Origin: Dehalococcoidales bacterium
Lineage (GTDB): Bacteria; Chloroflexota; Dehalococcoidia; Dehalococcoidales; RBG-16-60-22
NCBI GenBank assembly: GCA_034429595.1
Contig: DAOUGB010000068.1
Span: forward strand, 11,067 to 75,066
Length of the DNA: 64,000 nucleotides
Direction of reading: 5' to 3'
This document shows positions 1-64,000 of this stretch, in pieces; positions within the stretch are counted from its first letter, which is position 1, and each line of letters starts with the position of its first letter. The translations under genes were made by a program, and so were the position numbers. The notes beneath the pieces were generated by a model, which did no database searches, was not told the DNA's origin, and saw nothing but the letters and a program-made list of their open reading frames with translations.

Positions 1-969
1 GGTCACGGTCTTGCCTCTGAATTCCGGCGCGGCGTGGTAGGCGGAGGGCGGCAGTTTTAAAACATCCACCAGAAATTCGGTAATGTCTTTTATCTTAGCG
101 GCAAATGCCGTGTAGGACTGTTTCCGCTCGTCCGTATCCGCCAGGAATTTGGCGTAGTCCTGCATGGCGGAAGCGCAGGTAGCGCAATCGGTAATAATAA
201 AATCGAGGCTTTTAAACGCCGCCACGTTGGCATCGGCCATTTTGCGGCCGGTGGCAAAATCTCCCGCGCCGAGGAATACCGGCGCGCCGCAGCAGCCCTG
301 CCCGCGCGGCACGATGACCTCCACCCCGTTCTTCGTCAAAAAATTCACAATCTTAATGCCCAGCTCCGGGAAAACAAAATCCGTCATACAGCCGGTGAAA
401 TACCCCACCGTATACTTGGCCTCCACGCCGGCGGGGGGTTTATTGACTTCCGGGATAGACTCGCGGAGGAACCTGGGCGCTATCGCGGGGATATGCCGCC
501 CCTTGCCAAGGGCGGAGAGGAAAAAGGCAAGATGGCGGGTGGTGCCCTGCGTTTTGGGGAGAAAGATGCCCTGGAACCACGAGACAAACCGCACCGCGTT
601 ACCGAAGAGGCGGCGGCGGGGCAAAAGCCAGCGGTAGATAAAACCGTACGGGAAAGGCACGCCGCGCTTTTTTACCTTATCCGCCCGGGCCGCCGTAATG
701 ACCGAGGGCACATGCGTTCCGGCGGGGCAGTTCTGCGCGCAAGTCATGCATAAAGTGCAGCGGTTAAGCATCTCTTCCATTTCTTTGGAGGCGGTCAGAC
801 CGCCGGAAAGGAGATTCCGCACCATCACGATTTTTCCGCGCGCCACCGAGGACTCCACTTTCTCCTCGCGGTAGACGGGGCAGGCGGACATGCAGAAGCC
901 GCACCGGGTGCATTTATCCAGGTCGGCTTTGAATTTTTCTATATTAGAGTATTCTGGAGCGTTCTTCAT
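1..969 (-). CDS. (Fe-S)-binding oxidoreductase subunit, GlcF/HdrD-like (N-terminus complete, C-terminal end runs off the window)
   Basis: My own translation of the minus strand from the ATG at 969-967 gives MKNAPEYSNIEKFKADLDKCTRCGFCMSACPVYRE...LNRCTLCMTCAQNCPAG. This contains two CxxCxxCxxxCP 4Fe-4S motifs. It lies directly downstream of the GlcD-like gene on the same strand. It is absent from the ORF track because there is no stop codon in the window. Confidence 0.75.
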   Translation of the reverse strand, partial: MKNAPEYSNIEKFKADLDKCTRCGFCMSACPVYREEKVESSVARGKIVMVRNLLSGGLTASKEMEEMLNRCTLCMTCAQNCPAGTHVPSVITAARADKVKKRGVPFPYGFIYRWLLPRRRLFGNAVRFVSWFQGIFLPKTQGTTRHLAFFLSALGKGRHIPAIAPRFLRESIPEVNKPPAGVEAKYTVGYFTGCMTDFVFPELGIKIVNFLTKNGVEVIVPRGQGCCGAPVFLGAGDFATGRKMADANVAAFKSLDFIITDCATCASAMQDYAKFLADTDERKQSYTAFAAKIKDITEFLVDVLKLPPSAYHAAPEFRGKTVT

Positions 970-1096
970 TTAATACTCCTGTCATTGCGAGCCATTGATG
1001 GCGAAGCCGTCAAGGCGTGACAATCTCTATGATAAGGCTAAAACAATGATAGAGATTCTCACGGCCGCTTCGCTCCCTCAGAATGACAAGTCCTTC

Positions 1097-2476
1097 CTAC
1101 TCTTCCCATATCTTCCCCGGATTGAGAATGCCTTGGGGGTCGAGCAGGGCTTTGGTCTTTTTCATAATTTCTATCGCCGCGGGATCCATGGCTTTTTTCA
1201 GGAAGCGCTGTTTTTCCAGCCCGATGCCGTGCTCGCCGGAAAGGACGCCGCCCAGCTTTAAGGCAATCTCGATGATTTCATCCACGCACTGCAAAGCGCG
1301 CGCGTAATGCTCTTTATTTCTGTTATCCGTCAGCACCGCCGGGTGGAAATTGCCGTCGCCCACGTGCCCGGCAAAGCTGATGGGCACGTCATAGCGTTGG
1401 GCGCTTTCCCGCCCCAGCCGGATGAACTCGGCAATCTTATCGCGCGGCACGCAGATGTCCTCGTTGACGATGGTGTGCGCCCGACTCGATATATCCGAGT
1501 AGTGGGCGCGCCGCGCCGCCCAGTATTTATCCGCTTCCGCGGCATCGGCGGCCACGCGCACTTCCCGGGCCGTCTTTTTACAGATTTCCGCCACCTGCTC
1601 CGCTTCCGCCGCCACCGTCTGTGGCAGGCCGTCCACCTGTATCAGTAAAATGACCTGCGCGGTATCCAGCACTTTATCCGGGATAACCCCGCGGAACTTT
1701 TCGAACGTCCAGTTGTCCATGAACTCTACTTTGGAAGGCAGAACGCTGCTGGCGATGATGGCCGTGACCGTTTCCCCGGCGATGGCCGCGTCATCAAAAA
1801 CAGCCAGGACGGTCTGATTGGCCTTGGGCGCGGGCATCAGGCGCACCGAGATTTTGGTGATGACCCCCAGCGTCCCCTCCGAGCCGGTGAAAAGCATCAT
1901 CAGCTCGTAGCCGGTGCGGTTCTTGGGCGTCAGGCCGCCCAGCTTCATGATGGTGCCGTCCGCCAGGACGACCTCGATGCCGAGCACGTACTGCTTGGCG
2001 ACCCCGTATTTCAGGCAGGAAGGGCCGCCGGAGTTTTCCGCCACCACCCCGCCCATCGTGCACCCGGCGAAGCTCTGGGGGTCGGGCGGAAAGAAAAGCC
2101 CCTCTTTAGCTAAAGCCGTTTGGAAATCCTGCAAAACCACACCCGGCTCCATCGTCGCGTTGAGGTTGGTCTTGTTGATTTCGATGATGCGGTCCATTCT
2201 CACCATGCAGAGGACGATGCCACCCTTGATGGCAATGGAACCGCCGGAAACATTGGTGCCGCCGCCCCGCGGCGTGACCGGTATGCTATGCTCGCCAGCG
2301 TACTTGAGCACGTCTGAAACCTGCCGGGCATTGAGCGGAAACACCACGACATCCGGCAGGTGCGACCATGTATTGGTGCCGTCGTAGGAATAGGCGGTCA
2401 TCTGCTCGATGGAGTCCAGCACGTTCGTCCGGCCGACGATGCGGCGGAGGGCATCGATGTGTTCTTTGTTAATCAT
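1097..2476 (-). CDS. FAD-linked oxidase, GlcD / D-lactate dehydrogenase-like
   Basis: 459-aa ORF. It has a PCMH-type FAD-binding half (PVTPRGGGTNVSGGS) and a C-terminal half with GEHGIGLEK. It is paired with the Fe-S subunit gene. Confidence 0.85.
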   Translation of the reverse strand: MINKEHIDALRRIVGRTNVLDSIEQMTAYSYDGTNTWSHLPDVVVFPLNARQVSDVLKYAGEHSIPVTPRGGGTNVSGGSIAIKGGIVLCMVRMDRIIEINKTNLNATMEPGVVLQDFQTALAKEGLFFPPDPQSFAGCTMGGVVAENSGGPSCLKYGVAKQYVLGIEVVLADGTIMKLGGLTPKNRTGYELMMLFTGSEGTLGVITKISVRLMPAPKANQTVLAVFDDAAIAGETVTAIIASSVLPSKVEFMDNWTFEKFRGVIPDKVLDTAQVILLIQVDGLPQTVAAEAEQVAEICKKTAREVRVAADAAEADKYWAARRAHYSDISSRAHTIVNEDICVPRDKIAEFIRLGRESAQRYDVPISFAGHVGDGNFHPAVLTDNRNKEHYARALQCVDEIIEIALKLGGVLSGEHGIGLEKQRFLKKAMDPAAIEIMKKTKALLDPQGILNPGKIWEE

Positions 2477-2549
2477 ACAGGCTCCCGTTTGTCACAGGTT
2501 CTAATACTATGTTAGCGCGTCAGGTGTGAGGGTTCAAGGACGGGAATCA

Positions 2550-2897
2550 TCAGGCACTTTCCCGCCGGACAAGAATACCTGATTGATAGTACCGGTTGTG
2601 GAATGCCTCGATAATGCTTATCTCTTCTTCCGTGCAGCCGATGATGAGCTTGATTTCCGAGTCTTTTTTCTTGGTATCTATCGTGCAGGCAATGGCCGTA
2701 AGGTTGCGGTGGGGAGCGGTGCCCAGCCACAGGTCAATGCCGCCGCCGTCCATGGAGGAAGTGCCTTCCAGATAGCCGTAATCCAGGGGGAAAATCATTT
2801 CCGGATATTTGGGATGCGGCTTGCCTTTCGGCCTGTCGATAACGATTTTTTGTGTTTTTATCAAGTCATCCAGCCGATTCCAGAAAAGCGTTTTCAT
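2550..2897 (-). CDS. small inorganic-pyrophosphatase-fold-like protein
   Basis: 115-aa ORF. The motif DRPKGKPHPKYPEMIFPLDYGYLEGTSSMDGGGIDLWLG resembles the short PPase-like family. This assignment is from memory of the family only. Confidence 0.45.
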   Translation of the reverse strand: MKTLFWNRLDDLIKTQKIVIDRPKGKPHPKYPEMIFPLDYGYLEGTSSMDGGGIDLWLGTAPHRNLTAIACTIDTKKKDSEIKLIIGCTEEEISIIEAFHNRYYQSGILVRRESA

Positions 2898-2960
2898 GTC
2901 CCCTCCCGGAAAAACCTTGCACCATTATAGCACAAGATGCAGCCGGCCAATGACGGGTAT

Positions 2961-3146
2961 TTGTTTTATGCGTTTTTTTTAATATTTTTTTAAGTGTCTT
3001 AGCTTTGGGGTGAAGCTGATTTGTTTTTATAATTGATTTAATTGATTTATGTTAAGTTACTTATAAGTTTACAGTTAATAGTAGACAGTATAAGAGAATA
3101 CGGGATGATTGTAAATGAGTTTTTGTCCATTTTAAAATCCCCCTTA
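2961..3146. repeat. about 180-nt mosaic intergenic repeat, copy 1 (copy 2 at 55751-55920)
   Basis: The two copies align by eye. Shared blocks are ttgtt.t..cgttttttt.aa..ttttttta...cttagctttg...tgaagctgatttgtttttat...gttaa...attgtaaa...tttgtc.t...aaaatccccctt. Confidence 0.7.
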
Positions 3147-3461
3147 GAAGGGGGAAGCGAGAAAGGGCGTTGATGATTATACAGGACTATAAGTGAAAGT
3201 GAAAATGGATTGGTGTCCATTCCGACCTCGCCTCTTCTTGTCTCCGCACTACGCTAAAACTACGGGTGACAGGCCCCTCTCCGTACACAGAGAGGGGCAG
3301 GATAGATTATGCTGGATTCCAGATTCCCGACTAAAGTACGGGACAGGCAGGGTCGGGAATGACGGGGTACGGATTCTTCGTTTTACTCAGAATGACAGGA
3401 AACGAAAAGGGCGGGTTTGAAATCCACTTCTGCTAACAACTGACAACTTATATCTGAAAGC

Positions 3462-4385
3462 TTACTTCCCGTTGTGGTTCGGGAGGCTGCACACCAGGCC
3501 GGTGGGGCAGGCATCGCACTCCATCTGGAGGGTGGTGTGGGTGATATTAAAATCGTGCTCCAGAACCTCATTAACTTTGGTCACGACGTCACAGCTCTCG
3601 CTCACCATCTGGTCGGCTATTTTCAGGTGGGCGCTCAAAGCGTAGATGCCGGAAGTCAGCGTCCAGATATGGATTTCGTGCATGTCCTCCACGCCGGAAA
3701 TCCGCTTTACCGCCTCCGCCACTTTACCGATTTCCAGGTTCGCGGGTACGGATTCCAGCAGGATGTCCACCGCCTCTTTCACGATGCGCAGCGCCCCCCA
3801 CAGGATAACCAGGCCGATGACCACCGCCAGAATGGGGTCGGCGATATACCAGCCGGTAAAGTAAATGATAACGCCGGCGATGATGACGCCGACCGAAGAT
3901 AAAGTATCGCCGATGATGTGCCAGAACGCCGCCCGGATATTGATGCTCCTGCCGCTGCCTCTCCGCAATAAAAATAGCCCGATGATGTTGGCGGCCAGAC
4001 CGATGCCCGCCACGATCAGCATCAGCGGGCTTTTGACCTCCGGCGTATCCCAAAACCGCTGCGAGGCCTCATAGAAAATGTAGATGGAAAGCAGGATAAG
4101 GATAACGCCGTTAGCCAGCGCGGCCATAATCTCGGCGCGGTGGTAGCCGTAAGTCCTTTTGGCCGTGGCCGGCCGGCGCGCGAGGTTCATCGCGAAGAGG
4201 CTTAGCCCTATCGCCAAGGCGTCCGTCAGCATGTGCCCGGCGTCGCTCAAGAGGGCCAGGCTATTGCTAAGAAAACCGCCGATGATTTCCGCGGCCATGA
4301 TGACCAGTACCAGAACGAGGGTAATTTTTAAAGGACGCCCGTTTCCGGCATCATCATGAACACCATGATTATGGGTATGTGCCAT
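3462..4385 (-). CDS. czcD: cation diffusion facilitator family Zn/Co/Cd efflux transporter
   Basis: It has a His-rich N-terminus (MAHTHNHGVHDD), six hydrophobic segments, the CDF signature region (SLALLSDAGHMLTDA) and a C-terminal cytoplasmic domain. The start was moved to the ATG at 4385 because the upstream 54 nt lie in an intergenic repeat. Confidence 0.85.
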   Translation of the reverse strand: MAHTHNHGVHDDAGNGRPLKITLVLVLVIMAAEIIGGFLSNSLALLSDAGHMLTDALAIGLSLFAMNLARRPATAKRTYGYHRAEIMAALANGVILILLSIYIFYEASQRFWDTPEVKSPLMLIVAGIGLAANIIGLFLLRRGSGRSINIRAAFWHIIGDTLSSVGVIIAGVIIYFTGWYIADPILAVVIGLVILWGALRIVKEAVDILLESVPANLEIGKVAEAVKRISGVEDMHEIHIWTLTSGIYALSAHLKIADQMVSESCDVVTKVNEVLEHDFNITHTTLQMECDACPTGLVCSLPNHNGK

Positions 4386-4568
4386 TCTATTCACTATGTT
4401 ATCGCTTCCGGGAAAGGGAAGCAAGGGGACTATCGTCATTCCGAGAGAGTCTCGATGGGATTGGGACGACCGTGAGCATCCCGATCTATTGATTAAGCCA
4501 ATGACAGAAATTGCCGCGCCCTTCGACCGGTGGTCTCAATGGCTCGCAATGACAATCGACAGGCAAGA

Positions 4569-5609
4569 CTAGTCTTCCACCGGCCAGGGCAGACTTACGC
4601 TGATTTCCGTACCCTCACCGGGGGCGGACTTGATGCGGAGGATGCCGTTGAGGAGCTTGGACCGCTCGTGCATGCCCATGAGGCCCAGACGGCCGGCGCT
4701 GACCATCCCCTCGATTTTATCCGGGGCTTTAAATCCCTGGCCGTTATCGGTCACCGTCATCTTTATCGTGTCGCCCCGACCCTCCAGCCGGATAACGACT
4801 TTTGACGCCCGCGCGTGCTTTCTGATGTTATTGAGCGCTTCCTGGGCAATCCTGAAGAGAAGTATCTGCGTCTCCGATGACATCTTCCGGTCGACGCCCT
4901 TAACCTCTACCTTAATCTGGATTTTCTGGTCTCTTTCCATCTCTTCCGCAATCCACTCCAGAGCAGCTACCAGGCCGAGGTCATCGATAATGCGCGGCCT
5001 TAACCCCTGCGCGGTGGCGCGCAGTCCTTCCAGCGCCTTGACCGCCTGTTCGCGCACTTCCGCCAGATTATGCCGCACGGTAGCCATTTTGGGCCGCTGG
5101 GCGGAAGTGATTTTGTCCAGTTTCTGAATGAGGACGATGATATCCGGGGATACATCGTCATGCAAATCCCGGGCGATGCGCTTTCTTTCTTCTTCCTGCA
5201 CGCGGGTAATCTGCTGGATATAAGCGCGCACGTTCGCCTGCTGCTGTCTTTCCTGGGTAACATCCCGCGCAATATGCTCGAAGCCGGTTATCTTACCATC
5301 GGACATCAGCGCGCTGGTAGACATCATGACCGTCTTTTCAGAACCGTCTTTGACATATACCTGCTGCTCGTAAGGCTGCTCGAAGGGCTGTCCGGCAACC
5401 AGTTTGGCGCGGACTTCCCTGGCCAGGGCCAGCGCTTTTTTACCCAGGTATTTGGATACATGGACGCCTTTTATTTCGTCCACGGTAAAGCCGGTCAGTT
5501 TCTGCCAGCCGCGGTTGCCGTCCACGAAAAAGCCATTGACATCCTGCACCCAGATAGCGTCTGATGCGGCTTCAAAAAGGTGGCGGTATTTCTGTTCGGA
5601 TACATCCAT
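4569..5609 (-). CDS. PAS-domain sensor histidine kinase, NarL-partner (HisKA_3) type
   Basis: It has a PAS region (YRHLFEAASDAIWVQD), an H-box (RIARDLHDDVSPD) and HATPase N/G boxes (EALNNIRKHA, DNGQGF, GLMGMHER). The start was set at the ATG at 5609 (MDVSEQ) so it does not overlap the regulator gene. Confidence 0.85.
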   Translation of the reverse strand: MDVSEQKYRHLFEAASDAIWVQDVNGFFVDGNRGWQKLTGFTVDEIKGVHVSKYLGKKALALAREVRAKLVAGQPFEQPYEQQVYVKDGSEKTVMMSTSALMSDGKITGFEHIARDVTQERQQQANVRAYIQQITRVQEEERKRIARDLHDDVSPDIIVLIQKLDKITSAQRPKMATVRHNLAEVREQAVKALEGLRATAQGLRPRIIDDLGLVAALEWIAEEMERDQKIQIKVEVKGVDRKMSSETQILLFRIAQEALNNIRKHARASKVVIRLEGRGDTIKMTVTDNGQGFKAPDKIEGMVSAGRLGLMGMHERSKLLNGILRIKSAPGEGTEISVSLPWPVED

Positions 5610-5638
5610 AGGCGGACTACTCTTAACGGAGAAGGCGA

Positions 5639-6301
5639 TTATTGTATATCGTCGAGATCGATATATCCCTGTTTGAGCCCCTTGATGATGGCATCGGTAC
5701 GGCTGCTGCAACCGAGTTTATTGAAGATATTGGTCATGTGCGCCTTAACGGTACGCAGGCTGATAAAAAGCTTCTCCGACATCTCTTTATTGCTTAAACC
5801 GCGGGAGGCCCATTTTAAAATTTCCATTTCCCGGGAGGTAAGCTGACCGCCGGTTTCGCGCTCGTCCTGGTTTTTAGACATATTGGCCAGTCTTTGCACT
5901 AGCTTGCGCGTTACCTCGGGGTCCAGCACAGACTCGCCGGAACGCACGGCGCGGATGGCTTTCACCACGTCTTTGCCGGGGGAGTTTTTCAGCAGGTAGC
6001 CGCAGGCCCCGGCTTCCAGCAGTCCGATGATATAGCGGATATCGCTGTAGGCCGTCAATATCAACAGGGCGGTGGAGGGGTTACTCTGTTTGATTTGCTT
6101 GGTGGCTTCAACGCCGTTAAGCTTGGGCATGACGATGTCCATGATAATAATATCCGGCTTGACTTCTTTAGCCAGCCTGACGGCTTCCTCGCCATCCGTG
6201 GCCTCCCCCACCAGTTCAAAATCTCTTTCCTGCTCCAGGAGATTGCGCATGCCTTCTCTAAGCATAGCATGGTCATCAGCAATTAAAATCCTGGTTTTCA
6301 T
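5639..6301 (-). CDS. NarL/LuxR-family response regulator
   Basis: It has a receiver domain (ILIADDH...DIIIMDIVMP) and a C-terminal LuxR HTH (LTSREMEILKWASRGLSNKEMSEKLFISLRTVKAHMTNIFNKLG). Confidence 0.9.
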   Translation of the reverse strand: MKTRILIADDHAMLREGMRNLLEQERDFELVGEATDGEEAVRLAKEVKPDIIIMDIVMPKLNGVEATKQIKQSNPSTALLILTAYSDIRYIIGLLEAGACGYLLKNSPGKDVVKAIRAVRSGESVLDPEVTRKLVQRLANMSKNQDERETGGQLTSREMEILKWASRGLSNKEMSEKLFISLRTVKAHMTNIFNKLGCSSRTDAIIKGLKQGYIDLDDIQ

Positions 6302-6503
6302 GGCACTCCCCCATACACCTGATTTACAATAATATTGTAAAGCGTTCAGAAAAAAAGCGCAATTTGGGTGAATGGAACCATGGATATAGCACTAAAGTAC
6401 AGGCATATATAAGACTTCCGGACACCTAAGATAATACCGCAGGGCGTTTTAGTTCATTTTTTTTAGAATTAGTATTATAATAGGTCTATAGGTAAAAGGT
6501 TCT

Positions 6504-6794
6504 GTGATTGGCGTGGCTCGAAAAAGAGAAACCCAAAAACTCACTAATGAAGAAAGACAGGAAAAACGGAAGGCAATCCTGGCCGCCTTGGCTAAAGCCT
6601 CCGAAGATAGTGAGTTATTTAAAAACAATGCCGGTCTATCTGCCGGCGAACCCCAGGAATATTACACCCTTTCCCGCGATGAAATAGAAGCTCTTGTAAG
6701 CGGTGATATGGAAAAAATCGAGGCCTGGGTCAGCAACATGGATAGCGACCACGCCGCCCGGCTCTTACGCTGGCTGATTAAAGAGAGGTGGTAG
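6504..6794 (+). CDS. small hypothetical protein, possibly LigA/NHLP-clan-like
   Basis: 96-aa ORF with a GTG start. The segment YTLSRDEIEALVSGDMEKIEAWV resembles small LigA-subunit-like or NHLP-clan proteins. This assignment is weak. Confidence 0.35.
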   Translation: MIGVARKRETQKLTNEERQEKRKAILAALAKASEDSELFKNNAGLSAGEPQEYYTLSRDEIEALVSGDMEKIEAWVSNMDSDHAARLLRWLIKERW

Positions 6795-6875
6795 TTTTAG
6801 TATATAATTAAATGATTGCCCGGCATGGCAATCATTGTACAGCGGACCAAAAAGAGAAAAGGAGTTAGATACAAA

Positions 6876-8897
6876 GTGAGCAAAGACAAGGAAACGCAGA
6901 AGCCTAAGGAAGAAATCCTCGGGCAAATCTCAGACCAGGCAATCTCTTCTATGATGGAAGAAAACCGGGTGTTCCCCCCACCCAAGGAATTCTCCAAGAA
7001 CGCCGCCGTCAAAAGCATGGACGAGTACAAGGCGCTCTATAACGACTCCATAAAAAATCCCGATAAGTTCTGGGGCAAAATGGCCGAACAGCTTGATTGG
7101 TTCAAGAAATGGGATAAATACGAAGTTTACGATTTTAAAGATAAGCCCGAAGTCAGGCACTTTATCGGCGGAAAAATTAACGTAGCTTACAACTGCCTTG
7201 ACCGCCATTTAAAGACGGCGCGCAAGAATAAAGCCGCTCTTATCTGGCAGGGCGAACCGGAAAACGATGTCAAGACTTATACTTACCAGCAGCTGCATTA
7301 TGAAGTCTGCAAATTCGCCAATGTGCTCAAGAAGATGGGCATTAAGAAGGGCGATACCGTATCCATCTACCTGCCGATGATTCCGGAACTGGCTATCGCC
7401 ATGCTGGCCTGTGTCCGCATCGGCGCCATCCACAGCGTGGTTTTCGGCGGGTTTAGCGCCGAGGCTTTGCGCGATAGAATCCTCGACTGCAAATCCTCAC
7501 TGCTCATCACCGCTGACGGCTACTGGCGCAGCGGCAAGCAGATACAGAGCAAAGCCGGCGCGGATACCGCCGTGGCCGCCTGCCCCAGCATCAAAAACGT
7601 CATCTGCGTCAAGAGACTGGGCATTGAAGTTAAAATGCAGGAAGGTAAAGAGTTCTGGTGGCATGAGTTGATGGCCGCCCCTGATATTACCGCCAAATGC
7701 GAACCGGAACAGATGGAAGCGGATGAACCGCTGTTCGTACTGTACACCAGCGGCAGCACCGGCAAGCCCAAGGGCGTTCTGCATACCCAGGCCGGCTATC
7801 TTCTCCACTGCATGTTGAGCATGAAATGGCTTTTCGATATCAAAGACGAAGATGTCTATATGTGCACCGCGGATGTAGGCTGGATTACCGGACACAGCTA
7901 TATCGTCTACGGGCCGCTCTCGGCTGGCGCCACCTCCCTGATGTATGAAAGCGTACCCACCTATCCCGCAGCGGACAGGTTCTGGCAGATAGTCGAAAAA
8001 TACAGGGTCAACGTCTTCTACACCGCTCCTACGGTCATCCGCTCCCTGATGAGAGAGGGCGAAGAACTCCCCAATAAACGCGATCTTTCCAGCCTCCGCC
8101 TGCTCGGCTCCGTGGGCGAGCCTATCAACCCCGAGGCCTGGATGTGGTACTACCGCGTCATCGGCAAAGAGAAATGCCCCATCGTGGACACCTGGTGGCA
8201 GACGGAAACCGGCGGTATCTTAATCAGCCCCATGCCCGGCGCCATGGCCATCAAACCCGGCTCCGCCACCCTCCCCTTCCCCGGTGTCGAGCCCGTTATT
8301 TTGGACGAGAACGGCAAAGAGGTTGGGCAAAATGAGGGCGGCTGGCTTTGCATCAAGAAACCGTGGCCCGGCATGATGCGCACCATCTGGGGCGACGCCG
8401 CCCGGTTCAAGGAAACCTACTTCAGCAAGTTCCCCGGCTATTACTGCACCGGTGACGGCGCCCGCCAGGACAAAGACGGATACTACTGGCTCATGGGCCG
8501 TATCGATGACGTTATCAAAGTCTCCGGCCACCGCATCGGCACGGCCGAAGTGGAAAGCAGCCTGGTATCCCACGCTAAAGTGGCCGAGGCCGCAGTCGTA
8601 CCGATGCCCCACTCCCTGAAAGGCGAAGGCATTTATGCCTATGTCATTCTTAAATCCGGTGAAAAGCCAAGCCCTGAACTGGAAACCGAACTGAAGACCC
8701 ACGTCCGCAAGGTGATCGGCCCCATTGCCACGCCTGATGTCATCCAGTTCGCTGACGGTCTACCCAAGACCCGCAGCGGCAAGATTATGCGCCGTATCCT
8801 CGTGAAGATAGCCGCTGGCAATACGGATAACCTGGGCGATACTTCCACTCTCGCCGACCCCTCGGTGGTACAAACCCTGGTAGCCGGCAAAAAATAG
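6876..8897 (+). CDS. acs: acetyl-CoA synthetase (AMP-forming)
   Basis: It carries the AMP-binding signature [12 protein letters not shown], the Acs-typical WWQTETGG, and the C-terminal [12 protein letters not shown]. The ORF is open from 6816. I prefer the GTG at 6876, which sits behind an AAGGAG, because of the expected N-terminal length. Confidence 0.9.
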
Positions 8898-8913
8898 CAG
8901 AGCCTGTAAAAAG

Positions 8914-8942
8914 GGATGGAGCGGCGTATAACCGCTCCATCC
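8914..8942 (+). terminator. strong hairpin after acs (no clear U-tract)
   Basis: ggatggagcgg-cgtataa-ccgctccatcc forms an 11-bp perfect stem starting 17 nt after the acs stop codon. Confidence 0.4.
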
Positions 8943-9122
8943 GGGTTAAACAAATACTAAAACAGGAGGTGATTATGGCATAAAGGCTATCATGTGTTCT
9001 TTCCCGGTTGAAAGATAATATTATTATTTTTATCTATGGGCTTCCGGGAAATTAATACATACTCTTTTGTTTGTTATGGGACTTAAAATTTAATATTGCT
9101 TGTCAGAAGGAGACGGTTTGTT

Positions 9123-9416
9123 ATGGGACATGGACCTTCCACAGAATGGCAGGCAGAGAAATCCCAAGCTTATAAATCAAAGCTGGGGATTATCATGTTT
9201 GCCATCTATACGCCTGTATACCTCGCTTTTATCCTCATCAGTGTCATCAGCCCTTCGTTTATGGCCAAAGATATCGGAAGCCTTAATGTAGCTATCGTTT
9301 ACGGCTTCGGGATTATCGTTCTGGCCATTATCCAGGCAATCATCTACAACAATATCTGTTCCGCGAAGGAGCGGCATGACCATATAACAGATGAGAAGAA
9401 GGAGGACAGCAAGTAA
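9123..9416 (+). CDS. DUF485 (YjcH-like) membrane protein
   Basis: It has two hydrophobic helices and sits immediately upstream of actP, overlapping it in a TAATG junction. This is the classical yjcH-actP arrangement. The ATG at 9123 follows an AAGGAG. Confidence 0.8.
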   Translation: MGHGPSTEWQAEKSQAYKSKLGIIMFAIYTPVYLAFILISVISPSFMAKDIGSLNVAIVYGFGIIVLAIIQAIIYNNICSAKERHDHITDEKKEDSK

Positions 9417-11335
9417 TGAATTATCATGCTGAACCCCTTGCCATCGTTATTTTTGTAGTATTCGTACTCGCTGTCCTCGGTATTTCCTACTGGTTTGCCA
9501 GAAAAGCAAAATCCGCCGCCGGATATTATGCTGCCGGCGGTAATATCCACTGGAGTGTCAACGGCATCGCCTTTGCCGGTGATTATCTTTCCGCCGCATC
9601 ATTCCTCGGCATCGCCGGCATGATTGCCATCTACGGTTATGACGGCTTCCTTTACTCCATCGGCTATCTGGCCGGGTGGATGGTCGCCCTTTTCGTTGTC
9701 GCCGAGCCTTTAAAGCGGCTGGGCAAATACACTTTTGCGGACGCTATCGACGCCAAGTTCAAGGACCGCGGCGTGATTTTTGCCGCGGCGATTAGTACAC
9801 TCGTTGTATCCCTTTTCTACCTGATTCCCCAGATGGTAGGTGCGGGCACACTGATTACGCCGCTGCTGGGCCTGCCATTCGAGGCTGGCGTTATCATCGT
9901 AGGTTGTGTGGTTATTCTCATCGTGGCTACCGCCGGTATGGCTTCTACTACATGGGTGCAGTTCATCAAAGGCGGTTTGCTGGTTATCTTTTCCCTGGTG
10001 CTGGTAATCCTGCTCCTCGCCAAGGGTTTTTCTACCAAGCCCGAGCAGGTTGATGCGCCTTTCCACGAACTGACGACGATCGAACTGACTTCTGCCGTTC
10101 CCGGCAGTTTGGCACTGGCAGATAATGATTACACATTAATCGAAGAATTCACCGTTAACAACAAAACATTTGCTAAAGTGGAGAACGAAGGCTTAGTAAA
10201 TTACTGGAAACTGGATGCAGAAGCGGGCGTTCTCACCGAGGCACAATCCATCGTCAAACAGCCCGGCGGGCCGGATCTTTACAATGGCGCTCCCAAAGCA
10301 GACGGACGGTTCTACCCGGTGGGTAATCTAAGCGAGATTAAAGGAGAGACGGATGTGGAGACCGGCGGAGTCGACCCGCTCTCTTTCTTCGGAACAATCA
10401 AAGATAGTACGGTAATCCGCTGGGGCACACAGAAGCTGACCGATGGCGACGCCCAGGTTACCGTTTACTACCAGATTCCTACCAAAGGGTCGGACGTGCT
10501 GATTCCCGGCAATAAATTCAAGATAGACCCCGCCAAGGGAGCATCTACGGCAGACCGGATAAACTTCATATCACTCATGTTGTCATTATTCCTGGGCACC
10601 GCGGCCTTGCCGCATATCCTCATCCGTTATTACACCGTACCCAGCCCGTCTTTTGCCCGCAAGTCTACAATCGTGGCGGTGGGTGCTATCGGCCTTTTCT
10701 ATATACTTACCCTGTACATGGGACTCGGCGCGATGACACACGGGGTGATTGATATCACCAACGATAATATGTCAGCGCCACTCCTGGCGCGTTCATTCGG
10801 CCTGGGCGTGTTCGCGATAATTTGCGCGATCGCGTTCGCGACGATTCTCGGCACGGTCAGCGGCCTGATTGTGGCCGCATCCGGCGCTGTCGCCAACGAC
10901 CTGGTCAGCAAAGTCATGAGAATCAAATTGAGTGAAAATAAAATGGTATTGGTTGGAAGGATTACGGCCATTATCGTCGGCATCATTGCCATGGGACTTG
11001 GTATCGCCTTCAAGCACATGAACGTGTCTTACCTAGTTGGCTGGGCGTTTACCATCGCCGCTTCGGCTAACCTGCCCGCCATTATCATGATTCTTTTCTG
11101 GAAAAAGACCACCGGTAAAGGTGTCATTGCTTCAATCGCAGTCGGTCTGGTGGCATCGCTGGTGATGATTATCCTATCGCCGGATACCTACAGCCAGGTA
11201 TTCAACCAACCGGCGGCTAATGCTCCGATGCCCATCAGCCAGCCGGCGATCATCTCGGTACCCTTGAGCTTTATAACGCTCGTTGTTGTTTCTCTCCTGA
11301 CCAAAAAGAGCGGCTTGGCGAATTCTAAAGTATAA
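9416..11335 (+). CDS. actP: cation/acetate symporter (SSS family) with a large hydrophilic insertion
   Basis: The N-terminal and C-terminal membrane regions are ActP-like (GGNIHWSVNGIAFAGDYLSAASFLG, LPHILIRYYTV). At 639 aa it is about 90 aa longer than E. coli ActP, as I recall its length. Confidence 0.85.
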   Translation: MNYHAEPLAIVIFVVFVLAVLGISYWFARKAKSAAGYYAAGGNIHWSVNGIAFAGDYLSAASFLGIAGMIAIYGYDGFLYSIGYLAGWMVALFVVAEPLKRLGKYTFADAIDAKFKDRGVIFAAAISTLVVSLFYLIPQMVGAGTLITPLLGLPFEAGVIIVGCVVILIVATAGMASTTWVQFIKGGLLVIFSLVLVILLLAKGFSTKPEQVDAPFHELTTIELTSAVPGSLALADNDYTLIEEFTVNNKTFAKVENEGLVNYWKLDAEAGVLTEAQSIVKQPGGPDLYNGAPKADGRFYPVGNLSEIKGETDVETGGVDPLSFFGTIKDSTVIRWGTQKLTDGDAQVTVYYQIPTKGSDVLIPGNKFKIDPAKGASTADRINFISLMLSLFLGTAALPHILIRYYTVPSPSFARKSTIVAVGAIGLFYILTLYMGLGAMTHGVIDITNDNMSAPLLARSFGLGVFAIICAIAFATILGTVSGLIVAASGAVANDLVSKVMRIKLSENKMVLVGRITAIIVGIIAMGLGIAFKHMNVSYLVGWAFTIAASANLPAIIMILFWKKTTGKGVIASIAVGLVASLVMIILSPDTYSQVFNQPAANAPMPISQPAIISVPLSFITLVVVSLLTKKSGLANSKV

Positions 11336-11345
11336 GGAGCAGATA

Positions 11346-11804
11346 ATGTACGAAAAGATACTGGTGCCGCTAGACGGTTCTAAAACAGCGGAAGCCGCTT
11401 TGCCCAACGTTGAAGACCTGGTCATCAGGATGGCGCCCAATACTAAAATAGAGGTCACACTTTTACAGGTTATATCCAACCTGACGTATAACGTGATGAC
11501 CCCGGAAGAACAAGCCCAAATACCCTACAGCGAAAAAGAGTTGAGCCAGATAAAACAGGCTGCTCTGGATTACCTGGAAAAGGTAGCTGCCAAGCTGCGG
11601 GCCAAGGGTATCGACGTCAAGACGATGGTCATGGTGGGTCACGCCGCGGAAGAAATCATCGAGGCCGCCAAGCAGACCGGAGCCAACGTCATCGCGATGT
11701 CAACCCACGGTTATTCCGGAATCAAGCGCTGGGCACTGGGCAGTGTGGCCGATAAGGTACTGCGCATCAGCGAGATTCCGGTCTTCGTCATCAGGGCAAA
11801 ATAG
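11346..11804 (+). CDS. universal stress protein (UspA family)
   Basis: 152 aa. It begins MYEKILVPLDGS and ends with the motif MSTHGYSGIKRWALGSVADKVLR. Confidence 0.85.
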   Translation: MYEKILVPLDGSKTAEAALPNVEDLVIRMAPNTKIEVTLLQVISNLTYNVMTPEEQAQIPYSEKELSQIKQAALDYLEKVAAKLRAKGIDVKTMVMVGHAAEEIIEAAKQTGANVIAMSTHGYSGIKRWALGSVADKVLRISEIPVFVIRAK

Positions 11805-11840
11805 CCTGATGTAAGATACGGCTCTTTAGGGAAAGATAGA

Positions 11841-11887
11841 AAAAGCGGTCGGGAAAGCGTAAAATGCTCCCGACCGCTTTTTATTTT
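11841..11887 (+). terminator. rho-independent terminator after the actP-usp operon
   Basis: The stem gcggtcggga...tcccgaccgc (10 bp) is followed by tttttatttt and preceded by an A-run, so it could act in both directions. Confidence 0.75.
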
Positions 11888-11956
11888 ACCGCTAAAATCA
11901 TCTACTTGCTATCATCATCTGCAGGCTGTATGATGATTACTGGAGTCTTTATTATC

Positions 11957-12958
11957 ATGCAAAACGACCTAGTTCCCCCCGGCCTTACTTACCTGGCAGA
12001 TAATATTCTTACCCGCCAGAATATTCTTGGCGTTACCAAGGAGCAGGGCGCGCGCTGGGCGCAAAAACTCGCCTTGCCCAAAACCGCCGGTACGGTATTT
12101 TTTGCCGGCTGCGGCTACCAGTATTCCGCCCAGCTGGAAGTGCTGATGTCCATGGCCAGGGCTACGGATAAAAGTGTTATCGGGTCAGAGTTCACGATGC
12201 GTTTTGCCCGCTTCCAGAAGAAACTCGGCCTCAATCTGCCCGGTATTTACAGTAACGTGCTGGCCCGCGGCGGCGAGGATGAGGTCAAGCCGCTGGAAGC
12301 CGCGGTAAAAGTGCTGCGCAAGATAGGCCTGCAGCCCGGCTACCTGGCGGAAAACGAGCCCTGCTGCGGTGCGGCGCTTAACCATGCCGGTTTCCGGGAT
12401 AAGTTCGCGGAGAACGCCCGGCGGGCCTACGGTACGTTAAAATCCGCCGGGGTCAAGCAGGTAATAGGCATCGTCCCCTACTGCACCCACGCGCTGAAAA
12501 AACTCTTCCCGCTTTATGTTGATGGCTACGATATCGAGGTAAACCATTTTATCGAAATCGTGGCCGGTAAGATTTCCCTGTTCAAAATGAAGTACCCGGA
12601 GAAGGTACGCGTGACCTATCACGACCCCTGCCAGCTGGTACGTTTTATGAACCTGATTGAAGAACCCCGCCGCATCCTGAAGGCTATCGAAAATATCGAG
12701 CTGGTGGAAACGGCCTGGACGCACGGCGAATTTTCTACCTGCTGCGGGGGCGGCGGCGGCTTTGAAAGCGTTTTCCCGGAACTTAGCGAGGTGCTGGCGG
12801 TCAACCGCGCTGCCGAACTGATGGAAACGAAGCCGGATATCATCGTGACGCACTGCCCCGGCTGCATCATGCAGCTTAAAGAAGGGCTGAAGAAACTGAA
12901 AATCGAAGGCGTACAGGTGCTGGACCTGGCGCAGGTCGTGGCGGCGGCCATAGAATAA
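11957..12958 (+). CDS. (Fe-S)-binding CCG-domain protein, LutA/GlcF C-terminal-like
   Basis: It has two cysteine-rich CCG-type regions (FFAGCGYQY; HDPCQLVR...TCCGGGGG...THCPGC). The track start at 11864 lies inside the terminator hairpin, so the start was set at the ATG at 11957. Confidence 0.75.
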   Translation: MQNDLVPPGLTYLADNILTRQNILGVTKEQGARWAQKLALPKTAGTVFFAGCGYQYSAQLEVLMSMARATDKSVIGSEFTMRFARFQKKLGLNLPGIYSNVLARGGEDEVKPLEAAVKVLRKIGLQPGYLAENEPCCGAALNHAGFRDKFAENARRAYGTLKSAGVKQVIGIVPYCTHALKKLFPLYVDGYDIEVNHFIEIVAGKISLFKMKYPEKVRVTYHDPCQLVRFMNLIEEPRRILKAIENIELVETAWTHGEFSTCCGGGGGFESVFPELSEVLAVNRAAELMETKPDIIVTHCPGCIMQLKEGLKKLKIEGVQVLDLAQVVAAAIE

Positions 12959-13053
12959 ACACCCCCTCCTCTTCCCCTCTCCCTCGATGGGAGAGAAAGT
13001 GAAATACAAAATATATAAAGTCGAGGCTAAGACCTCTAATTGGAACTGGCTAA

Positions 13054-14268
13054 ATGGCAAAAAAAGAATCCGATTTTAAAGAATACAAAAAAGAAATCAT
13101 GGACGCGGCGCATAACGACCGCCTGCGGCTGGCGCTGACCCGCGCGGTAAAGAGCTTCCGCGGCAACGTGAAAAACGCTTTAGAGCGCTTCCCCCATACC
13201 ATCCCCATGGCGGACGAGGTGCGGAAAATTAAGGAAAAAGCTATCCCGGATATGGAAAAGCTGGCGCACCAGGCCATCGCCGCTATTGAGGAGAACAAGG
13301 GGAAAGGCTATATCGCTAAAACATCGGAAGAAGCACTGGAGATAATCTCCGGCCTCGTCGGCACCAAGAAGCTCATCGTTAAAGGCAAGTCCATGACCAC
13401 CGAGGAAATCGGGCTGCGGGAGCATCTGGAGGCAAAAGGCAACGAGGTCTACGAGACCGACCTGGGTGAGTTTATCGTGCAGATGCGCGGCGAGCGGCCG
13501 ATGCATATTCTTTCCCCCGCCATCCATGTCCCCCGCGAGGACGTGGCCCGGCTTTTCACCAAGATAATGGGGCAGGAAATAGCGCCGGACGCGGAAATCG
13601 CGGATATGGTGGCGGCGGCGCGGAACTTCTTAAGGGACAAATTCTTCCGGGCGGATATCGGCATCAGCGGCGCCAACGTGGTAGCCGCGGAGACCGGCAC
13701 GCTTTTTATTATCGAAAACGAAGGCAACATCCGCCTTTCCACCGGCGCGCCGCCGGTGCATATCGCGCTCATCGGCATGGAAAAGCTGGTACCTACATTG
13801 AACGACGCCTATAAGGTCAGCGAGGTTACCTGGCGCTACGCCAACTATACCGTCCCCTCCTACGTCAGCCTGATATCCGGCCCCAGCAAGACCGGCGATA
13901 TCGAAAAAGTCATCACTTACGGTGCACACGGCCCCAAGGAGATGCACGTTATCTTCCTGGATGGCGGCCGCACCCGCCTGGCCAAGTACCCCAAGTTGAG
14001 CCAGGCGCTCTACTGCCTGCGCTGCGGCGGCTGCCTCTACGAATGCCCGGTCTTCGCCGTGACGGCGGGGCATTTCGGGGATAAATATTTCACCAGTAAC
14101 GGCGCGGTCTGGGCCGCTATCATCGATAAAGATATGGAAAAAGCCGCCTCACTGGCTTATACCTGCCTTACCTGCGGGCGCTGCCGGCAGCGGTGCCCCA
14201 TGAAGATAGACGCGCCGGAAATGATACTCGAACTCCGGAAGATGCTGGCGGAAGGCGACAAGACGTAA
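13054..14268 (+). CDS. LutB-like LUD-domain iron-sulfur protein
   Basis: It has a DUF162/LUD-like core (ADIGISGANVVAAETGTLFIIENEGN) plus two ferredoxin motifs (CLRCGGCLYECP, CLTCGRCRQRCP). Confidence 0.75.
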   Translation: MAKKESDFKEYKKEIMDAAHNDRLRLALTRAVKSFRGNVKNALERFPHTIPMADEVRKIKEKAIPDMEKLAHQAIAAIEENKGKGYIAKTSEEALEIISGLVGTKKLIVKGKSMTTEEIGLREHLEAKGNEVYETDLGEFIVQMRGERPMHILSPAIHVPREDVARLFTKIMGQEIAPDAEIADMVAAARNFLRDKFFRADIGISGANVVAAETGTLFIIENEGNIRLSTGAPPVHIALIGMEKLVPTLNDAYKVSEVTWRYANYTVPSYVSLISGPSKTGDIEKVITYGAHGPKEMHVIFLDGGRTRLAKYPKLSQALYCLRCGGCLYECPVFAVTAGHFGDKYFTSNGAVWAAIIDKDMEKAASLAYTCLTCGRCRQRCPMKIDAPEMILELRKMLAEGDKT

Positions 14269-15113
14269 TGCGCTTAGTAACGGCCCAGGAAATTACCGAA
14301 GCTGTTGCCAACCTCTTCCAACAGGCCAACTATGAGCTCGGCGAGGACGTTATCGCGGCGCTGAAGAAAGCGCGTCAAGACGAGGATTCCCCCGCCGGCC
14401 GCGATGCCCTGGACGCCATTTTGGAAAACGCGCGCATCGCGTCTGAAGATAAAATCCCCCTCTGCCAGGACTGCGGCACTGCCGTCGTTTTTCTGGAAAT
14501 CGGGCGGGACGTCCTTATCGTTAAAGGCGAACTGGACGACGCCGTTAACGAGGGCGTGCGCCGCGCGTATCAAGAAGGCTATTTACGCAAGTCAATCGTG
14601 GACCACCCCTTTTCCACCCGTAAAAATACGGGGGACAACACACCCGCGGTCATCCATACGGATATCGTGTCCGGCAATCAGGTAAAGATAACCGTCCTGC
14701 CCAAGGGCGGCGGGGCGGAAAACATGGCCAAGCTGGGGATGCTGTTGCCGTCCGCCGGCAAAAAAGGCGTTATCGACTTTGTGGCGAGTGCCGTTAACGA
14801 GGCGTGGAGCAACCCGTGCCCGCCCGTCATTGTGGGGGTGGGAATCGGGGGCACGGCGGACAAAGCGATGCTGATGGCCAAACACGCCCTCATTAGAAAA
14901 GTAGGCCAGGCCAGCCCCGACAAAGAAACCGCCGCTTTAGAACGGGAGATTCTGGAAAAGGTTAACAAGCTGGGTATCGGGCCGATGGGTTACGGCGGGC
15001 GGGTCACCGCTTTAGCCGTGCACGTGGAAAGCTTCCCGTCCCATATCACCGCCCTGCCCGTGGCCGTTAACCTACAATGCCACTCCGCCAGGCACCGGGA
15101 AGTAATAATATGA
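14268..15113 (+). CDS. class I (Fe-S) fumarate/tartrate hydro-lyase, alpha subunit
   Basis: It carries the motifs CQDCGTAVVFLEIG and KGGGAENM. Its start ATG overlaps the lutB-like stop codon (TAATG at 14266-14270). Confidence 0.85.
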   Translation: MRLVTAQEITEAVANLFQQANYELGEDVIAALKKARQDEDSPAGRDALDAILENARIASEDKIPLCQDCGTAVVFLEIGRDVLIVKGELDDAVNEGVRRAYQEGYLRKSIVDHPFSTRKNTGDNTPAVIHTDIVSGNQVKITVLPKGGGAENMAKLGMLLPSAGKKGVIDFVASAVNEAWSNPCPPVIVGVGIGGTADKAMLMAKHALIRKVGQASPDKETAALEREILEKVNKLGIGPMGYGGRVTALAVHVESFPSHITALPVAVNLQCHSARHREVII

Positions 15114-15423
15114 TTCCATATAACAAGAATTTGAAAGAGCCTTCTAGAAACCTGCGCATCAACGGAACAGAAGCTGAACAATGCTTATGGGAAAGACTAA
15201 GATTGAACCATACTGGTTATAGATTTTACCGTCAAAAGCCAATGGGAATGGTAATGACAGGACTAGAGACGCATATATAAAAAGTCTTGGCTTGACTATG
15301 TTGAGATTCTCTAATTCAAAGGTAATGAAAAATACCGATGAAGTGATGAAAATAATACATGGTAAAATCCGCCTCCATCCTCCTTTCGTAAAGGAGGACG
15401 AACCAGAGGGTTGCAGTGAATGA
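15110..15423 (+). pseudogene. DUF559 (Vsr-like endonuclease domain) gene relic with internal deletion and frameshift
   Basis: Frame 1 reads MIPYNKNLKEPSRNLRINGTEAEQCLWERLRLNHTGYRFYRQKPMG, which is the DUF559 N-terminus. Another frame reads RDAYIKSLGLTMLRFSNSKVMKNTDEVMKII, which is the DUF559 C-terminus. The central catalytic part is missing. The ATG overlaps the fumarate hydratase alpha stop codon (ATGA). Confidence 0.7.
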
Positions 15424-15478
15424 TTAAATGTGTAAATTCCATCGTCTCCCTTTGATAAAGGGAGACGGAGTAGGATTA
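15365..15478. repeat. about 115-nt composite palindromic repeat (DUF559 3'-tail footprint), copy 1 (copy 2 at 63440-63555)
   Basis: The unit is aaatccgcctc.atcctccttt...aaaggaggacgaacca...atcgtctcccttg.taaagggaga.c.gag.aggatt. It contains two hairpins and is found twice with only a few differences. Confidence 0.7.
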
Positions 15479-15484
15479 GAATTC

Positions 15485-16036
15485 TTGAAAAAGAAAATTA
15501 CTTTACCATTAACGGGAAAAACGATAGCCAGACTTAAAGCAGGCGATAACCTGCTATTGACCGGCACGCTTTACGTGGCCCGGGACGCCGCCCACAAAAA
15601 AATGATAGAAGCTCTGGACAAGGGAGAGTCTTTACCTTTCGATATCAAAGGGCAGACCGTTTATTACATGGGGCCGTCCCCGGCACCGCCGGGAAGGGTT
15701 ATCGGGGCGGCGGGGCCGACCACCGCCACCCGCATGGACGCTTATGCCCCCCGCCTTATTGCCGCCGGGCTGAAGGGGATGATCGGGAAAGGCGTGCGCT
15801 CCCAAATAGTAAAAGACGCCATGAAAAAGCATCAAGCGGTCTACCTGGCGGCCATCGGCGGGGCGGGCGCACTTATCTCCAAGAGCATCATCAAAAACGA
15901 GGTTGTTGCTTACCCGGAACTCGGCCCGGAAGCGGTACTCAAGCTGGAAGTTAAAGATTTCCCCGCTACCGTCATTAATGATATCTACGGAACGGATTTG
16001 TACATCGAAGGAAAAAAGCAGTATAGTGTAGCCTAG
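15485..16036 (+). CDS. class I fumarate/tartrate hydro-lyase, beta subunit
   Basis: It carries LKAGDNLLLTGTLYVARDAAHKKM and GPTTATRMD. The track start at 15428 translates repeat DNA (RLPLIKGDG). I propose the in-frame TTG at 15485 (LKKKITLPL), but this start is uncertain. Confidence 0.8.
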   Translation: MKKKITLPLTGKTIARLKAGDNLLLTGTLYVARDAAHKKMIEALDKGESLPFDIKGQTVYYMGPSPAPPGRVIGAAGPTTATRMDAYAPRLIAAGLKGMIGKGVRSQIVKDAMKKHQAVYLAAIGGAGALISKSIIKNEVVAYPELGPEAVLKLEVKDFPATVINDIYGTDLYIEGKKQYSVA

Positions 16037-16062
16037 CAAAGATACCGTTTACAGGAGGCGCT

Positions 16063-16734
16063 ATGGCTAAGAAATACGAATACTTTGACGTTACCCTCCC
16101 CCTCGGTAAAGACCTCCCCTGCCTGCCCATCGGCACACCGGATAACCCGGCCGTCCCTATCCCGGTCATCGAGCGTTTCCTGGACGTGGAAAAGGGCGAT
16201 AAAGTCACCCAGTCGCGCATCGCCATGATTTCCCATGACGGCACACATATCGATGCCCCGCTCCACTTTATCCCCGGCGGGATGACCATCGATAACATGC
16301 CGTTCGAAACGACGCTCGGGCCCTGCCGGGTGCTGCAAATCAACGATGAGAAGTTCGTGAAGGTTGAGGAACTAGAGAAATACAACATCAAAGCCGGCGA
16401 GCGCATCCTCTTCAAGACGGTAAACTCTAACCCGCCGGGGGTATACAAAGACTGGTGGTATACCGGACCTTTCGTCACAATTTCCCCGGAAGCCGCCAAA
16501 TACCTGGCGGACAAGAAAATCCGGCTGGTGGGCATCGACTACCTGACCGTAGCCAGCAACGACCCGCCGGAGAATATCGGGACGGTGCATGAAGCCTTCT
16601 TGAGAAACGGCATTTTTATCATCGAGGGGCTGAACCTGGCCGGTATCGAGCCGGGCAAATACGAGCTTATCTGCCTCCCCGTCCGCCTGCTCAAAGGCGA
16701 TGCCGGGCCATGCAGAGTTATTTTAAGAAGATAG
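16063..16734 (+). CDS. cyclase-family protein (kynurenine formamidase-like), paralogue 1
   Basis: It has the HxGTHxDxPxH motif (SHDGTHIDAPLHF). 223 aa. Confidence 0.8.
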   Translation: MAKKYEYFDVTLPLGKDLPCLPIGTPDNPAVPIPVIERFLDVEKGDKVTQSRIAMISHDGTHIDAPLHFIPGGMTIDNMPFETTLGPCRVLQINDEKFVKVEELEKYNIKAGERILFKTVNSNPPGVYKDWWYTGPFVTISPEAAKYLADKKIRLVGIDYLTVASNDPPENIGTVHEAFLRNGIFIIEGLNLAGIEPGKYELICLPVRLLKGDAGPCRVILRR

Positions 16735-16785
16735 TGCTAAACTACATTTTCGTTTAAAATATTAAAGTTTCAGGAGGCGGTTATT

Positions 16786-17457
16786 TTGGCTAAACATCAA
16801 TACTACGACGTTTCTTTACCCCTGAACAAGGAAATACCCGTATTAGGCCCGGCGGCATCGCCTCCCGGCACTGAAAACAAGATCCCTGTGTCAACGGTCT
16901 CCCGGTTTTATGACGTGGAAAAGGGCGATAAAGTGACCATGTCCCGTATTGAAATGATATCTCACGACGGCACGCATCTGGATGCCCCGCTCCACTTCAT
17001 CCCCGGCGGTAATACCATCGACAAAATGCCGATAGAAACGACGGTGGGCCCCTGCCGCGTTATCGAGATTAAAGACGAAAAAGAAATCACGGTCAAGGAG
17101 CTGGAGCCATATAAAATCAAAGCCGGTGAACGCATTCTTTTTAAGACCAAAAACTCCCCCGGCGTCTACGCCGTCCGCCAGTACGCCGGCCAATACGTCG
17201 CCGTGTCCCTGGCAGCGGCTGAATATCTGGTGGCTAAAAAAATCAGGCTGGTGGGGCTGGACTATCTTACCATCGCTAACATGGACCCGCCGGAGAATAT
17301 CAACGATGTCCACAAGGCTTTTCTCACCAACGGCATCTATATCCTGGAAGCCATCAACATGGACGGCATCAAGCCCGGCAAATATGAGCTGTTGTGTCTG
17401 CCCATCCGCATCGAAAAAGGCGACGCCGGCCCGTGCCGGGTGATTTTGAAGAAATAA
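16786..17457 (+). CDS. cyclase-family protein, paralogue 2
   Basis: Same length and motif (SHDGTHLDAPLHF). It is roughly two-thirds identical to the upstream gene by eye. Confidence 0.8.
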   Translation: MAKHQYYDVSLPLNKEIPVLGPAASPPGTENKIPVSTVSRFYDVEKGDKVTMSRIEMISHDGTHLDAPLHFIPGGNTIDKMPIETTVGPCRVIEIKDEKEITVKELEPYKIKAGERILFKTKNSPGVYAVRQYAGQYVAVSLAAAEYLVAKKIRLVGLDYLTIANMDPPENINDVHKAFLTNGIYILEAINMDGIKPGKYELLCLPIRIEKGDAGPCRVILKK

Positions 17458-17472
17458 AAACTCATGCTTAAC

Positions 17473-17508
17473 AAAAAGGGGGAGCAAATTGCTCCCCCTT
17501 TCGTTTTT
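17473..17508. terminator. bidirectional rho-independent terminator
   Basis: aaaaagggggagc-aaatt-gctcccccttt is followed by cgttttt. It sits between the convergent cyclase and SDR genes. Confidence 0.75.
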
Positions 17509-17524
17509 CTATAAATAGTTCAGC

Positions 17525-18397
17525 TTATTTTTTCTGTCCCGGGGGCGGTGTGCTCATCATGCCCATCTGCGGGTTGAAATGGTCGAGCGGTTTACCGCCG
17601 CTGACATTAAGCATCTGCCCTGTGACGAAGGATGACATTTCCGAGCAGAAGAACAGGTTGGCGTAAGCGATATCCTCCGGAAGCCCTACTCTACCTATTG
17701 GAGAGGATTGTCCCAGCATATCCAGCATCTTGTCTTTGTCAGCATCCGGCACATTCGCCAGCATCGGGTCCCAGAAAGGTGTTTTGACGGGACCGGGGAG
17801 GATGCCGTTAACGTTGATGCCGCTGGGGCCCAGTTCGTAAGCCAGGTTGATTACCAGACCAATGATGGCTGCCTTGGCGCCGTGGTACTCTACGGACGGT
17901 CCCGGGGGAATATAAACACCCATGGAAGAAACGAGGACAATCCTGCCCCATTTCTCCTTTTTCATGTAGGGCACGGTTTCTTTGCAGAACATTACATGGC
18001 CTTTGTAGTTCAGATTCGTCATCAGGTCAAAGTAATCTTCGTCCGTGTACTCGATGCCCATTTTGGGCGGCCCGCCACCCGCCGGAGGCTTGATGACTTT
18101 AGTCCGCGGCACGCTGCCACCCGCACAGCCGACGAGGATATTTATTTTCCCGAATTTTTTAACGGCCTGGTCCACGCAGGCTTTAATCGCTTTAGGGTCG
18201 GTAATGTCACAGTTGATATAGATGGCTTCCTTACCTTTTTTAGAGGCGTCTGCGGCGGTTTTCTTCCCCTCATCATCCTTAACATCGGCGATGACACAAT
18301 TGCAGCCTTCTTCAGAAAACAAGAGTGCCGTCGCCCGGCCCATGCCGGTGGCTCCGCCGTTAATAATGGCAACCCGGTTCTCCAGCAAATTCTTCAT
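17525..18397 (-). CDS. SDR-family oxidoreductase
   Basis: It has a Rossmann motif (INGGATGMGRA) and a YxxxK motif (YHGAKAA). The start was set at the ATG at 18397, which follows an AGGAGG. The longer track ORF runs into AT-rich non-coding sequence. Confidence 0.85.
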   Translation of the reverse strand: MKNLLENRVAIINGGATGMGRATALLFSEEGCNCVIADVKDDEGKKTAADASKKGKEAIYINCDITDPKAIKACVDQAVKKFGKINILVGCAGGSVPRTKVIKPPAGGGPPKMGIEYTDEDYFDLMTNLNYKGHVMFCKETVPYMKKEKWGRIVLVSSMGVYIPPGPSVEYHGAKAAIIGLVINLAYELGPSGINVNGILPGPVKTPFWDPMLANVPDADKDKMLDMLGQSSPIGRVGLPEDIAYANLFFCSEMSSFVTGQMLNVSGGKPLDHFNPQMGMMSTPPPGQKK

Positions 18398-18604
18398 ATG
18401 TTTCCTCCTTTTATGTAATGGTTTTTCAGGATATATCGCAGTACGATAGCATTTATTGGAATATAATATAATCCAATTAAAAGAAAACATCAATGTTTTT
18501 CCGATACTTGAACTAAAATGTCTTACAGAGTAGTATTGAATTGTGAATCCTGTTAATGATTCTATCTTTAAATCCTCGAATTTCAACCTCCGGGCAAGTA
18601 ATTC

Positions 18605-19789
18605 ATGTATGATGTAATCATCGTCGGCGGGGGGCCGTCAGGGAGTTATACCGCCCGCCGGCTGGCGGAAAAAGGTCACAGGGCACTGGTACTGGAAGCG
18701 AACCCGCAGGCGGGGGGGAAAACCAGCTGCACGGGCATTGTGGGACTGGAATGTATCACCACTTTCAATATCCCCCAAAAAGTAGTGCTGCGGCAAGCCA
18801 ACAGCGCTATGGTATTTTCACCATCGGGCAATACGCTACATCTTTACCGCGGGGAGCCGCAGGCATGTATTCTGGACCGGGAGGCTTTCGATATTTTTCT
18901 GGCGGAACATGCCCAGCAAAGTGGGGCGGAATATGAATTCAATTGCCGGGCGACCGGTGTCACCGCAGAAAAAAACCATGCAGATATCCTAGTATCCTGC
19001 AGCGGCCGCGATAGTAAACTCTCCGCGAAAGCGGTGGTTATCGCCAGCGGCTTTAGTCCGGGGTTCAACGAGCGGGTGGGGCTGGGCGGCTTTAAAGACT
19101 GCGTTCATGGTGCGCAGGCGGAAGTAGCAGCTCCGGGGCTGGAAGAAGTAGAAGTATACTTCGGGGATATGGCGCCGGGGTTCTTCGCCTGGCTGGCGCC
19201 TACCGTTCCCGGTAAGGCAAAAGCCGGGCTGCTGGCGCGGCAGGACCCGGGAGTCCTGTTGAAGCAATGGTTTAACCGCCTGCAGGAAACCGGGAAAATA
19301 ACAGCGAAAGACTCAAAGATACATTACGGCAGCATACCGCTTAAACCGCCCCCGCGTACTTACGGCTATCGCCTGATAGCGGTGGGAGATGCTGCCGGCC
19401 ACACCAAACCTACCAGCGGCGGTGGTATTTACTACGGCTTAATCGGGGCGGAGATAGCGGCAGAGGTTTTACACCAAGCGCTGCAGGAAGGCGACCTTTC
19501 CGCAGCAAGATTGGCGCGGTACGAGAGGGCATGGCGAAAAAAGCTGGGAAAAGAAATCCGGATGGGTTACTGGGCACGACGATTTTACGAGCGGTTGAGC
19601 AATGAGCAAATCGACCTTATCTTTAAGATAATGAAATCCGGCGGCATTGACGAAGCATTGCTCAAGGCGGAAGACCTTTCTTTCGATTGGCACAGTCGTA
19701 CTATTATGAAGCTTTTAAGATACCAGGTGGTTGCCGGAACGTTGAAGATAGTCAGGCTGCCGTTTCAGCGCGACCGTATTGACCACTAA
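18605..19789 (+). CDS. geranylgeranyl reductase-family FAD-dependent oxidoreductase
   Basis: It carries YDVIIVGGGPSGSYTARRLAE and GDAAGHTKPTSGGGIYYG. Confidence 0.8.
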   Translation: MYDVIIVGGGPSGSYTARRLAEKGHRALVLEANPQAGGKTSCTGIVGLECITTFNIPQKVVLRQANSAMVFSPSGNTLHLYRGEPQACILDREAFDIFLAEHAQQSGAEYEFNCRATGVTAEKNHADILVSCSGRDSKLSAKAVVIASGFSPGFNERVGLGGFKDCVHGAQAEVAAPGLEEVEVYFGDMAPGFFAWLAPTVPGKAKAGLLARQDPGVLLKQWFNRLQETGKITAKDSKIHYGSIPLKPPPRTYGYRLIAVGDAAGHTKPTSGGGIYYGLIGAEIAAEVLHQALQEGDLSAARLARYERAWRKKLGKEIRMGYWARRFYERLSNEQIDLIFKIMKSGGIDEALLKAEDLSFDWHSRTIMKLLRYQVVAGTLKIVRLPFQRDRIDH

Positions 19790-19834
19790 TACCGGAAATG
19801 ATTAGAATAAAATAGAATTTACATGGAGAGGTAA

Positions 19835-20650
19835 ATGACAAACAGCGCAGACCACATACCCAGTCTGGGCGAGGCGGTAACGCTTTACCTGGGCAAGCTA
19901 ACGGTAAAAAACCGCGAAGAAAGCCAGCCGGAGGTCTATAAATTTGCGCGGTGGTGCGGATGGGAGGGGTCTTTCTCAAAGCTGGCCGGTCCTGCCGTAG
20001 CAGGATACGCCGAGACGATTAATATTTCCGATATCGACTACGAAAAAAAGTTCAGTATTCTGCGGGCTTTTCTCGCCCACGCTAAGAAAGCCGGGTGGAG
20101 CCAGACCAATCTGGCAACCCACCTGAAATCCAAGAAGGGCAAAGCCGGGCCAGTGATGAAAGCCACGGCTAAAAATACCCAGCCGGAAACCATTGCTCTA
20201 ACGCAGCAGCGCTATAATGAAATGCAGGCAGAACTGGTAACCCTTAAAAAGAGAAGCACCGAGCTGGTTGGTGAAATCCAGCGTGCCGCTGCGGATAAAG
20301 ACTTCCGGGAGAATGCGCCGCTAGCCGCGGCCAGGGAGGAACGGGGGCATGTTGAGGGAAGGATTAAAGAGCTGGAACAGGCCTTGAAATCCGCCACTAT
20401 TATCCAGGAAAACAAAGGTCCTGCCCGCAAATCAACCATCGGGAACTGCATATTGGTCTGCGATCTGGCTTCCAACGAGGAATGCCGTTATACACTCGTC
20501 GACCGCCGTGAAGTAAATGTTGCCAAGGGCAAGATATCCATAGAATCGCCGCTTGGTAAAGCACTCCTGGGGAGGAACGACGGAGACACGGTAGAAATTA
20601 ACGTGCCGGCGGGCAAGTTGCGTTATCAGATAAAAAAAATCGAACGCTAG
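19835..20650 (+). CDS. greA: GreA-family transcript cleavage factor with about 120-aa N-terminal extension
   Basis: The C-terminal 150 aa form a GreA coiled coil with an acidic tip (DKDFRENAPLAAAREE) plus a globular domain (SIESPLGKALLGRNDGDTVEINVPAG). The N-terminal 120 aa are unassigned. Confidence 0.75.
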   Translation: MTNSADHIPSLGEAVTLYLGKLTVKNREESQPEVYKFARWCGWEGSFSKLAGPAVAGYAETINISDIDYEKKFSILRAFLAHAKKAGWSQTNLATHLKSKKGKAGPVMKATAKNTQPETIALTQQRYNEMQAELVTLKKRSTELVGEIQRAAADKDFRENAPLAAAREERGHVEGRIKELEQALKSATIIQENKGPARKSTIGNCILVCDLASNEECRYTLVDRREVNVAKGKISIESPLGKALLGRNDGDTVEINVPAGKLRYQIKKIER

Positions 20651-20681
20651 CCCGGATGTGTTATAATAGTTTTGTCACCAA

Positions 20682-20757
20682 GGGGATATAGCTCAGCCGG
20701 GAGAGCGCTGCGTTCGCATCGCAGAGGTCGGGGGTTCGAATCCCCCTATCTCCACCA
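20682..20757 (+). tRNA. tRNA-Ala (anticodon CGC), CCA encoded
   Basis: The 76-nt cloverleaf was folded by eye. The acceptor GGGGATA/TATCTCC contains the G3:U70 alanine identity pair. The anticodon stem is ctgcg/cgcag with loop ttCGCat. The T-arm is gggggttcgaatccccc. Confidence 0.9.
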
Positions 20758-20811
20758 GTTAACTGGTAAAACCCGGGTAAAACCAGCTGCTTCCATTTAC
20801 CAATGACCGAG

Positions 20812-21747
20812 TTATCTCATAAATGAGTATTGGCTATTATTGTTAAAGAACCCGTTACGAGATAACGAACTCAAGACCCTTTGTTGCTTGGACGGCTGTA
20901 CAGGATTAGGATTTGCCACCAGGTATAAGTCATTGGGCGGATTCCACCAAGTTCTTGGTTGACTTGAATCATTCATGTGAAGACGCCGCCATACACTCAA
21001 CATTTCAGGGAGGGGAAGAGAGTTGTCCTTTATCACGTCAGGGAGATCATGACAACAGAAAGTGGAAGTCGGCCAGCCCCTAGACGTGAGTCGGTGTTGT
21101 AAAGACGCCAAGAGGTCGGCCTTTGCGTCAGGCTCGATTACTAAAATCATCTTGGACTCTTGCTCTTCATAGTCACCAAGCGCAGCCAGTAAAGGACTCC
21201 AGTCGTCAAAGCCATATGGGAAGCAAGCAGAAAAGACGACCAAATCATAGGTCGCGAAGCTTATAATGTTCTTTGCCAAGTCTATAATTGAGCCTTGTCT
21301 ATATGAAGTCGAGACACGGCGCCAACAGTCAGAACATTCGGAGAAAAGGATCATTTCCGGGCTTGGCTCGATTCCCATGAGGCTGACATGTTGAGGGAAA
21401 TCCAGTAAATCCACTGCGATGGCTGTCGCTCCGGTTCCACTTCCAATATCAAGTACCGACTCCGGATACCAGCCATCAAGCACGGAAAGTAATGATCCGA
21501 AAATAGAAACGATGCGCCTTGGCATATACTTGAGAGCGTAAACGAGAGGAAGGCCCGGCATACTATAATCAGGTTCTCTACCTAATCTTAACTCGTCTAG
21601 CTCATCACCTAGCTTCTGTGTATTGATAGGTATCCGACGTATGGCAAGTTTGCGCAAGTAGCTAAGCGCCGCTTCTGCAACTGCTTTATCTAGCCTTTCA
21701 TGGAGTCGCCGCCATTCGTAATTACTAAGGGTATCAAGTGTAAGCAT
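20812..21747 (-). CDS. class I SAM-dependent methyltransferase (Rsm22-like layout)
   Basis: 311 aa. It has a SAM-binding motif I (VLDIGSGTGATAIAV) preceded by LVYALKYMPRR. The region is visibly AT-richer than its flanks. Confidence 0.6.
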   Translation of the reverse strand: MLTLDTLSNYEWRRLHERLDKAVAEAALSYLRKLAIRRIPINTQKLGDELDELRLGREPDYSMPGLPLVYALKYMPRRIVSIFGSLLSVLDGWYPESVLDIGSGTGATAIAVDLLDFPQHVSLMGIEPSPEMILFSECSDCWRRVSTSYRQGSIIDLAKNIISFATYDLVVFSACFPYGFDDWSPLLAALGDYEEQESKMILVIEPDAKADLLASLQHRLTSRGWPTSTFCCHDLPDVIKDNSLPLPEMLSVWRRLHMNDSSQPRTWWNPPNDLYLVANPNPVQPSKQQRVLSSLSRNGFFNNNSQYSFMR

Positions 21748-22101
21748 TCGTCTTCACCGCCTTAACTGAATTTTTATCAACAAATAATAGAACATATGTT
21801 CTTCCAATTAAGGCTTAGTATAACCTGTTCCACTTCGAAAGTCAACACATTGTTGTCACTATTTTTATTCACACCTTGAACATTATTCGAAAATCACTGC
21901 CATACCTGCTTTCCGATATTATTCAAGGCTGGAAGCATCTTACCTAGCTGGTTATCTACCAGATTTGAAACCAGATGTTTAATGGCTTAGTCAACCATAG
22001 AGTGTATATTTTGTATCAATTCAAAAGGTGACTTGTAATTTTCAAGTATATAAGGTAGACTAGGTTTCAGAACAATAGTTCTTACTGGAAGAAGCAACGA
22101 A

Positions 22102-23277
22102 ATGTCTTACGCTGAACAATTGGACCTACTTGGACAACGAGCGTTCACGCCCTCGTTACCAACAGAATACAAACCCGTTCGCTCTGCCCACTTTCAGCCG
22201 TCGCAGATTTGTTTAGCCAAAGGTAGTATGACCACATACGAACGTAGGTCATTTGTCAAACGTATCTGCGATCTCTACCCGGAAGCGCAGGTGAAAGAAC
22301 GGTTTGACGTGCCTCATAACCAGATAGAATTGGGCGGACAAGAGCCTTTGAGTCTGCATCGCACCGGGAAACAAACGCTTGTGTTCGGTGAGCTTACATC
22401 GGCGGTGCGTTTTGCCGAAGAGAGGGGAAATGCCTGCCCCAACTATTGGCATTTTTCTCCTTATGGATTCTGCCCGTATGATTGCAAGTACTGTTACCTG
22501 GCCGGGACGCCAGGAGTCAAGTTCTCTCCTTCGGTCAAGATATACGTGAACTTACCTGAAATGCTGCAACGTATCGATGTCATTGCACGGAAACTTGCTA
22601 CGCCAACGGCATTCTACCTCGGAAAGCTACAAGATTCCCTGGCACTAGACTCTCTCACAGCTTACACAACAATCCTGGTGCCTTTCTTTGCCGAGCATCC
22701 CTGGGCACGTCTTACACTTCTAACGAAGAGCGCTTACATTGACCGGCTGTTGGATTTAGACCATCGCGGGCACTCTATCCTTTCATGGAGCGTGAACCCG
22801 CCGGAAATATCGGCTTTCTTTGAGGAAAACGTCCCCAGCATCGATGAACGTCTAGAGGCCATGCGCCGTGTTTCTGATCGCGGTTACCCTGTGCGCGCTA
22901 TCATGATGCCTATTATCCCCATTGACGGCTGGCAAGATAGGTATAGCGCATTCACGACGCACTTGCTTAAGACTGTACCCATTCAGCGTTTAACCCTCGG
23001 CGGTATCTGTATTTACCGAAGCGCTCGCGACCTTATGGAGACAAAGATGGGGGTACGGAACGTAGTGTCGGGGCACATCGACCATGTATCTCCCAAAGCA
23101 GAAGACGGGAGGGCGCGCTATCCTCGCAGTTTCCGCCACGAAGCCTACTCGCTGATTATCCAGTCCGTGCGAAAACTTCGCCCGGACCTGGGCATTGCTC
23201 TTTGTCTGGAGGAACAAGAGCTTTGGGAAAGTACCGGGCTCGCAGGAAACATAGGACGGTGTAATTGCCTCTTGTAA
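22102..23277 (+). CDS. radical SAM protein, spore-photoproduct-lyase / DNA-photolyase (COG1533)-like, copy 1
   Basis: 391 aa. It has a CxxxCxxC motif (CPYDCKYCYLAG), a TIM-barrel-like remainder and a C-terminal GRCNCLL. Confidence 0.7.
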   Translation: MSYAEQLDLLGQRAFTPSLPTEYKPVRSAHFQPSQICLAKGSMTTYERRSFVKRICDLYPEAQVKERFDVPHNQIELGGQEPLSLHRTGKQTLVFGELTSAVRFAEERGNACPNYWHFSPYGFCPYDCKYCYLAGTPGVKFSPSVKIYVNLPEMLQRIDVIARKLATPTAFYLGKLQDSLALDSLTAYTTILVPFFAEHPWARLTLLTKSAYIDRLLDLDHRGHSILSWSVNPPEISAFFEENVPSIDERLEAMRRVSDRGYPVRAIMMPIIPIDGWQDRYSAFTTHLLKTVPIQRLTLGGICIYRSARDLMETKMGVRNVVSGHIDHVSPKAEDGRARYPRSFRHEAYSLIIQSVRKLRPDLGIALCLEEQELWESTGLAGNIGRCNCLL

Positions 23278-23584
23278 AGAAGAGGATGCATTTGCTAAAT
23301 GCCAGCTAAGCGCCACAGGAGGAGGATCGAATTCCCCATCCAAGAGAGGTTGTAAGGGATTTACTATCGGATTATCCGGCTCTTTATTACTGAACATTCT
23401 GTTAAAAAAGTCAAGTAAACTGCCGGACAATAAAAGTTAAAAATTAATAAGCCAACATGATTGCCCGGGTACGGCCTGTTTTACACTAAAACGGACTTAA
23501 GATAGAGTTTGGAAAAGCCCCCAGGGTTAACAGATTTTTAGCAGCTTGACTCTATAGCCCAGGAAGATTAGCACCCTACATGCT

Positions 23585-23665
23585 AAGGATGAATTCCAGT
23601 TTAAAAGTTCTGCCTATTGACACCCCTTCCCCACCAAGTCTGGTAAAACCCTCGGTAAAACTGAC
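23585..23665. repeat. degenerate copy of the tRNA-Ala 3' end plus its downstream flank (att-like)
   Basis: ccccttccccaccaagtctggtaaaaccctcggtaaaac compares with tRNA/flank ccccctatctccaccagttaactggtaaaacccgggtaaaac. Its 5' part (aattccagtttaaaagttctgcctattgac) matches the 56-bp repeats at 27576 and 51721. Confidence 0.55.
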
Positions 23666-23670
23666 CTCAA

Positions 23671-24075
23671 TTAAGCTTTCTTAATGGCTTTCTTTGGCTT
23701 TGCCTCGAAGAGTTTTACTACCCGCTCTTTTAAATAGCGCTGAACGTAAGAATTAACCGTTCCATCAGGGTAAATAATACGATTCCCGATAAGCAGTTTC
23801 ATCTTTTTCGCCAAAACGTAATCAGCGACTGAAATATCTGCTTTTTCCTTTAATTCAACAAGGGAAAATATAGTATTTTCCCAAAGCCATTCCCAAACCT
23901 CTCTTTCAGAACAAGCGGTAAGTTCGGTTGGTTTTTCTGCCTGTTTTATATCAAGTAAAGTCCATGTGATAATTATCTTAATAAGTTCAGGGCTATCCGC
24001 TATCAAGAGGACTACTTCAGGCTTTTCATCCTGTTTGAAATAATTTAGTTTTTCAGCAAATATAGCTTCAGACAT
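23671..24075 (-). CDS. hypothetical protein (134 aa), last gene of the islet-2 operon
   Basis: ORF only, with no recognisable motif. Its start lies 3 nt after the stop codon of the preceding gene. Confidence 0.4.
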   Translation of the reverse strand: MSEAIFAEKLNYFKQDEKPEVVLLIADSPELIKIIITWTLLDIKQAEKPTELTACSEREVWEWLWENTIFSLVELKEKADISVADYVLAKKMKLLIGNRIIYPDGTVNSYVQRYLKERVVKLFEAKPKKAIKKA

Positions 24076-24084
24076 ATCTAGTCC

Positions 24085-25250
24085 TCACAAAACGCAGTTA
24101 CAATGCCCTTGATTGGTTTCAATTCCGCTATTTCTCCACAAAGCTTCTTCTTCAAGACATAAAGCAATTTTAAGGTTAGGCCGGTGTTTTTTAGCGACTG
24201 CAATGATATGACGATACATCTTGGTTCTAAGCGAGGCAGAGTAGCGGTTTCTGCCATCTGGCGATCCAATCTTTCCATGTTTATTGATATCGAATTATGG
24301 GAACCCATCTTTACTTCCATTAATGCCCGCGCAACTTTGTAGCTACATATACCGCCAAGAGTAAGCCGTTGTAAAGGTATGGCCTCAACCAAGTGCCTTG
24401 TGAACGAGGAGTAAATATTTCGCCATCCGGCAACAGGAATAATAGGCATCATGATTGCACGTATATGATAACCTGCTGAAGCCGCCTTAAGCATCGCTTC
24501 CAAACGTTCTTCAATGCCTGGCACATTCTCCTCAAATACACTGCTTATCTCCGGCGGATTTACACTCCACGATAAAATAGAATGTCCTTTATGTTTGAGC
24601 CCTAACAACCGGTCGACATTAGTACTTTTTGTGAGTAAGGTTAGACGTGCGTAGGGATGTTCTGCAAAAAATGGAACCATTACGCTGGAGTAAGCCGTTA
24701 ATGGATCAAGTGCTAAAGAATCCTGGAGTTTCCCTAAATAGAAAGCGGCAGGTTTCTGCAAGCGTTGGGCAATCTGGCCTATCTCCTCCAAAATCTCTGG
24801 CAGGTTCACGTATATTTTGACTGTTGGAGAGAACTTTACTCCTTGAGTGCCGGCAAGGAAACAGTATTTACAGCCATACGGACAGAAACCGTAAGGCGAG
24901 AAATGCCAATAGTTGGGACAGGTGTTACCTGACTCTTCGCTAAAGCGTACGGCTGTTTTCAACTCACCAAAAACCAAGGTGCTTTTGCCGGCTCGATGTA
25001 GCGCAAGCGGTTCTTTATCTGGTAACTCAATGCGATTGTGAGGAGTATCAAGGCGTTCATTAATTTCCACTTCAGGGTAGAGTTTGCAGATACCTTCCAC
25101 AAATGCCCGGCGTTCCGGTGTAGAGATACTTCCTTTTGCCAGGTAAATACGGGAAACCTGAAAATAATCCGGGCGAACAGGAGTATAGTAGGTAGGAAGA
25201 ACAACCTTCGAATTTGTAAAAAGGCTAATTTGAGAGTCATTGTTTTTCAT
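24085..25250 (-). pseudogene. SPL-like radical SAM gene, copy 2, with frameshift near 24263-24268
   Basis: About two-thirds identical by eye to copy 1 over about 330 aa (CPYGCKYCFLAG). The track frame then diverges. A different frame reads SPDGRNRYSASLRTKMYRHIIAVAKKHRPNLKIALCLEEEALWRNSGIETNQGHCNCVL*, which aligns with the copy-1 C-terminus. Confidence 0.7.
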
Positions 25251-26332
25251 GGATTCCTAACCGCCTTATTTCCGGTCAAATTCTCCCAACGTTTTACGAT
25301 TATATCGCAATAAGCGGGATTCATCTCCATTAAAAATGCTTTTCTTGATGCTTTTTCAGCAGCAATCAATGTCGTACCTGAACCTCCAAAAGGTTCGAAA
25401 ATTTTATCTCCGCTACCACTATATGCCTGCATTGAGCGATAAGGAATTTCAACAGGGCAAACTGCAGGATGCCCGAATATTTTCATTTGATTGGTCACAG
25501 CGGGTATTTCCCAAACATCGGTATGGTATTTTGCCATATAATCTCGACCCTCTCGCGTCATCTTTGGCATATCGCCCGTTTTCTGATAGACTAATAACGC
25601 TTCCCATTCGAATGCGGGATAATAACATGAATTACGCTGGATATGAAAGTTCCTTGGGGTCGCGTAATTCGCGGCCGTCTTTTTCCAAATGATATTATCG
25701 AGAAACTGGAACCCAATTTCTTCAAAAAGTCTTGAGTGATGACTTACGTGGTTATGATGAGTAGTACATCCATTGCCTATGTTCCACACACAAACGCCCC
25801 CATTTTTAAGAGTAGCGTGGCAATTCCGGATAATTTTCTGCATATCTTCAAGATAAGCTGAATAATCTTTCCAATGCGAGTAGATTTTTTGGTTAAAATA
25901 TGGGGGACTGATCAAGTTCAGGTATTATGTTCTCATCTTCGTTATCATCTATGATAAATCTTCTTATTTCCTCATCGCTGAATCCCATACTTTTAATATC
26001 TATATCCTCTGACCGTAATTCTTCTAAAATTTCCCTAAGCTTTGGGAAGTCCCAATCGGCAATTTCAGCGGTTTTATTATCGGCAATAGCAAAGGCTTTC
26101 CGCTTGGCATCTGTCATTTCAGTAATGATTACAGGGACTTTCTCCAAGCCAAGCCTCTGCGCGGCTTTCCAGCGCGTATGGCCGGCTATAATAGTCATGT
26201 TCTGGTCACAGAGAATAGGAGCATTAAAACCATGCTTTCTGCGACCGCATCCACAGCCTGGTCGTTTATTCTAGGATTTTCCTCCCAGGGATTTAACTTA
26301 TCTGTTTCTATCTCTCGAATCTGAAGCATCAT
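25247..26332 (-). pseudogene. ParB-like nuclease domain :: N4/N6 DNA methyltransferase, split into three frames
   Basis: Frame a reads MMLQIREIETDKLNPWEENPRINDQAVDAVAES. Frame b reads HGFNAPILCDQNMTIIAGHTRWKAAQRLGLEKVPV (ParB N-terminal domain). Frame c reads LISPPYFNQ...FEPFGGSGTTLIAAE (SPPY and FxGxG methyltransferase motifs). Its stop codon overlaps the start of SPL-like copy 2 (ATGA). Confidence 0.7.
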
Positions 26333-26361
26333 TATTTCTCTTCTATAATTAATCACCAAAC

Positions 26362-27372
26362 CTAAAGCAAACTTGGCTGGTTGCTATATTCCGGCCACTC
26401 TCCTGTAATATTGCATCTACCACCGATATCAGGATTCATACATCCGCAAACGGATAAATTTATGTCATATTTTTCAGCCACATGCCTGAAATGAGCATAT
26501 ATTTCTTCTCTCTTTGATAGTGGTAAAGGAATAATGGAAGAATGTTCAGCATACACTATTAAGCGCCCTTCGCTTTTATAATAAGCTAATAATTCCCCCA
26601 ACATTTTATTATCAGCTATACGCCGTTTCAAAGAGGCGACAATAGCCGGCCTCAAGAAAAGCGTGCTTATAGCGGCACGTTTTACTCCGGTATTCGCTAT
26701 CGCTCTTAACAATTTCTCGATTGAGCCAGGTTTATCGGTGATACCGGGGATAATAGGAATAATGCGTGCCTCTGTAACTATCCCGCCTTCAACAAGCCTC
26801 GCCATTTGTTCGAGGCGTGCGCTCGTGCTCGCAGCGTTTGGTTCAAATACGCACCGTATGCCTTCATCCACCGTAATTATTCCTATCTGTATCCTTACAT
26901 AATCAGCATGAGCCAAAAGGAACTTGATAGTCTTTTCGGGAATATAGCCTTTAGTGAGAATTGCGACGCCTACGCCTCTGGATAGTAAATATTCCAATAT
27001 AGAGAGACTAAGTTCTATCACATCTGAAACGGGTTGGAAAATATCACTTGATGGACTGAAATATACCGCTTGAGGTTTAATTCGTTTACTTGAAAGTTCA
27101 CCTTTTATTTTATCCAGCGTATTTTCATAAACAACAACTTTGTTTCCTCCGGGGAAAACACTGTACCCGCGTGCATAACAATAGAGGCAATCATGGGCGC
27201 ATCCTGCGGTAAGATTGACCGCTGGAATATGAGCCAAGCAAGCTAGACTTGACGATGAAAGAACAGTAGATTTACGCTTGGTTTTAATAATACTTACTAT
27301 GGACATCATATAATCTGGATAAGAACGTTTGTTCGGTTTACATATTATAGCATCCAATTTTGCGGGACGCAA
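26362..27372 (-). CDS. radical SAM protein, COG1533 'DNA repair photolyase'-like, third paralogue class
   Basis: It has the motif CAHDCLYCYARG. It runs about 300 aa from the internal ATG at 27309. The track start at 27372 is a TTG. Confidence 0.7.
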   Translation of the reverse strand: MRPAKLDAIICKPNKRSYPDYMMSIVSIIKTKRKSTVLSSSSLACLAHIPAVNLTAGCAHDCLYCYARGYSVFPGGNKVVVYENTLDKIKGELSSKRIKPQAVYFSPSSDIFQPVSDVIELSLSILEYLLSRGVGVAILTKGYIPEKTIKFLLAHADYVRIQIGIITVDEGIRCVFEPNAASTSARLEQMARLVEGGIVTEARIIPIIPGITDKPGSIEKLLRAIANTGVKRAAISTLFLRPAIVASLKRRIADNKMLGELLAYYKSEGRLIVYAEHSSIIPLPLSKREEIYAHFRHVAEKYDINLSVCGCMNPDIGGRCNITGEWPEYSNQPSLL

Positions 27373-27575
27373 GATATATTGGTCACCAATTATGACAGCC
27401 TTAAGGCATAAAGCGGAACAATATAGGATGAGTTTTACAATTTAACCAACATGGTAAAACCGCAGCCAGGTTCCCCGGAGTTATCTTAATCATGTGATTT
27501 TTTATAAGTCCACGTATTATTAAAGATATAGCAAACAATAATTCCCCGCATAAGCAATAGAGAGCTATTCAGTTT

Positions 27576-27631
27576 TGAGGCTAAATTCAAGCTCAAAAAT
27601 TCTGCCTGTTACCACCCTATCTCCACCAAAG
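27576..27631. repeat. 56-bp direct repeat, left boundary of the eCIS block
   Basis: tgaggctaaattcaagctcaaaaattctgcctgttaccaccctatctccaccaaag differs at 3 positions from 51721-51776. It ends with 14 nt identical to the tRNA-Ala 3' end (ccctatctccacca). Confidence 0.8.
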
Positions 27632-27711
27632 GGTATCAATAGGCAAAAAGCATTTACAAGCAACATTAATATCAAGAGGACGGCCTCTCCTGATTACTTT
27701 TGCTGTTCCAA

Positions 27712-36057: not shown

Positions 36058-38184
36058 TCAGTTATCCGTTTCTTCCGGCTCCCCGATACCCAGCAACTCG
36101 ATAAGCTTTCCGGCGGCGCCTGCGGTTTCTGATGCCTCCCCGGCTTTTTGCCGCTGCCAGATTTCATACCATTTTTCAAATTCCTTGATATACTCCAGAC
36201 CCCGCCAGTGAACGGCTGCCCGGATATGAGCCGGGGTCTCCGCCCATATCGTTGCCTCCACCAGCCGCCGGAACGCTTCATCCCGGAAACGACCGATCCA
36301 GTCCGGAAATACAAAGCTGACGTGAAAGGAAAAATTATCCCGCTGACCGGCAGTAGCGCCGGACTTTTCCCCGTTAGCCGGCAGAAGCAGGATATTTTCG
36401 ATAAAATGGAAACCTTCCCGTGCCGCTACGGACAGCCGCCTCCTGCGGAAACCGGTAATGCCGAGTTTTAACGCGATACGTTGTTCCAGTACGGATACAT
36501 TTTCCGAATCCCAGACCGGGCTTTTGAGGGAATAATTAAACGCCCGGGCGCGGCCGGCGCTTACCAGCGGATATTTTTGGATGAATTCCTCCTTGGCGGC
36601 CAGGTACTCTGCCGGTGCATCGCTCTTACGGTAGAGCAGGGAAATATCGGCGAACTCCTCGGCGAACCGCGCCAGCAGGTGATTAAGGAACCGGTTGTTC
36701 CGTTCCCGGGCGGTTGCGGGCTCCTCGACGATTTCCTGTAATTCGCCGCCCAGGGTCTCGCGCCGCTGCCGCGCCGCCGCCAGCGGTTCCAGCATGTCAT
36801 TACCGTTCTCGGTTGCCGCTTTCAGCAGCTTGACGGTAAATGTTTCCGCTCCCGGATAAGCCCCGGGCTTACGGGTGACGGCCTCGACATCTTCCGGTAA
36901 CATCTTGGCAAAGTACGATGCCCCCGGACGGGCATACGGAGCAAACAGGTCTTTCACGTGCTCAAGCTGGGACAGATAATCAACCATGACCTGATCGAAC
37001 AGCATCAGGTAGCCGCGGAGCTGGTTCGCCTGCGCTTTACGCCGTGGCGGCACGTCTTCCGGCAGCCCGAAATGGCCCACTCCGTAGGTTAACGGCAGTT
37101 CATGCTGGATGGTCTCGTAATCATCCAGGCCGCGGTAGTTTCCCGCCGGCGGGGCTAAATCCAGCGCCCGGTTCCCGGTGGTCTCTAGGGTCTGCCGGCC
37201 GGCGGATGACCGGTCTTGCTTCAGCCTTTTTTCATCGATATAGCAGGGCGTGTTGCCCTTAAAGAGCCGGATGCCGCCGCTTTCCGCCCAGCGCGGCGTG
37301 TAACCGGGCGTTATATCCAGCACCCAGCTATGCCATTTCCCGTCAGCTCCGGACATCTTAAGATTCCCCACCGTTTTAACGCCGGGAATAGTTTGCAGAA
37401 GATGTATCAGGTCTGAAGCATGGAGCTGCGTCTTGCGCACCGCGGCTTGGAGGCTTTTAAAATCGATAAAGCCATGCTCCAGGCGCGGGCCTTCAAAAAT
37501 TTCCGCGGCGCTGTACCCGCGGGCGAACATATCATCAAGCGTTAGTAACGGGACCTCCGGCGAGATATACCCGGCCAGGCGCGTATCAATCTCATCGAGG
37601 AGCAAGGTGGCATCAGCATCATTGGACACCGATATATCGGCGCTCACCTTTATATCTTCCGGCGGTAAAACGCTAATCGTCAGGAAATCCTCGCAGAGGT
37701 TACGGTGCGCGGCCAGCCTGGCTCTAACCCTGGCGATGAGAACGTCGTTACCGTCCGCCGCTGCGTATTCCGGCTCGATGTAAACATGGTAAAAGCCCCG
37801 CATCCCCGCCGGCCCCGTCGCCGTCTCCAGCCAGGCGTCCCTGACACCATCGACATCGATTATCAGCTTGCGGAAATCCTCAATAGTAACCGGGTTGACG
37901 GTCAGTATCTCCCGGGCGGTGAAGAACTGGCGCCGGCGGCCATTTTCACCGTCCGGCGGTTCCGCCAGAATATCGCGGATATCGAAGTTCAGGCGGTAAC
38001 TCAAGTCCGTGATGGCATAGCAGAGCGCTTCCAGGATGGTAATGCCCGGGTCGTGGTTATTATAGTCCGTCCAGTAACCGGCGGACAGCTTTTCGATAAA
38101 GTCGATAGCTTCCCGCCGCAGCAGCGCGTAATCCATTCCCGGCTGCTGGGGCGGCTGGCTGGAAATCACCGGGGCTTCCGTCAT
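36058..38184 (-). CDS. eCIS baseplate wedge protein (Afp11/Afp12 class, gp6/gp7-like)
   Basis: 708 aa. The N-terminal motif YWTDYNNHDPGITILEALCYAITDLSYR is typical of phage-like baseplate assembly proteins. I cannot settle which of the two large baseplate genes is the gp6/J homologue. Confidence 0.7.
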   Translation of the reverse strand: MTEAPVISSQPPQQPGMDYALLRREAIDFIEKLSAGYWTDYNNHDPGITILEALCYAITDLSYRLNFDIRDILAEPPDGENGRRRQFFTAREILTVNPVTIEDFRKLIIDVDGVRDAWLETATGPAGMRGFYHVYIEPEYAAADGNDVLIARVRARLAAHRNLCEDFLTISVLPPEDIKVSADISVSNDADATLLLDEIDTRLAGYISPEVPLLTLDDMFARGYSAAEIFEGPRLEHGFIDFKSLQAAVRKTQLHASDLIHLLQTIPGVKTVGNLKMSGADGKWHSWVLDITPGYTPRWAESGGIRLFKGNTPCYIDEKRLKQDRSSAGRQTLETTGNRALDLAPPAGNYRGLDDYETIQHELPLTYGVGHFGLPEDVPPRRKAQANQLRGYLMLFDQVMVDYLSQLEHVKDLFAPYARPGASYFAKMLPEDVEAVTRKPGAYPGAETFTVKLLKAATENGNDMLEPLAAARQRRETLGGELQEIVEEPATARERNNRFLNHLLARFAEEFADISLLYRKSDAPAEYLAAKEEFIQKYPLVSAGRARAFNYSLKSPVWDSENVSVLEQRIALKLGITGFRRRRLSVAAREGFHFIENILLLPANGEKSGATAGQRDNFSFHVSFVFPDWIGRFRDEAFRRLVEATIWAETPAHIRAAVHWRGLEYIKEFEKWYEIWQRQKAGEASETAGAAGKLIELLGIGEPEETDN

Positions 38185-38927
38185 TTTCCGTCTCCCGTTT
38201 TATCAGGACTTACCGCGTCAGCAATTTTATGGTGAAAGGCCCGCTCCATAGTCGCCATGATGATAACATCACCGCTCCCCTGATAAGGGTCAACGAAAAA
38301 GCGAGCGGCGTTTTGCAGGGTGCAACGGATGACCAACTCCACGCAATTGTCCACTATCTTGAGAGCGGCAATTTCCACCCCGATGGCCTTAATACGTTCC
38401 CTCCTTTTATATGCCATCCGCCAGCTCCCAAGCATGGCTTCCGCTTTCAAGACCCTGCCGGGAAAGGTGACGGTGAGGGGTATTTCTTTCACGGATTCTT
38501 TTTGCTGCGTGAAAGACCAGGCTACCCTCTGGAAGTCAACCACCGGGATGCCGCCTACCGTGCCTTCCACATCCAGAGTTGCCTGCGGACTGGTCGTGCC
38601 GATGCCGATATTCCCCGTTTCCCGGTCAACGAATACCCGGCTGACGCCGGAAGCGTCCACCAGATTCAAGCCGGGCTTGCCGGTTCTATCCGCCAGGCCC
38701 AACCGCCAGGCAAGACCATCATCAACATCAGCCAAATCCAGGATGTCTCTGTCTTTATCACGGGCGGTAATTCTGACAGGTTCATGCAGGCCCGGCTTAC
38801 CGATGCCGTCATCGTTGCAATTCACCGCCGATTCTATAAAATCGGCGAAATCCTCTCCGCTGGGCCGGGAACCTTCGCGGAACATTTCTTTAAGCTGCTC
38901 CCTCGTCTTTTCCTTGGCCATTTTCAA
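38181..38927 (-). CDS. tail-fibre-like protein (Afp13 class?)
   Basis: The N-terminal motif LKEMFREGSRPSGEDFADFIES and the motif GNIGIGTTSPQATLDVEGT are common in short phage/CIS fibre proteins. It overlaps both neighbouring genes by 4 nt. Confidence 0.55.
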   Translation of the reverse strand: MKMAKEKTREQLKEMFREGSRPSGEDFADFIESAVNCNDDGIGKPGLHEPVRITARDKDRDILDLADVDDGLAWRLGLADRTGKPGLNLVDASGVSRVFVDRETGNIGIGTTSPQATLDVEGTVGGIPVVDFQRVAWSFTQQKESVKEIPLTVTFPGRVLKAEAMLGSWRMAYKRRERIKAIGVEIAALKIVDNCVELVIRCTLQNAARFFVDPYQGSGDVIIMATMERAFHHKIADAVSPDKTGDGK

Positions 38928-41900
38928 TGCTCCTTTGCCTGACCCGTATTAGAGTCATCCGTTTTTTGTGCCTGGTCTTTTTTCACGGTAAAGTCTTTCC
39001 CTAATCTCATCCTGCCGATACTGCCCGGATGGCGCTGCGGACGTTTGACATCAAAATCCGTACTGATAATCATGTAGCCGAGACCCTGATAGTCCTCTTC
39101 CCGGTAGCCTGCGGGCGGCACCAGGTCAATGATATGCTCCGGCGCCGCGACGAGGATAACATCCGGGCCCGGGTAGTAATTGGCATTCTGTTGCATTTCA
39201 AACGGTTCCACCACCTTCAAATCGGCCACGAAGTCAACGTATTCCCTGGTCTCGACAAAACGGAGCAGGCCGGAATCCTGCCGGCCGGTGTAAAAGCATA
39301 TTTCATCGCTTTTACCGTAAGCCCACGGGGAGAGAAATTCCCGCAGTTCCCCGTTCAATTTAGCAACGTAATAGCCGGGGTCATACCCCCGCCTTAACCC
39401 GACCGTCATCCGGTACTGCAAGCGGAGATACCTCGGATTCCTTACCTCCAGCGCCGCAAAGGGAGGAGCGAGCAATTTTAAATAATCGGTGATGTCTTGT
39501 AACAAGTCCGGGGGAACGCCGGGTTCCCGCGAAGACGCAGCCATGCCTCCCCTGATATCCGGCACAACCACGACCACTACTCCCGCTGAAAGCGGCCGCT
39601 GGCTCCGTCCCAACAGCGCGAGTTCCGCCTGATTAAGGCATTTAACTTTCTGTACGGAAGGGAATGCTTCAAGGACAAGACGCTCGTAGTCCCAGCCGGC
39701 GAGCGCCCGCCGTTTATGACGTAAACGCTCCGCGACGCGGGTGGTGAAGGATCGGGGGGATTCCTGCATCCTTCCGTTAAAAGATTCGGCAGGCTGTGTT
39801 ACCGACTTTATACCGGGATTGCTCCGGGCCAGGCCTTTGACGGATAATGCTGCCAGCGGCCCGGCCAGGTGCTCCGGGGCATTACCGGCATCCTGAAACG
39901 TGGCCATCACCGTCTGTGTCTCAATGCCAATCATATCCGGCAATGCGCCGGGGTTTTCTTTAGCCACAGCGCGCAGCCAGTGCAACCCTGAAGGCATTAC
40001 CGTGTTTTCTTTTGCCGCATCCTCCGGCACGCTGAAACTGATGATGCCTGTATTAAGCAGATTATCTGTCGTGTCCGTCAAGATTAAGGTTGCATCAAAA
40101 TCAAGCCACCGGTTCCGGGAGAGATAGCTCCAGCGAATGTCTACCGGTTTTAATTCATGGAAAATCTTTCCCGGCTCCGGGCGGTAAAGCAGGGAGATAT
40201 CGGACGGCGGCTTCATTTCTGCAAACCCCAGGTACAGATACCCCTCGTCATCATAACGGGGCAGCAGGCAGCGTTCCGGCACGGGGGCTTCATTTAAATC
40301 CAGGTAGCCGAAGGGGCGAAGCTGGAACAAGCGGCCGGTAACTTCCGCCGTTTCTCCGCTGCCATTACTTGCGGAAAAATCAATTTCCGCTGAAGACGTG
40401 TAATCGATCGAAATCGATTTCATCACCGGCACGTACGGCGGCGGGATAGCCACCGGCGTCTCCGCTGCTTCACCGGCATCCTGCTTTTTCCTGACGGTCA
40501 CACCGGTCTCCTTGGCGAGCTTGTCAATCTGTTTTTTGGCGTCCTTAACTTGCTTGGCAATCTTCTTTTCTTCTTTTTCGACTAATTTCAACAGGGCGCC
40601 GACCCTTTTCACGATAAACTTGATGACGCCAAAGAACTGCATCAGCAGTCCGCCGATTTCCTTGGTGATAAAGGGAGACTTCATCAGCTTTAATGCCTGG
40701 TCGAGTTTGAGCGAAGTGAGAGCGGCGATTTTTCTCGCCTGTACGGCGGCTGCCTCGCTGACAACCCTGGGATAAACGTTATGCTGAAAATCCGGCTCGC
40801 CAAGTTCCAGTTTGAAGCAACGTGGCATTTCCAGCGGGTCGCGGCTGATAGGTACGGCAACACCGGGTGCGGCGCGGTACTCCTTAACATCAAAGCGACT
40901 ATAAAGTAATGAGACCAGCTTTCCAAAATGCTCACCGAATAAATGCTGCGCCGGCCCGATGGGAACCCACACCTGGTCGAGCATCATTTTTAGCTGCGCG
41001 TTGAAGCTGGTGTTGGTGATGGGGACAGGCGTGAAACCGTACTGAAAATACGGCTGGTAATATTCGGCAAAATCCGCCGGCAGATTGGCCCATTCGATAT
41101 GCAAACTTAGCGCATCGAGGCGCTTGACAGCCAGTTCCGGATGGACGAAATAGAAACCGTCCCCCGCCGCGGGAGAAGCACCGAAGGGTTCAAACGGCTT
41201 TTTGGTATCTAGCAGCGCGGTTTCATTCCGTAATAACATATCCCGCAGAGCGCGAACTTTAACTTCGATGACCGCCTTTTCAGGGATAAAACCGCTGAAT
41301 TGTTCATAATAGCTGGTTGACACGGTCTCCGGGGTGGAGCCTTGCAACAGGAAACGGATGACCGGATAAGCGCTTGCGATATTGTGGAACGAGCCGTCCA
41401 GCCGGGGGGCGGTAACCGCCGGAGCGGTAGCCGGGAGATGCAAGGTGAACCGCAAGGCGTTCCGCAGCAGCGCGCAACATCTAAAGTTTGCCGCATTTTC
41501 CACTCTGCCGCTACGCACCAGCGTCATCTCCCGGGGGTCGGTTTCTCCGGTAATATCCTTTATCCTGTAAATTGCCCCGTCATCAGTGATAATACAGCGT
41601 CCCGCCTGGCTGCTATCGAAGTCACTCTCATTTATGATGCACCGGAAAGGCAAGGCTTTCCCTGCTTCCGTAATGACCGGCAGTTCGCTCTCGTGATAAG
41701 TATCTGCGGCATTGCCTTTAATGAAGTTACCGGCTGCCAGCCGGGGCGAGCTGATTTTTAGCCAGCCGGTACCCGTACTGATATTGACCGCGAACGGGCA
41801 AGAGGCATTATGCCTGCCCGTGAATTCCGCGGGCAACTGGCTCCCGTCTCCCCCGGCGATGGTAACGACAATCGTTCTTTCTTCCTCTTTCAGGGCGAGG

Positions 41901-42694
41901 ACCGGACTCGTTACGGCGAAACCGATATCCAACCGGTTCCCACCCGGTATATTCACGAAAGGGCGGGCCCCGGGCGGAATTACCGCCGTCCCTTTAGCCG
42001 CATCCGCTATGGATGCGGCATGGATAGTATGGACATGACCGCGGTATTTCCCAGCATAAATAGTCTTGATACTCGCTAGCCGCGCCCGATTAACGACGAT
42101 GTCCTCGTCAGTAGCGTAGCGGATATCGATGCCCAGGCTGTCCTTGCCGGCATCGAGCAAGGTGCCTTTACGGATATGGCAGACATCATAACCTTTGGAC
42201 AGATCGAACACCGCGTACAGGCTATCCGGAATCGCCGCCCTTTCCGCCAGCTTTAAAACATCCCGGTAATAATATTCCAGATGCCGGCGGGTGATATCCC
42301 TGAACTGCTGACGGGGATGGCGGAGCAGGTGGAGAAACGCGAGCAATAGCACCAGATGGGGCCTGCCCAGATTCCGCGCGAGTACGGAATCTTTGGGGAT
42401 AAGCCCCGAATCATTCATATACCAGGCAATCAGCCTTATCTCCTCATCCGGGGCGGCGCCGGTCCTGCCGGATACGTTAAAAAGCGCCGACCAGCACCCT
42501 TCCGGCTCGTTCTTTTCATTAAAGAAACGCAATCTTTCCGCATAAGCCCGGAGGAATTTCAACAGGTCTTCATCCGAGCGTTCTTCCACGGATACATACT
42601 GCGGCTCCAATGCCCGCAGCATCCTTCCCGCTTGTCCCGTCCCATCCCTGGCCGCTAACTTTACTGTTTCACTCATCGCTGTCATTATCCTCAT
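38924..42694 (-). CDS. giant eCIS baseplate protein (Afp11/Afp12 class)
   Basis: 1256 aa. It lies directly downstream of the gp25-like gene, as in Afp/PVC and P2 W-J-I gene order. The assignment rests on synteny and size only. Confidence 0.65.
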   Translation of the reverse strand: MRIMTAMSETVKLAARDGTGQAGRMLRALEPQYVSVEERSDEDLLKFLRAYAERLRFFNEKNEPEGCWSALFNVSGRTGAAPDEEIRLIAWYMNDSGLIPKDSVLARNLGRPHLVLLLAFLHLLRHPRQQFRDITRRHLEYYYRDVLKLAERAAIPDSLYAVFDLSKGYDVCHIRKGTLLDAGKDSLGIDIRYATDEDIVVNRARLASIKTIYAGKYRGHVHTIHAASIADAAKGTAVIPPGARPFVNIPGGNRLDIGFAVTSPVLALKEEERTIVVTIAGGDGSQLPAEFTGRHNASCPFAVNISTGTGWLKISSPRLAAGNFIKGNAADTYHESELPVITEAGKALPFRCIINESDFDSSQAGRCIITDDGAIYRIKDITGETDPREMTLVRSGRVENAANFRCCALLRNALRFTLHLPATAPAVTAPRLDGSFHNIASAYPVIRFLLQGSTPETVSTSYYEQFSGFIPEKAVIEVKVRALRDMLLRNETALLDTKKPFEPFGASPAAGDGFYFVHPELAVKRLDALSLHIEWANLPADFAEYYQPYFQYGFTPVPITNTSFNAQLKMMLDQVWVPIGPAQHLFGEHFGKLVSLLYSRFDVKEYRAAPGVAVPISRDPLEMPRCFKLELGEPDFQHNVYPRVVSEAAAVQARKIAALTSLKLDQALKLMKSPFITKEIGGLLMQFFGVIKFIVKRVGALLKLVEKEEKKIAKQVKDAKKQIDKLAKETGVTVRKKQDAGEAAETPVAIPPPYVPVMKSISIDYTSSAEIDFSASNGSGETAEVTGRLFQLRPFGYLDLNEAPVPERCLLPRYDDEGYLYLGFAEMKPPSDISLLYRPEPGKIFHELKPVDIRWSYLSRNRWLDFDATLILTDTTDNLLNTGIISFSVPEDAAKENTVMPSGLHWLRAVAKENPGALPDMIGIETQTVMATFQDAGNAPEHLAGPLAALSVKGLARSNPGIKSVTQPAESFNGRMQESPRSFTTRVAERLRHKRRALAGWDYERLVLEAFPSVQKVKCLNQAELALLGRSQRPLSAGVVVVVVPDIRGGMAASSREPGVPPDLLQDITDYLKLLAPPFAALEVRNPRYLRLQYRMTVGLRRGYDPGYYVAKLNGELREFLSPWAYGKSDEICFYTGRQDSGLLRFVETREYVDFVADLKVVEPFEMQQNANYYPGPDVILVAAPEHIIDLVPPAGYREEDYQGLGYMIISTDFDVKRPQRHPGSIGRMRLGKDFTVKKDQAQKTDDSNTGQAKEH

Positions 42695-42705
42695 TACGGG
42701 AGTCT

Positions 42706-43158
42706 TTATAATGCCCGCGTACCGCTTAGGTCAGGCGCCGTAGCCTCATTGACATAGAAGGGGTAAACCATGTTGAACCGGGAATTCGTGGTCCTGATGG
42801 TATAATCAATCTGCACCAGCAGCACGCCGGGCTGGTCTTCAGCTTCAGTAACGGATACATCGTTCACCTTTATCCGAGGCTCGTGTTTGAGCAAAGCATC
42901 GGAAACCGATGAGCGTATGTCCGCGGTAAGGCGCTCGTTCATCTCCCCGAAAACGAACCGGCTTAAATCGCAGCCGAAATCGGGATGCATCAATCGCTCG
43001 CCGATACGGGTCGATAGTATCAGCGTTACTGACTGGGCGATATTTTCGCTCCCGGATACCATCACGACGCCTTCGCCCCCACCGCCGAATTCCGGGGGAA
43101 AACTCCACCCCGTTCCGATATAAGCGCTTTCACCTTGGGTCGGTTCCTCATTTTTCAT
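42706..43158 (-). CDS. GPW/gp25-like baseplate wedge protein (Afp9 class)
   Basis: It carries GTGWSFPP...IAQSVTLILSTRIGERLMHPDFGCDL, the gp25 lysozyme-like family pattern. Confidence 0.85.
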   Translation of the reverse strand: MKNEEPTQGESAYIGTGWSFPPEFGGGGEGVVMVSGSENIAQSVTLILSTRIGERLMHPDFGCDLSRFVFGEMNERLTADIRSSVSDALLKHEPRIKVNDVSVTEAEDQPGVLLVQIDYTIRTTNSRFNMVYPFYVNEATAPDLSGTRAL

Positions 43159-43177
43159 GACGCATACGCCTCCCCGC

Positions 43178-44977
43178 TTAATTGATAGCTACCTGCGAGC
43201 CTTCGATTTTAATATTGCATCCCTTGATGTTGACATTCTGGCCCGCCTGGAGCGTAATCCCGCTGCTGTCTCCTGTTATCTTATTGCCGTTCTTGTCCTG
43301 GAGAGCAATGCCGCTGCCGCTCATCAGAACCTTATTGCCGCTCTTGTCTTCCAGGGTGATACCTTTATCATCGGTGGCCATCTTGTTGCCATTTTTATCC
43401 TCGGTGTTTATCCCTTTGTCATCCGTCGTCACTTTATTACCGTTTTCATCTTCAAGATGGATGCCTTTGTCTTTATCCGATATCCGCAGCAGACTGCCGG
43501 CCGGCGTCTTGATTTCGATGAGCTTGTTTTCATCATCGAACAGCAGCTTCAATGATTCCTTGGTCAGCAATCCTTTGAGATAGTTGTTTTCTGTTATCTC
43601 AAATCCCGCCGGCAGGACATTCTTCCGGCTGTAGAGCGAACCGAGGATAACCGGCTGACGGGGGTCATCGTTGAAAAAGCCGAGGACGACCTCATCTCCC
43701 GGTTCGGGACGGAAGAAAAAGCCGCGGGCGTTGCCGCCGTCGAGCGTCGCCAGCCTTGCCCAGACCGCGTTTCCGTCAGTATTTATGGCCGGGACTTTCA
43801 CTTTTACCCGCAATTTATCATCCGGGTCTTTTTCAAAGGCATCGACCACGCCGATGTGCAGACCATTGATGGCCGGGAGCAGCCCGGCGGACGGAGCGTC
43901 GATAATATCGTCGTTCCGGGAAAACCAAGCTGCGTCAGCGCCGAACTGGATATCGGTCTGCCAGCCGGACACGTTCACATGGTGCCGCACCCCGGTCACC
44001 AGCGTTTTGCCGTTGAACCGGTCGCTGATGCCTTTAATCTCGATAGTATCACCCGGCTTGAAAGCTGCATCTCCGGAAATTTTCAGGCGTCCCCGCAGCA
44101 GTGAAGCGCGGCTCTTTACCATCCCGGCATCGGCCCACGCCTTCATCTCGTCGGGATTGGCATCAACCGGATGGACGAGGGTATCTTTTAAAGCGGCGAT
44201 GGCGCCCGCCATTTTGCTCCCGTCCAGGTTGCCCTGGCTTAAGGAGACGCTGGCCGCCGCTTTGGGGTCGGCCATTTTCTGTTCCGCCACATCCCACCAG
44301 ATGCTCTCGACCTCTTTGACCTGGCCGCAGATATCGGCTTCCATCTCGAATTCCCCTATCTCGCTGACGCCGTATTCGAACGCCGCCACCGGCTGGCCTT
44401 CGGCTTTAGGCAACATGGTATTCAATTTGCCGTCGTCCACCACCACGATCTGCCCGTTGACATCCGCGCGTGATAAAAGGAAATCCCAATCACTGCAGTA
44501 ATATTGAATCATCTCTTTATGCTGGCAGGCGGTCGAGGCAACGGTTCCCGCCGCCAGACCGCCGCCGGATGCCAGCTTTTTGATGATGGCATCATCTTTC
44601 ATGTCCTTGAAAACAGCGCTCTTCCGGCTGACGGTGAGCTTAATGGCGGCGTCCCGCAGTTCGATGGTTAAAAACGAGGCCGCCGCACTCGTCCGGACGC
44701 CGTGCCGGGTAACGATGCCCTTAAAAACGGTACTGTCCTGCCCCGCTTTACCCCGCGCCCCCTCGTACCTTAACTTGACCTCTATTTCCTTGCCCGGCTC
44801 GAAAAAGCCGGTATCGCTTATCTCGAATTTCTTTTTCGCGGCACTTCCATCCAGCAAGACCAGTTTGGCGGCGGGGATTTTATTCACGGTCTTGATAATA
44901 TCCACCGAGATAAGGTCGTAATCCGTGCTCATTTTCGTGCCGCCGCTTAAAATCGTCGCCGTTATCACTCCGCTCAT
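43178..44977 (-). CDS. VgrG/gpD-gp5-like spike protein (Afp8 class)
   Basis: 599 aa. It has a phage late control D-like N-terminal part and an OB-fold region (FFRPEPGDEVVLGFFNDDPRQPVILGSLY). The C-terminal beta-helix shows octapeptide-type repeats (DKGIHLEDENGNKVTTDDKGINTEDKNGNKMATDDKGITLEDKSGNKV). Confidence 0.85.
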   Translation of the reverse strand: MSGVITATILSGGTKMSTDYDLISVDIIKTVNKIPAAKLVLLDGSAAKKKFEISDTGFFEPGKEIEVKLRYEGARGKAGQDSTVFKGIVTRHGVRTSAAASFLTIELRDAAIKLTVSRKSAVFKDMKDDAIIKKLASGGGLAAGTVASTACQHKEMIQYYCSDWDFLLSRADVNGQIVVVDDGKLNTMLPKAEGQPVAAFEYGVSEIGEFEMEADICGQVKEVESIWWDVAEQKMADPKAAASVSLSQGNLDGSKMAGAIAALKDTLVHPVDANPDEMKAWADAGMVKSRASLLRGRLKISGDAAFKPGDTIEIKGISDRFNGKTLVTGVRHHVNVSGWQTDIQFGADAAWFSRNDDIIDAPSAGLLPAINGLHIGVVDAFEKDPDDKLRVKVKVPAINTDGNAVWARLATLDGGNARGFFFRPEPGDEVVLGFFNDDPRQPVILGSLYSRKNVLPAGFEITENNYLKGLLTKESLKLLFDDENKLIEIKTPAGSLLRISDKDKGIHLEDENGNKVTTDDKGINTEDKNGNKMATDDKGITLEDKSGNKVLMSGSGIALQDKNGNKITGDSSGITLQAGQNVNIKGCNIKIEGSQVAIN

Positions 44978-44980
44978 TTT

Positions 44981-45658
44981 CTAGTCCTTCACGGGAGGAA
45001 AGTTAAGCGTTTTTCCCGGTTCCAGTTTTCTAAAATTGTTCAGCCCGTTAGCCAAGGCAATCTGGATATAATATGCAGGATCGTTATATACTTTAGCCGC
45101 CAGCAGCGGCAGGGTATCGCTGCCGGCAATCATCCTGACATGCGTCAGATCGGCGGATTCCTTCTGGACGCGCTTGGAAGGCTGTAAATCCCCCTCGAAC
45201 TCCGTATTCAGTTCGGCGCGGAGCGGCTGGCCGCTCCGGTTGAAAAGGGTATACTTGATTTCCACCGACGCCAGCCGGCAATCGAAGTTGAGGTCTCCCC
45301 ACTCCACCTTCAGGTACTTGGGCTGGTGCAGCGCCTCATCCATGTAGCAGGTCATTTCCAGGAACTGCTGCACCTCTTTATAAACGTCCTTGCCGCCGCC
45401 GAGCAGCTCAATGCCGTAATCAGTGACGCCCGTGTTATCCAGGATAAGCGTAACCGTTAGCTTATGCGGCTTGCTCAATGAATAACGGGCCTCCCGTCCA
45501 TCCGTATCGATGCCCTGAAACTTCTGGTAGACGTTAACGTAATTGAGCGAATAGGACTGCGGGTTGAACATCGCCTCAAAGACCCCCTGGGGCGCGCCGC
45601 TCCGCCCCGCGCTGGAATACGCCGCTATTTTCAGTTTTTGCAGTTTAATCGTAACCAA
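44981..45658 (-). CDS. LysM-domain CIS tube-initiator-like protein (Afp7 class)
   Basis: It has an N-terminal tube-like domain and a C-terminal LysM domain (HVRMIAGSDTLPLLAAKVYNDPAYYIQIALANGLNNFRKLEPGKTLNFP). Confidence 0.8.
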   Translation of the reverse strand: MVTIKLQKLKIAAYSSAGRSGAPQGVFEAMFNPQSYSLNYVNVYQKFQGIDTDGREARYSLSKPHKLTVTLILDNTGVTDYGIELLGGGKDVYKEVQQFLEMTCYMDEALHQPKYLKVEWGDLNFDCRLASVEIKYTLFNRSGQPLRAELNTEFEGDLQPSKRVQKESADLTHVRMIAGSDTLPLLAAKVYNDPAYYIQIALANGLNNFRKLEPGKTLNFPPVKD

Positions 45659-45681
45659 TGTGTCTTCCCGTCCCGGTAAGA

Positions 45682-45849
45682 TTACCTTTCCTTCTGTCTC
45701 TCAAGTATCTTCAGCACCTGCTCCACGCATTCCGCGATAATTTCCTTTTCACCGGTGTCATCATATCCGGTTTGCGAGCGTTCTCTCCCTACCCCTTCTC
45801 CCCCGGTAATAGTTGCCCTGATGATTAATTCACGTATCTCGATCGGCAT
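45682..45849 (-). CDS. small conserved eCIS protein, DUF5908-like (55 aa), not in the ORF track
   Basis: My own translation gives MPIEIRELIIRATITGGEGVGRERSQTGYDDTGEKEIIAECVEQVLKILERQKER. The ATG lies 2 nt after the tube-2 stop codon and is preceded by TAAGGA. The position between tube and LysM genes is typical. Confidence 0.6.
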   Translation of the reverse strand: MPIEIRELIIRATITGGEGVGRERSQTGYDDTGEKEIIAECVEQVLKILERQKER

Positions 45850-45851
45850 GA

Positions 45852-46334
45852 TTAAATCCTTAAAATCTGAAAGCGGGTGTAGGCGAGTTCCATGGTATCT
45901 ATCACCACGGCGTTGGCCGCCGCATCAAGGTCAGATACGGACCACTTGACCGGATAGGCTTTGAGAAACAGCCAGTTGGCGATGGGGAGGCTATGTTCGC
46001 TTAACAGGCTCACCATGACATTGCTCGGCGCGAATTTAAAGAGACTCATCGCGACATTGAATTCGATATTCAAAGGCGAGCCGATGACCATACCCCTTTC
46101 CAGCTTCAGGTTTTCATAGGTCATGCCTTTCGGCAGGCGGTGGGTAAAAAGGTTTTCCCCGCCTTCCGTCAGCGGTTCCGTTTCCACGGTAGCTGTTATC
46201 CCGGATACTTTTTGAAACCGGATATCCAGCGGGTTAGGGATAACTCCCCCCGCAAAAAAGGTCACCTGAAAGTAATAACCTACCGGAGGATTTTTGGTCA
46301 GCGATAGTTCCGGTAATGCCAGACCACCTACCAT
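45852..46334 (-). CDS. phage T4 gp19-like tail tube protein 2 (Afp5 class)
   Basis: It carries the tube-family pattern YYFQVTFFAGG...FQKVSGITATVETEPLTEGGEN. Confidence 0.85.
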   Translation of the reverse strand: MVGGLALPELSLTKNPPVGYYFQVTFFAGGVIPNPLDIRFQKVSGITATVETEPLTEGGENLFTHRLPKGMTYENLKLERGMVIGSPLNIEFNVAMSLFKFAPSNVMVSLLSEHSLPIANWLFLKAYPVKWSVSDLDAAANAVVIDTMELAYTRFQILRI

Positions 46335-46455
46335 AATCTTGTCCTTCTTTCGTATTTTCCCCGGCTGGCCGGCGGCGGCCAGCTACGCTGCCTGCCTCTA
46401 TCGTTGGTTGCCAGCAGCGTAACCGACCGTTTTTTCAACCTGGTCATCCGCAGGA

Positions 46456-46917
46456 TTAGTGGTACTCAATAGAAAGGCTGTCCGCTCTTAAATCCAGGCT
46501 CTCGATGGCGACATCGTTGCTGGTAGCATCGAATGTGGGAGCCTCCATTTTCTTGGGGAAGGCATTGGTGACTTTCCATGACACCACCGGGGCGTCACTC
46601 TCGTCCATGAGGGATATGGTGACATCTTTCTTGACCACGGTATTCAGATTGATGGTATTAATCCAGTCAAAGAGCTTCTTATCCCCCCTGACGATGCCTT
46701 TCTTCATGGTTATATCTACCGGCGAACGCTGGCCGGGCATGTACTTGGCGCCTTCTTTATGGCTCAAGCCGTCTTTATAGGTTATCGGGTCTTCATAGCC
46801 TATGGTCAGACCTGATACTTCCCTAAAAGCGATGGGGTCAAGCCCGTCAATCTTGACGCTGTAGTAATAAACGGGCAGCGGGTACTTGGTTTTGATATCA
46901 CTTACCGTAGTTGCCAT
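46456..46917 (-). CDS. phage T4 gp19-like tail tube protein 1 (Afp1 class)
   Basis: It carries YPLPVYYYSVKIDGLDPIAFREVSGLTIGYEDPITYKDG. Confidence 0.85.
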   Translation of the reverse strand: MATTVSDIKTKYPLPVYYYSVKIDGLDPIAFREVSGLTIGYEDPITYKDGLSHKEGAKYMPGQRSPVDITMKKGIVRGDKKLFDWINTINLNTVVKKDVTISLMDESDAPVVSWKVTNAFPKKMEAPTFDATSNDVAIESLDLRADSLSIEYH

Positions 46918-46949
46918 TGTTCTAACCTCCTTCTATCACATGGTGTAGG

Positions 46950-48884
46950 CTAGGCTTCCTGCATCTTGTGTGAGAATCTCAGGATAATGAACTCCGCCGG
47001 GCGGACCGCCGCGATGCCGACTTCGATAATCATGCGGCCCTCCAGGATATCCTGCTCCGTCATGGTGACGCCAAGGCCGACCCGGACAAAGAAAGCCTGC
47101 TCCGCCTTCGAACCTACCAGCGCCCCATGGCGCCATAGCCCTTCCAGATAGCTCTCAATCATCGCCTTGACTTTCAGCCAGGCCATCGCGTCGTTGGGGC
47201 CGAAAACGGCCCACGCGGTGGATTTCTTGACGGATTGCTCTATCATGATGAAAAGCCGACGGACCGGGATATAGCGCCACTCATTATCGTTGCCGGCCAG
47301 CGTCCGCGAACCCCAGATTAACACACCCTGGCCCGCGAACCCGCGGATGGCGTTGATGGACTTTCCGGCCGTCGTGTCTATGTTCAGGTTCTCCTGGTCA
47401 GCACTGGTGATTTTTACCATCGGTTTGATGGTAGCCATCACTCCCTCGTTGGCCGGCGCGCTCCACACGCCGCGGGTGCGGTCGACGCGGGCATATACCC
47501 CGGCAACCGCCGCGCTCGGCGGCAGGATGACACGCTGTTTGCCCAACCCGGCTTTAATCTTGTTGTACAAAGCCGTTGATTCCAGCCTGATAGCGGTATG
47601 CCCCAGATAAAAGGTCTCTCCGTCCGCCTGGTAGTAAACGAGCGGGCTGGGCCCGGCCGCCGCGGATATCGTCGGTTGGGAATCGAATTGCTCAAGGTTG
47701 AATTTGCCTTTATTGCCGCTCCAGCCGTTCCAGGCGGCGATAATATCTTCCACGACCCGCCCGTCATCGGGGAGGGTAATCGTGAGGATATTTTTGGTAG
47801 TATCGGCCTCAAACGCTATGACTTTCCCGCTCATCTTGACCTCGGCCGAGGCCGCGGGCGTAGCTTTGCCGCGATAGGTGACCCTTAAATCGGAAATTTC
47901 CAATGGAGTGGGTTTAGCGCCGCCGGTACCGGCGGAAATGAAGGTGGTCCGGTGCAGATGGAAGTTGCCGCCGACACCCTTGGACGCCCAGGCCGCAACG
48001 ATATTATCCACGGTATCGCCGCCGCTCTTGAGCGTTATCTTCAAGGTATTGGTAGCTTCGTCCAGCGCGAAAGTGGGGGTGGTAACATCACCGATGATTA
48101 TCTGCGCTTTGGGAGCCACGGCCGGCTGGCCGGTATAACCGATGCGGAGGTTCCCGATGAAAAGCTCACCGTTTTTATCCACGAATCCCTGAATGTTCAC
48201 CGTCTCATCGGTATAGTAATGATTGATTGATGTTTGGAGATAGGGATAATAAGCCGCACTGTACTTGAGGTCGCCTACGATGTTATTGCGGAAGGCCTCC
48301 CCGATTTTACCCCGGCCGTCATTATCATCCGCCAGCACGTCAAAAATGGCGAAGCGGTCGTGCAAATCGCTGCATTGCTGCAGAGAAGACTGGCACAGTT
48401 CGTAGTAATCGGAGGCGGCCAGGTTGACGGCATCCGTCAACAGAATCAAAGTCGGCTCATCCTCTTTCCGCAGGGCGTCAAGGCCGGCCTGAAAAGCCTT
48501 TTTATCCAGGGTCTGGCTGTAGTTCCCTACGGAAACGACGTAGCAGGGTCCGCCGCCGTTCTTGAAATAGAGGTTAAGGCAATAGTAAAGCAAAAACGGT
48601 GGACTGGGTGTGTCGGAGATTTGGATGGAATCAATATCGCGGTTACCCTGCTCGTCCGTCACCAATTGTATGTTAAAGTTGCTGACGGGGGAACCGCCGA
48701 ACATGGAATTATAATCGAGGAGACTGGAAATGCGGGTAGGTTTATTCAACAAGTTTTCATCACCGAACTTGGCATACTCCGTGTAACCGATGAAAGCGGG
48801 AATTGCGGTAGCCACTTCAGCTACCGATGGCGGAAGAAGTGATATTTCTTCCGTATATACCCCTGGCGTCTTATAAGTTGCCAT
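46950..48884 (-). CDS. contractile tail sheath protein (Afp2-4 class)
   Basis: It has the typical sheath N-terminus MATYKTPGVYTEEIS and the C-terminal sheath core GVWSAPANEG...INAIRGFAGQGVLIWGSRTL. 644 aa with an internal duplicated insert. Confidence 0.9.
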   Translation of the reverse strand: MATYKTPGVYTEEISLLPPSVAEVATAIPAFIGYTEYAKFGDENLLNKPTRISSLLDYNSMFGGSPVSNFNIQLVTDEQGNRDIDSIQISDTPSPPFLLYYCLNLYFKNGGGPCYVVSVGNYSQTLDKKAFQAGLDALRKEDEPTLILLTDAVNLAASDYYELCQSSLQQCSDLHDRFAIFDVLADDNDGRGKIGEAFRNNIVGDLKYSAAYYPYLQTSINHYYTDETVNIQGFVDKNGELFIGNLRIGYTGQPAVAPKAQIIIGDVTTPTFALDEATNTLKITLKSGGDTVDNIVAAWASKGVGGNFHLHRTTFISAGTGGAKPTPLEISDLRVTYRGKATPAASAEVKMSGKVIAFEADTTKNILTITLPDDGRVVEDIIAAWNGWSGNKGKFNLEQFDSQPTISAAAGPSPLVYYQADGETFYLGHTAIRLESTALYNKIKAGLGKQRVILPPSAAVAGVYARVDRTRGVWSAPANEGVMATIKPMVKITSADQENLNIDTTAGKSINAIRGFAGQGVLIWGSRTLAGNDNEWRYIPVRRLFIMIEQSVKKSTAWAVFGPNDAMAWLKVKAMIESYLEGLWRHGALVGSKAEQAFFVRVGLGVTMTEQDILEGRMIIEVGIAAVRPAEFIILRFSHKMQEA

Positions 48885-48944
48885 ATGGTCTTCCTCCTGT
48901 ATATCGTTATTCTTGGTGCGTTTTACCTTTGAGAGCAGGCAACC

Positions 48945-49589
48945 CTACTTTCCCGGTTGCCCGGATGTGTCAAACCTAGTCCTCTCACCGGCATTTTCAG
49001 CCCCTTGGGAATCAATTAATTTTAATTCTCTCGCTTTCACCTCCTTAGTCTTTTCCGGTGTATGTACATCAACGCTTAACGTTATCTGATAGTTAACGGC
49101 AACTCTGGGCTTGACACCCATCGCCTGCCAGAAAGGCCCCATATTGAAATGCTCCGGCTGCAGCGCCTCTGCCCTGATTATCGTGGCCGTGCCGTCTTTA
49201 AGGCTACCATAGAGCATCTCCCGCGGGAAACTGCGTCCCTTCAGCAGAGCTTTCATGGCCTCACCAAGCAGACGGTGCTCTTCCAGCATGTGATTCGGCG
49301 AGCTCTCACTCGTCCAGACCGTCATGATATAAAAGCACTCAATCTGGGTCTGGGGTTTCTTTACAACGCCGTCATCCGCTCTCCCTTTTTCCCACGTCCA
49401 TTCCGTGCTACGGAGTTCCAGATTCTCCAGGACCATGTAAAGAAAAAGATTAATTGCCGGCAGTTTTACCCAAGCCGGCGGGAATTTACCATCCGGCGGG
49501 TCAAAACTAATCGCCACCGATTTTAATAAATCAGGGTCAAGGTTCTGCTTCAGCAGGTTTTCCAGGGTTTTATCCAGGTCGCCAAACAT
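48945..49589 (-). CDS. DUF4255 tail terminator/cap protein (Afp16/Pvc16 class)
   Basis: The N-terminus LDKTLENLLKQNL...ISFDPPDG...LPAINLFLYMVLEN matches the DUF4255 pattern. It is the first gene of the operon. Confidence 0.8.
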   Translation of the reverse strand: MFGDLDKTLENLLKQNLDPDLLKSVAISFDPPDGKFPPAWVKLPAINLFLYMVLENLELRSTEWTWEKGRADDGVVKKPQTQIECFYIMTVWTSESSPNHMLEEHRLLGEAMKALLKGRSFPREMLYGSLKDGTATIIRAEALQPEHFNMGPFWQAMGVKPRVAVNYQITLSVDVHTPEKTKEVKARELKLIDSQGAENAGERTRFDTSGQPGK

Positions 49590-49624
49590 GCCGTTATTCC
49601 CTCACCGTTACCCTATCGTTGCGG

Positions 49625-49852
49625 TTATTCATCATTCTCATCATCCGCTTGGGAAGTAACACGATAATCCCGCTGACCATTTGCCGGGTATCCGGGAGAC
49701 GGGCTCAGGTGACTCATAATGAATTCCACCATCTTTTCCGTGGTGATGAAATACGTGGCGTCCTGTGAGCCCACATGTTGGATATACCCTCTAAATTTAG
49801 CTGTAGCTTCATTGGTCCAGATTTTTACTATGAAAGAATTGTATTGCCCCAT
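49625..49852 (-). CDS. small hypothetical protein (75 aa) upstream of the eCIS operon
   Basis: ORF only. The segment NSFIVKIWTNE...FRGYIQHVGSQDATYFITTEKMVEFI resembles a widespread family of small uncharacterised proteins (recollection only). Confidence 0.45.
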   Translation of the reverse strand: MGQYNSFIVKIWTNEATAKFRGYIQHVGSQDATYFITTEKMVEFIMSHLSPSPGYPANGQRDYRVTSQADDENDE

Positions 49853-50061
49853 GTCATTTCACAAAAAGACTTTCCGTCACCAAAGACGCCTGCGGAATTC
49901 ATACCAAAGGCTAGAAAACGATAACACGCCGCGGTTAAGCCATAATTAATTGACAGTAAAAAATGAGTTGCAGGAAACAGGCGGGGAGTAATGCCTTAAG
50001 ATACCGGGCCAATCATGAAACTATTTCTCAAAATTCAGCGGCTTATCACCGCGATGAACGT

Positions 50062-51111
50062 TCAAATAGTCTCATCATTGATCAGACGGCGATAAAGGGA
50101 AATGGTCAGGGACTCGGGTTTGACCCCCAGTTCGGTGGTGACAGTTTTTTCACAGACCTTATACCATTGCATGGCGCGGTTGCGCTGACCGATGCGGCTG
50201 TAGCACCGCATCAGGTGACGGTAACCTTCCTCACAGCAGGGGTCTTTGGCCAAAATTTTACGGCAGAATCCAATGCAATTCTCGTAATCGGCCGCCTGGG
50301 CGGAATACGTGGCAAGTTTAATCAGAATATTCAGGTAAGTATCTTTTAAAGCCTCCCGCCGCATCAATGTCCAATCTTCGTAGAGATCTTCTTCAAGGTA
50401 ATCACCTTTGTAAAGACTCTCAGCAGCCAGATAGGCGGCGATGGCGCCGGGGAAATTCCCCTCACTTTCATGACGCTGCCCTTTCAACCATTGCTTTTCA
50501 AATTCCTCGTCGTCAATCAACAGCGTCATGTTCGGGTTAATCAGATAATGGTCATCAACAAAATGAATGTACACAAAGCCGTTCCTCTCTTGGGAAACCG
50601 CGCCGAGCGTCTTCCTCAAGGAGTGGATCGCGGTTTTAAGATTACTGTTCGCTACATCCGGCGGACAGCCCTGCCACAGGGCTTCCATGAGGATATCCTT
50701 GGAAATAAGATGCTGGCGCTGGGCTATCAGGTATTTAAAGACAGCTTTGGCTTTAAGGCTGTACCACTGTTCGACCCGGCGGCAATCAACAAACACACTA
50801 AAATTACCGAGGCAGTTGACCTGCAGGCATGAAGTAGCTCCGTCTAAATCCTGTTTGTAAACTTCTGAAGGCGTAATTTCCAAAACATCCCGCAACTGAC
50901 GTTCAATGGCGTTTTCCCGGCCGCTAAACAGCGAGCAGACTTCCTCTATCTGTTTCCTGGCTTGCTGGTAATCATGATGCACGGTGTGTAATAAATCAAC
51001 CATAATCTTCCATTGTTTCCGGGTAGTTGCTTCGCTTCCCTTTTCTGTGTTCCTCATTTCCATACCTCGGCTAACTCCTTTTCCAAAGTAGGCGTAAAGG
51101 GGACCCCGCAA
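50062..51111 (-). CDS. SARP/AfsR-type transcriptional activator (winged helix + BTAD domain)
   Basis: It has an OmpR-like wHTH (LQVNCLGNFSVFVDCRRVEQWYSLKAKAVFKYLIAQRQHLISKDILMEALW) followed by a TPR-like BTAD domain (YKGDYLEEDLYEDWTLMRREALKDTYL). The true start may be the ATG at 51063. Confidence 0.75.
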   Translation of the reverse strand: MRGPLYAYFGKGVSRGMEMRNTEKGSEATTRKQWKIMVDLLHTVHHDYQQARKQIEEVCSLFSGRENAIERQLRDVLEITPSEVYKQDLDGATSCLQVNCLGNFSVFVDCRRVEQWYSLKAKAVFKYLIAQRQHLISKDILMEALWQGCPPDVANSNLKTAIHSLRKTLGAVSQERNGFVYIHFVDDHYLINPNMTLLIDDEEFEKQWLKGQRHESEGNFPGAIAAYLAAESLYKGDYLEEDLYEDWTLMRREALKDTYLNILIKLATYSAQAADYENCIGFCRKILAKDPCCEEGYRHLMRCYSRIGQRNRAMQWYKVCEKTVTTELGVKPESLTISLYRRLINDETI

Positions 51112-51720
51112 AGAAAAGCCATGTATCAGAAAATGGTACCGGATGAAGAAGACTCCGAGGAATAAGCGATATCTTAACTTATGGCCGCGTTAAGCATCCT
51201 AGTTGCCCACTTGCCGGGCTAACAGGGCAAAAAAGTGCCTTCTGTCCATAATGACCTTACTCTATACCTGTGATTTTGTCAACAATTGACTTGAACCTAA
51301 AAATCACACTACTTTTTCAACCTGTTTTATGAATATAAAAATAGCCTGAATTGGCAAGGCGCAAATAGTTGGCACCGGTATCAACTATTTATTAAAGCTG
51401 TAGTATTTAGAAACAAATAGAATTATTATGCAAGGTAATTATGGTTAATAATGATGGCAGGCCAATTTATGATGAAGCATTTGAAAACAAAATACATCAG
51501 GCAGCCGAACAGATAAAGCTAGCGATAAAGGACTAAGCAGCTTGCTTCATAGCGTAACAGCTGTTCTAGGACTACCGGCACCCGAGGAGTACATTAATGA
51601 TAAATTCAAGCAAGACCTTTCTAGTATTAACGCTCAAGAACTAAAGGAAAAAGCTGCATTTTAAGATAAGCGGTTACTGCAAACATAGCTATATTGCCGG
51701 AGGCCTATTACCCTTTACAG

Positions 51721-51776
51721 TGAGGCTAAATTCAAGCTCAAAAGTTCTGCCTGTTACCCCCCCATCTCCACCAAAG
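51721..51776. repeat. 56-bp direct repeat, right boundary of the eCIS block
   Basis: tgaggctaaattcaagctcaaaagttctgcctgttacccccccatctccaccaaag. See 27576-27631. Confidence 0.8.
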
Positions 51777-52016
51777 CTATCCTGCGCAAACCAACAGGAT
51801 GCATAAATCCATTCTTTTATGTTTATCCAGCAAAAACTAAAGCTTTTTTATCTTTTTCCCAAGATTTTATTAAACTCTATACTATTATTTTAAAAATTTC
51901 TCTAAAATTACGAGAATTATGTTCTAGAAATATGTTACACTATTGCCAGATATTACGTTCACCAGACCTGATTACGTTGACGCCACAACAACAAAGAAGG
52001 GAGATATCTCGGGCAA

Positions 52017-54119
52017 ATGTACTTCTATTTCTACCAGGTATTCATGATACTTTCGCTTATTATGTCTCTGTTCGTGATAGTGCTGACCTGGCACCGCCGG
52101 CATTTACCTGCAGCACCGGCAATGATAGCCCTGGTTACCGCAACATTCGTCTGGACACTCGGGTATTTCCTGGAAGCTAATAGCGATACGCTGGAGCGGC
52201 AATTACTATTTAATAACATCGGCTACCTCGGCTCAATGTCCGTACCGGTGGCCTGGTTCGTTTTTGCCAATAATTATACCAACACCTTAAAATTTATCCG
52301 CGGCCGGAAGTTGATACTCGTTTGTGTCCTTCCCTTTATTATCACCGTCCTCATCTGGACTAATGACTGGCATCACCTGATGTGGCACAATGCCTACCTG
52401 ACTACTTCAGGCCCGTTCATGGTAACAACCAAGACCTACGGGCCGTTCTTCTGGATAGCGCTTACTCACAATTATTTGATGATTGCCGCCGGTGGAATAG
52501 TGTTATTAAGAAGGCTCTTTGTCGGCACGCCCCTGTATACGAGGCAAGCGGTATCTCTAATAGTAGCGGTCTGCCTGCCATGGATCTGGAATATCATTTA
52601 TGTCTTTAATGTTGCAGCGCTGCCGCGCAAAGACCTTACACCGGCAATGTTCGCCATTTCCGGGATGGCGATTGCCCTGGGATTTGTACGCTTTCATTTG
52701 TTCACCACAATACCGTTTGCCCGGGAATTTATCATTCAGCAGCTACATGACGGCGTCTTTATCTTTGATGCCCGTAATTATCTGGTAGAAGCAAATCCCA
52801 TGGCGCTGAAAGTGGTTGGGGCAGGTAAAAGTATAATAAGCAAAAGGTTGGATGACCTTTCATCTCTTTCACCGCTGTTCACGCATCTGACGCCAACAGG
52901 GAACGACCGTGAAGAAGTAACGCTCGTTGTGGCCGGAGAGCAACGTTTTTTTGAGCTGGAAATAACACGGATGATTATACACCAGGAGCAGACGGTGGGC
53001 TGGCTGGCTATCCTTCATGATATTACCGAGCGCAGGAAATCTGAAGAGCAGTACCGGCTGGTGGCGGAAAACTCTGCGGATGTCATCTACAAATTAAACA
53101 TTGGGAAAGAACGGTATACTTATGTGAGTCCTTCAATCGAGCGGTTGCTGGGATATACAGACAAAGAATCGCTGTATTTACAGCCACAAGATGTACTCAC
53201 TACCGAATCATATGAAAAACAGCGCAGCGAATTGATAAAAGATATCCAAAACAGCGTGACTTCCAGTATTCTTCAGCTCGATGCCGTCCATAAAGACGGG
53301 CATATCATCCCCATTGAAGTTCACGCCAGCCTGCTATTCGATGATAAAGGACAACCGGCAGAAATCGTCGGGGTAGTCCGTGATATCTCCGAACGCAAGA
53401 AAATGGAAGAGCAGCTAATTATGCAGGACCGCCTGGCGTCTATCGGGCAATTGACATCAGGTGTCGCCCACGAGCTGAATAACCCGCTCACCAGCGTGAT
53501 TAATTTCTCTACTCTGTTGCTCAAGAGAGAGCTCCCGGAGGATATACATCAGGATGTAGAGACAATCTATGAAGAAGCACAGCGCACCGCTAATATCGTG
53601 AAAAACTTACTAACCTTCGCCCGCAAACAGCCGCAGGAAAAAGAGCCGATTAACATCATTGAAGGTATAAATAAAGTCCTGGAACTGCGCGCTTATGAAC
53701 AAAAAGTAAATAATATCCGGGTCAGAGTCCGCGCCAACCCGGAACTGCCCAGGATTATGGGGAACATCTCGCAGCTGCAACAGGTCTTTTTCAATATCAT
53801 TATCAATGCCGAATTTTTCATGCTTCAAGCCCACAAGAAAGGGACTCTTACAATCAGGGCAGAGAAAGCGGGGGATTCCGTACGGGTTTCCTTTACCGAT
53901 GACGGGCCCGGAATCTCCAAAGAAGACCTGAAATCCATTTTTTCCCCGTTCTTTACTACCAAGGAAGTGGGCAAGGGTACAGGACTTAGTCTAAGTATCT
54001 GCCTGGGAATAATCACCGAGCACGGCGGCAAGATATGGGTTGAAAGCGAACCGGGCAAAGGCGCCACCTTTATCATCGAACTTCCAGCCTATGTAGAACC
54101 GGTAACAGAAGATGACTAG
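52017..54119 (+). CDS. sensor histidine kinase with N-terminal 7TM domain and PAS domains
   Basis: It has about 7 hydrophobic helices in the first 230 aa, PAS regions (EEQYRLVAENSADVIYK) and HisKA (GVAHELNNPLTS) plus HATPase (DDGPGI, GKGTGLSLS) motifs. Confidence 0.85.
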   Translation: MYFYFYQVFMILSLIMSLFVIVLTWHRRHLPAAPAMIALVTATFVWTLGYFLEANSDTLERQLLFNNIGYLGSMSVPVAWFVFANNYTNTLKFIRGRKLILVCVLPFIITVLIWTNDWHHLMWHNAYLTTSGPFMVTTKTYGPFFWIALTHNYLMIAAGGIVLLRRLFVGTPLYTRQAVSLIVAVCLPWIWNIIYVFNVAALPRKDLTPAMFAISGMAIALGFVRFHLFTTIPFAREFIIQQLHDGVFIFDARNYLVEANPMALKVVGAGKSIISKRLDDLSSLSPLFTHLTPTGNDREEVTLVVAGEQRFFELEITRMIIHQEQTVGWLAILHDITERRKSEEQYRLVAENSADVIYKLNIGKERYTYVSPSIERLLGYTDKESLYLQPQDVLTTESYEKQRSELIKDIQNSVTSSILQLDAVHKDGHIIPIEVHASLLFDDKGQPAEIVGVVRDISERKKMEEQLIMQDRLASIGQLTSGVAHELNNPLTSVINFSTLLLKRELPEDIHQDVETIYEEAQRTANIVKNLLTFARKQPQEKEPINIIEGINKVLELRAYEQKVNNIRVRVRANPELPRIMGNISQLQQVFFNIIINAEFFMLQAHKKGTLTIRAEKAGDSVRVSFTDDGPGISKEDLKSIFSPFFTTKEVGKGTGLSLSICLGIITEHGGKIWVESEPGKGATFIIELPAYVEPVTEDD

Positions 54120-54179
54120 GGATAAACATCTTCCGCATTTTAATTTATCGCGGACATCCCGTATAATAGTTATATCCCT

Positions 54180-55664
54180 ATGAGTAATTTGAACCACCCG
54201 TTACGTAAAGATAACAGCTTCTGGCAGGCATTATTTGCGGCGGATTCCATCGCCATCATCGGCGCCAAGAGCGCCGTGGGGTCGTGGGGGCAGGATGCCA
54301 TGAGAGCCGCCCTGGATGCGGTCAAAGCTAAAGCCAGCAGGCAGGTCTACCCGGTAAACCCCCGTGAACCGGAAGTGATGGGCGTAAAAGCCTATCAAAG
54401 CGTCCTGGACATACCCGGTCCGGTGGAACTGGCAATTATCGTTGTGCCGGCAACCGCCGCGCCGCAGGTCTTCCGTGAGTGCGCGGCGAAAAAGGTCAAG
54501 GCAGCGGTGGTTATCTCCGCCGGTTTCGCCGAGACGGATGACGATGGCAAAAAGCTGGAAGCCGAGATAAAAACCATTGCCAAAGAGGGCGGACTACGTT
54601 TTACCGGCCCCAACTGTAACGGCCACGCCGATTTCCATACCCGGGTTTCGAGTGTCGGGTTTGCCAGCATGTTCCCCGCCGGGCCGCTGGCGCTTTTAAG
54701 CCAGAGCGGCACGCTGGGCGCCAGCATCATGCAATTGGCCGTCGATAGGGGCATCGGGCTAAGCAAATTCGTCGCCACCGGCAATGAAGCGGACTTACGA
54801 CTCGAAGATTTCCTAGAATACCTGGCAAACGATGACAATACACGCATCATCGCCACGTATATAGAAGGGCTACGCGAGGGCAGGCGCTTCTACGAACTGG
54901 CAAAAAAGATAACGAGGCAGAAACCCATCATCGCCATGAAATCCGGCACCACCGGGGCTTCCGCCCGCGCCGCGAGGTCACACACCGGGGCTTTATCCGG
55001 TGAGGATACCGTTTACACGGCGGCCTTCAAACAGGCCGGGGTGATAAGAGTGGAGGATGAAGAAGAGCTATGCGACATGGCAATCGCCTTGCGCGACCTT
55101 CCCCTGCCGCACGGCAACAGAGTGGGCATCCTGACCATCGGCGGCGGCTTCGGAGTCGTCACCGCGGAAGTCTGTGAAAAAGAAGGGCTGGAAATAGCCG
55201 CACTCACACCGGAAACTTTAAAGAAAATGAGCGCCATCCTGCCGCCGCGCTGGCCGCCGGGCAACCCGGTCGACCTCGTGGGGACACGGCCGGTGGGTGG
55301 CGAAAACATCGGCGATAATTGCCTGCAGCTGCTGCTGGAGGACAAAAATGTCGATGCCGTCATATCGCTGCTGCCGCCAATGATTTTACCGTCCGGCCCG
55401 CCGGGCTCGATAAAGCCGGAACAAATCCGCGCGATGCAGCAGGAAAGTGCCAGGAAACAGGCCGCTCTATACGAAAAACTGAAAGAGTACGATAAACCGC
55501 TGGTCTACATCCGCCGCATGAATATCACCGCCGCGGTAACATACCAAAAGGATTGGCCGGATGCGCCGCCTAAAGCGATAATACCGGAATATTCCCATCC
55601 CCGCCACGCCGCCAGGGTGCTGCGCTACCTGGCAGGGTACCGGAAGTATCTGGCGAGTAAATAG
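54180..55664 (+). CDS. ADP-forming acetyl/acyl-CoA synthetase-like CoA-binding protein (alpha-type domains only)
   Basis: It has a CoA-binding Rossmann motif (SIAIIGAKSAVGSWG) and a succinyl-CoA-ligase-like region with the phospho-His loop (ARSHTGALSG). I recognised no ATP-grasp part. Confidence 0.7.
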   Translation: MSNLNHPLRKDNSFWQALFAADSIAIIGAKSAVGSWGQDAMRAALDAVKAKASRQVYPVNPREPEVMGVKAYQSVLDIPGPVELAIIVVPATAAPQVFRECAAKKVKAAVVISAGFAETDDDGKKLEAEIKTIAKEGGLRFTGPNCNGHADFHTRVSSVGFASMFPAGPLALLSQSGTLGASIMQLAVDRGIGLSKFVATGNEADLRLEDFLEYLANDDNTRIIATYIEGLREGRRFYELAKKITRQKPIIAMKSGTTGASARAARSHTGALSGEDTVYTAAFKQAGVIRVEDEEELCDMAIALRDLPLPHGNRVGILTIGGGFGVVTAEVCEKEGLEIAALTPETLKKMSAILPPRWPPGNPVDLVGTRPVGGENIGDNCLQLLLEDKNVDAVISLLPPMILPSGPPGSIKPEQIRAMQQESARKQAALYEKLKEYDKPLVYIRRMNITAAVTYQKDWPDAPPKAIIPEYSHPRHAARVLRYLAGYRKYLASK

Positions 55665-55750
55665 TTTACAGTACCGCCACCCCTTTCCCCCGACCTTTTC
55701 TCCTGACCTCCTCTGCGCTGGCAGAGAGGCGGCAATACATAAGCTTCGAT

Positions 55751-55920
55751 TTGTTATTCGTTTTTTTAAATTTTTTTACACCCTCTTAGCTTTGACTTGA
55801 AGCTGATTTGTTTTTATTTGTTTTATGTTAAATCAGCTAAGAGCTATCAGTTTTCAGCTATCAGTATAGAGGGGAAAGGGCAAATTGTAAACAGGCTTTT
55901 GTCATAGAAAAATCCCCCTT
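55751..55920. repeat. about 180-nt mosaic intergenic repeat, copy 2
   Basis: See 2961-3146. Confidence 0.7.
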
Positions 55921-56077
55921 GTCCTCCTTTTTCAAAGTGGGAGACGGGAGAAGGAGGGAGCGCAACTACCGCTCCCTTTAACAAAGGGAGATAGAGAGGG
56001 GGAAAAATCCCCCTTGTCCTCCTTTTTCAAAGTGGGAGACGGGAGAAGAAGGGAGCGCAACCACCGCTCCCTTTAAC
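55907..56077. repeat. tandem duplication of a 76-nt unit (period 95 nt)
   Basis: The unit gaaaaatcccccttgtcctcctttttcaaagtgggagacgggagaag.agggagcgcaac.accgctccctttaac occurs at 55907-55982 and 56002-56077. Confidence 0.75.
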
Positions 56078-56081
56078 GGCT

Positions 56082-56206
56082 TTGTATCAAAAGTCATTCT
56101 GAGGAGTGAAACGACGAAGAATCCGCGCCTGGCAAAGTAGCTACGGATTCTTCCCCCGATTTGCATCGGGGTCAGAATGACATTGCTATAGCCACTTTTG
56201 ATACAA
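56082..56206. mobile_element. 125-nt MITE-like palindromic element, copy A
   Basis: It has terminal inverted repeats TTGTATCAAAAGTCATTCTGA...TCAGAATGAC..ACTTTTGATACAA. It is nearly identical to 62246-62370. Confidence 0.6.
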
Positions 56207-56244
56207 AGCCCCCTTTAACAAAGGGAGATAGAGAGGGATTTCCT

Positions 56245-56982
56245 CTATCCCCTTCCCAGATAAAGCTGGTCTTTAGGGAGCTGGATGATTTCCAATACGT
56301 TAACATGTGGCGGCTGGCAGGCCATGTAGACCGCGCCCGCCGCGATTTCTTCCGGAGTCATCTTGGGTTCTTTAGCCCAGGCGCCGCCGCCCTGCGCGGG
56401 CGGGTCATTATCCCGCGCGACGTTGCCGGGGTGGAGGATGCCGCAGGTGATATTGAAATCGCGGCCTTCCAGGGCGGTAGTATGGGTCAGCCCCACCAGG
56501 CCGAACTTGGCGCTGGAATAAGGGGCGTTGCCCTGGCGGACGCGGGAAGCGGAAATACTGCCGATGTTGATAATGCGCCCGCCGCCCTGCACCTTCATGA
56601 TGCCGAAAGCCGATCGGGTGCAGAGGAACGCCGCCCGCAGGTTGGTGGCGATAACAGCATCCCAATCTTCCGTAGAAATCTTATCGATAGGGCCGCCGTT
56701 AAAGACGCCGGAGTTATTCACCAGGATGTCCAGCCGGCCAAAGCGTTCCATCGTCTTTTTAAAGAGGTTATCAATTTGCGCTTCCACTTTAACATCGGTG
56801 GGGACGACTTCCACTTCACGTCCCAAAGCTTTAATTTCTTGAGCGGTGGCGTTTAAGGCTTCTACAGTGCGCGCCGCGAGGGCGAGACTGGCGCCTTCTT
56901 TGGCCAGCCCGATGGCGATAGCTTTGCCGATGCTGCGGCTGGAGCCGGTTACAATAGCGACTTTTCCATCCAGTTGTCCCAT
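56245..56982 (-). CDS. SDR-family oxidoreductase
   Basis: It carries VTGSSRSIGKAIA and the catalytic YSSAKFG. Confidence 0.85.
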   Translation of the reverse strand: MGQLDGKVAIVTGSSRSIGKAIAIGLAKEGASLALAARTVEALNATAQEIKALGREVEVVPTDVKVEAQIDNLFKKTMERFGRLDILVNNSGVFNGGPIDKISTEDWDAVIATNLRAAFLCTRSAFGIMKVQGGGRIINIGSISASRVRQGNAPYSSAKFGLVGLTHTTALEGRDFNITCGILHPGNVARDNDPPAQGGGAWAKEPKMTPEEIAAGAVYMACQPPHVNVLEIIQLPKDQLYLGRG

Positions 56983-57025
56983 AAGAACCTCCTGTGATTA
57001 AGTACCAAATAACAACAGTATTCAA

Positions 57026-57436
57026 TTATCGTTTCTTAAAATAAACGGCACCGGATAAAGCTTCACCCATGAATGAACTACCGGCACTGGCTTCCATAAA
57101 CAGCTCATCCTCTCCCACCGAGCCAATCCAATCATAATCACCATTCTCGGTAAAGTAGACGGATCCTTCCGGAAAATGCAACACGATACTTCCGCCCGCA
57201 TCAGCCTCCCATGTGCCGGAGTATTTTTTATCAGGGCTGGCAAAAGAAAAGTCCCCATCCTTTTCCAGTTTGATAAATGAATTGGAATCATACTGCCATT
57301 CATAGGTGCCTGCTATCGTTTCATCATTTTCACCGGTCTCGTTAACAATCTCACTGCTGCAATCTGTAATCAACCCGATACAAAGGAAAAGCCCCAACAA
57401 TATTAGGACGACTTTTTTCATTTTGTTCTCCTCCAT
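57026..57436 (-). CDS. putative secreted/lipoprotein, hypothetical
   Basis: It has an N-terminal signal-like helix (KKVVLILLGLFLCIGLITDCSS). The lipobox is non-canonical. Confidence 0.5.
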   Translation of the reverse strand: MEENKMKKVVLILLGLFLCIGLITDCSSEIVNETGENDETIAGTYEWQYDSNSFIKLEKDGDFSFASPDKKYSGTWEADAGGSIVLHFPEGSVYFTENGDYDWIGSVGEDELFMEASAGSSFMGEALSGAVYFKKR

Positions 57437-57483
57437 ACTACTAAATCATCTCTAGACTAGATCAGGTTGAAGGAATTGCTTTT

Positions 57484-58149
57484 CTACAACTCCATCTGCT
57501 TCAAGTCTTTAGAAACAATTAATTCCGGCTCGGTCAGCGCCTGTATCTCTTCAGCCGTCCAGCCGGGGGCGGTCTCTTTTAAAAGCAGGCCGTCCGGCGT
57601 GACATCGAGGACGGCGATATCCGTAACAATCATACTGATGCAGTGAGGGGCGGTCAAAGGATAGGTGCATTGCTTAAGCAGCTTGGGTTCATTCTTTTTG
57701 GTGGTGTGCGTCATCACGGCAATCAGGTGGTGCGCCCCGAAGGCTAAATCCATCGCCCCGCCGATATTGCCCGGCCGCCCGAGCTGAATCGTCCAGTTAG
57801 CGAGGTCGCCTTTTTCCGAGACCTGCATGGCGCCCAGCACACAGAGGTCGATGTGCCGGCCCCGTATCATGGTGAAGCTCTCCGCATGGTCGAAGAAGCA
57901 CATGCCGGGCTTGGGGGTAGCGAACTGGCCGGTAGCGTTAACGAGGTGGAAGTCTTCGTCCTCGACGCGGGTGGGGGTGGGGCCATAGCCGAGGCAGCCG
58001 TTCTCCGCGTGGAAGATAACCTCAATGCCCTCCGGGATAAAATTGGCCGCCTGCGTGGGGATGCCAAAGCCCAGGTTGATGACCATGCCGTCTTTAAATT
58101 CTTTAGCCACGCGCAGCGCCATCGTTTGCTCATCAAGTCGGTCTTTCAT
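57484..58149 (-). CDS. 3-oxoacid CoA-transferase, subunit B
   Basis: It has the motif HAENGCLGYGP containing the catalytic Glu. 221 aa. Confidence 0.85.
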   Translation of the reverse strand: MKDRLDEQTMALRVAKEFKDGMVINLGFGIPTQAANFIPEGIEVIFHAENGCLGYGPTPTRVEDEDFHLVNATGQFATPKPGMCFFDHAESFTMIRGRHIDLCVLGAMQVSEKGDLANWTIQLGRPGNIGGAMDLAFGAHHLIAVMTHTTKKNEPKLLKQCTYPLTAPHCISMIVTDIAVLDVTPDGLLLKETAPGWTAEEIQALTEPELIVSKDLKQMEL

Positions 58150-58388
58150 ATTCAGCTCCTTAAATATCTACCCCTCCCCTTTTCCCCGACCTTTTCCTCT
58201 TATCCCTCTCTAACCTCTCCCTCTCCGTACACAGAGAGGGAGAGGCAAAAGAGGAAGGTGATTGATAAAAACCCACTCAATCCCTTTCCGATTCCCTTTG
58301 GTCATATCCCGATTCACTTTGTTCATACGGGACGCCGCATGAGATTACGAATCGGCGCGGAATCTACGACTTTATGAAGGGGGAAAGA

Positions 58389-59108
58389 TTATTTTCTCAC
58401 GGCAATTCTATCTACATAGATACCCGGCGTAACGATTATCTCCGGGTTGATACTGCCGAGTTCCACCAGTTCATCCACCTCAATGATGGTCACTTTGGCC
58501 GCGCCTGCCATGACGGAGTTGAAGTTGCGGGAAGTGCCCTGGTAAACGCAGTTACCATAGCGGTCAGCGCGGTAGGCCCGCACCAGCGCGAAGTCAGCTT
58601 TGAGGGGGTATTCCAGGATATGCTCGCGCCCGTCGATGACCCTTTTTTCCTTGCCCTTTTCCATGACGGTGCCCGCGCCGGTGGGGATAAAGAACGCCCC
58701 GATGCCCGCCTTGCCCGCCCGGATTCTTTCCGCCAGGGTACCCTGCGGCACCATCTCCACTTCCAGTTCCCCGGTCTCCCATTTTTCAAAGAGCGGCGCC
58801 GTCATGCCGGGGCGGTTCATGCCGGGGAAAGCGCAAACGACCTTTTTTACCTGGCCGGACTGGATGAGCATACCGCCATCATCATAGTTGGGCGGGGTCT
58901 TTCTAAAGTTTTGGGAGCCTTCCGGCCCGCGGCCGAAGCCGGGGGTGTTGGCGATAAGGGTAAGGTTTTTAACACCCTGTTTGACGAGCGACCGCAGCAG
59001 GTTGCTGGGGGTGCCGTTGGCGGGGCCGAAGCCGCCCATGAGGACAACCGCGCCGTCGAAAACGTCCTTGACCGCTGCATCAAAGCTCGGTACTACTTTG
59101 TTAATCAT
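58389..59108 (-). CDS. 3-oxoacid CoA-transferase, subunit A
   Basis: It begins MINKVV...AVKDVFDGAVVLMGGFG. 239 aa. Confidence 0.85.
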   Translation of the reverse strand: MINKVVPSFDAAVKDVFDGAVVLMGGFGPANGTPSNLLRSLVKQGVKNLTLIANTPGFGRGPEGSQNFRKTPPNYDDGGMLIQSGQVKKVVCAFPGMNRPGMTAPLFEKWETGELEVEMVPQGTLAERIRAGKAGIGAFFIPTGAGTVMEKGKEKRVIDGREHILEYPLKADFALVRAYRADRYGNCVYQGTSRNFNSVMAGAAKVTIIEVDELVELGSINPEIIVTPGIYVDRIAVRK

Positions 59109-59184
59109 ATTTTAAAAACCCCCTTAATCCCCCTTTACAAAAGGGGGAGGCTGCATTCCCGCTTTCGCGGAAAGACATATTAAA

Positions 59185-60363
59185 TTAGTCTCTCTGCCCC
59201 AGTATCGTCACGGAGCCGACGCCGCTGCCCGGGTTCATGCCGAAGTTATGCGTCAGGCCAATAGACGGATTCTTCCTTTGGCGCGGGCCGGCTTTGCCCT
59301 GCATCTGCTTGTAAATTTCATAAATCATGCGCAGGCCGCTGGCGCCGATGGGGTGCCCGAAGCTCTTTAAGCCGCCGTCCGGGTTGACCGCCAGCTTGCC
59401 GTCTAAAGCAAAGGTGCCGTTCCTGACGTATTCCGGGCCTTTGCCGCGCGGGCAGAAGCCCAGGTCTTCCGTAATCACCATCTCGGTGATGCTGAAACAG
59501 TCGTGTACTTCCGCCAAATCGATTTCATTAAAGGGGTCTTTGATGCCCGCCATAGCGTAAGCCTGTTTGCTGGCGCGCACCGTTTCTTCCATGTGCACCA
59601 TGTCATAAGACGGCTGGAGATAGCCCTGCCGCGCCCCCACCGCCAGCCCCACGCCCTTCACCAGAACATAATCATCCCGGAACTTTTTAGCCATATCCGC
59701 CCGGCAGAGAATGGCGCAGGCGGAGCCGTCGCTGACGCCGCAGGCGTCGTAAAGCCCCAGCGGCCAGGAGACCATCGGGGCGTTAACCGCCATTTCTTCG
59801 GTAATTTCCCGCTGGAAATGCGCCCGTGGATTCAGCGAGCCGTTATGATGGTTCTTCACGGATATTTTGGCGAGTGTCTGTTTCAATTCCTCATAAGTGA
59901 GGCCGTAATGCTCCATATAGCGGGTAGCCATGCGGGCGAAGAACATCGCGGCGGACATACCCCACTCCAAAGTGCCGTTGCCGCCCGCGCCGGTGACCGT
60001 CCCGAGGCCGCCCATGCCCTGGTCCTTGAGTTTTTCCACCCCGATAGCCAAGACGATATCATACACGCCGGAGGCGATGCCGAAGCAGGCGTTACGCAGG
60101 GCCTCGGTGGCGGTGGCGCAGAGGTTTTCCACGCGGGTCACGGGCACATAATCTAGTTTTAAAGCGGTAGCGCAGGGCTCGGCGGTATTAAGGCGCGTAG
60201 TACCGAACCAGACGGCCTGGATATCCTTCATCTCGATACCGGCATCCCCGACAGCCTCGGAGGCGGCGTCCACCAGCATATCCTCGGCGCTTTTTTCCCA
60301 GTTTTCACCGAACTTGGTGCAGCCCATACCGATGATAGCGACTTTATCTTTAATGCTTTCCAT
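59185..60363 (-). CDS. thiolase-domain protein (archaeal/SCP-x type acetyl-CoA acetyltransferase-like)
   Basis: 392 aa. It has a thiolase fold with an active-site Cys region (VENLCATATEALRNA) and a C-terminal GHPIGASG. Confidence 0.8.
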   Translation of the reverse strand: MESIKDKVAIIGMGCTKFGENWEKSAEDMLVDAASEAVGDAGIEMKDIQAVWFGTTRLNTAEPCATALKLDYVPVTRVENLCATATEALRNACFGIASGVYDIVLAIGVEKLKDQGMGGLGTVTGAGGNGTLEWGMSAAMFFARMATRYMEHYGLTYEELKQTLAKISVKNHHNGSLNPRAHFQREITEEMAVNAPMVSWPLGLYDACGVSDGSACAILCRADMAKKFRDDYVLVKGVGLAVGARQGYLQPSYDMVHMEETVRASKQAYAMAGIKDPFNEIDLAEVHDCFSITEMVITEDLGFCPRGKGPEYVRNGTFALDGKLAVNPDGGLKSFGHPIGASGLRMIYEIYKQMQGKAGPRQRKNPSIGLTHNFGMNPGSGVGSVTILGQRD

Positions 60364-60364
60364 G

Positions 60365-61768
60365 TTATTTGGTCTCCTTTCCCGTCCAGCTGGAGCGCGG
60401 CGGCATACAGCGCCAGAAATAGTTATGGATACCGCCGCCCGTACCGAGCGTCCGGAAACTCATCTCTACCTCCATTCCTACTTTCACCTTATCGGCAATC
60501 ATATCCGTCATGCCGAAGAGCGCCCGTCCGCCGCCCTCGAAGTCCACCATAGTATCCACCATCGGGCGGGCAAAGCCGGGAATGTCCCCGCCATGCTTCA
60601 GCGTAAAGGTAAAGACCTTGCCTTTCTTATCGGCAAAGCTGTACGGTTCGAAATTGTCTTTGGTATGGCAGTTAGTGCAAATGCGCTGCGGCGGGTACTG
60701 GACGGTGCCGCAGGCCTTGCATTTAACGCCGCGCAGCGCATAGATAGCGTCACGCTCCCGGGCGATAACGGAAGCCGATGCCCCACCACCCTTCTCGGGG
60801 TCGGACGCGGCAAACTCGCGGTACGCCGCATAGTCCACCATGCCGCGCAGCATCATCTTGGACGCCAGGCTGCGCTTGATGCCCCATTTGCCGGAAACTT
60901 TTTTGATATTATCCGTCACGGTAAAAAGCAGGACATCCGCGCCGTCACCGTAACCGGCAAGGAGGATTTTATCGCCGGGGCCGGCGTCTTCCAGCGCGGC
61001 TACTAACAGCATCGGGGCAAAAGCCGTGCCGGTATTGCCCAGCTTAGCAAAGAAAGGTTCCTGCACCTGCTCCGGTTTGAAGCCCAGCCGGGCGGCCATC
61101 TCACGGTGGCGGCGCAAATCCGGCCCGTAAAAAACGACTTTAGTGATATCTTTAACAGCAAGCCCGGACTTATCAAAAAAGCCCTTGACGGCCTGCGGCA
61201 GTATTTTAAGGTAGCCCTCTTCAAAGACGAAGCGGTCTTCCCAGGAGCGCACGTTCCGCGCGCCGCCGGCCCGCCAGACATCCAGCAGTTCGTTGGAAAG
61301 GGAGTAGCCGGCATCCAGTGCGGCGATAACGTCTTTATCTCCGATGAGGAAGGCGGCGGCGCCGTCCCCAAAGCCGCTATCCATGCCCCCGCCGCCCATC
61401 CGCAAATCAGAGGCCGTCACGAGCAGGCTCTGCGCCGAACCGGCTTTAACAGTATCCGCTGCCAGGCGGAGAGCCGTCATCCCGGCGCGCAAAGAATCCG
61501 TAATATCCGCCGTTAAAATAGCGGGGCGCAGACCCAACGCCCAGGCGGCGACGGTGGCCGTCAACTTTTCACCGTAAGGCGGGGTGGTAGTGGCGAAGTA
61601 AAGCCCGTCCACTGTTCCCCGCTCAACGCCTCCCAGACAGTCTGTAGCGGCCGCTACAGCCATCGTCAGGCTGTCTTCATCCCAATTTGCCACCGCCTTC
61701 TCGCTCTGTGCCCCGGTGCTTAAGCGGCGGAGGGGGACATAAGCCCCGTATGATGTGATACCGATCAT
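60365..61768 (-). CDS. HMG-CoA-synthase/KAS-III-like domain fused to a DUF35 OB-fold/zinc-ribbon domain
   Basis: The N-terminal about 340 aa form a condensing-enzyme fold (MIGITSYGAYVPLRRL..., LGNTGTAFAP). The C-terminal about 125 aa carry a Zn ribbon (CKACGTVQYPPQRICTNCH) plus an OB fold, which is DUF35. Confidence 0.75.
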   Translation of the reverse strand: MIGITSYGAYVPLRRLSTGAQSEKAVANWDEDSLTMAVAAATDCLGGVERGTVDGLYFATTTPPYGEKLTATVAAWALGLRPAILTADITDSLRAGMTALRLAADTVKAGSAQSLLVTASDLRMGGGGMDSGFGDGAAAFLIGDKDVIAALDAGYSLSNELLDVWRAGGARNVRSWEDRFVFEEGYLKILPQAVKGFFDKSGLAVKDITKVVFYGPDLRRHREMAARLGFKPEQVQEPFFAKLGNTGTAFAPMLLVAALEDAGPGDKILLAGYGDGADVLLFTVTDNIKKVSGKWGIKRSLASKMMLRGMVDYAAYREFAASDPEKGGGASASVIARERDAIYALRGVKCKACGTVQYPPQRICTNCHTKDNFEPYSFADKKGKVFTFTLKHGGDIPGFARPMVDTMVDFEGGGRALFGMTDMIADKVKVGMEVEMSFRTLGTGGGIHNYFWRCMPPRSSWTGKETK

Positions 61769-62245
61769 AGACTCCTTTCAACCGAATCTCAAATCTTAAA
61801 TCTTAACTCCCCCCACTCTCCCCCTATGAAAGGGAGAGGATGATTATGCAATGCCACCAATAATAGTTTATGCTCATCATCATCCCTCCTTCAGCAAGTG
61901 CCGACTCACTCCGTTCGTACGGGATTCCGTATGACCGAAGAAAATCGGAAAGGGACAGACGGGAGAATCAGTTTTGATTTTTGAGCTTTGAGTTACCAAT
62001 GTGTTTGCCCTAGTTTAATATCTGCACCAGAGCTTGTCAAAAGAATAATAATTAGCGGAACAAGCACCGCGGGGTTGCGGATTTTCAACATTGCTTTTTC
62101 TCCAGATTAGCGGAACAAAATTGATAGTCCGGGGGCGGAAGGAGTACAATCTGATAACCGTTTTTCTTTAAAAGCATTTTATAGAGGAAAAAGGGAGTAA
62201 AGGGAGGATTTTCCCTCACCCTGTCTCCCTCTCCCGCAAGGAGCC

Positions 62246-62370
62246 TTGTATCAAAAGTCATTCTGAAGAGCGAAGCGATGAAGAATCCGCGCCTGGCAAG
62301 GTGGATACGGATTCTTCCCCCGATTTGCATCGGGGTCAGAATGACAATAGTATGGACACTTTTGATACAA
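62246..62370. mobile_element. 125-nt MITE-like palindromic element, copy B
   Basis: See 56082-56206. Both copies are 125 nt, with about a dozen substitutions by eye. Confidence 0.6.
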
Positions 62371-62426
62371 CACCCCCGCAAGGGGAGAGGGTAATAATGA
62401 AAAAAGGTGGAAAGGAAAGATTATAT

Positions 62427-63413
62427 ATGAAAGCAGCTTTTATCGTGGCGCCCAAGAAATTCGAGATTAGAGACATCCCCATGCCGGAAATCAGCGATAG
62501 CGAGATGCTGGTGAAAATAGAAGCCTGCGGGGTCTGCTCTTCCGATATGCCGGGCTACCTGGACACCGGCGTGATGCGCCCGCCTTTTCCGCGGCGCGCC
62601 GGGCACGAACCGGCGGGGACGGTGGTGGAAGTAGGCAAGAACGTCAAAGGGTTCAAGGCTGGCGACAGGATTACCGGCTTCTGGCCGGCGAACTGCTACG
62701 CCGAGTACACCGCCTGCGACCCTACCGACCGCACCGCCCGCGGCCACGGCTCGGTCATCGAGAAGATACCGGAGGGCGTGCCTTTCGAACACGCGCTGGG
62801 CGAGCCGCTGATGAGCATCGTTTCCATTACGCGCACCACGACCCCGGAGTTCGGCGACTTCGTTTTCCAGGTGGGGTCAGGGTTCATGGGGCTGGGCGTC
62901 ATCGCCTGTGTCTCCAGCCCCAAGATAAGAGAATACATCGTCGCCGACCTGGATGATAACCGGCTCAAGCTGGCTAAAGAACTCGGCGCGACCATCACTT
63001 TAAACCCAAGCAAGGTGGATGTCGTTAAAGAAGTCATGAAAATCACCGGCGGGAGGGGCGTGGACGTGGCCATCGAGGTGGTCGGCCATCCGCCGGGCAT
63101 CAAGATGGTGGGAGACGTTATCAAGACCAATCGGGGTAAAATCATTGCGGTGGGGTGGCACCAGACGCCGGACACCTACGAGCTTTTCAGCTGGATAAAG
63201 TGCCCCATCATCTACAGTCCGCAGGGCATCGGCATGTCCACGGACTACCAGAGCGAGCTGACCCGCGCCATGTGGGCGGTGCAGAAGGGCATTTTCCCCA
63301 TGAACAAACTGGTGACGCATAAGTACAAGCTGGAGGACATCGGCAAGGCTTTTGAGGATAACGTCAACCGCACGCCGGGCTACATCAAGGGCGTGGTGAT
63401 GCCGGGGATGTAA
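62427..63413 (+). CDS. Zn-dependent medium-chain alcohol dehydrogenase family protein
   Basis: It carries ACGVCSSD and GHEPAGTVVEVG. The start was set at the ATG at 62427 behind GGTGGAAAGGAAAG, because the longer track ORF translates the MITE-like element. Confidence 0.85.
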   Translation: MKAAFIVAPKKFEIRDIPMPEISDSEMLVKIEACGVCSSDMPGYLDTGVMRPPFPRRAGHEPAGTVVEVGKNVKGFKAGDRITGFWPANCYAEYTACDPTDRTARGHGSVIEKIPEGVPFEHALGEPLMSIVSITRTTTPEFGDFVFQVGSGFMGLGVIACVSSPKIREYIVADLDDNRLKLAKELGATITLNPSKVDVVKEVMKITGGRGVDVAIEVVGHPPGIKMVGDVIKTNRGKIIAVGWHQTPDTYELFSWIKCPIIYSPQGIGMSTDYQSELTRAMWAVQKGIFPMNKLVTHKYKLEDIGKAFEDNVNRTPGYIKGVVMPGM

Positions 63414-63439
63414 TAAAGGAGAACTCAAAGCTCAAAGGT

Positions 63440-63555
63440 CAAATCCGCCTCTATCCTCCTTTACAAAGGAGGACGAACCAACGGGCAATAATGAGCATCA
63501 TCAGTCAATAGGCTAATATCGTCTCCCTTTGTAAAGGGAGAACCGAGAAGGATTC
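63440..63555. repeat. about 115-nt composite palindromic repeat, copy 2
   Basis: See 15365-15478. Confidence 0.7.
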
Positions 63556-63622
63556 GGGGGAAAAGGGGCGGGGCAAAACTAACAGCTAATTGCTAGCAAT
63601 TAATTGCAAATAAAAAGGAGGC

Positions 63623-64000
63623 ATGATGAAACTAGGCAGATTTATTGTAGACACCCACGTACACTCCCAGCGGCACGCCGCCGGGAAAGCCCTCAAAGGT
63701 TCCAAGGACTTCGATAAACTCGGGCAGGTCATGGGCCAGATGGAAGCCTATGACAACTCGCCGCGGCTGCTGTACGACATGGAACGCTACGGCGTGGACA
63801 TGTGCATCATCGAACCGGCTTTCGGGATGACCAACCCCAACAACGTCGACCAGGTCAAGCGGTACCCGGACAAGTTTGCCGCCTGCTGCTGGCCCAAGGA
63901 ATACCAGGACGCCTGCGCCCAGGGCGAACAGGAATGGAGCATCAAAGGCTTCTGCGACGCCCTGGCCGACCTGCTGAAAACCGGCAATTATGTAGGCATC
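63623..64000 (+). CDS. amidohydrolase-family (TIM-barrel metal hydrolase) protein, 5' part only
   Basis: My own translation gives MMKLGRFIVDTHVHSQRH..., with an HxH metal motif near the N-terminus. An AAGGAGG precedes the start. The ORF is open to the window end. Confidence 0.6.
   Translation, partial: MMKLGRFIVDTHVHSQRHAAGKALKGSKDFDKLGQVMGQMEAYDNSPRLLYDMERYGVDMCIIEPAFGMTNPNNVDQVKRYPDKFAACCWPKEYQDACAQGEQEWSIKGFCDALADLLKTGNYVGI

What the first reader, a model, noticed from the sequence alone, without database searches (positions are those of the whole stretch)
20682..51776. Tandem accessory islands at tRNA-Ala delimited by repeats that contain the tRNA 3' end; the eCIS block is flanked by a 56-bp direct repeat and has no integrase
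The last 14 nt of tRNA-Ala (ccctatctccacca) recur inside a longer repeat at 27576-27631. They recur with 1 mismatch at 51721-51776, and more degenerately at 23585-23665. The 23585-23665 copy also reproduces the tRNA-downstream flank ctggtaaaaccc..ggtaaaac. The copies at 27576 and 51721 differ at only 3 of 56 positions and bracket exactly the regulator plus eCIS genes. The segment 20.8-27.6 kb is visibly AT-richer than the surrounding DNA. This is the classic signature of serial site-specific integration at a tRNA gene. However, I found no integrase, excisionase or transposase ORF anywhere in the 31 kb, so the array may be immobilised or mobilised in trans.
Basis: partly seen in the sequence, partly recalled or inferred. 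Interest (0 to 1): 0.7.

Follow-up and report, generated by a model that had tools for sequence, protein, structure and literature searches.

The report
Serine-recombinase island array at tRNA-Ala
Three accessory gene blocks, one of them a 24-kb phage-tail-like injection system, sit in tandem behind a tRNA-Ala gene, and each ends in a scar that is the severed 3' end of a large serine recombinase gene; this island-building mechanism is already known from Dehalococcoides.

Summary
tRNA-Ala(CGC) lies at 20682-20757. A 56-nt direct repeat at 23584, 27576 and 51721 contains the tRNA's last 14 nt. These repeats delimit two AT-rich islets and a regulator-plus-eCIS block, and the window has no recombinase.

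The repeat is not a dispersed repeat, an RNA or a plain displaced tRNA end. On the minus strand every copy encodes GG..GRTFELEFSL plus a stop. That peptide is the C-terminal tail of full-length large serine recombinases (LSRs) whose ORF runs across attP. The repeats are therefore attR-type scars: the P arm of attP plus the core.

In the same metagenome, a strain 99.8% identical to the window carries such an LSR abutting this tRNA, with the junction right after CCA. Related genomes keep both flanks but lack window 20758-54180.

This is the tRNA-Ala counterpart of the Dehalococcoides ssrA and tRNA-Ala tandem islands (McMurdie 2009, 2011), including islands without a recombinase. It is a new member of a known kind with an eCIS cargo.

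Whether the array can still move is not shown. The eCIS block is host-like in composition, and no sample shows it missing.

The parts
20682..20757 (+). tRNA-Ala(CGC), the integration target (B half of attB). The sequence after CCA differs between haplotypes.
   Evidence: Rfam tRNA, 69.5 bits. L002 diverges from the window exactly after 20757. L035 has a 98.7% identical tRNA abutted by another recombinase.
20763..20784 (+). Left-end motif of island 1, CTGGTAAAACCCGGGTAAAACC. It is repeated at the left end of island 2 and next to the tRNA in L014. Its role is unexplained.
20758..23639 (.). Island 1 (2.9 kb, GC 0.47): a SAM-methyltransferase-like gene at 20812-21747 (-) and an SPL-like radical SAM gene at 22102-23277 (+).
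23576..23635 (-). attR1: remnant of the recombinase 3' end (P arm) plus core. It encodes GGEGVSIGRTFKLEFILSM*. The repeat copy is 23584-23639.
23640..27631 (.). Island 2 (4.0 kb, GC 0.41): a 134-aa gene (23671-24075 -), an SPL-like radical SAM gene (24078-25250 -), a split ParB_N / N6_N4 DNA methyltransferase (25247-26198 -) and a radical SAM gene (26362-27372 -).
27565..27627 (-). attR2: remnant of the recombinase 3' end plus core. It encodes GGDRVVTGRIFELEFSLKTE*. The repeat copy is 27576-27631.
27632..51776 (.). Island 3 (24.1 kb, GC 0.53): eCIS genes at 27712-49589 (-) and a BTAD/SARP regulator at 50062-51111 (-).
51689..51772 (-). attR3: remnant of the recombinase 3' end plus core. It encodes GGDGGVTGRTFELEFSLTVKGNRPPAI*; the canonical stop is lost and the core has 1 mismatch. 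The repeat copy is 51721-51776.
51777..54180 (+). The segment after the last repeat, containing a HisKA_7TM/PAS histidine kinase (52017-54119). It is also absent from L022 and L024 and is compositionally atypical. No repeat closes it on the right.

Best explanation
The window comes from an uncultured Dehalococcoidales bacterium. Its tRNA-Ala(CGC) 3' end is the attachment site of integrative elements that carry a large serine recombinase (LSR) related to the XisF, CcrB and DsiB families.

In these elements the recombinase gene sits at the element end and reads across attP. The conserved protein ends ...GSGxVxxGG, where GG is the antisense of CCACC in the tRNA end. The last 17-19 codons and the stop lie on the other side of the crossover, in the P arm.

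Integration splits the gene. At attL the ORF runs into the antisense of the tRNA. At the far end of the element (attR), the orphaned 3' coding fragment is left joined to a tRNA-like core ending in CCACCA.

The three 56-nt repeats in the window are such attR scars. They therefore record at least three integration events, or the arrival of composites, that stacked island 1, island 2 and the eCIS island behind the tRNA.

None of the islands has kept its recombinase or an attL-type site. On its own, the array in this haplotype cannot excise.

It could be moved only if a recombinase-bearing element sits at the tRNA, as in haplotype L002. That element's attL could then pair with any of the downstream attR sites. 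This is accretion, or cis-mobilisation, as proposed for recombinase-less ssrA islands of Dehalococcoides.

What is shown: the identity of the repeat with the recombinase tail; P-core-P' continuity in L034; polymorphism at the tRNA; the empty sites in relatives.

What is inferred: the order of events, the loss of the recombinases, and any present-day mobility.
For: - The minus-strand translation of all 8 independent repeat copies reads GG(D/A/E)G.(T/I)IGRTFELEFSL.. with the stop at the distal edge of the conserved block. This covers the 3 window copies and L014-L017 and L019.
- Full-length LSRs end with the same tail: P0047 ...GSGAVTSGGDGVTIGRTFELEFSFTL and P0022 ...GGAGVTIGRTFELAFALTF.
- In L034 the DNA shows P arm, core and recombinase coding sequence as one continuous stretch.
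- Variable columns inside the block include synonymous third-position changes: GAG/GAA, CTT/CTG/CTC, TTT/TTC and CTC/CTG/CTA.
- Other family members end in antisense-tRNA tails. The window-type tRNA-Ala(CGC) tail occurs in L002, P0060 and P0093.
- L002 is 99.83% identical to the window over 10.9 kb. It switches to an LSR gene directly after CCA, while L028 from the same sample has island 1 there.
- Contigs break at the tRNA in at least 3 samples.
- L024 is an empty site. L022 carries a 19-nt direct-repeat scar.
- L014 is a different Dehalococcoidales MAG. It has tRNA-Ala(CGC), a 3-kb island and the same repeat.
- Islands 1 and 2 are compositionally foreign.
- Dehalococcoides shows the same architecture at ssrA and at tRNA-Ala (PMC3146451, PMC2764846).
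Against: - There is no recombinase gene or recombinase remnant at the left end of any of the three islands. Those ends carry GGTAAAAC repeats or AAGGGTATCAATAGGC, not recombinase coding sequence. Loss of the recombinases must therefore be assumed.
- The right end of the L002 element was not recovered. It is not shown that it lies in front of the array or that its own P arm is of this type.
- The eCIS block has host-like composition (tetranucleotide correlation 0.91). It is present in all five samples seen.
- The 20 nt after attR2 resemble the tRNA flank of the closest relative, L021. This could mean the eCIS left edge is old chromosome.
- The region missing from L022 and L024 extends past the last repeat to about 54180.
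- The rest of the source genome could not be scanned for further copies of the repeat.
Confidence: 0.78

Rival explanations
1. The repeats are serine-recombinase scars, but only islands 1 and 2 are recent insertions. The eCIS block is long-resident, effectively chromosomal DNA and not a discrete mobile unit. The copy at 51721 is the relic of an ancient event, kept similar to the 27576 copy by gene conversion.
For: - The eCIS block has GC 0.53 and a tetranucleotide correlation of 0.91 to the backbone.
- It is present with identical junctions in all five samples.
- The sequence right after attR2 (27629-27648) resembles the native-looking tRNA flank of L021.
- The 51721 copy has lost its canonical stop and has a core mismatch.
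Against: - The block is absent at this locus from L021, L022 and L024.
- It ends in a P arm plus core, like the other islands.
- Host-like composition is also expected for transfer between close relatives.
Confidence: 0.15
2. These are classical tRNA-targeting genomic islands made by tyrosine integrases, with integrase genes since deleted. The shared 40 nt would then be arm-type binding sites.
For: Direct repeats of a tRNA 3' end are the textbook signature of tyrosine-integrase islands. No recombinase of any kind is present in the window.
Against: - The 40 nt are the 3' coding end of serine recombinases, and they are continuous with such a gene in L034.
- The recombinases seen abutting this very tRNA are serine recombinases: L002 and L035.
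- No tyrosine integrase appeared in any related locus.
Confidence: 0.04
3. The 56-nt sequence is a dispersed repeat (REP or MITE-like) or a small structured RNA or integron-attC-like site that happens to resemble the tRNA end.
For: The window does contain unrelated dispersed hairpin repeats at 15441, 55967, 56204 and 63518.
Against: - The window has only three copies, all in one orientation downstream of the tRNA.
- Each of two species-representative genomes has one exact-pattern copy.
- There is no stable fold (z from -1.6 to +0.9), no covariation and no Rfam hit.
- The minus strand carries a coding signal.
Confidence: 0.02

Closest known systems
Dehalococcoides ssrA-specific genomic islands (McMurdie et al. 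2011, PMC3146451)
   Same: - Tandem islands lie downstream of a small stable-RNA gene and are bounded by direct repeats of its 3' end.
- A conserved motif that does not match the target lies just upstream of each repeat.
- A ~500-540 aa serine recombinase sits on the reverse strand, with its 3' end overlapping attL and its stop lying outside the island.
- Many islands lack the recombinase and were proposed to be cis-mobilisable.
- The authors already suggested that a neighbouring island could supply 'the requisite 3' gene fragment'.
   Different: - The target here is tRNA-Ala(CGC), not ssrA.
- The host is an uncultured non-Dehalococcoides Dehalococcoidales lineage.
- The cargo is an eCIS and radical-SAM/methylase cassettes, not reductive dehalogenases.
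- The six-gene integration module (DsiA, RecF-like, ParB, Mom and others) is not present in the window.
- Direct sequence comparison with DsiB was not possible.
tRNA-Ala-associated genomic islands of Dehalococcoides (McMurdie et al. 2009, PMC2764846)
   Same: [quoted passage not shown] The authors proposed tRNA-Ala as a key recombination site. A D. mccartyi-labelled assembly carries a recombinase 96% identical to the L002 one.
   Different: The paper does not describe the 40-nt coding arm or an eCIS cargo. Here the array has three recombinase-less units.
SCCmec / CcrAB cassette arrays in staphylococci
   Same: Both use a large serine recombinase; CcrB is the second-best NCBIfam model, though far below its cutoff. 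From my own knowledge, not tested here: SCC elements insert at the 3' end of one conserved gene, leave 15-20-nt direct repeats, form composite tandem arrays and include ccr-less pseudo-SCC elements.
   Different: The target there is a protein gene (orfX/rlmH). Two recombinases, CcrA and CcrB, are needed. The recombinase ORF does not span the attachment site.
Cis-mobilisable elements (CIMEs) and accretion at ICE attachment sites
   Same: Blocks flanked by att-type sites, lacking recombination and transfer genes, are stacked next to an autonomous element that can excise them as a composite. The concept is cited in PMC3146451 and reviewed in PMC5704250, which I listed but did not read.
   Different: The classic cases use tyrosine integrases. 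In this window every retained site is attR-type and there is no attL, so mobilisation needs a newly integrated element.
Phages with attP inside a coding gene (integration-dependent immunity; recalled from memory: Broussard et al. 2013)
   Same: Integration changes the C-terminus of a protein encoded across attP.
   Different: In those phages the gene is the repressor and the integrase is a tyrosine recombinase. No functional consequence of the tail swap is shown here.

Membership tests
Dehalococcoidia serine-recombinase tandem islands at tRNA/tmRNA genes (ssrA-GI type) | Islands lie directly downstream of a tRNA/tmRNA gene and are bounded by direct repeats of its 3' end, several in tandem | tested here: met
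   The tRNA is at 20682-20757. The cores are at 23623-23636, 27615-27628 and 51760-51773.
Dehalococcoidia serine-recombinase tandem islands at tRNA/tmRNA genes (ssrA-GI type) | A conserved motif not derived from the target lies immediately upstream of each repeat | tested here: met
   A ~40-nt block is conserved in 8 independent copies with unrelated flanks. It encodes the recombinase tail.
Dehalococcoidia serine-recombinase tandem islands at tRNA/tmRNA genes (ssrA-GI type) | A large serine recombinase on the reverse strand next to attL, with its 3' end overlapping attL | tested here: not met
   It is absent from the window. It is met in the co-occurring haplotype L002 and in L035-L037 at a 98.7% identical tRNA. 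The window's units therefore correspond to the recombinase-less subclass described in PMC3146451.
Dehalococcoidia serine-recombinase tandem islands at tRNA/tmRNA genes (ssrA-GI type) | The recombinase is homologous to DsiB/CcrB | tested here: inconclusive
   The proteins have Resolvase and Recombinase domains. The best NCBIfam models are XisF and CcrB, far below their cutoffs. One family member is 59% identical to a D. mccartyi recombinase. No DsiB sequence was available for direct comparison.
Dehalococcoidia serine-recombinase tandem islands at tRNA/tmRNA genes (ssrA-GI type) | Strain- or lineage-specific presence that interrupts conserved synteny | tested here: met
   L022 and L024 keep both flanks and lack 20758-54180. 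L002 and L028 differ within one sample.
Dehalococcoidia serine-recombinase tandem islands at tRNA/tmRNA genes (ssrA-GI type) | Excision to a circular intermediate and re-integration | not testable with these tools
   This needs read-level junction analysis or experiments.
Tyrosine-integrase tRNA genomic islands | A tyrosine integrase gene adjacent to the tRNA or within the island | tested here: not met
   No Phage_integrase hit in any ORF scanned. The recombinases found at this tRNA are serine type.
Integron cassette array | An IntI integrase and attC sites that fold as imperfect hairpins | tested here: not met
   There is no IntI. The 56-nt copies fold no better than shuffles, and the alignment shows no compensatory pairs.
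Dispersed REP/MITE repeat | Many copies at unrelated loci, often with terminal inverted repeats | tested here: inconclusive
   This is not seen in the 64-kb window. Each of two species genomes has one exact-pattern copy. The rest of the source genome could not be scanned.
Extracellular contractile injection system (the cargo of island 3) | Sheath, tube, baseplate (gp25, J), VgrG spike with tip, tape measure, AAA ATPase and a Pvc16/Afp16-like cap in one operon | tested here: met
   Pfam hits for all of these at 27712-49589.

The most novel reading that the evidence does not exclude
The recombinase's C-terminal tail is encoded across attP. The protein would then differ between the integrated state (an antisense-tRNA tail) and the excised or tandem state (a GRTFELEFSL tail), giving a built-in sensor of integration state.

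On this reading the three orphan tails in the window are functional 'spare 3' ends'. An incoming element could use them to excise with 0-3 downstream islands, which would make a 24-kb eCIS a cis-mobilisable cassette exchanged among Dehalococcoidia.
Probability: 0.2. Interest if true: 0.6.

Novelty: new member of a known kind. Interest (0 to 1): 0.4.

Why it matters
- It extends the Dehalococcoides island-building mechanism (serine recombinase, stable-RNA 3' end, tandem accretion, recombinase-less units) to uncultured Dehalococcoidales and to a new cargo class, a complete eCIS with its regulator.
- It gives a concrete sequence-level reason for the conserved motif next to such repeats: it is the end of the recombinase gene. 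That yields a simple rule for annotating these islands in MAGs: translate the antisense of the repeat and look for the recombinase tail.
- It defines candidate attP and attB pairs for a family of tRNA-specific serine integrases, which could interest genome engineers.
- It does not reveal a new kind of system.

Tried and rejected
- The 134-aa ORF next to attR1 was tested as a recombinase remnant. BLASTP against P0001 shows no similarity. It is instead part of a widespread three-gene cassette: ParB-methylase, SPL-like radical SAM and the 134-aa protein.
- IMG/VR was scanned for the repeat, for the GGTAAAAC left end and for the L002 attL junction. All three scans found nothing.
- A protein-based scan of viral contigs with P0047 gave one close relative, L038, whose 3' end carries a different tail type. 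It was not informative.
- An RNA or hairpin nature of the repeat was tested with RNAalifold, DNA folding against shuffles and Rfam. There was no support.
- PADLOC on the proteins of islands 1 and 2 gave only generic type II methyltransferase hits.
- The window was searched for recombinase remnants with tblastn and six-frame motif scans. Only the antisense-tRNA stretch and the three known tails were found.
- I tried to find the right end of a complete recombinase element in L020 and L035. None lies within the 10 kb available.
- I looked for homology between window 51777-54180 and the short tRNA-to-ligase spacers of L022 and L024. None was found.

Full report
**What is in the window.** ARAGORN finds a single tRNA, tRNA-Ala(CGC), at 20682-20757.
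- Its last 14 nt recur exactly at 27615-27628 and with one mismatch at 51760-51773.
- They are embedded in a 56-nt direct-repeat family: 23584-23639 (73% to the reference), 27576-27631 (reference) and 51721-51776 (53 of 56).
- The 37-nt non-tRNA part has no other copy in the window at up to 3 mismatches, against 0 expected.
- The sequence after the tRNA, CTGGTAAAACCCGGGTAAAACC at 20763-20784, is echoed after the first repeat at 23640-23661.

Pfam annotation gives the following gene content.
- Left flank: a GreA-like gene at 19835-20650.
- Island 1: a methyltransferase-like gene and an SPL-like radical SAM gene.
- Island 2: a 134-aa ORF, a second SPL-like radical SAM gene (68% aa identity to the first, inverted), a split ParB_N/N6_N4 DNA methylase and another radical SAM gene.
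- Island 3: a complete eCIS operon at 27712-49589 and a BTAD/SARP regulator at 50062-51111.
- After the last repeat: a HisKA_7TM histidine kinase at 52017-54119.

Islands 1 and 2 are compositionally foreign. Their GC is 0.41-0.47 and their tetranucleotide correlation to the backbone is 0.28, while every 3-kb backbone chunk scores at least 0.78. The eCIS block is host-like (GC 0.53, correlation 0.91).

**Source and population.** Exact-protein look-ups place the window in contigs from four JGI metagenomes and one SRA run, at 99.7-100% identity. GreA orthologues and repeat-bearing contigs are labelled Dehalococcoidales.

Contigs repeatedly break at the tRNA. L003 ends exactly at 20757. L004 ends at 20729 and L027 starts at 20728.

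In sample 3300023207 two haplotypes coexist.
- L028 has the tRNA followed by island 1, as in the window.
- L002 is 99.83% identical over 10.9 kb up to the last base of CCA. It then continues into a minus-strand ORF that is the C-terminal two thirds of a large serine recombinase (Pfam Recombinase).

The shared sequence at this junction is too short for a k-mer chimera, so the junction is real (inference).

**Relatives.** GreA orthologues in long contigs all sit in the arrangement FAD-oxidoreductase, GreA, tRNA-Ala(CGC).
- In L022 and L024 (74% aa), the tRNA is followed within about 1.1-1.5 kb by the CoA-ligase, SDR, CoA-transferase and thiolase genes that begin at window 54208 (71-84% nt). Window 20758 to about 54180 is therefore missing there.
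- L024 has no repeat. L022 and L023 carry a 19-nt direct repeat of the tRNA end 90 nt downstream, which is a scar.
- L021 (81% aa) has different genes after the tRNA. Its first 20 nt after CCA, AGGGTTTTAATAGGCAGAAC, resemble window 27629-27648. I cannot explain this uniquely.

**What the repeat is.** A degenerate pattern of the non-tRNA part found one copy in each of two other Dehalococcoidia species genomes and four metagenome contigs.
- In all of them a block of about 56 nt ending in CCACCA is conserved, while both flanks are unrelated.
- In L014 the block lies 3 kb downstream of a tRNA-Ala(CGC). Its last bases, CAGCTCC, match that host's acceptor stem.
- The block has no stable fold, no covariation and no Rfam match.

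The key came from the recombinase family of L002 (189 homologues).
- Their conserved sequence ends ...NAPFAIIARANGSGxVxxGG. After that the tails fall into classes.
- Many tails are the antisense translation of a tRNA. L002, P0060 and P0093 read GGDRGIRTPDLCDANAALSRLSYIP, the antisense of the window-type tRNA-Ala(CGC). tblastn confirms this.
- A second class ends GG.GVTIGRTFELEFS.. (P0047, P0022, P0019, P0030, P0038, P0109).
- Translating the minus strand of every repeat copy in the frame fixed by L002 gives this same tail, with a stop at the distal edge of the conserved block:
 - w27576: GGDRVVTGRIFELEFSLKTE*
 - w51721: GGDGGVTGRTFELEFSLTVKGNRPPAI*
 - w23584: GGEGVSIGRTFKLEFILSM*
 - L014: GGAGVIIGRTFELEFSLTI*, and similarly for the other copies
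- Several variable columns are synonymous third positions.
- In L034 the DNA reads P arm, then CCACCA, then recombinase coding sequence without interruption. That is an intact attP-like site.

The 56-nt repeat is therefore the P arm of attP, that is the recombinase's own 3' end, fused to the core. This is what an integrating element leaves at its far end (attR).

A second, 60%-identical recombinase (P0093; L035-L037) abuts a 98.7%-identical tRNA-Ala(CGC) at the same position. It sits in an element with an HTH/ImmA pair, a DUF3854/DUF927 primase-like gene and a small resolvase. The recombinase closest to L002's (96%) sits in a prophage-like module in a D. mccartyi-labelled assembly, next to a tRNA 3' fragment.

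**Mechanism.**
- Shown: the tRNA-Ala(CGC) 3' end is an active attachment site for this recombinase family in this population. The window's three repeats are attR-type sites of that family.
- Inferred: the three islands arrived by serial integration, or as composites. Each lost the recombinase-proximal end, because no recombinase remnant exists in the window.
- All retained sites are attR-type, and the tRNA is followed by non-recombinase sequence. The array as it stands therefore has no attL and cannot excise.
- An element integrated at the tRNA, as in L002, would provide attL. In principle that attL could pair with any downstream attR and carry islands along (accretion).
- The island left ends are conserved: GGTAAAAC repeats, and the 134-aa gene end is shared between island 2 and the L014 island. 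This hints that recombinase-less islands travel as units, but it is not proof.

**Comparison with known systems.** McMurdie et al. 2011 (PMC3146451) describe Dehalococcoides ssrA islands with these features:
- a 15-bp conserved motif, not derived from ssrA, just upstream of each repeat;
- a CcrB-like serine recombinase, DsiB, on the reverse strand, always overlapping attL with its stop outside the island;
- 15 islands without any integration module, proposed to be cis-mobilisable;
- the authors' suggestion that DsiB may be complete only on the circle or behind a neighbouring island carrying 'the requisite 3' gene fragment'.

McMurdie et al. 2009 (PMC2764846) report repeated tRNA-Ala 3' fragments and recombinases flanking islands in the same genus.

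The present locus has the same architecture at tRNA-Ala(CGC) in another Dehalococcoidales lineage, with a different cargo. The recombinases score best against the XisF and CcrB NCBIfam models but far below their cutoffs. Direct comparison with DsiB was not possible. I therefore file the locus as a new member of a known kind.

**Limits.**
- The rest of the source genome could not be scanned for further repeat copies.
- The far end of the L002 element is unknown.
- No junction reads could be examined.
- The eCIS block shows no presence/absence polymorphism in the five samples and is host-like in composition.
- The region missing from relatives extends beyond the last repeat to include the histidine kinase.
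- The GGTAAAAC left-end motif and the L021 flank similarity remain unexplained.

Noticed in passing
window 23671-26198; L029 7604-10405; L032 7604-10402: A three-gene cassette is widespread in Dehalococcoidales: a ParB_N-N6_N4 DNA methylase (407 aa when intact), an SPL-like radical SAM protein (~388 aa) and a 134-aa protein. The 134-aa protein has 690 homologues. The cassette sits in unrelated contexts without a tRNA, and its methylase is often split, as in the window and in L029. PADLOC recognises only the methylase. It may be an uncharacterised DNA-modification module.
   Followed up: partly
window 22102-23277 (+) and 24078-25250 (-): Two inverted paralogous SPL-like radical SAM genes (68% aa, 68% nt) lie in adjacent islands.
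   Followed up: partly
window 20763-20784, 23640-23661; L014 about 4325-4365 (-): The motif CTGGTAAAACCC-NN-GGTAAAAC lies directly after the tRNA or core at the left ends of island 1, island 2 and the L014 island. It is not recombinase coding sequence, and its role is unknown.
   Followed up: partly
window 27629-27648; L021 10924-10942: The 20 nt after attR2, AAGGGTATCAATAGGCAAAA, resemble the 20 nt after the tRNA CCA in the closest relative, L021. This is either an ancestral tRNA flank or a shared island end.
   Followed up: partly
window 51777-54180: The histidine-kinase segment after the last repeat is also absent from L022 and L024. It is compositionally atypical (GC 0.46, tetranucleotide correlation 0.53), but no further repeat closes it.
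   Followed up: partly
proteins P0001-P0120 (recombinase family): The C-terminal tails after the conserved ...GSGxVxxGG fall into classes: antisense of several different tRNAs, GGRYW[IT], GGPLWTVPELFFEKK... and GRTFELEFSL. This suggests a family that has diversified over many tRNA targets, with the ORF always spanning the attachment site.
   Followed up: partly
L022 10901-10999 (also L023): A 19-nt direct repeat, GTCCCCCTATCTCCACCAA, occurs at the tRNA end and again 90 nt downstream. This is a minimal scar of a lost element in a relative.
   Followed up: yes
L020 (GCA_036677345.1, JAPZBK010000003.1): A recombinase 96% identical to the L002 one lies at the end of a prophage-like module: HTH_3, an M78 peptidase, ORF6N, sigma70_r4, Gp3-like and DnaA/IstB-like genes. 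It abuts a ~36-nt tRNA 3' fragment and is followed by DUF3800, type I restriction-modification and GmrSD defence genes.
   Followed up: partly
window 15441-15477, 55967-56003, 56204-56240, 63518-63554; 55907-56077; 56064-56213 / 62228-62377: A REP-like hairpin family (CTCCCTTT..AAAGGGAG), a 95-nt tandem duplication and a 150-nt dispersed repeat occur in intergenic DNA. They are unrelated to the tRNA repeats.
   Followed up: no
window 28585-28907 and 29951-30407: The eCIS tape-measure gene contains three 108-nt tandem repeats and a ~276-nt internal duplication (76%).
   Followed up: no
window 16063-16734 and 16786-17457: Tandem paralogous cyclase (PF04199) genes, about 72-76% nt identical.
   Followed up: no
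window 19835-20650: The GreA-like protein has a ~120-aa N-terminal extension (271 aa in total). The extension is conserved in length across Dehalococcoidales orthologues.
   Followed up: no

Follow-up and report, generated by a model that had tools for sequence, protein, structure and literature searches.

The window analysed here, a 64,000-nucleotide stretch of a Dehalococcoidales contig, carries radical SAM genes beside methyltransferase genes, which raises the question of whether the two kinds of enzyme work together on DNA and, if so, to what end. An initial annotation had described three radical SAM genes, each linked to a methyltransferase, as a candidate module for DNA modification, repair or defence. 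We approached the question through properties that can be observed directly, namely the anatomy, conservation, neighbourhood, operator motifs, mobility and decay of the locus (Table 1). The six open reading frames all lie where that annotation had placed them, both motifs that it had named (CPYDCKYCYLAG and CAHDCLYCYARG) were found, and its family calls agreed with Pfam and NCBIfam: SPL (PF20903, 1e-34), N6_N4_Mtase, ParB_N, a PA0069/Rv2578c-like radical SAM protein and a weak Rsm22/class-I methyltransferase.

Table 1. Features of the tRNA-associated islets, in window coordinates
Feature	Position	Strand	Remarks
tRNA-Ala(CGC)	20682..20757	+	ARAGORN
attL, integration-site core (last 14 nt of tRNA-Ala), CCCTATCTCCACCA	20744-20757		Repeat family D1
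Islet 1, intact element without integrase	20758..23636		Three-way alignment of tRNA end, middle copy and right copy; G+C 0.47
MT311, class-I SAM methyltransferase	20812..21747	-	Divergent from SPL391; weak Rsm22 match
LexA-type box 1, aGAACATATGTTCt	21790..21801		43 nt upstream of MT311 start
LexA-type box 2, aGAACAATAGTTCt	22070..22081		20 nt upstream of SPL391 ATG
SPL391, intact SPL-fold radical SAM, 391 aa	22102..23277	+	Pfam PF20903, 1e-34
Middle att-like copy (pseudo tRNA 3' end)	23603..23636	+	Right end of islet 1 and islet 1/2 junction; three-way alignment
Islet 2, second related element	23637..27628		G+C 0.42; att repeats
u134, intact, cassette-specific, helical, 134 aa	23671..24075	-	
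SPL-like paralogue, pseudogene	24085..25250 (ORF as listed 24078-25250)	-	
ParB-N6/N4 DNA methyltransferase, pseudogene	25247..26332 (ORF pieces 25247-26198)	-	
rSAM336, intact PA0069/Rv2578c-like radical SAM	26362..27309 (ORF 26362-27372)	-	
LexA-type box 3, cGAACAAACGTTCt read on - strand	27323..27334		Between TTGCGT-17-TATAAT promoter and rSAM336 ATG
attR, 14-nt exact repeat of tRNA-Ala 3' end	27615..27628	+	Closes islet 2; repeat family D1; three-way alignment

Two tandem islets follow the tRNA-Ala gene and have copies of its 3' end as their borders. Islet 1 starts with CTGGTAAAACCCGGGTAAAAC and ends in a degenerate copy, within which the contigs of run X3 break (23604-23606). G+C content is 0.42-0.47 across the islet region compared with 0.50-0.56 in the flanks, and neither islet holds an integrase gene. 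The att repeats, and element ends common to both islets, bear out the earlier description of this region as mobile DNA. Among SPL391-family loci elsewhere, 23 of 79 have a tRNA or tmRNA no more than 1.2 kb away, and in loci L011, L021 and L049 the cassette is bracketed by exact 16-nt repeats. The locus is best read as a small integrase-less mobile cassette that was acquired twice, in independent events, and integrated in tandem; on the same reading, tRNA and tmRNA 3' ends are its integration targets.

Islet 1 is intact and islet 2 is decaying, half of it being pseudogenes, a state that the initial annotation had overlooked. The fusion of a ParB domain to an SPPY methyltransferase, which it had taken as intact, is broken by a 10-nt deletion near 26232 and by the loss of ∼130 nt at 25899-25908 that are present in a 99%-identical strain. 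Similarly, the SPL-like paralogue has lost 1 nt at 24264/24265, so that its C terminus (...GHCNCVL), including the CNC end, is encoded in a different frame, which closes at the true stop (24085-24087); a near-identical strain from another metagenome lacks this deletion. The near-identical strain of run X2 carries the 10-nt methyltransferase deletion together with an SPL paralogue free of the 1-nt deletion. Overlapping stop and start codons, said to join the islet 2 genes into one operon, occur at the methyltransferase/SPL junction (ATGA, 25247-25250) but not at the other junctions, which are gapped by 9 and 29 nt. For rSAM336, the ATG at 27309 (315 aa) is a more probable start than the TTG at 27372, and the gene has no methyltransferase of its own, contrary to the proposed linkage of all three radical SAM genes. 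u134 matched no Pfam family and showed weak winged-helix likeness alone.

SPL391 is best read from its sequence as a member of a clade of its own among SPL-fold radical SAM enzymes, separate from SplB. SP lyase was the sole match in a PDB profile search, and the AlphaFold2 model of SPL391 (pLDDT 89.9) superimposes on 4FHC with a TM-score of 0.84, yet the protein scores only 123 bits against TIGR04070 (SplB), for which the cutoff is 400. The radical SAM cysteines (C124/C128/C131) are present and the SplB tyrosine pair Y96/Y98 is retained as Y130/Y132. In the alignment, however, C140/141 is replaced by K175, R193 by S228, E268 by G300 and Y339 by L367/C368, and R273 falls in a gap; throughout the family the Cys141 position is an invariant lysine. 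In SplB, R193, E268 and Y339 hold the dihydrothymine and R273 holds the phosphate (PMC3467042). The low score and the replaced Cys141 and lesion contacts uphold the earlier view that this is not SplB. Six further cysteines are conserved, five of them invariant (C112, C303, C368, C387 and C389) and C56 in at least 90%; the extra cysteines, including the C387-N-C389 of the C-terminal CNC motif pointed out previously, are invariant in 67 family sequences. Four of these (C303, C368, C387 and C389) are additional to SplB, two aligning at its lesion pocket, and a 23-residue C-terminal tail extends beyond the SplB length. The four probably form a second metal or Fe–S site in or near the old lesion pocket, although they could instead bind a structural zinc. 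The N-terminal extension of about 110 residues described earlier is mostly the N-terminal domain of SplB itself; because residue 57/58 of SPL391 aligns with SplB residue 26-28, only ∼30 residues are extra. The islet 2 protein is indeed a paralogue (68% identity over 311 aa), falling in a different subclade. The SPL391 family is highly conserved, occurring in 248 species-level genomes of at least six phyla with 54-88% identity between phyla, and its hosts are non-sporulating anaerobes of digesters, groundwater and sediments. A single IMG/VR contig carries it, and there were no close relatives among 50,697 phage or 72,556 plasmid records.

We surveyed gene neighbourhoods in 79 species-level genomes; 57 loci had both flanks available. 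The only Pfam families repeated among 132 immediate neighbours were N6_N4_Mtase (19), ParB_N (12), DUF523 (10), class-I methyltransferases (8), Eco57I/N6_Mtase (6) and Radical_SAM (6), and across the 79 genomes the recurrent neighbours were confined to three methyltransferase classes, the 134-aa protein, DUF523/TudS and the PA0069-like radical SAM protein. The linkage to methyltransferases noted at the outset therefore extends beyond this window: one of the three classes (ParB-N6/N4, Eco57I/TaqI-like or Rsm22-like class-I) is present at 29 of the 57 complete loci. The partner is not obligatory, since the SPL-like gene stands alone at 17 of them. Partner class tracks the SPL tree, along which it has been swapped at least twice, and the divergent MT311/SPL391-type pair is conserved in 11 other genomes. 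Motif IV reads GPPY in all 16 scorable ParB-methyltransferases of related loci and G/A-PPF in all eight Eco57I-like partners; in representative ParB-methyltransferases it is D/S-PP (139 of 142). Exceptions to the glycine are the remnant in the window (SPPY) and one close relative (SPPC). MT311, which also matches PADLOC mad2 weakly, has DIGSGTG as motif I and CFPY at the motif IV position. The suggestion of a defence island found no counterpart in these loci, which are flanked by ordinary metabolic genes, show no recurring nuclease partner and fit no PADLOC model.

A further feature, absent from the initial annotation, is a LexA-type box at each cassette promoter. The palindrome GAAC-N4-GTTC occurs four times in 64 kb (0.82 expected per window), three of these sites being at the three cassette promoters. 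In 18 of 30 loci of Chloroflexota relatives, a box with at most one mismatch precedes the first cassette gene by no more than 100 nt (∼1 expected), and no LexA-like box was found in Planctomycetota and other non-Chloroflexota loci. Type A loci without u134 also carry boxes, so the protein that binds them must be a host factor. The operator sequences suggest that this factor is LexA, and the SOS regulons of several phyla are known to include COG1533 radical SAM genes (PMC8565304, PMC3381160). LexA-type operators at every promoter point to a response to DNA damage, and away from a restriction or anti-restriction mark that is set constitutively.

We give about an even chance to the reading in which the cassette is a mobile, SOS-induced module whose radical SAM enzyme works on DNA bases together with a partner of methyltransferase type. 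In Chloroflexota, the LexA-type operators would place the operons under SOS induction. The SPL-fold enzyme, with its SAM cluster, SPL barrel and tyrosine pair kept and its SP-lesion pocket apparently rebuilt (invariant lysine for Cys141; Arg193, Glu268, Arg273 and Tyr339 lost; tail and four cysteines gained), would act on a DNA base by radical chemistry that needs no oxygen, most likely reversing or processing a base lesion or alkyl mark; both DNA as the substrate and the type of reaction are what we infer. The partner, a SAM-binding, base-flipping protein of DNA-methyltransferase type exchanged among three classes, would find and flip the target base; in most cassettes the position of its polar catalytic residue in motif IV is Gly or Ala. 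u134, DUF523/TudS and the PA0069-like radical SAM protein may be optional helpers.

The same mobile, methyltransferase-coupled cassette would also fit a writer of DNA hypermodification or epigenetic marks, in which the methyltransferase sets a methyl mark and the SPL-like enzyme converts it or a neighbouring base, possibly by radical sulfur insertion and S-methylation or by C-alkylation, to protect or label DNA. We regard this as possible but unlikely. The operon coupling to three methyltransferase classes looks obligate, ParB fusions are typical of DNA-modification modules of mobile elements, ParB activates phage thymine dioxygenases (PMC13229309), the SPL-like radical SAM protein gp53 of phage M6 installs a DNA hypermodification (PMC8989533), and sulfur chemistry would suit a DUF523/TudS partner as well as the additional Cys4 site. 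However, a self-protecting mark requires constitutive expression, whereas these operons lie behind LexA-type operators; the cassette lacks transfer, replication and packaging genes, phages and plasmids hardly ever carry its family, and the kinase, glycosyl and PLP genes of known hypermodification pathways are absent nearby. A restriction-like or abortive effector, damaging DNA that lacks the partner's methylation when induced by SOS or phage attack, seems improbable. The pairing of a methyltransferase with a second enzyme as small islets at varied chromosomal sites, with class swaps, is typical of restriction–modification, and a XamI-type endonuclease adjoins one locus; yet identity between phyla is far above that usual for restriction enzymes, the many loci without any methyltransferase would be lethal if the enzyme were a toxin, most partners lack the canonical catalytic residue, neither PADLOC models nor defence neighbours were found, and the run X2 strain combines a broken methyltransferase gene with the undeleted SPL paralogue.

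That SPL391 is an ordinary SP lyase, or photoproduct repair enzyme, merely beside orphan methyltransferases is very unlikely. SplB is its nearest solved structure and nearest named family, the tyrosine pair is kept, invariant C112 occupies the loop that carries the alternative H-donor Cys77 in Clostridium SPL, and a repair enzyme is compatible with SOS control. Against this stand the score far below the TIGR04070 cutoff, the replaced dihydrothymine and phosphate holders, the non-sporulating hosts and the recurrence with three unrelated methyltransferase classes, which chance neighbourhood does not explain. We consider it just as unlikely that the target is tRNA or rRNA, in which modified or cross-linked bases, s4U for example, would be repaired or removed. 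The best Pfam match of MT311 is the RNA methyltransferase family Rsm22 and DUF523/TudS relatives desulfurate thiouracil, but DNA methyltransferases make up two of the three partner classes (the first bears a ParB DNA-binding domain, the second a TaqI_C specificity domain), the SPL fold is that of a DNA-lesion-flipping enzyme, and LexA-type control also favours DNA.

Among known systems, SplB (TIGR04070; G. thermodenitrificans 4FHC-4FHG) matches SPL391 in fold over the whole SplB length, with ∼30% identity over residues 53-294. [quoted passage not shown] Apart from the pocket substitutions, the ∼30 N-terminal and 23 C-terminal additional residues and the four invariant cysteines, SPL391 differs in having no splA partner, in its non-sporulating anaerobic hosts and in a family that is methyltransferase-linked and sits on tRNA islets. 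Phage M6 gp53, a thymidine-hypermodification isomerase (PMC8989533), is a precedent for an SPL-like radical SAM enzyme acting on DNA beyond SP repair, but lies in a phage 5-hmdU kinase/aGPT-Pplase/PLP cluster whose genes are absent here; a BFVD search returned no close structural relative of SPL391 (best TM-score 0.55). The SOS-regulated COG1533 proteins PA0069 (NF033668) and Rv2578c (NF038135) are the nearest relatives of rSAM336 (102 and 94 bits), which, like LexA-regulated COG1533 genes (PMC8565304, PMC3381160), lies directly behind a LexA-type box. Both scores fall far short of the respective cutoffs (360 and 430 bits), however, and rSAM336 is mobile-cassette cargo travelling with a methyltransferase and an enzyme of the SPL clade; SPL391 itself reaches only 20-30 bits to both families. 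Finally, the 5mYOX/ParB pairs (ParB-dependent phage thymine dioxygenases, PMC13229309) likewise couple a protein with a ParB N-terminal domain to an enzyme whose target, once replication is over, is a DNA base. Theirs is an O2/2-oxoglutarate dioxygenase encoded by phages, whereas here an anaerobic radical SAM enzyme is encoded with a ParB domain fused to a methyltransferase-type domain, on a chromosomal islet behind LexA-type boxes.

The window carries two mobile cassettes, one of them intact, each built around a gene of a distinct and widespread radical SAM clade with the fold of spore photoproduct lyase (SPL). Across genomes this gene is recurrently coupled in operons with methyltransferase-type genes, and LexA-type boxes lie at the promoters. 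Islet 1 consists of MT311, a methyltransferase, and SPL391, a 391-aa SPL-fold enzyme; islet 2 holds u134 (a 134-aa protein), a paralogue of SPL391, a ParB-methyltransferase (ParB-MTase) and rSAM336, a second radical SAM protein. Every open reading frame named in the initial annotation was found in the window, and family searches agreed with its labels. The scores of rSAM336 against the PA0069 (101.9 bits) and Rv2578c (93.7 bits) families fall below the family cutoffs (360 and 430 bits, respectively), as do those of SPL391 (21.5 and 32.3 bits). Pfam and PADLOC gave no family for u134, for which Foldseek returned only a faint winged-helix likeness (E above 1). In the MT311 family a C-terminal W-W-N-P-P-(D/N)-D motif (MT311 residues 267-273) is conserved well past the Rossmann fold, with a likeness to an NPPY-type motif but unusually placed. 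A search of the non-coding gaps (23270-23680, 20758-20815 and 27373-27715) found no remnants of cassette genes, and none of the RNA runs searched for transcription of the region contains it.

Genes of the two islets and LexA-type boxes in the window
Feature	Position	Strand	Remark
MT311	20812-21747	-	Class-I SAM methyltransferase; weak matches only, best Rsm22 (8e-5)
SPL391	22102-23277	+	SPL family PF20903, 1e-34
u134	23671-24075	-	Matches none of the families searched
SPL-like paralogue	24078-25250	-	SPL family PF20903, 1e-34
N6_N4 DNA methylase domain	25247-25915		
ParB N-terminal domain, C-terminal half	25893-26198		
rSAM336	26362-27372	-	Nearest: PA0069 and Rv2578c radical SAM families
Box	21790		aGAACATATGTTCt; 43 nt upstream of MT311
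Box	22070		aGAACAATAGTTCt; 20 nt upstream of SPL391 ATG
Box	27323		Between TTGCGT-17-TATAAT promoter and rSAM336 ATG at 27309
Fourth GAAC-N4-GTTC			Within acetyl-CoA synthetase gene

Both islets lie beside a tRNA-Ala(CGC) gene whose 3' boundary is at 20757 and whose last 14 nt are repeated exactly at 27615-27628. In a three-way alignment about 34 nt like the tRNA 3' end were found at 23603-23636 and 27595-27628, and a 22-nt stretch, CTGGTAAAACCC..GGTAAAAC, is present behind the tRNA, at 20762-20785, and again behind the middle copy, at 23639-23660. By these copies of the tRNA end and the common start, the region is made up of two related elements inserted in tandem, 20758-23636 and 23637-27628. 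Neither contains an integrase gene. G+C content is 0.50-0.56 in the flanks, 0.47 in islet 1 and 0.42 in islet 2. The two SPL-like genes are not recent duplicates, because they are 68% identical and belong to different subclades of the SPL tree. Of 79 related loci from other genomes, 23 have a tRNA or tmRNA gene no more than 1.2 kb from the cassette, and in three of the related loci (L011, L021 and L049) the cassette is bracketed by exact 16-nt repeats of a tRNA/tmRNA 3' end.

Several further features of these sites were seen. In L049 (8254-17201) the 16-nt 3' end of tRNA-Pro occurs again at 12042 and 17201, indicating a second island after the cassette; L054 (2079-6461) has the tmRNA gene twice, 4 kb apart, adjoining the cassette; and L056 (1410-1799) has, in the space separating the cassette from tRNA-Asn, a small ORF that faintly matches GIY-YIG and sits closely downstream of a 16-nt tRNA-end repeat at 1603. 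In the window, a contractile-injection-system tape-measure gene (27712-31317; PF19268, 4e-107) borders islet 2 on the right, which places both islets between the tRNA and an eCIS operon, and a GreA homologue (19835-20650), with an N-terminal region of ∼120 aa that has no family, lies directly upstream of the tRNA-Ala integration site. A joint (20746->23603) in a contig of X2, an independent soil metagenome with a near-identical strain, was considered as an allele lacking islet 1 and rejected, as one side spans only 22 nt and the ends are mutual repeats.

Islet 2 is the decayed cassette. Its ParB-MTase, described at the outset as an intact fusion, proved on three-frame translation to be split over three frames by a 10-nt deletion, which alignment with relatives placed near 26232, and a gap of ∼130 nt; the remnant keeps motif I (EPFGGSGTT). 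The CNC motif ascribed to both SPL-like proteins is present in SPL391, whereas the corresponding C-terminus of the paralogue (...GHCNCVL) sits in another frame. Contigs of run X2 carry the islet-2 element at about 99% identity to the window, with one additional base behind 24264, which by our reading puts the SPL paralogue back in frame, and ∼130 additional nt between 25899 and 25908, corresponding to the start of the MTase domain that is missing from the window. Since the 10-nt deletion is common to X2 and the window, and the 1-nt SPL deletion is seen in the window but not in X2, the methyltransferase was the first to break in this lineage and the SPL paralogue came later, in the window's strain. 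Both rSAM336 and u134 look intact, aligning end to end with their relatives. The sequence of the window is reproduced without a difference in X1 (depth 15), the assembly that Logan made separately from what is probably the source sample; although not independent support, this agreement argues against an assembler-specific error.

We compared SPL391 with SplB, the spore photoproduct lyase, whose substrate is 5-thyminyl-5,6-dihydrothymine in DNA. A PDB profile search with 67 family members returned SP lyase as the only match, and the AlphaFold2 model of SPL391 (pLDDT 89.9) matched 4FHC in Foldseek with a TM of 0.84 over ∼347 columns, the whole length of SplB; a BFVD structure search gave no close fold. 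The radical SAM cysteines (C124/C128/C131) are present. That the SPL-like proteins do not cluster with bona fide SplB, as the proposal in the initial annotation requires, is borne out by their TIGR04070 scores, SPL391 reaching 122.7 bits and its paralogue 127.2 against an equivalog cutoff of 400. The N-terminal extension of ∼110 aa that the annotation also described is, in profile alignments, mostly the N-terminal domain of SplB with ∼30 residues extra. In the enzyme from G. thermodenitrificans, Arg193, Glu268 and Tyr339 contact dihydrothymine and Arg273 and Lys309 the phosphate, Tyr96/Tyr98 form a pair beside the cluster, Tyr98 being a proposed radical relay, and Cys140 (Cys141 in B. subtilis) is the H-atom donor (PMC3467042). 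The tyrosine pair is kept as Y130/Y132 (C-K-Y130-C-Y132-L against C-H-Y-C-Y-L), Y130 being invariant in the family and Y132 at least 90% conserved. The donor cysteine is replaced by an invariant lysine (K175), Arg193 by S228, Glu268 by G300 and the C-terminal Tyr339 by L367/C368, while Arg273 falls in a gap. The C-terminus of SplB corresponds to about residue 369 of SPL391, after which a 23-residue tail ends in C387-N-C389. Five extra cysteines (C112, C303, C368, C387 and C389) do not vary across the 67-member profile, and conservation of C56 reaches at least 90%. The alignment puts C303 and C368 in what was the lesion pocket, from which we infer a second site at this position, for a metal or an Fe-S cluster, that C387 and C389 of the tail possibly complete. 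In a gapped and uncertain alignment, the invariant C112 lies a few residues off the Ser76/Cys77 position in the same loop, the loop that in Clostridium SPL carries the alternative H-donor Cys77.

More than 1,900 homologues of SPL391 were found; the 120 best are 70-88% identical to it, and nearly all of them are ∼391 aa long. When one genome per species was scanned, 248 stretches encoding relatives emerged, and record titles place the best 80 in Chloroflexota/Dehalococcoidia, Planctomycetota, Bacillota, Actinomycetota, Armatimonadota and Deltaproteobacteria. ORFs at these 80 loci were called, clustered and mapped. Flanks vary between loci, and the few flank families that recur are ordinary metabolic genes. 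In type A loci (11, plus islet 1) MT311 is divergent from the SPL-like gene; in type B (about 20, plus islet 2) the order is ParB-MTase, SPL, u134; and in type C (nine Planctomycetota loci) the SPL-like gene is followed by an N6-adenine methylase of the Eco57I/TaqI_C type (∼790 aa). Fourteen loci include a DUF523/TudS protein, and 12-14 have a second radical SAM of the PA0069-like kind. Counted by Pfam family, the 132 immediate neighbours gave N6_N4_Mtase (19), ParB_N (12), DUF523 (10), class-I MTases (8), Eco57I/N6_Mtase (6) and Radical_SAM (6), the other families listed occurring once each. The linkage to methyltransferases by which the initial annotation had proposed to test a functional couple is thus recurrent in the neighbour tally, and where 1.5 kb or more was available on either side (57 loci) it is seen in 29, other partners only being found in 11 and no partner in 17. 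In the SPL tree a ParB-MTase grade encloses the MT311 clade, and loci linked to Eco57I make up a separate clade, so the partner class has been swapped at least twice. The defence island suggested initially found no such support, PADLOC having no model for SPL391 or u134 and the neighbours matching only its methyltransferase models. In a single locus a XamI-type restriction endonuclease (PF09572, 5e-97) adjoins the SPL-like gene. A phage or plasmid origin was considered and rejected: only one IMG/VR contig carries a relative, and phage and plasmid collections gave no close match, those in the plasmid collection being true SplB at ∼30% identity.

Canonical motif IV, (D/S)PP(Y/F) in ParB-fused beta-class N6/N4 DNA methyltransferases (PF02195 + PF01555), relies on a polar residue (D, N or S) to hold the target amino group. 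This residue is absent from the ParB-MTases of related loci, which read F-(G/A/S)-G-P-P-Y in all 16 with a readable motif IV, and from the Eco57I-like partners, which read G-(G/A)-P-P-F in 8 of 8. By comparison, 142 representative ParB-MTases have D (71), S (68) or G (3) at this position, and two of the three Gly-type proteins (P0124 and P0129) are within the ten best matches. Motif I (FxGxG), the SAM site, is retained in the partners; the ParB-MTase of L027 (407 aa), for example, has ParB_N and MTase domains with motif I intact. Exceptions to the motif IV change are the window remnant (SPPY) and a close relative, P0121 (SPPC); SPPY was considered as a deletion-junction artefact, a reading withdrawn on the strength of these two sequences. 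By their sequences, two unrelated methyltransferase classes coupled to the SPL-like enzyme appear to have converged on the same change, which suggests that the partner might differ from ordinary amino-methyltransferases and might serve as a base-flipping reader or methylate another atom.

The sequence GAAC-N4-GTTC, which as a motif is the Gram-positive LexA (Cheo) box, occurs at four sites in the 64-kb window against 0.82 expected, three of them at cassette promoters. Dehalococcoides LexA reportedly uses a box of this type. Nearly all intergenic exact boxes in related loci are at cassette promoters. Of the 30 Chloroflexota loci, 18 have a box, exact or with a single mismatch, in the 100 nt preceding the first cassette gene (∼1 expected). 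Boxes are present in type A loci that lack u134, so the binder must be a host protein. Loci outside the Chloroflexota showed no enrichment of LexA boxes, and the sole result of a palindrome search there was a lineage-specific Pirellulales element. Nine Pirellulales loci (L037, L044, L045, L052, L055, L058, L060, L069 and L071) have the upstream element AGAAATTTCTTGAAATTTGAGG in common, about 118-166 nt from the SPL-like gene, and this may be a lineage-specific promoter or operator in place of the LexA box. COG1533 'SplB' genes are recognised members of SOS regulons in several phyla, Rv2578c having a LexA ChIP peak (PMC8565304, PMC3381160).

SOS would induce the cassette, the SPL-like enzyme would act on DNA bases by oxygen-independent radical chemistry and the methyltransferase-type partner would supply targeting and base flipping. 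Between a constitutive protective mark and the processing of a lesion or alkyl mark we favour the latter, because expression is predicted from the boxes to be damage-gated, conservation of the enzyme across phyla is extremely high and the element is without transfer functions. A more specific scheme, which we regard as rather unlikely, is an SOS-switched, oxygen-independent enzyme pair by which strict anaerobes would erase or rewrite a base mark in DNA: a reader derived from a methyltransferase, with Gly or Ala for the catalytic D/N/S of motif IV, would flip the base, and the SPL-fold enzyme, with an auxiliary Fe-S cluster at the dihydrothymine site of SplB, would perform radical oxidative dealkylation or sulfur insertion.

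A serious rival to lesion or alkyl-mark processing is that the cassette writes a DNA mark by hypermodification, for which M6 gp53 (PMC8989533) and the ParB-activated thymine dioxygenases (PMC13229309) are precedents. The gp53 pathway belongs to a phage cluster with 5-hmdU kinase, aGPT-Pplase and PLP decarboxylase, whereas the SPL391 family is nearly absent from phage collections, and genes for these three enzymes were not found among the 132 immediate neighbours. A plain SP lyase is less likely; SPL391 has its architecture in common with SplB but differs in the active site. Less likely too is a restriction-like toxin, no nuclease family recurring among the same neighbours, where the XamI type occurs once. 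An RNA target we consider less likely as well.

SplB is the textbook radical SAM DNA-repair enzyme, and COG1533 'SplB-like' genes recur in SOS regulons, to our knowledge without known function. A literature search found no paper on the SPL391 family or the cassette, and the clade is large, strongly conserved and apparently uncharacterised. It is tied to DNA-methyltransferase-type partners, behind LexA-type boxes, and crosses phyla as tRNA islets; MT311 and SPL391, both intact, offer a concrete two-gene unit for what would be oxygen-free repair or editing of DNA bases in strict anaerobes. Should the chemistry prove new, DNA transactions would gain a further class; should the enzyme be a lesion lyase, SOS-regulated COG1533 genes would at last have a function. 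In conclusion, the cassette extends two known themes, SPL-type radical SAM enzymes acting on DNA and SOS-regulated COG1533 genes. The latter have a LexA operator in the promoter, to which the boxes described here are a counterpart at the level of the motif only. AlkB and TET are oxygen-dependent enzymes, and the radical oxidative dealkylation proposed for the cassette would be their anaerobic counterpart.
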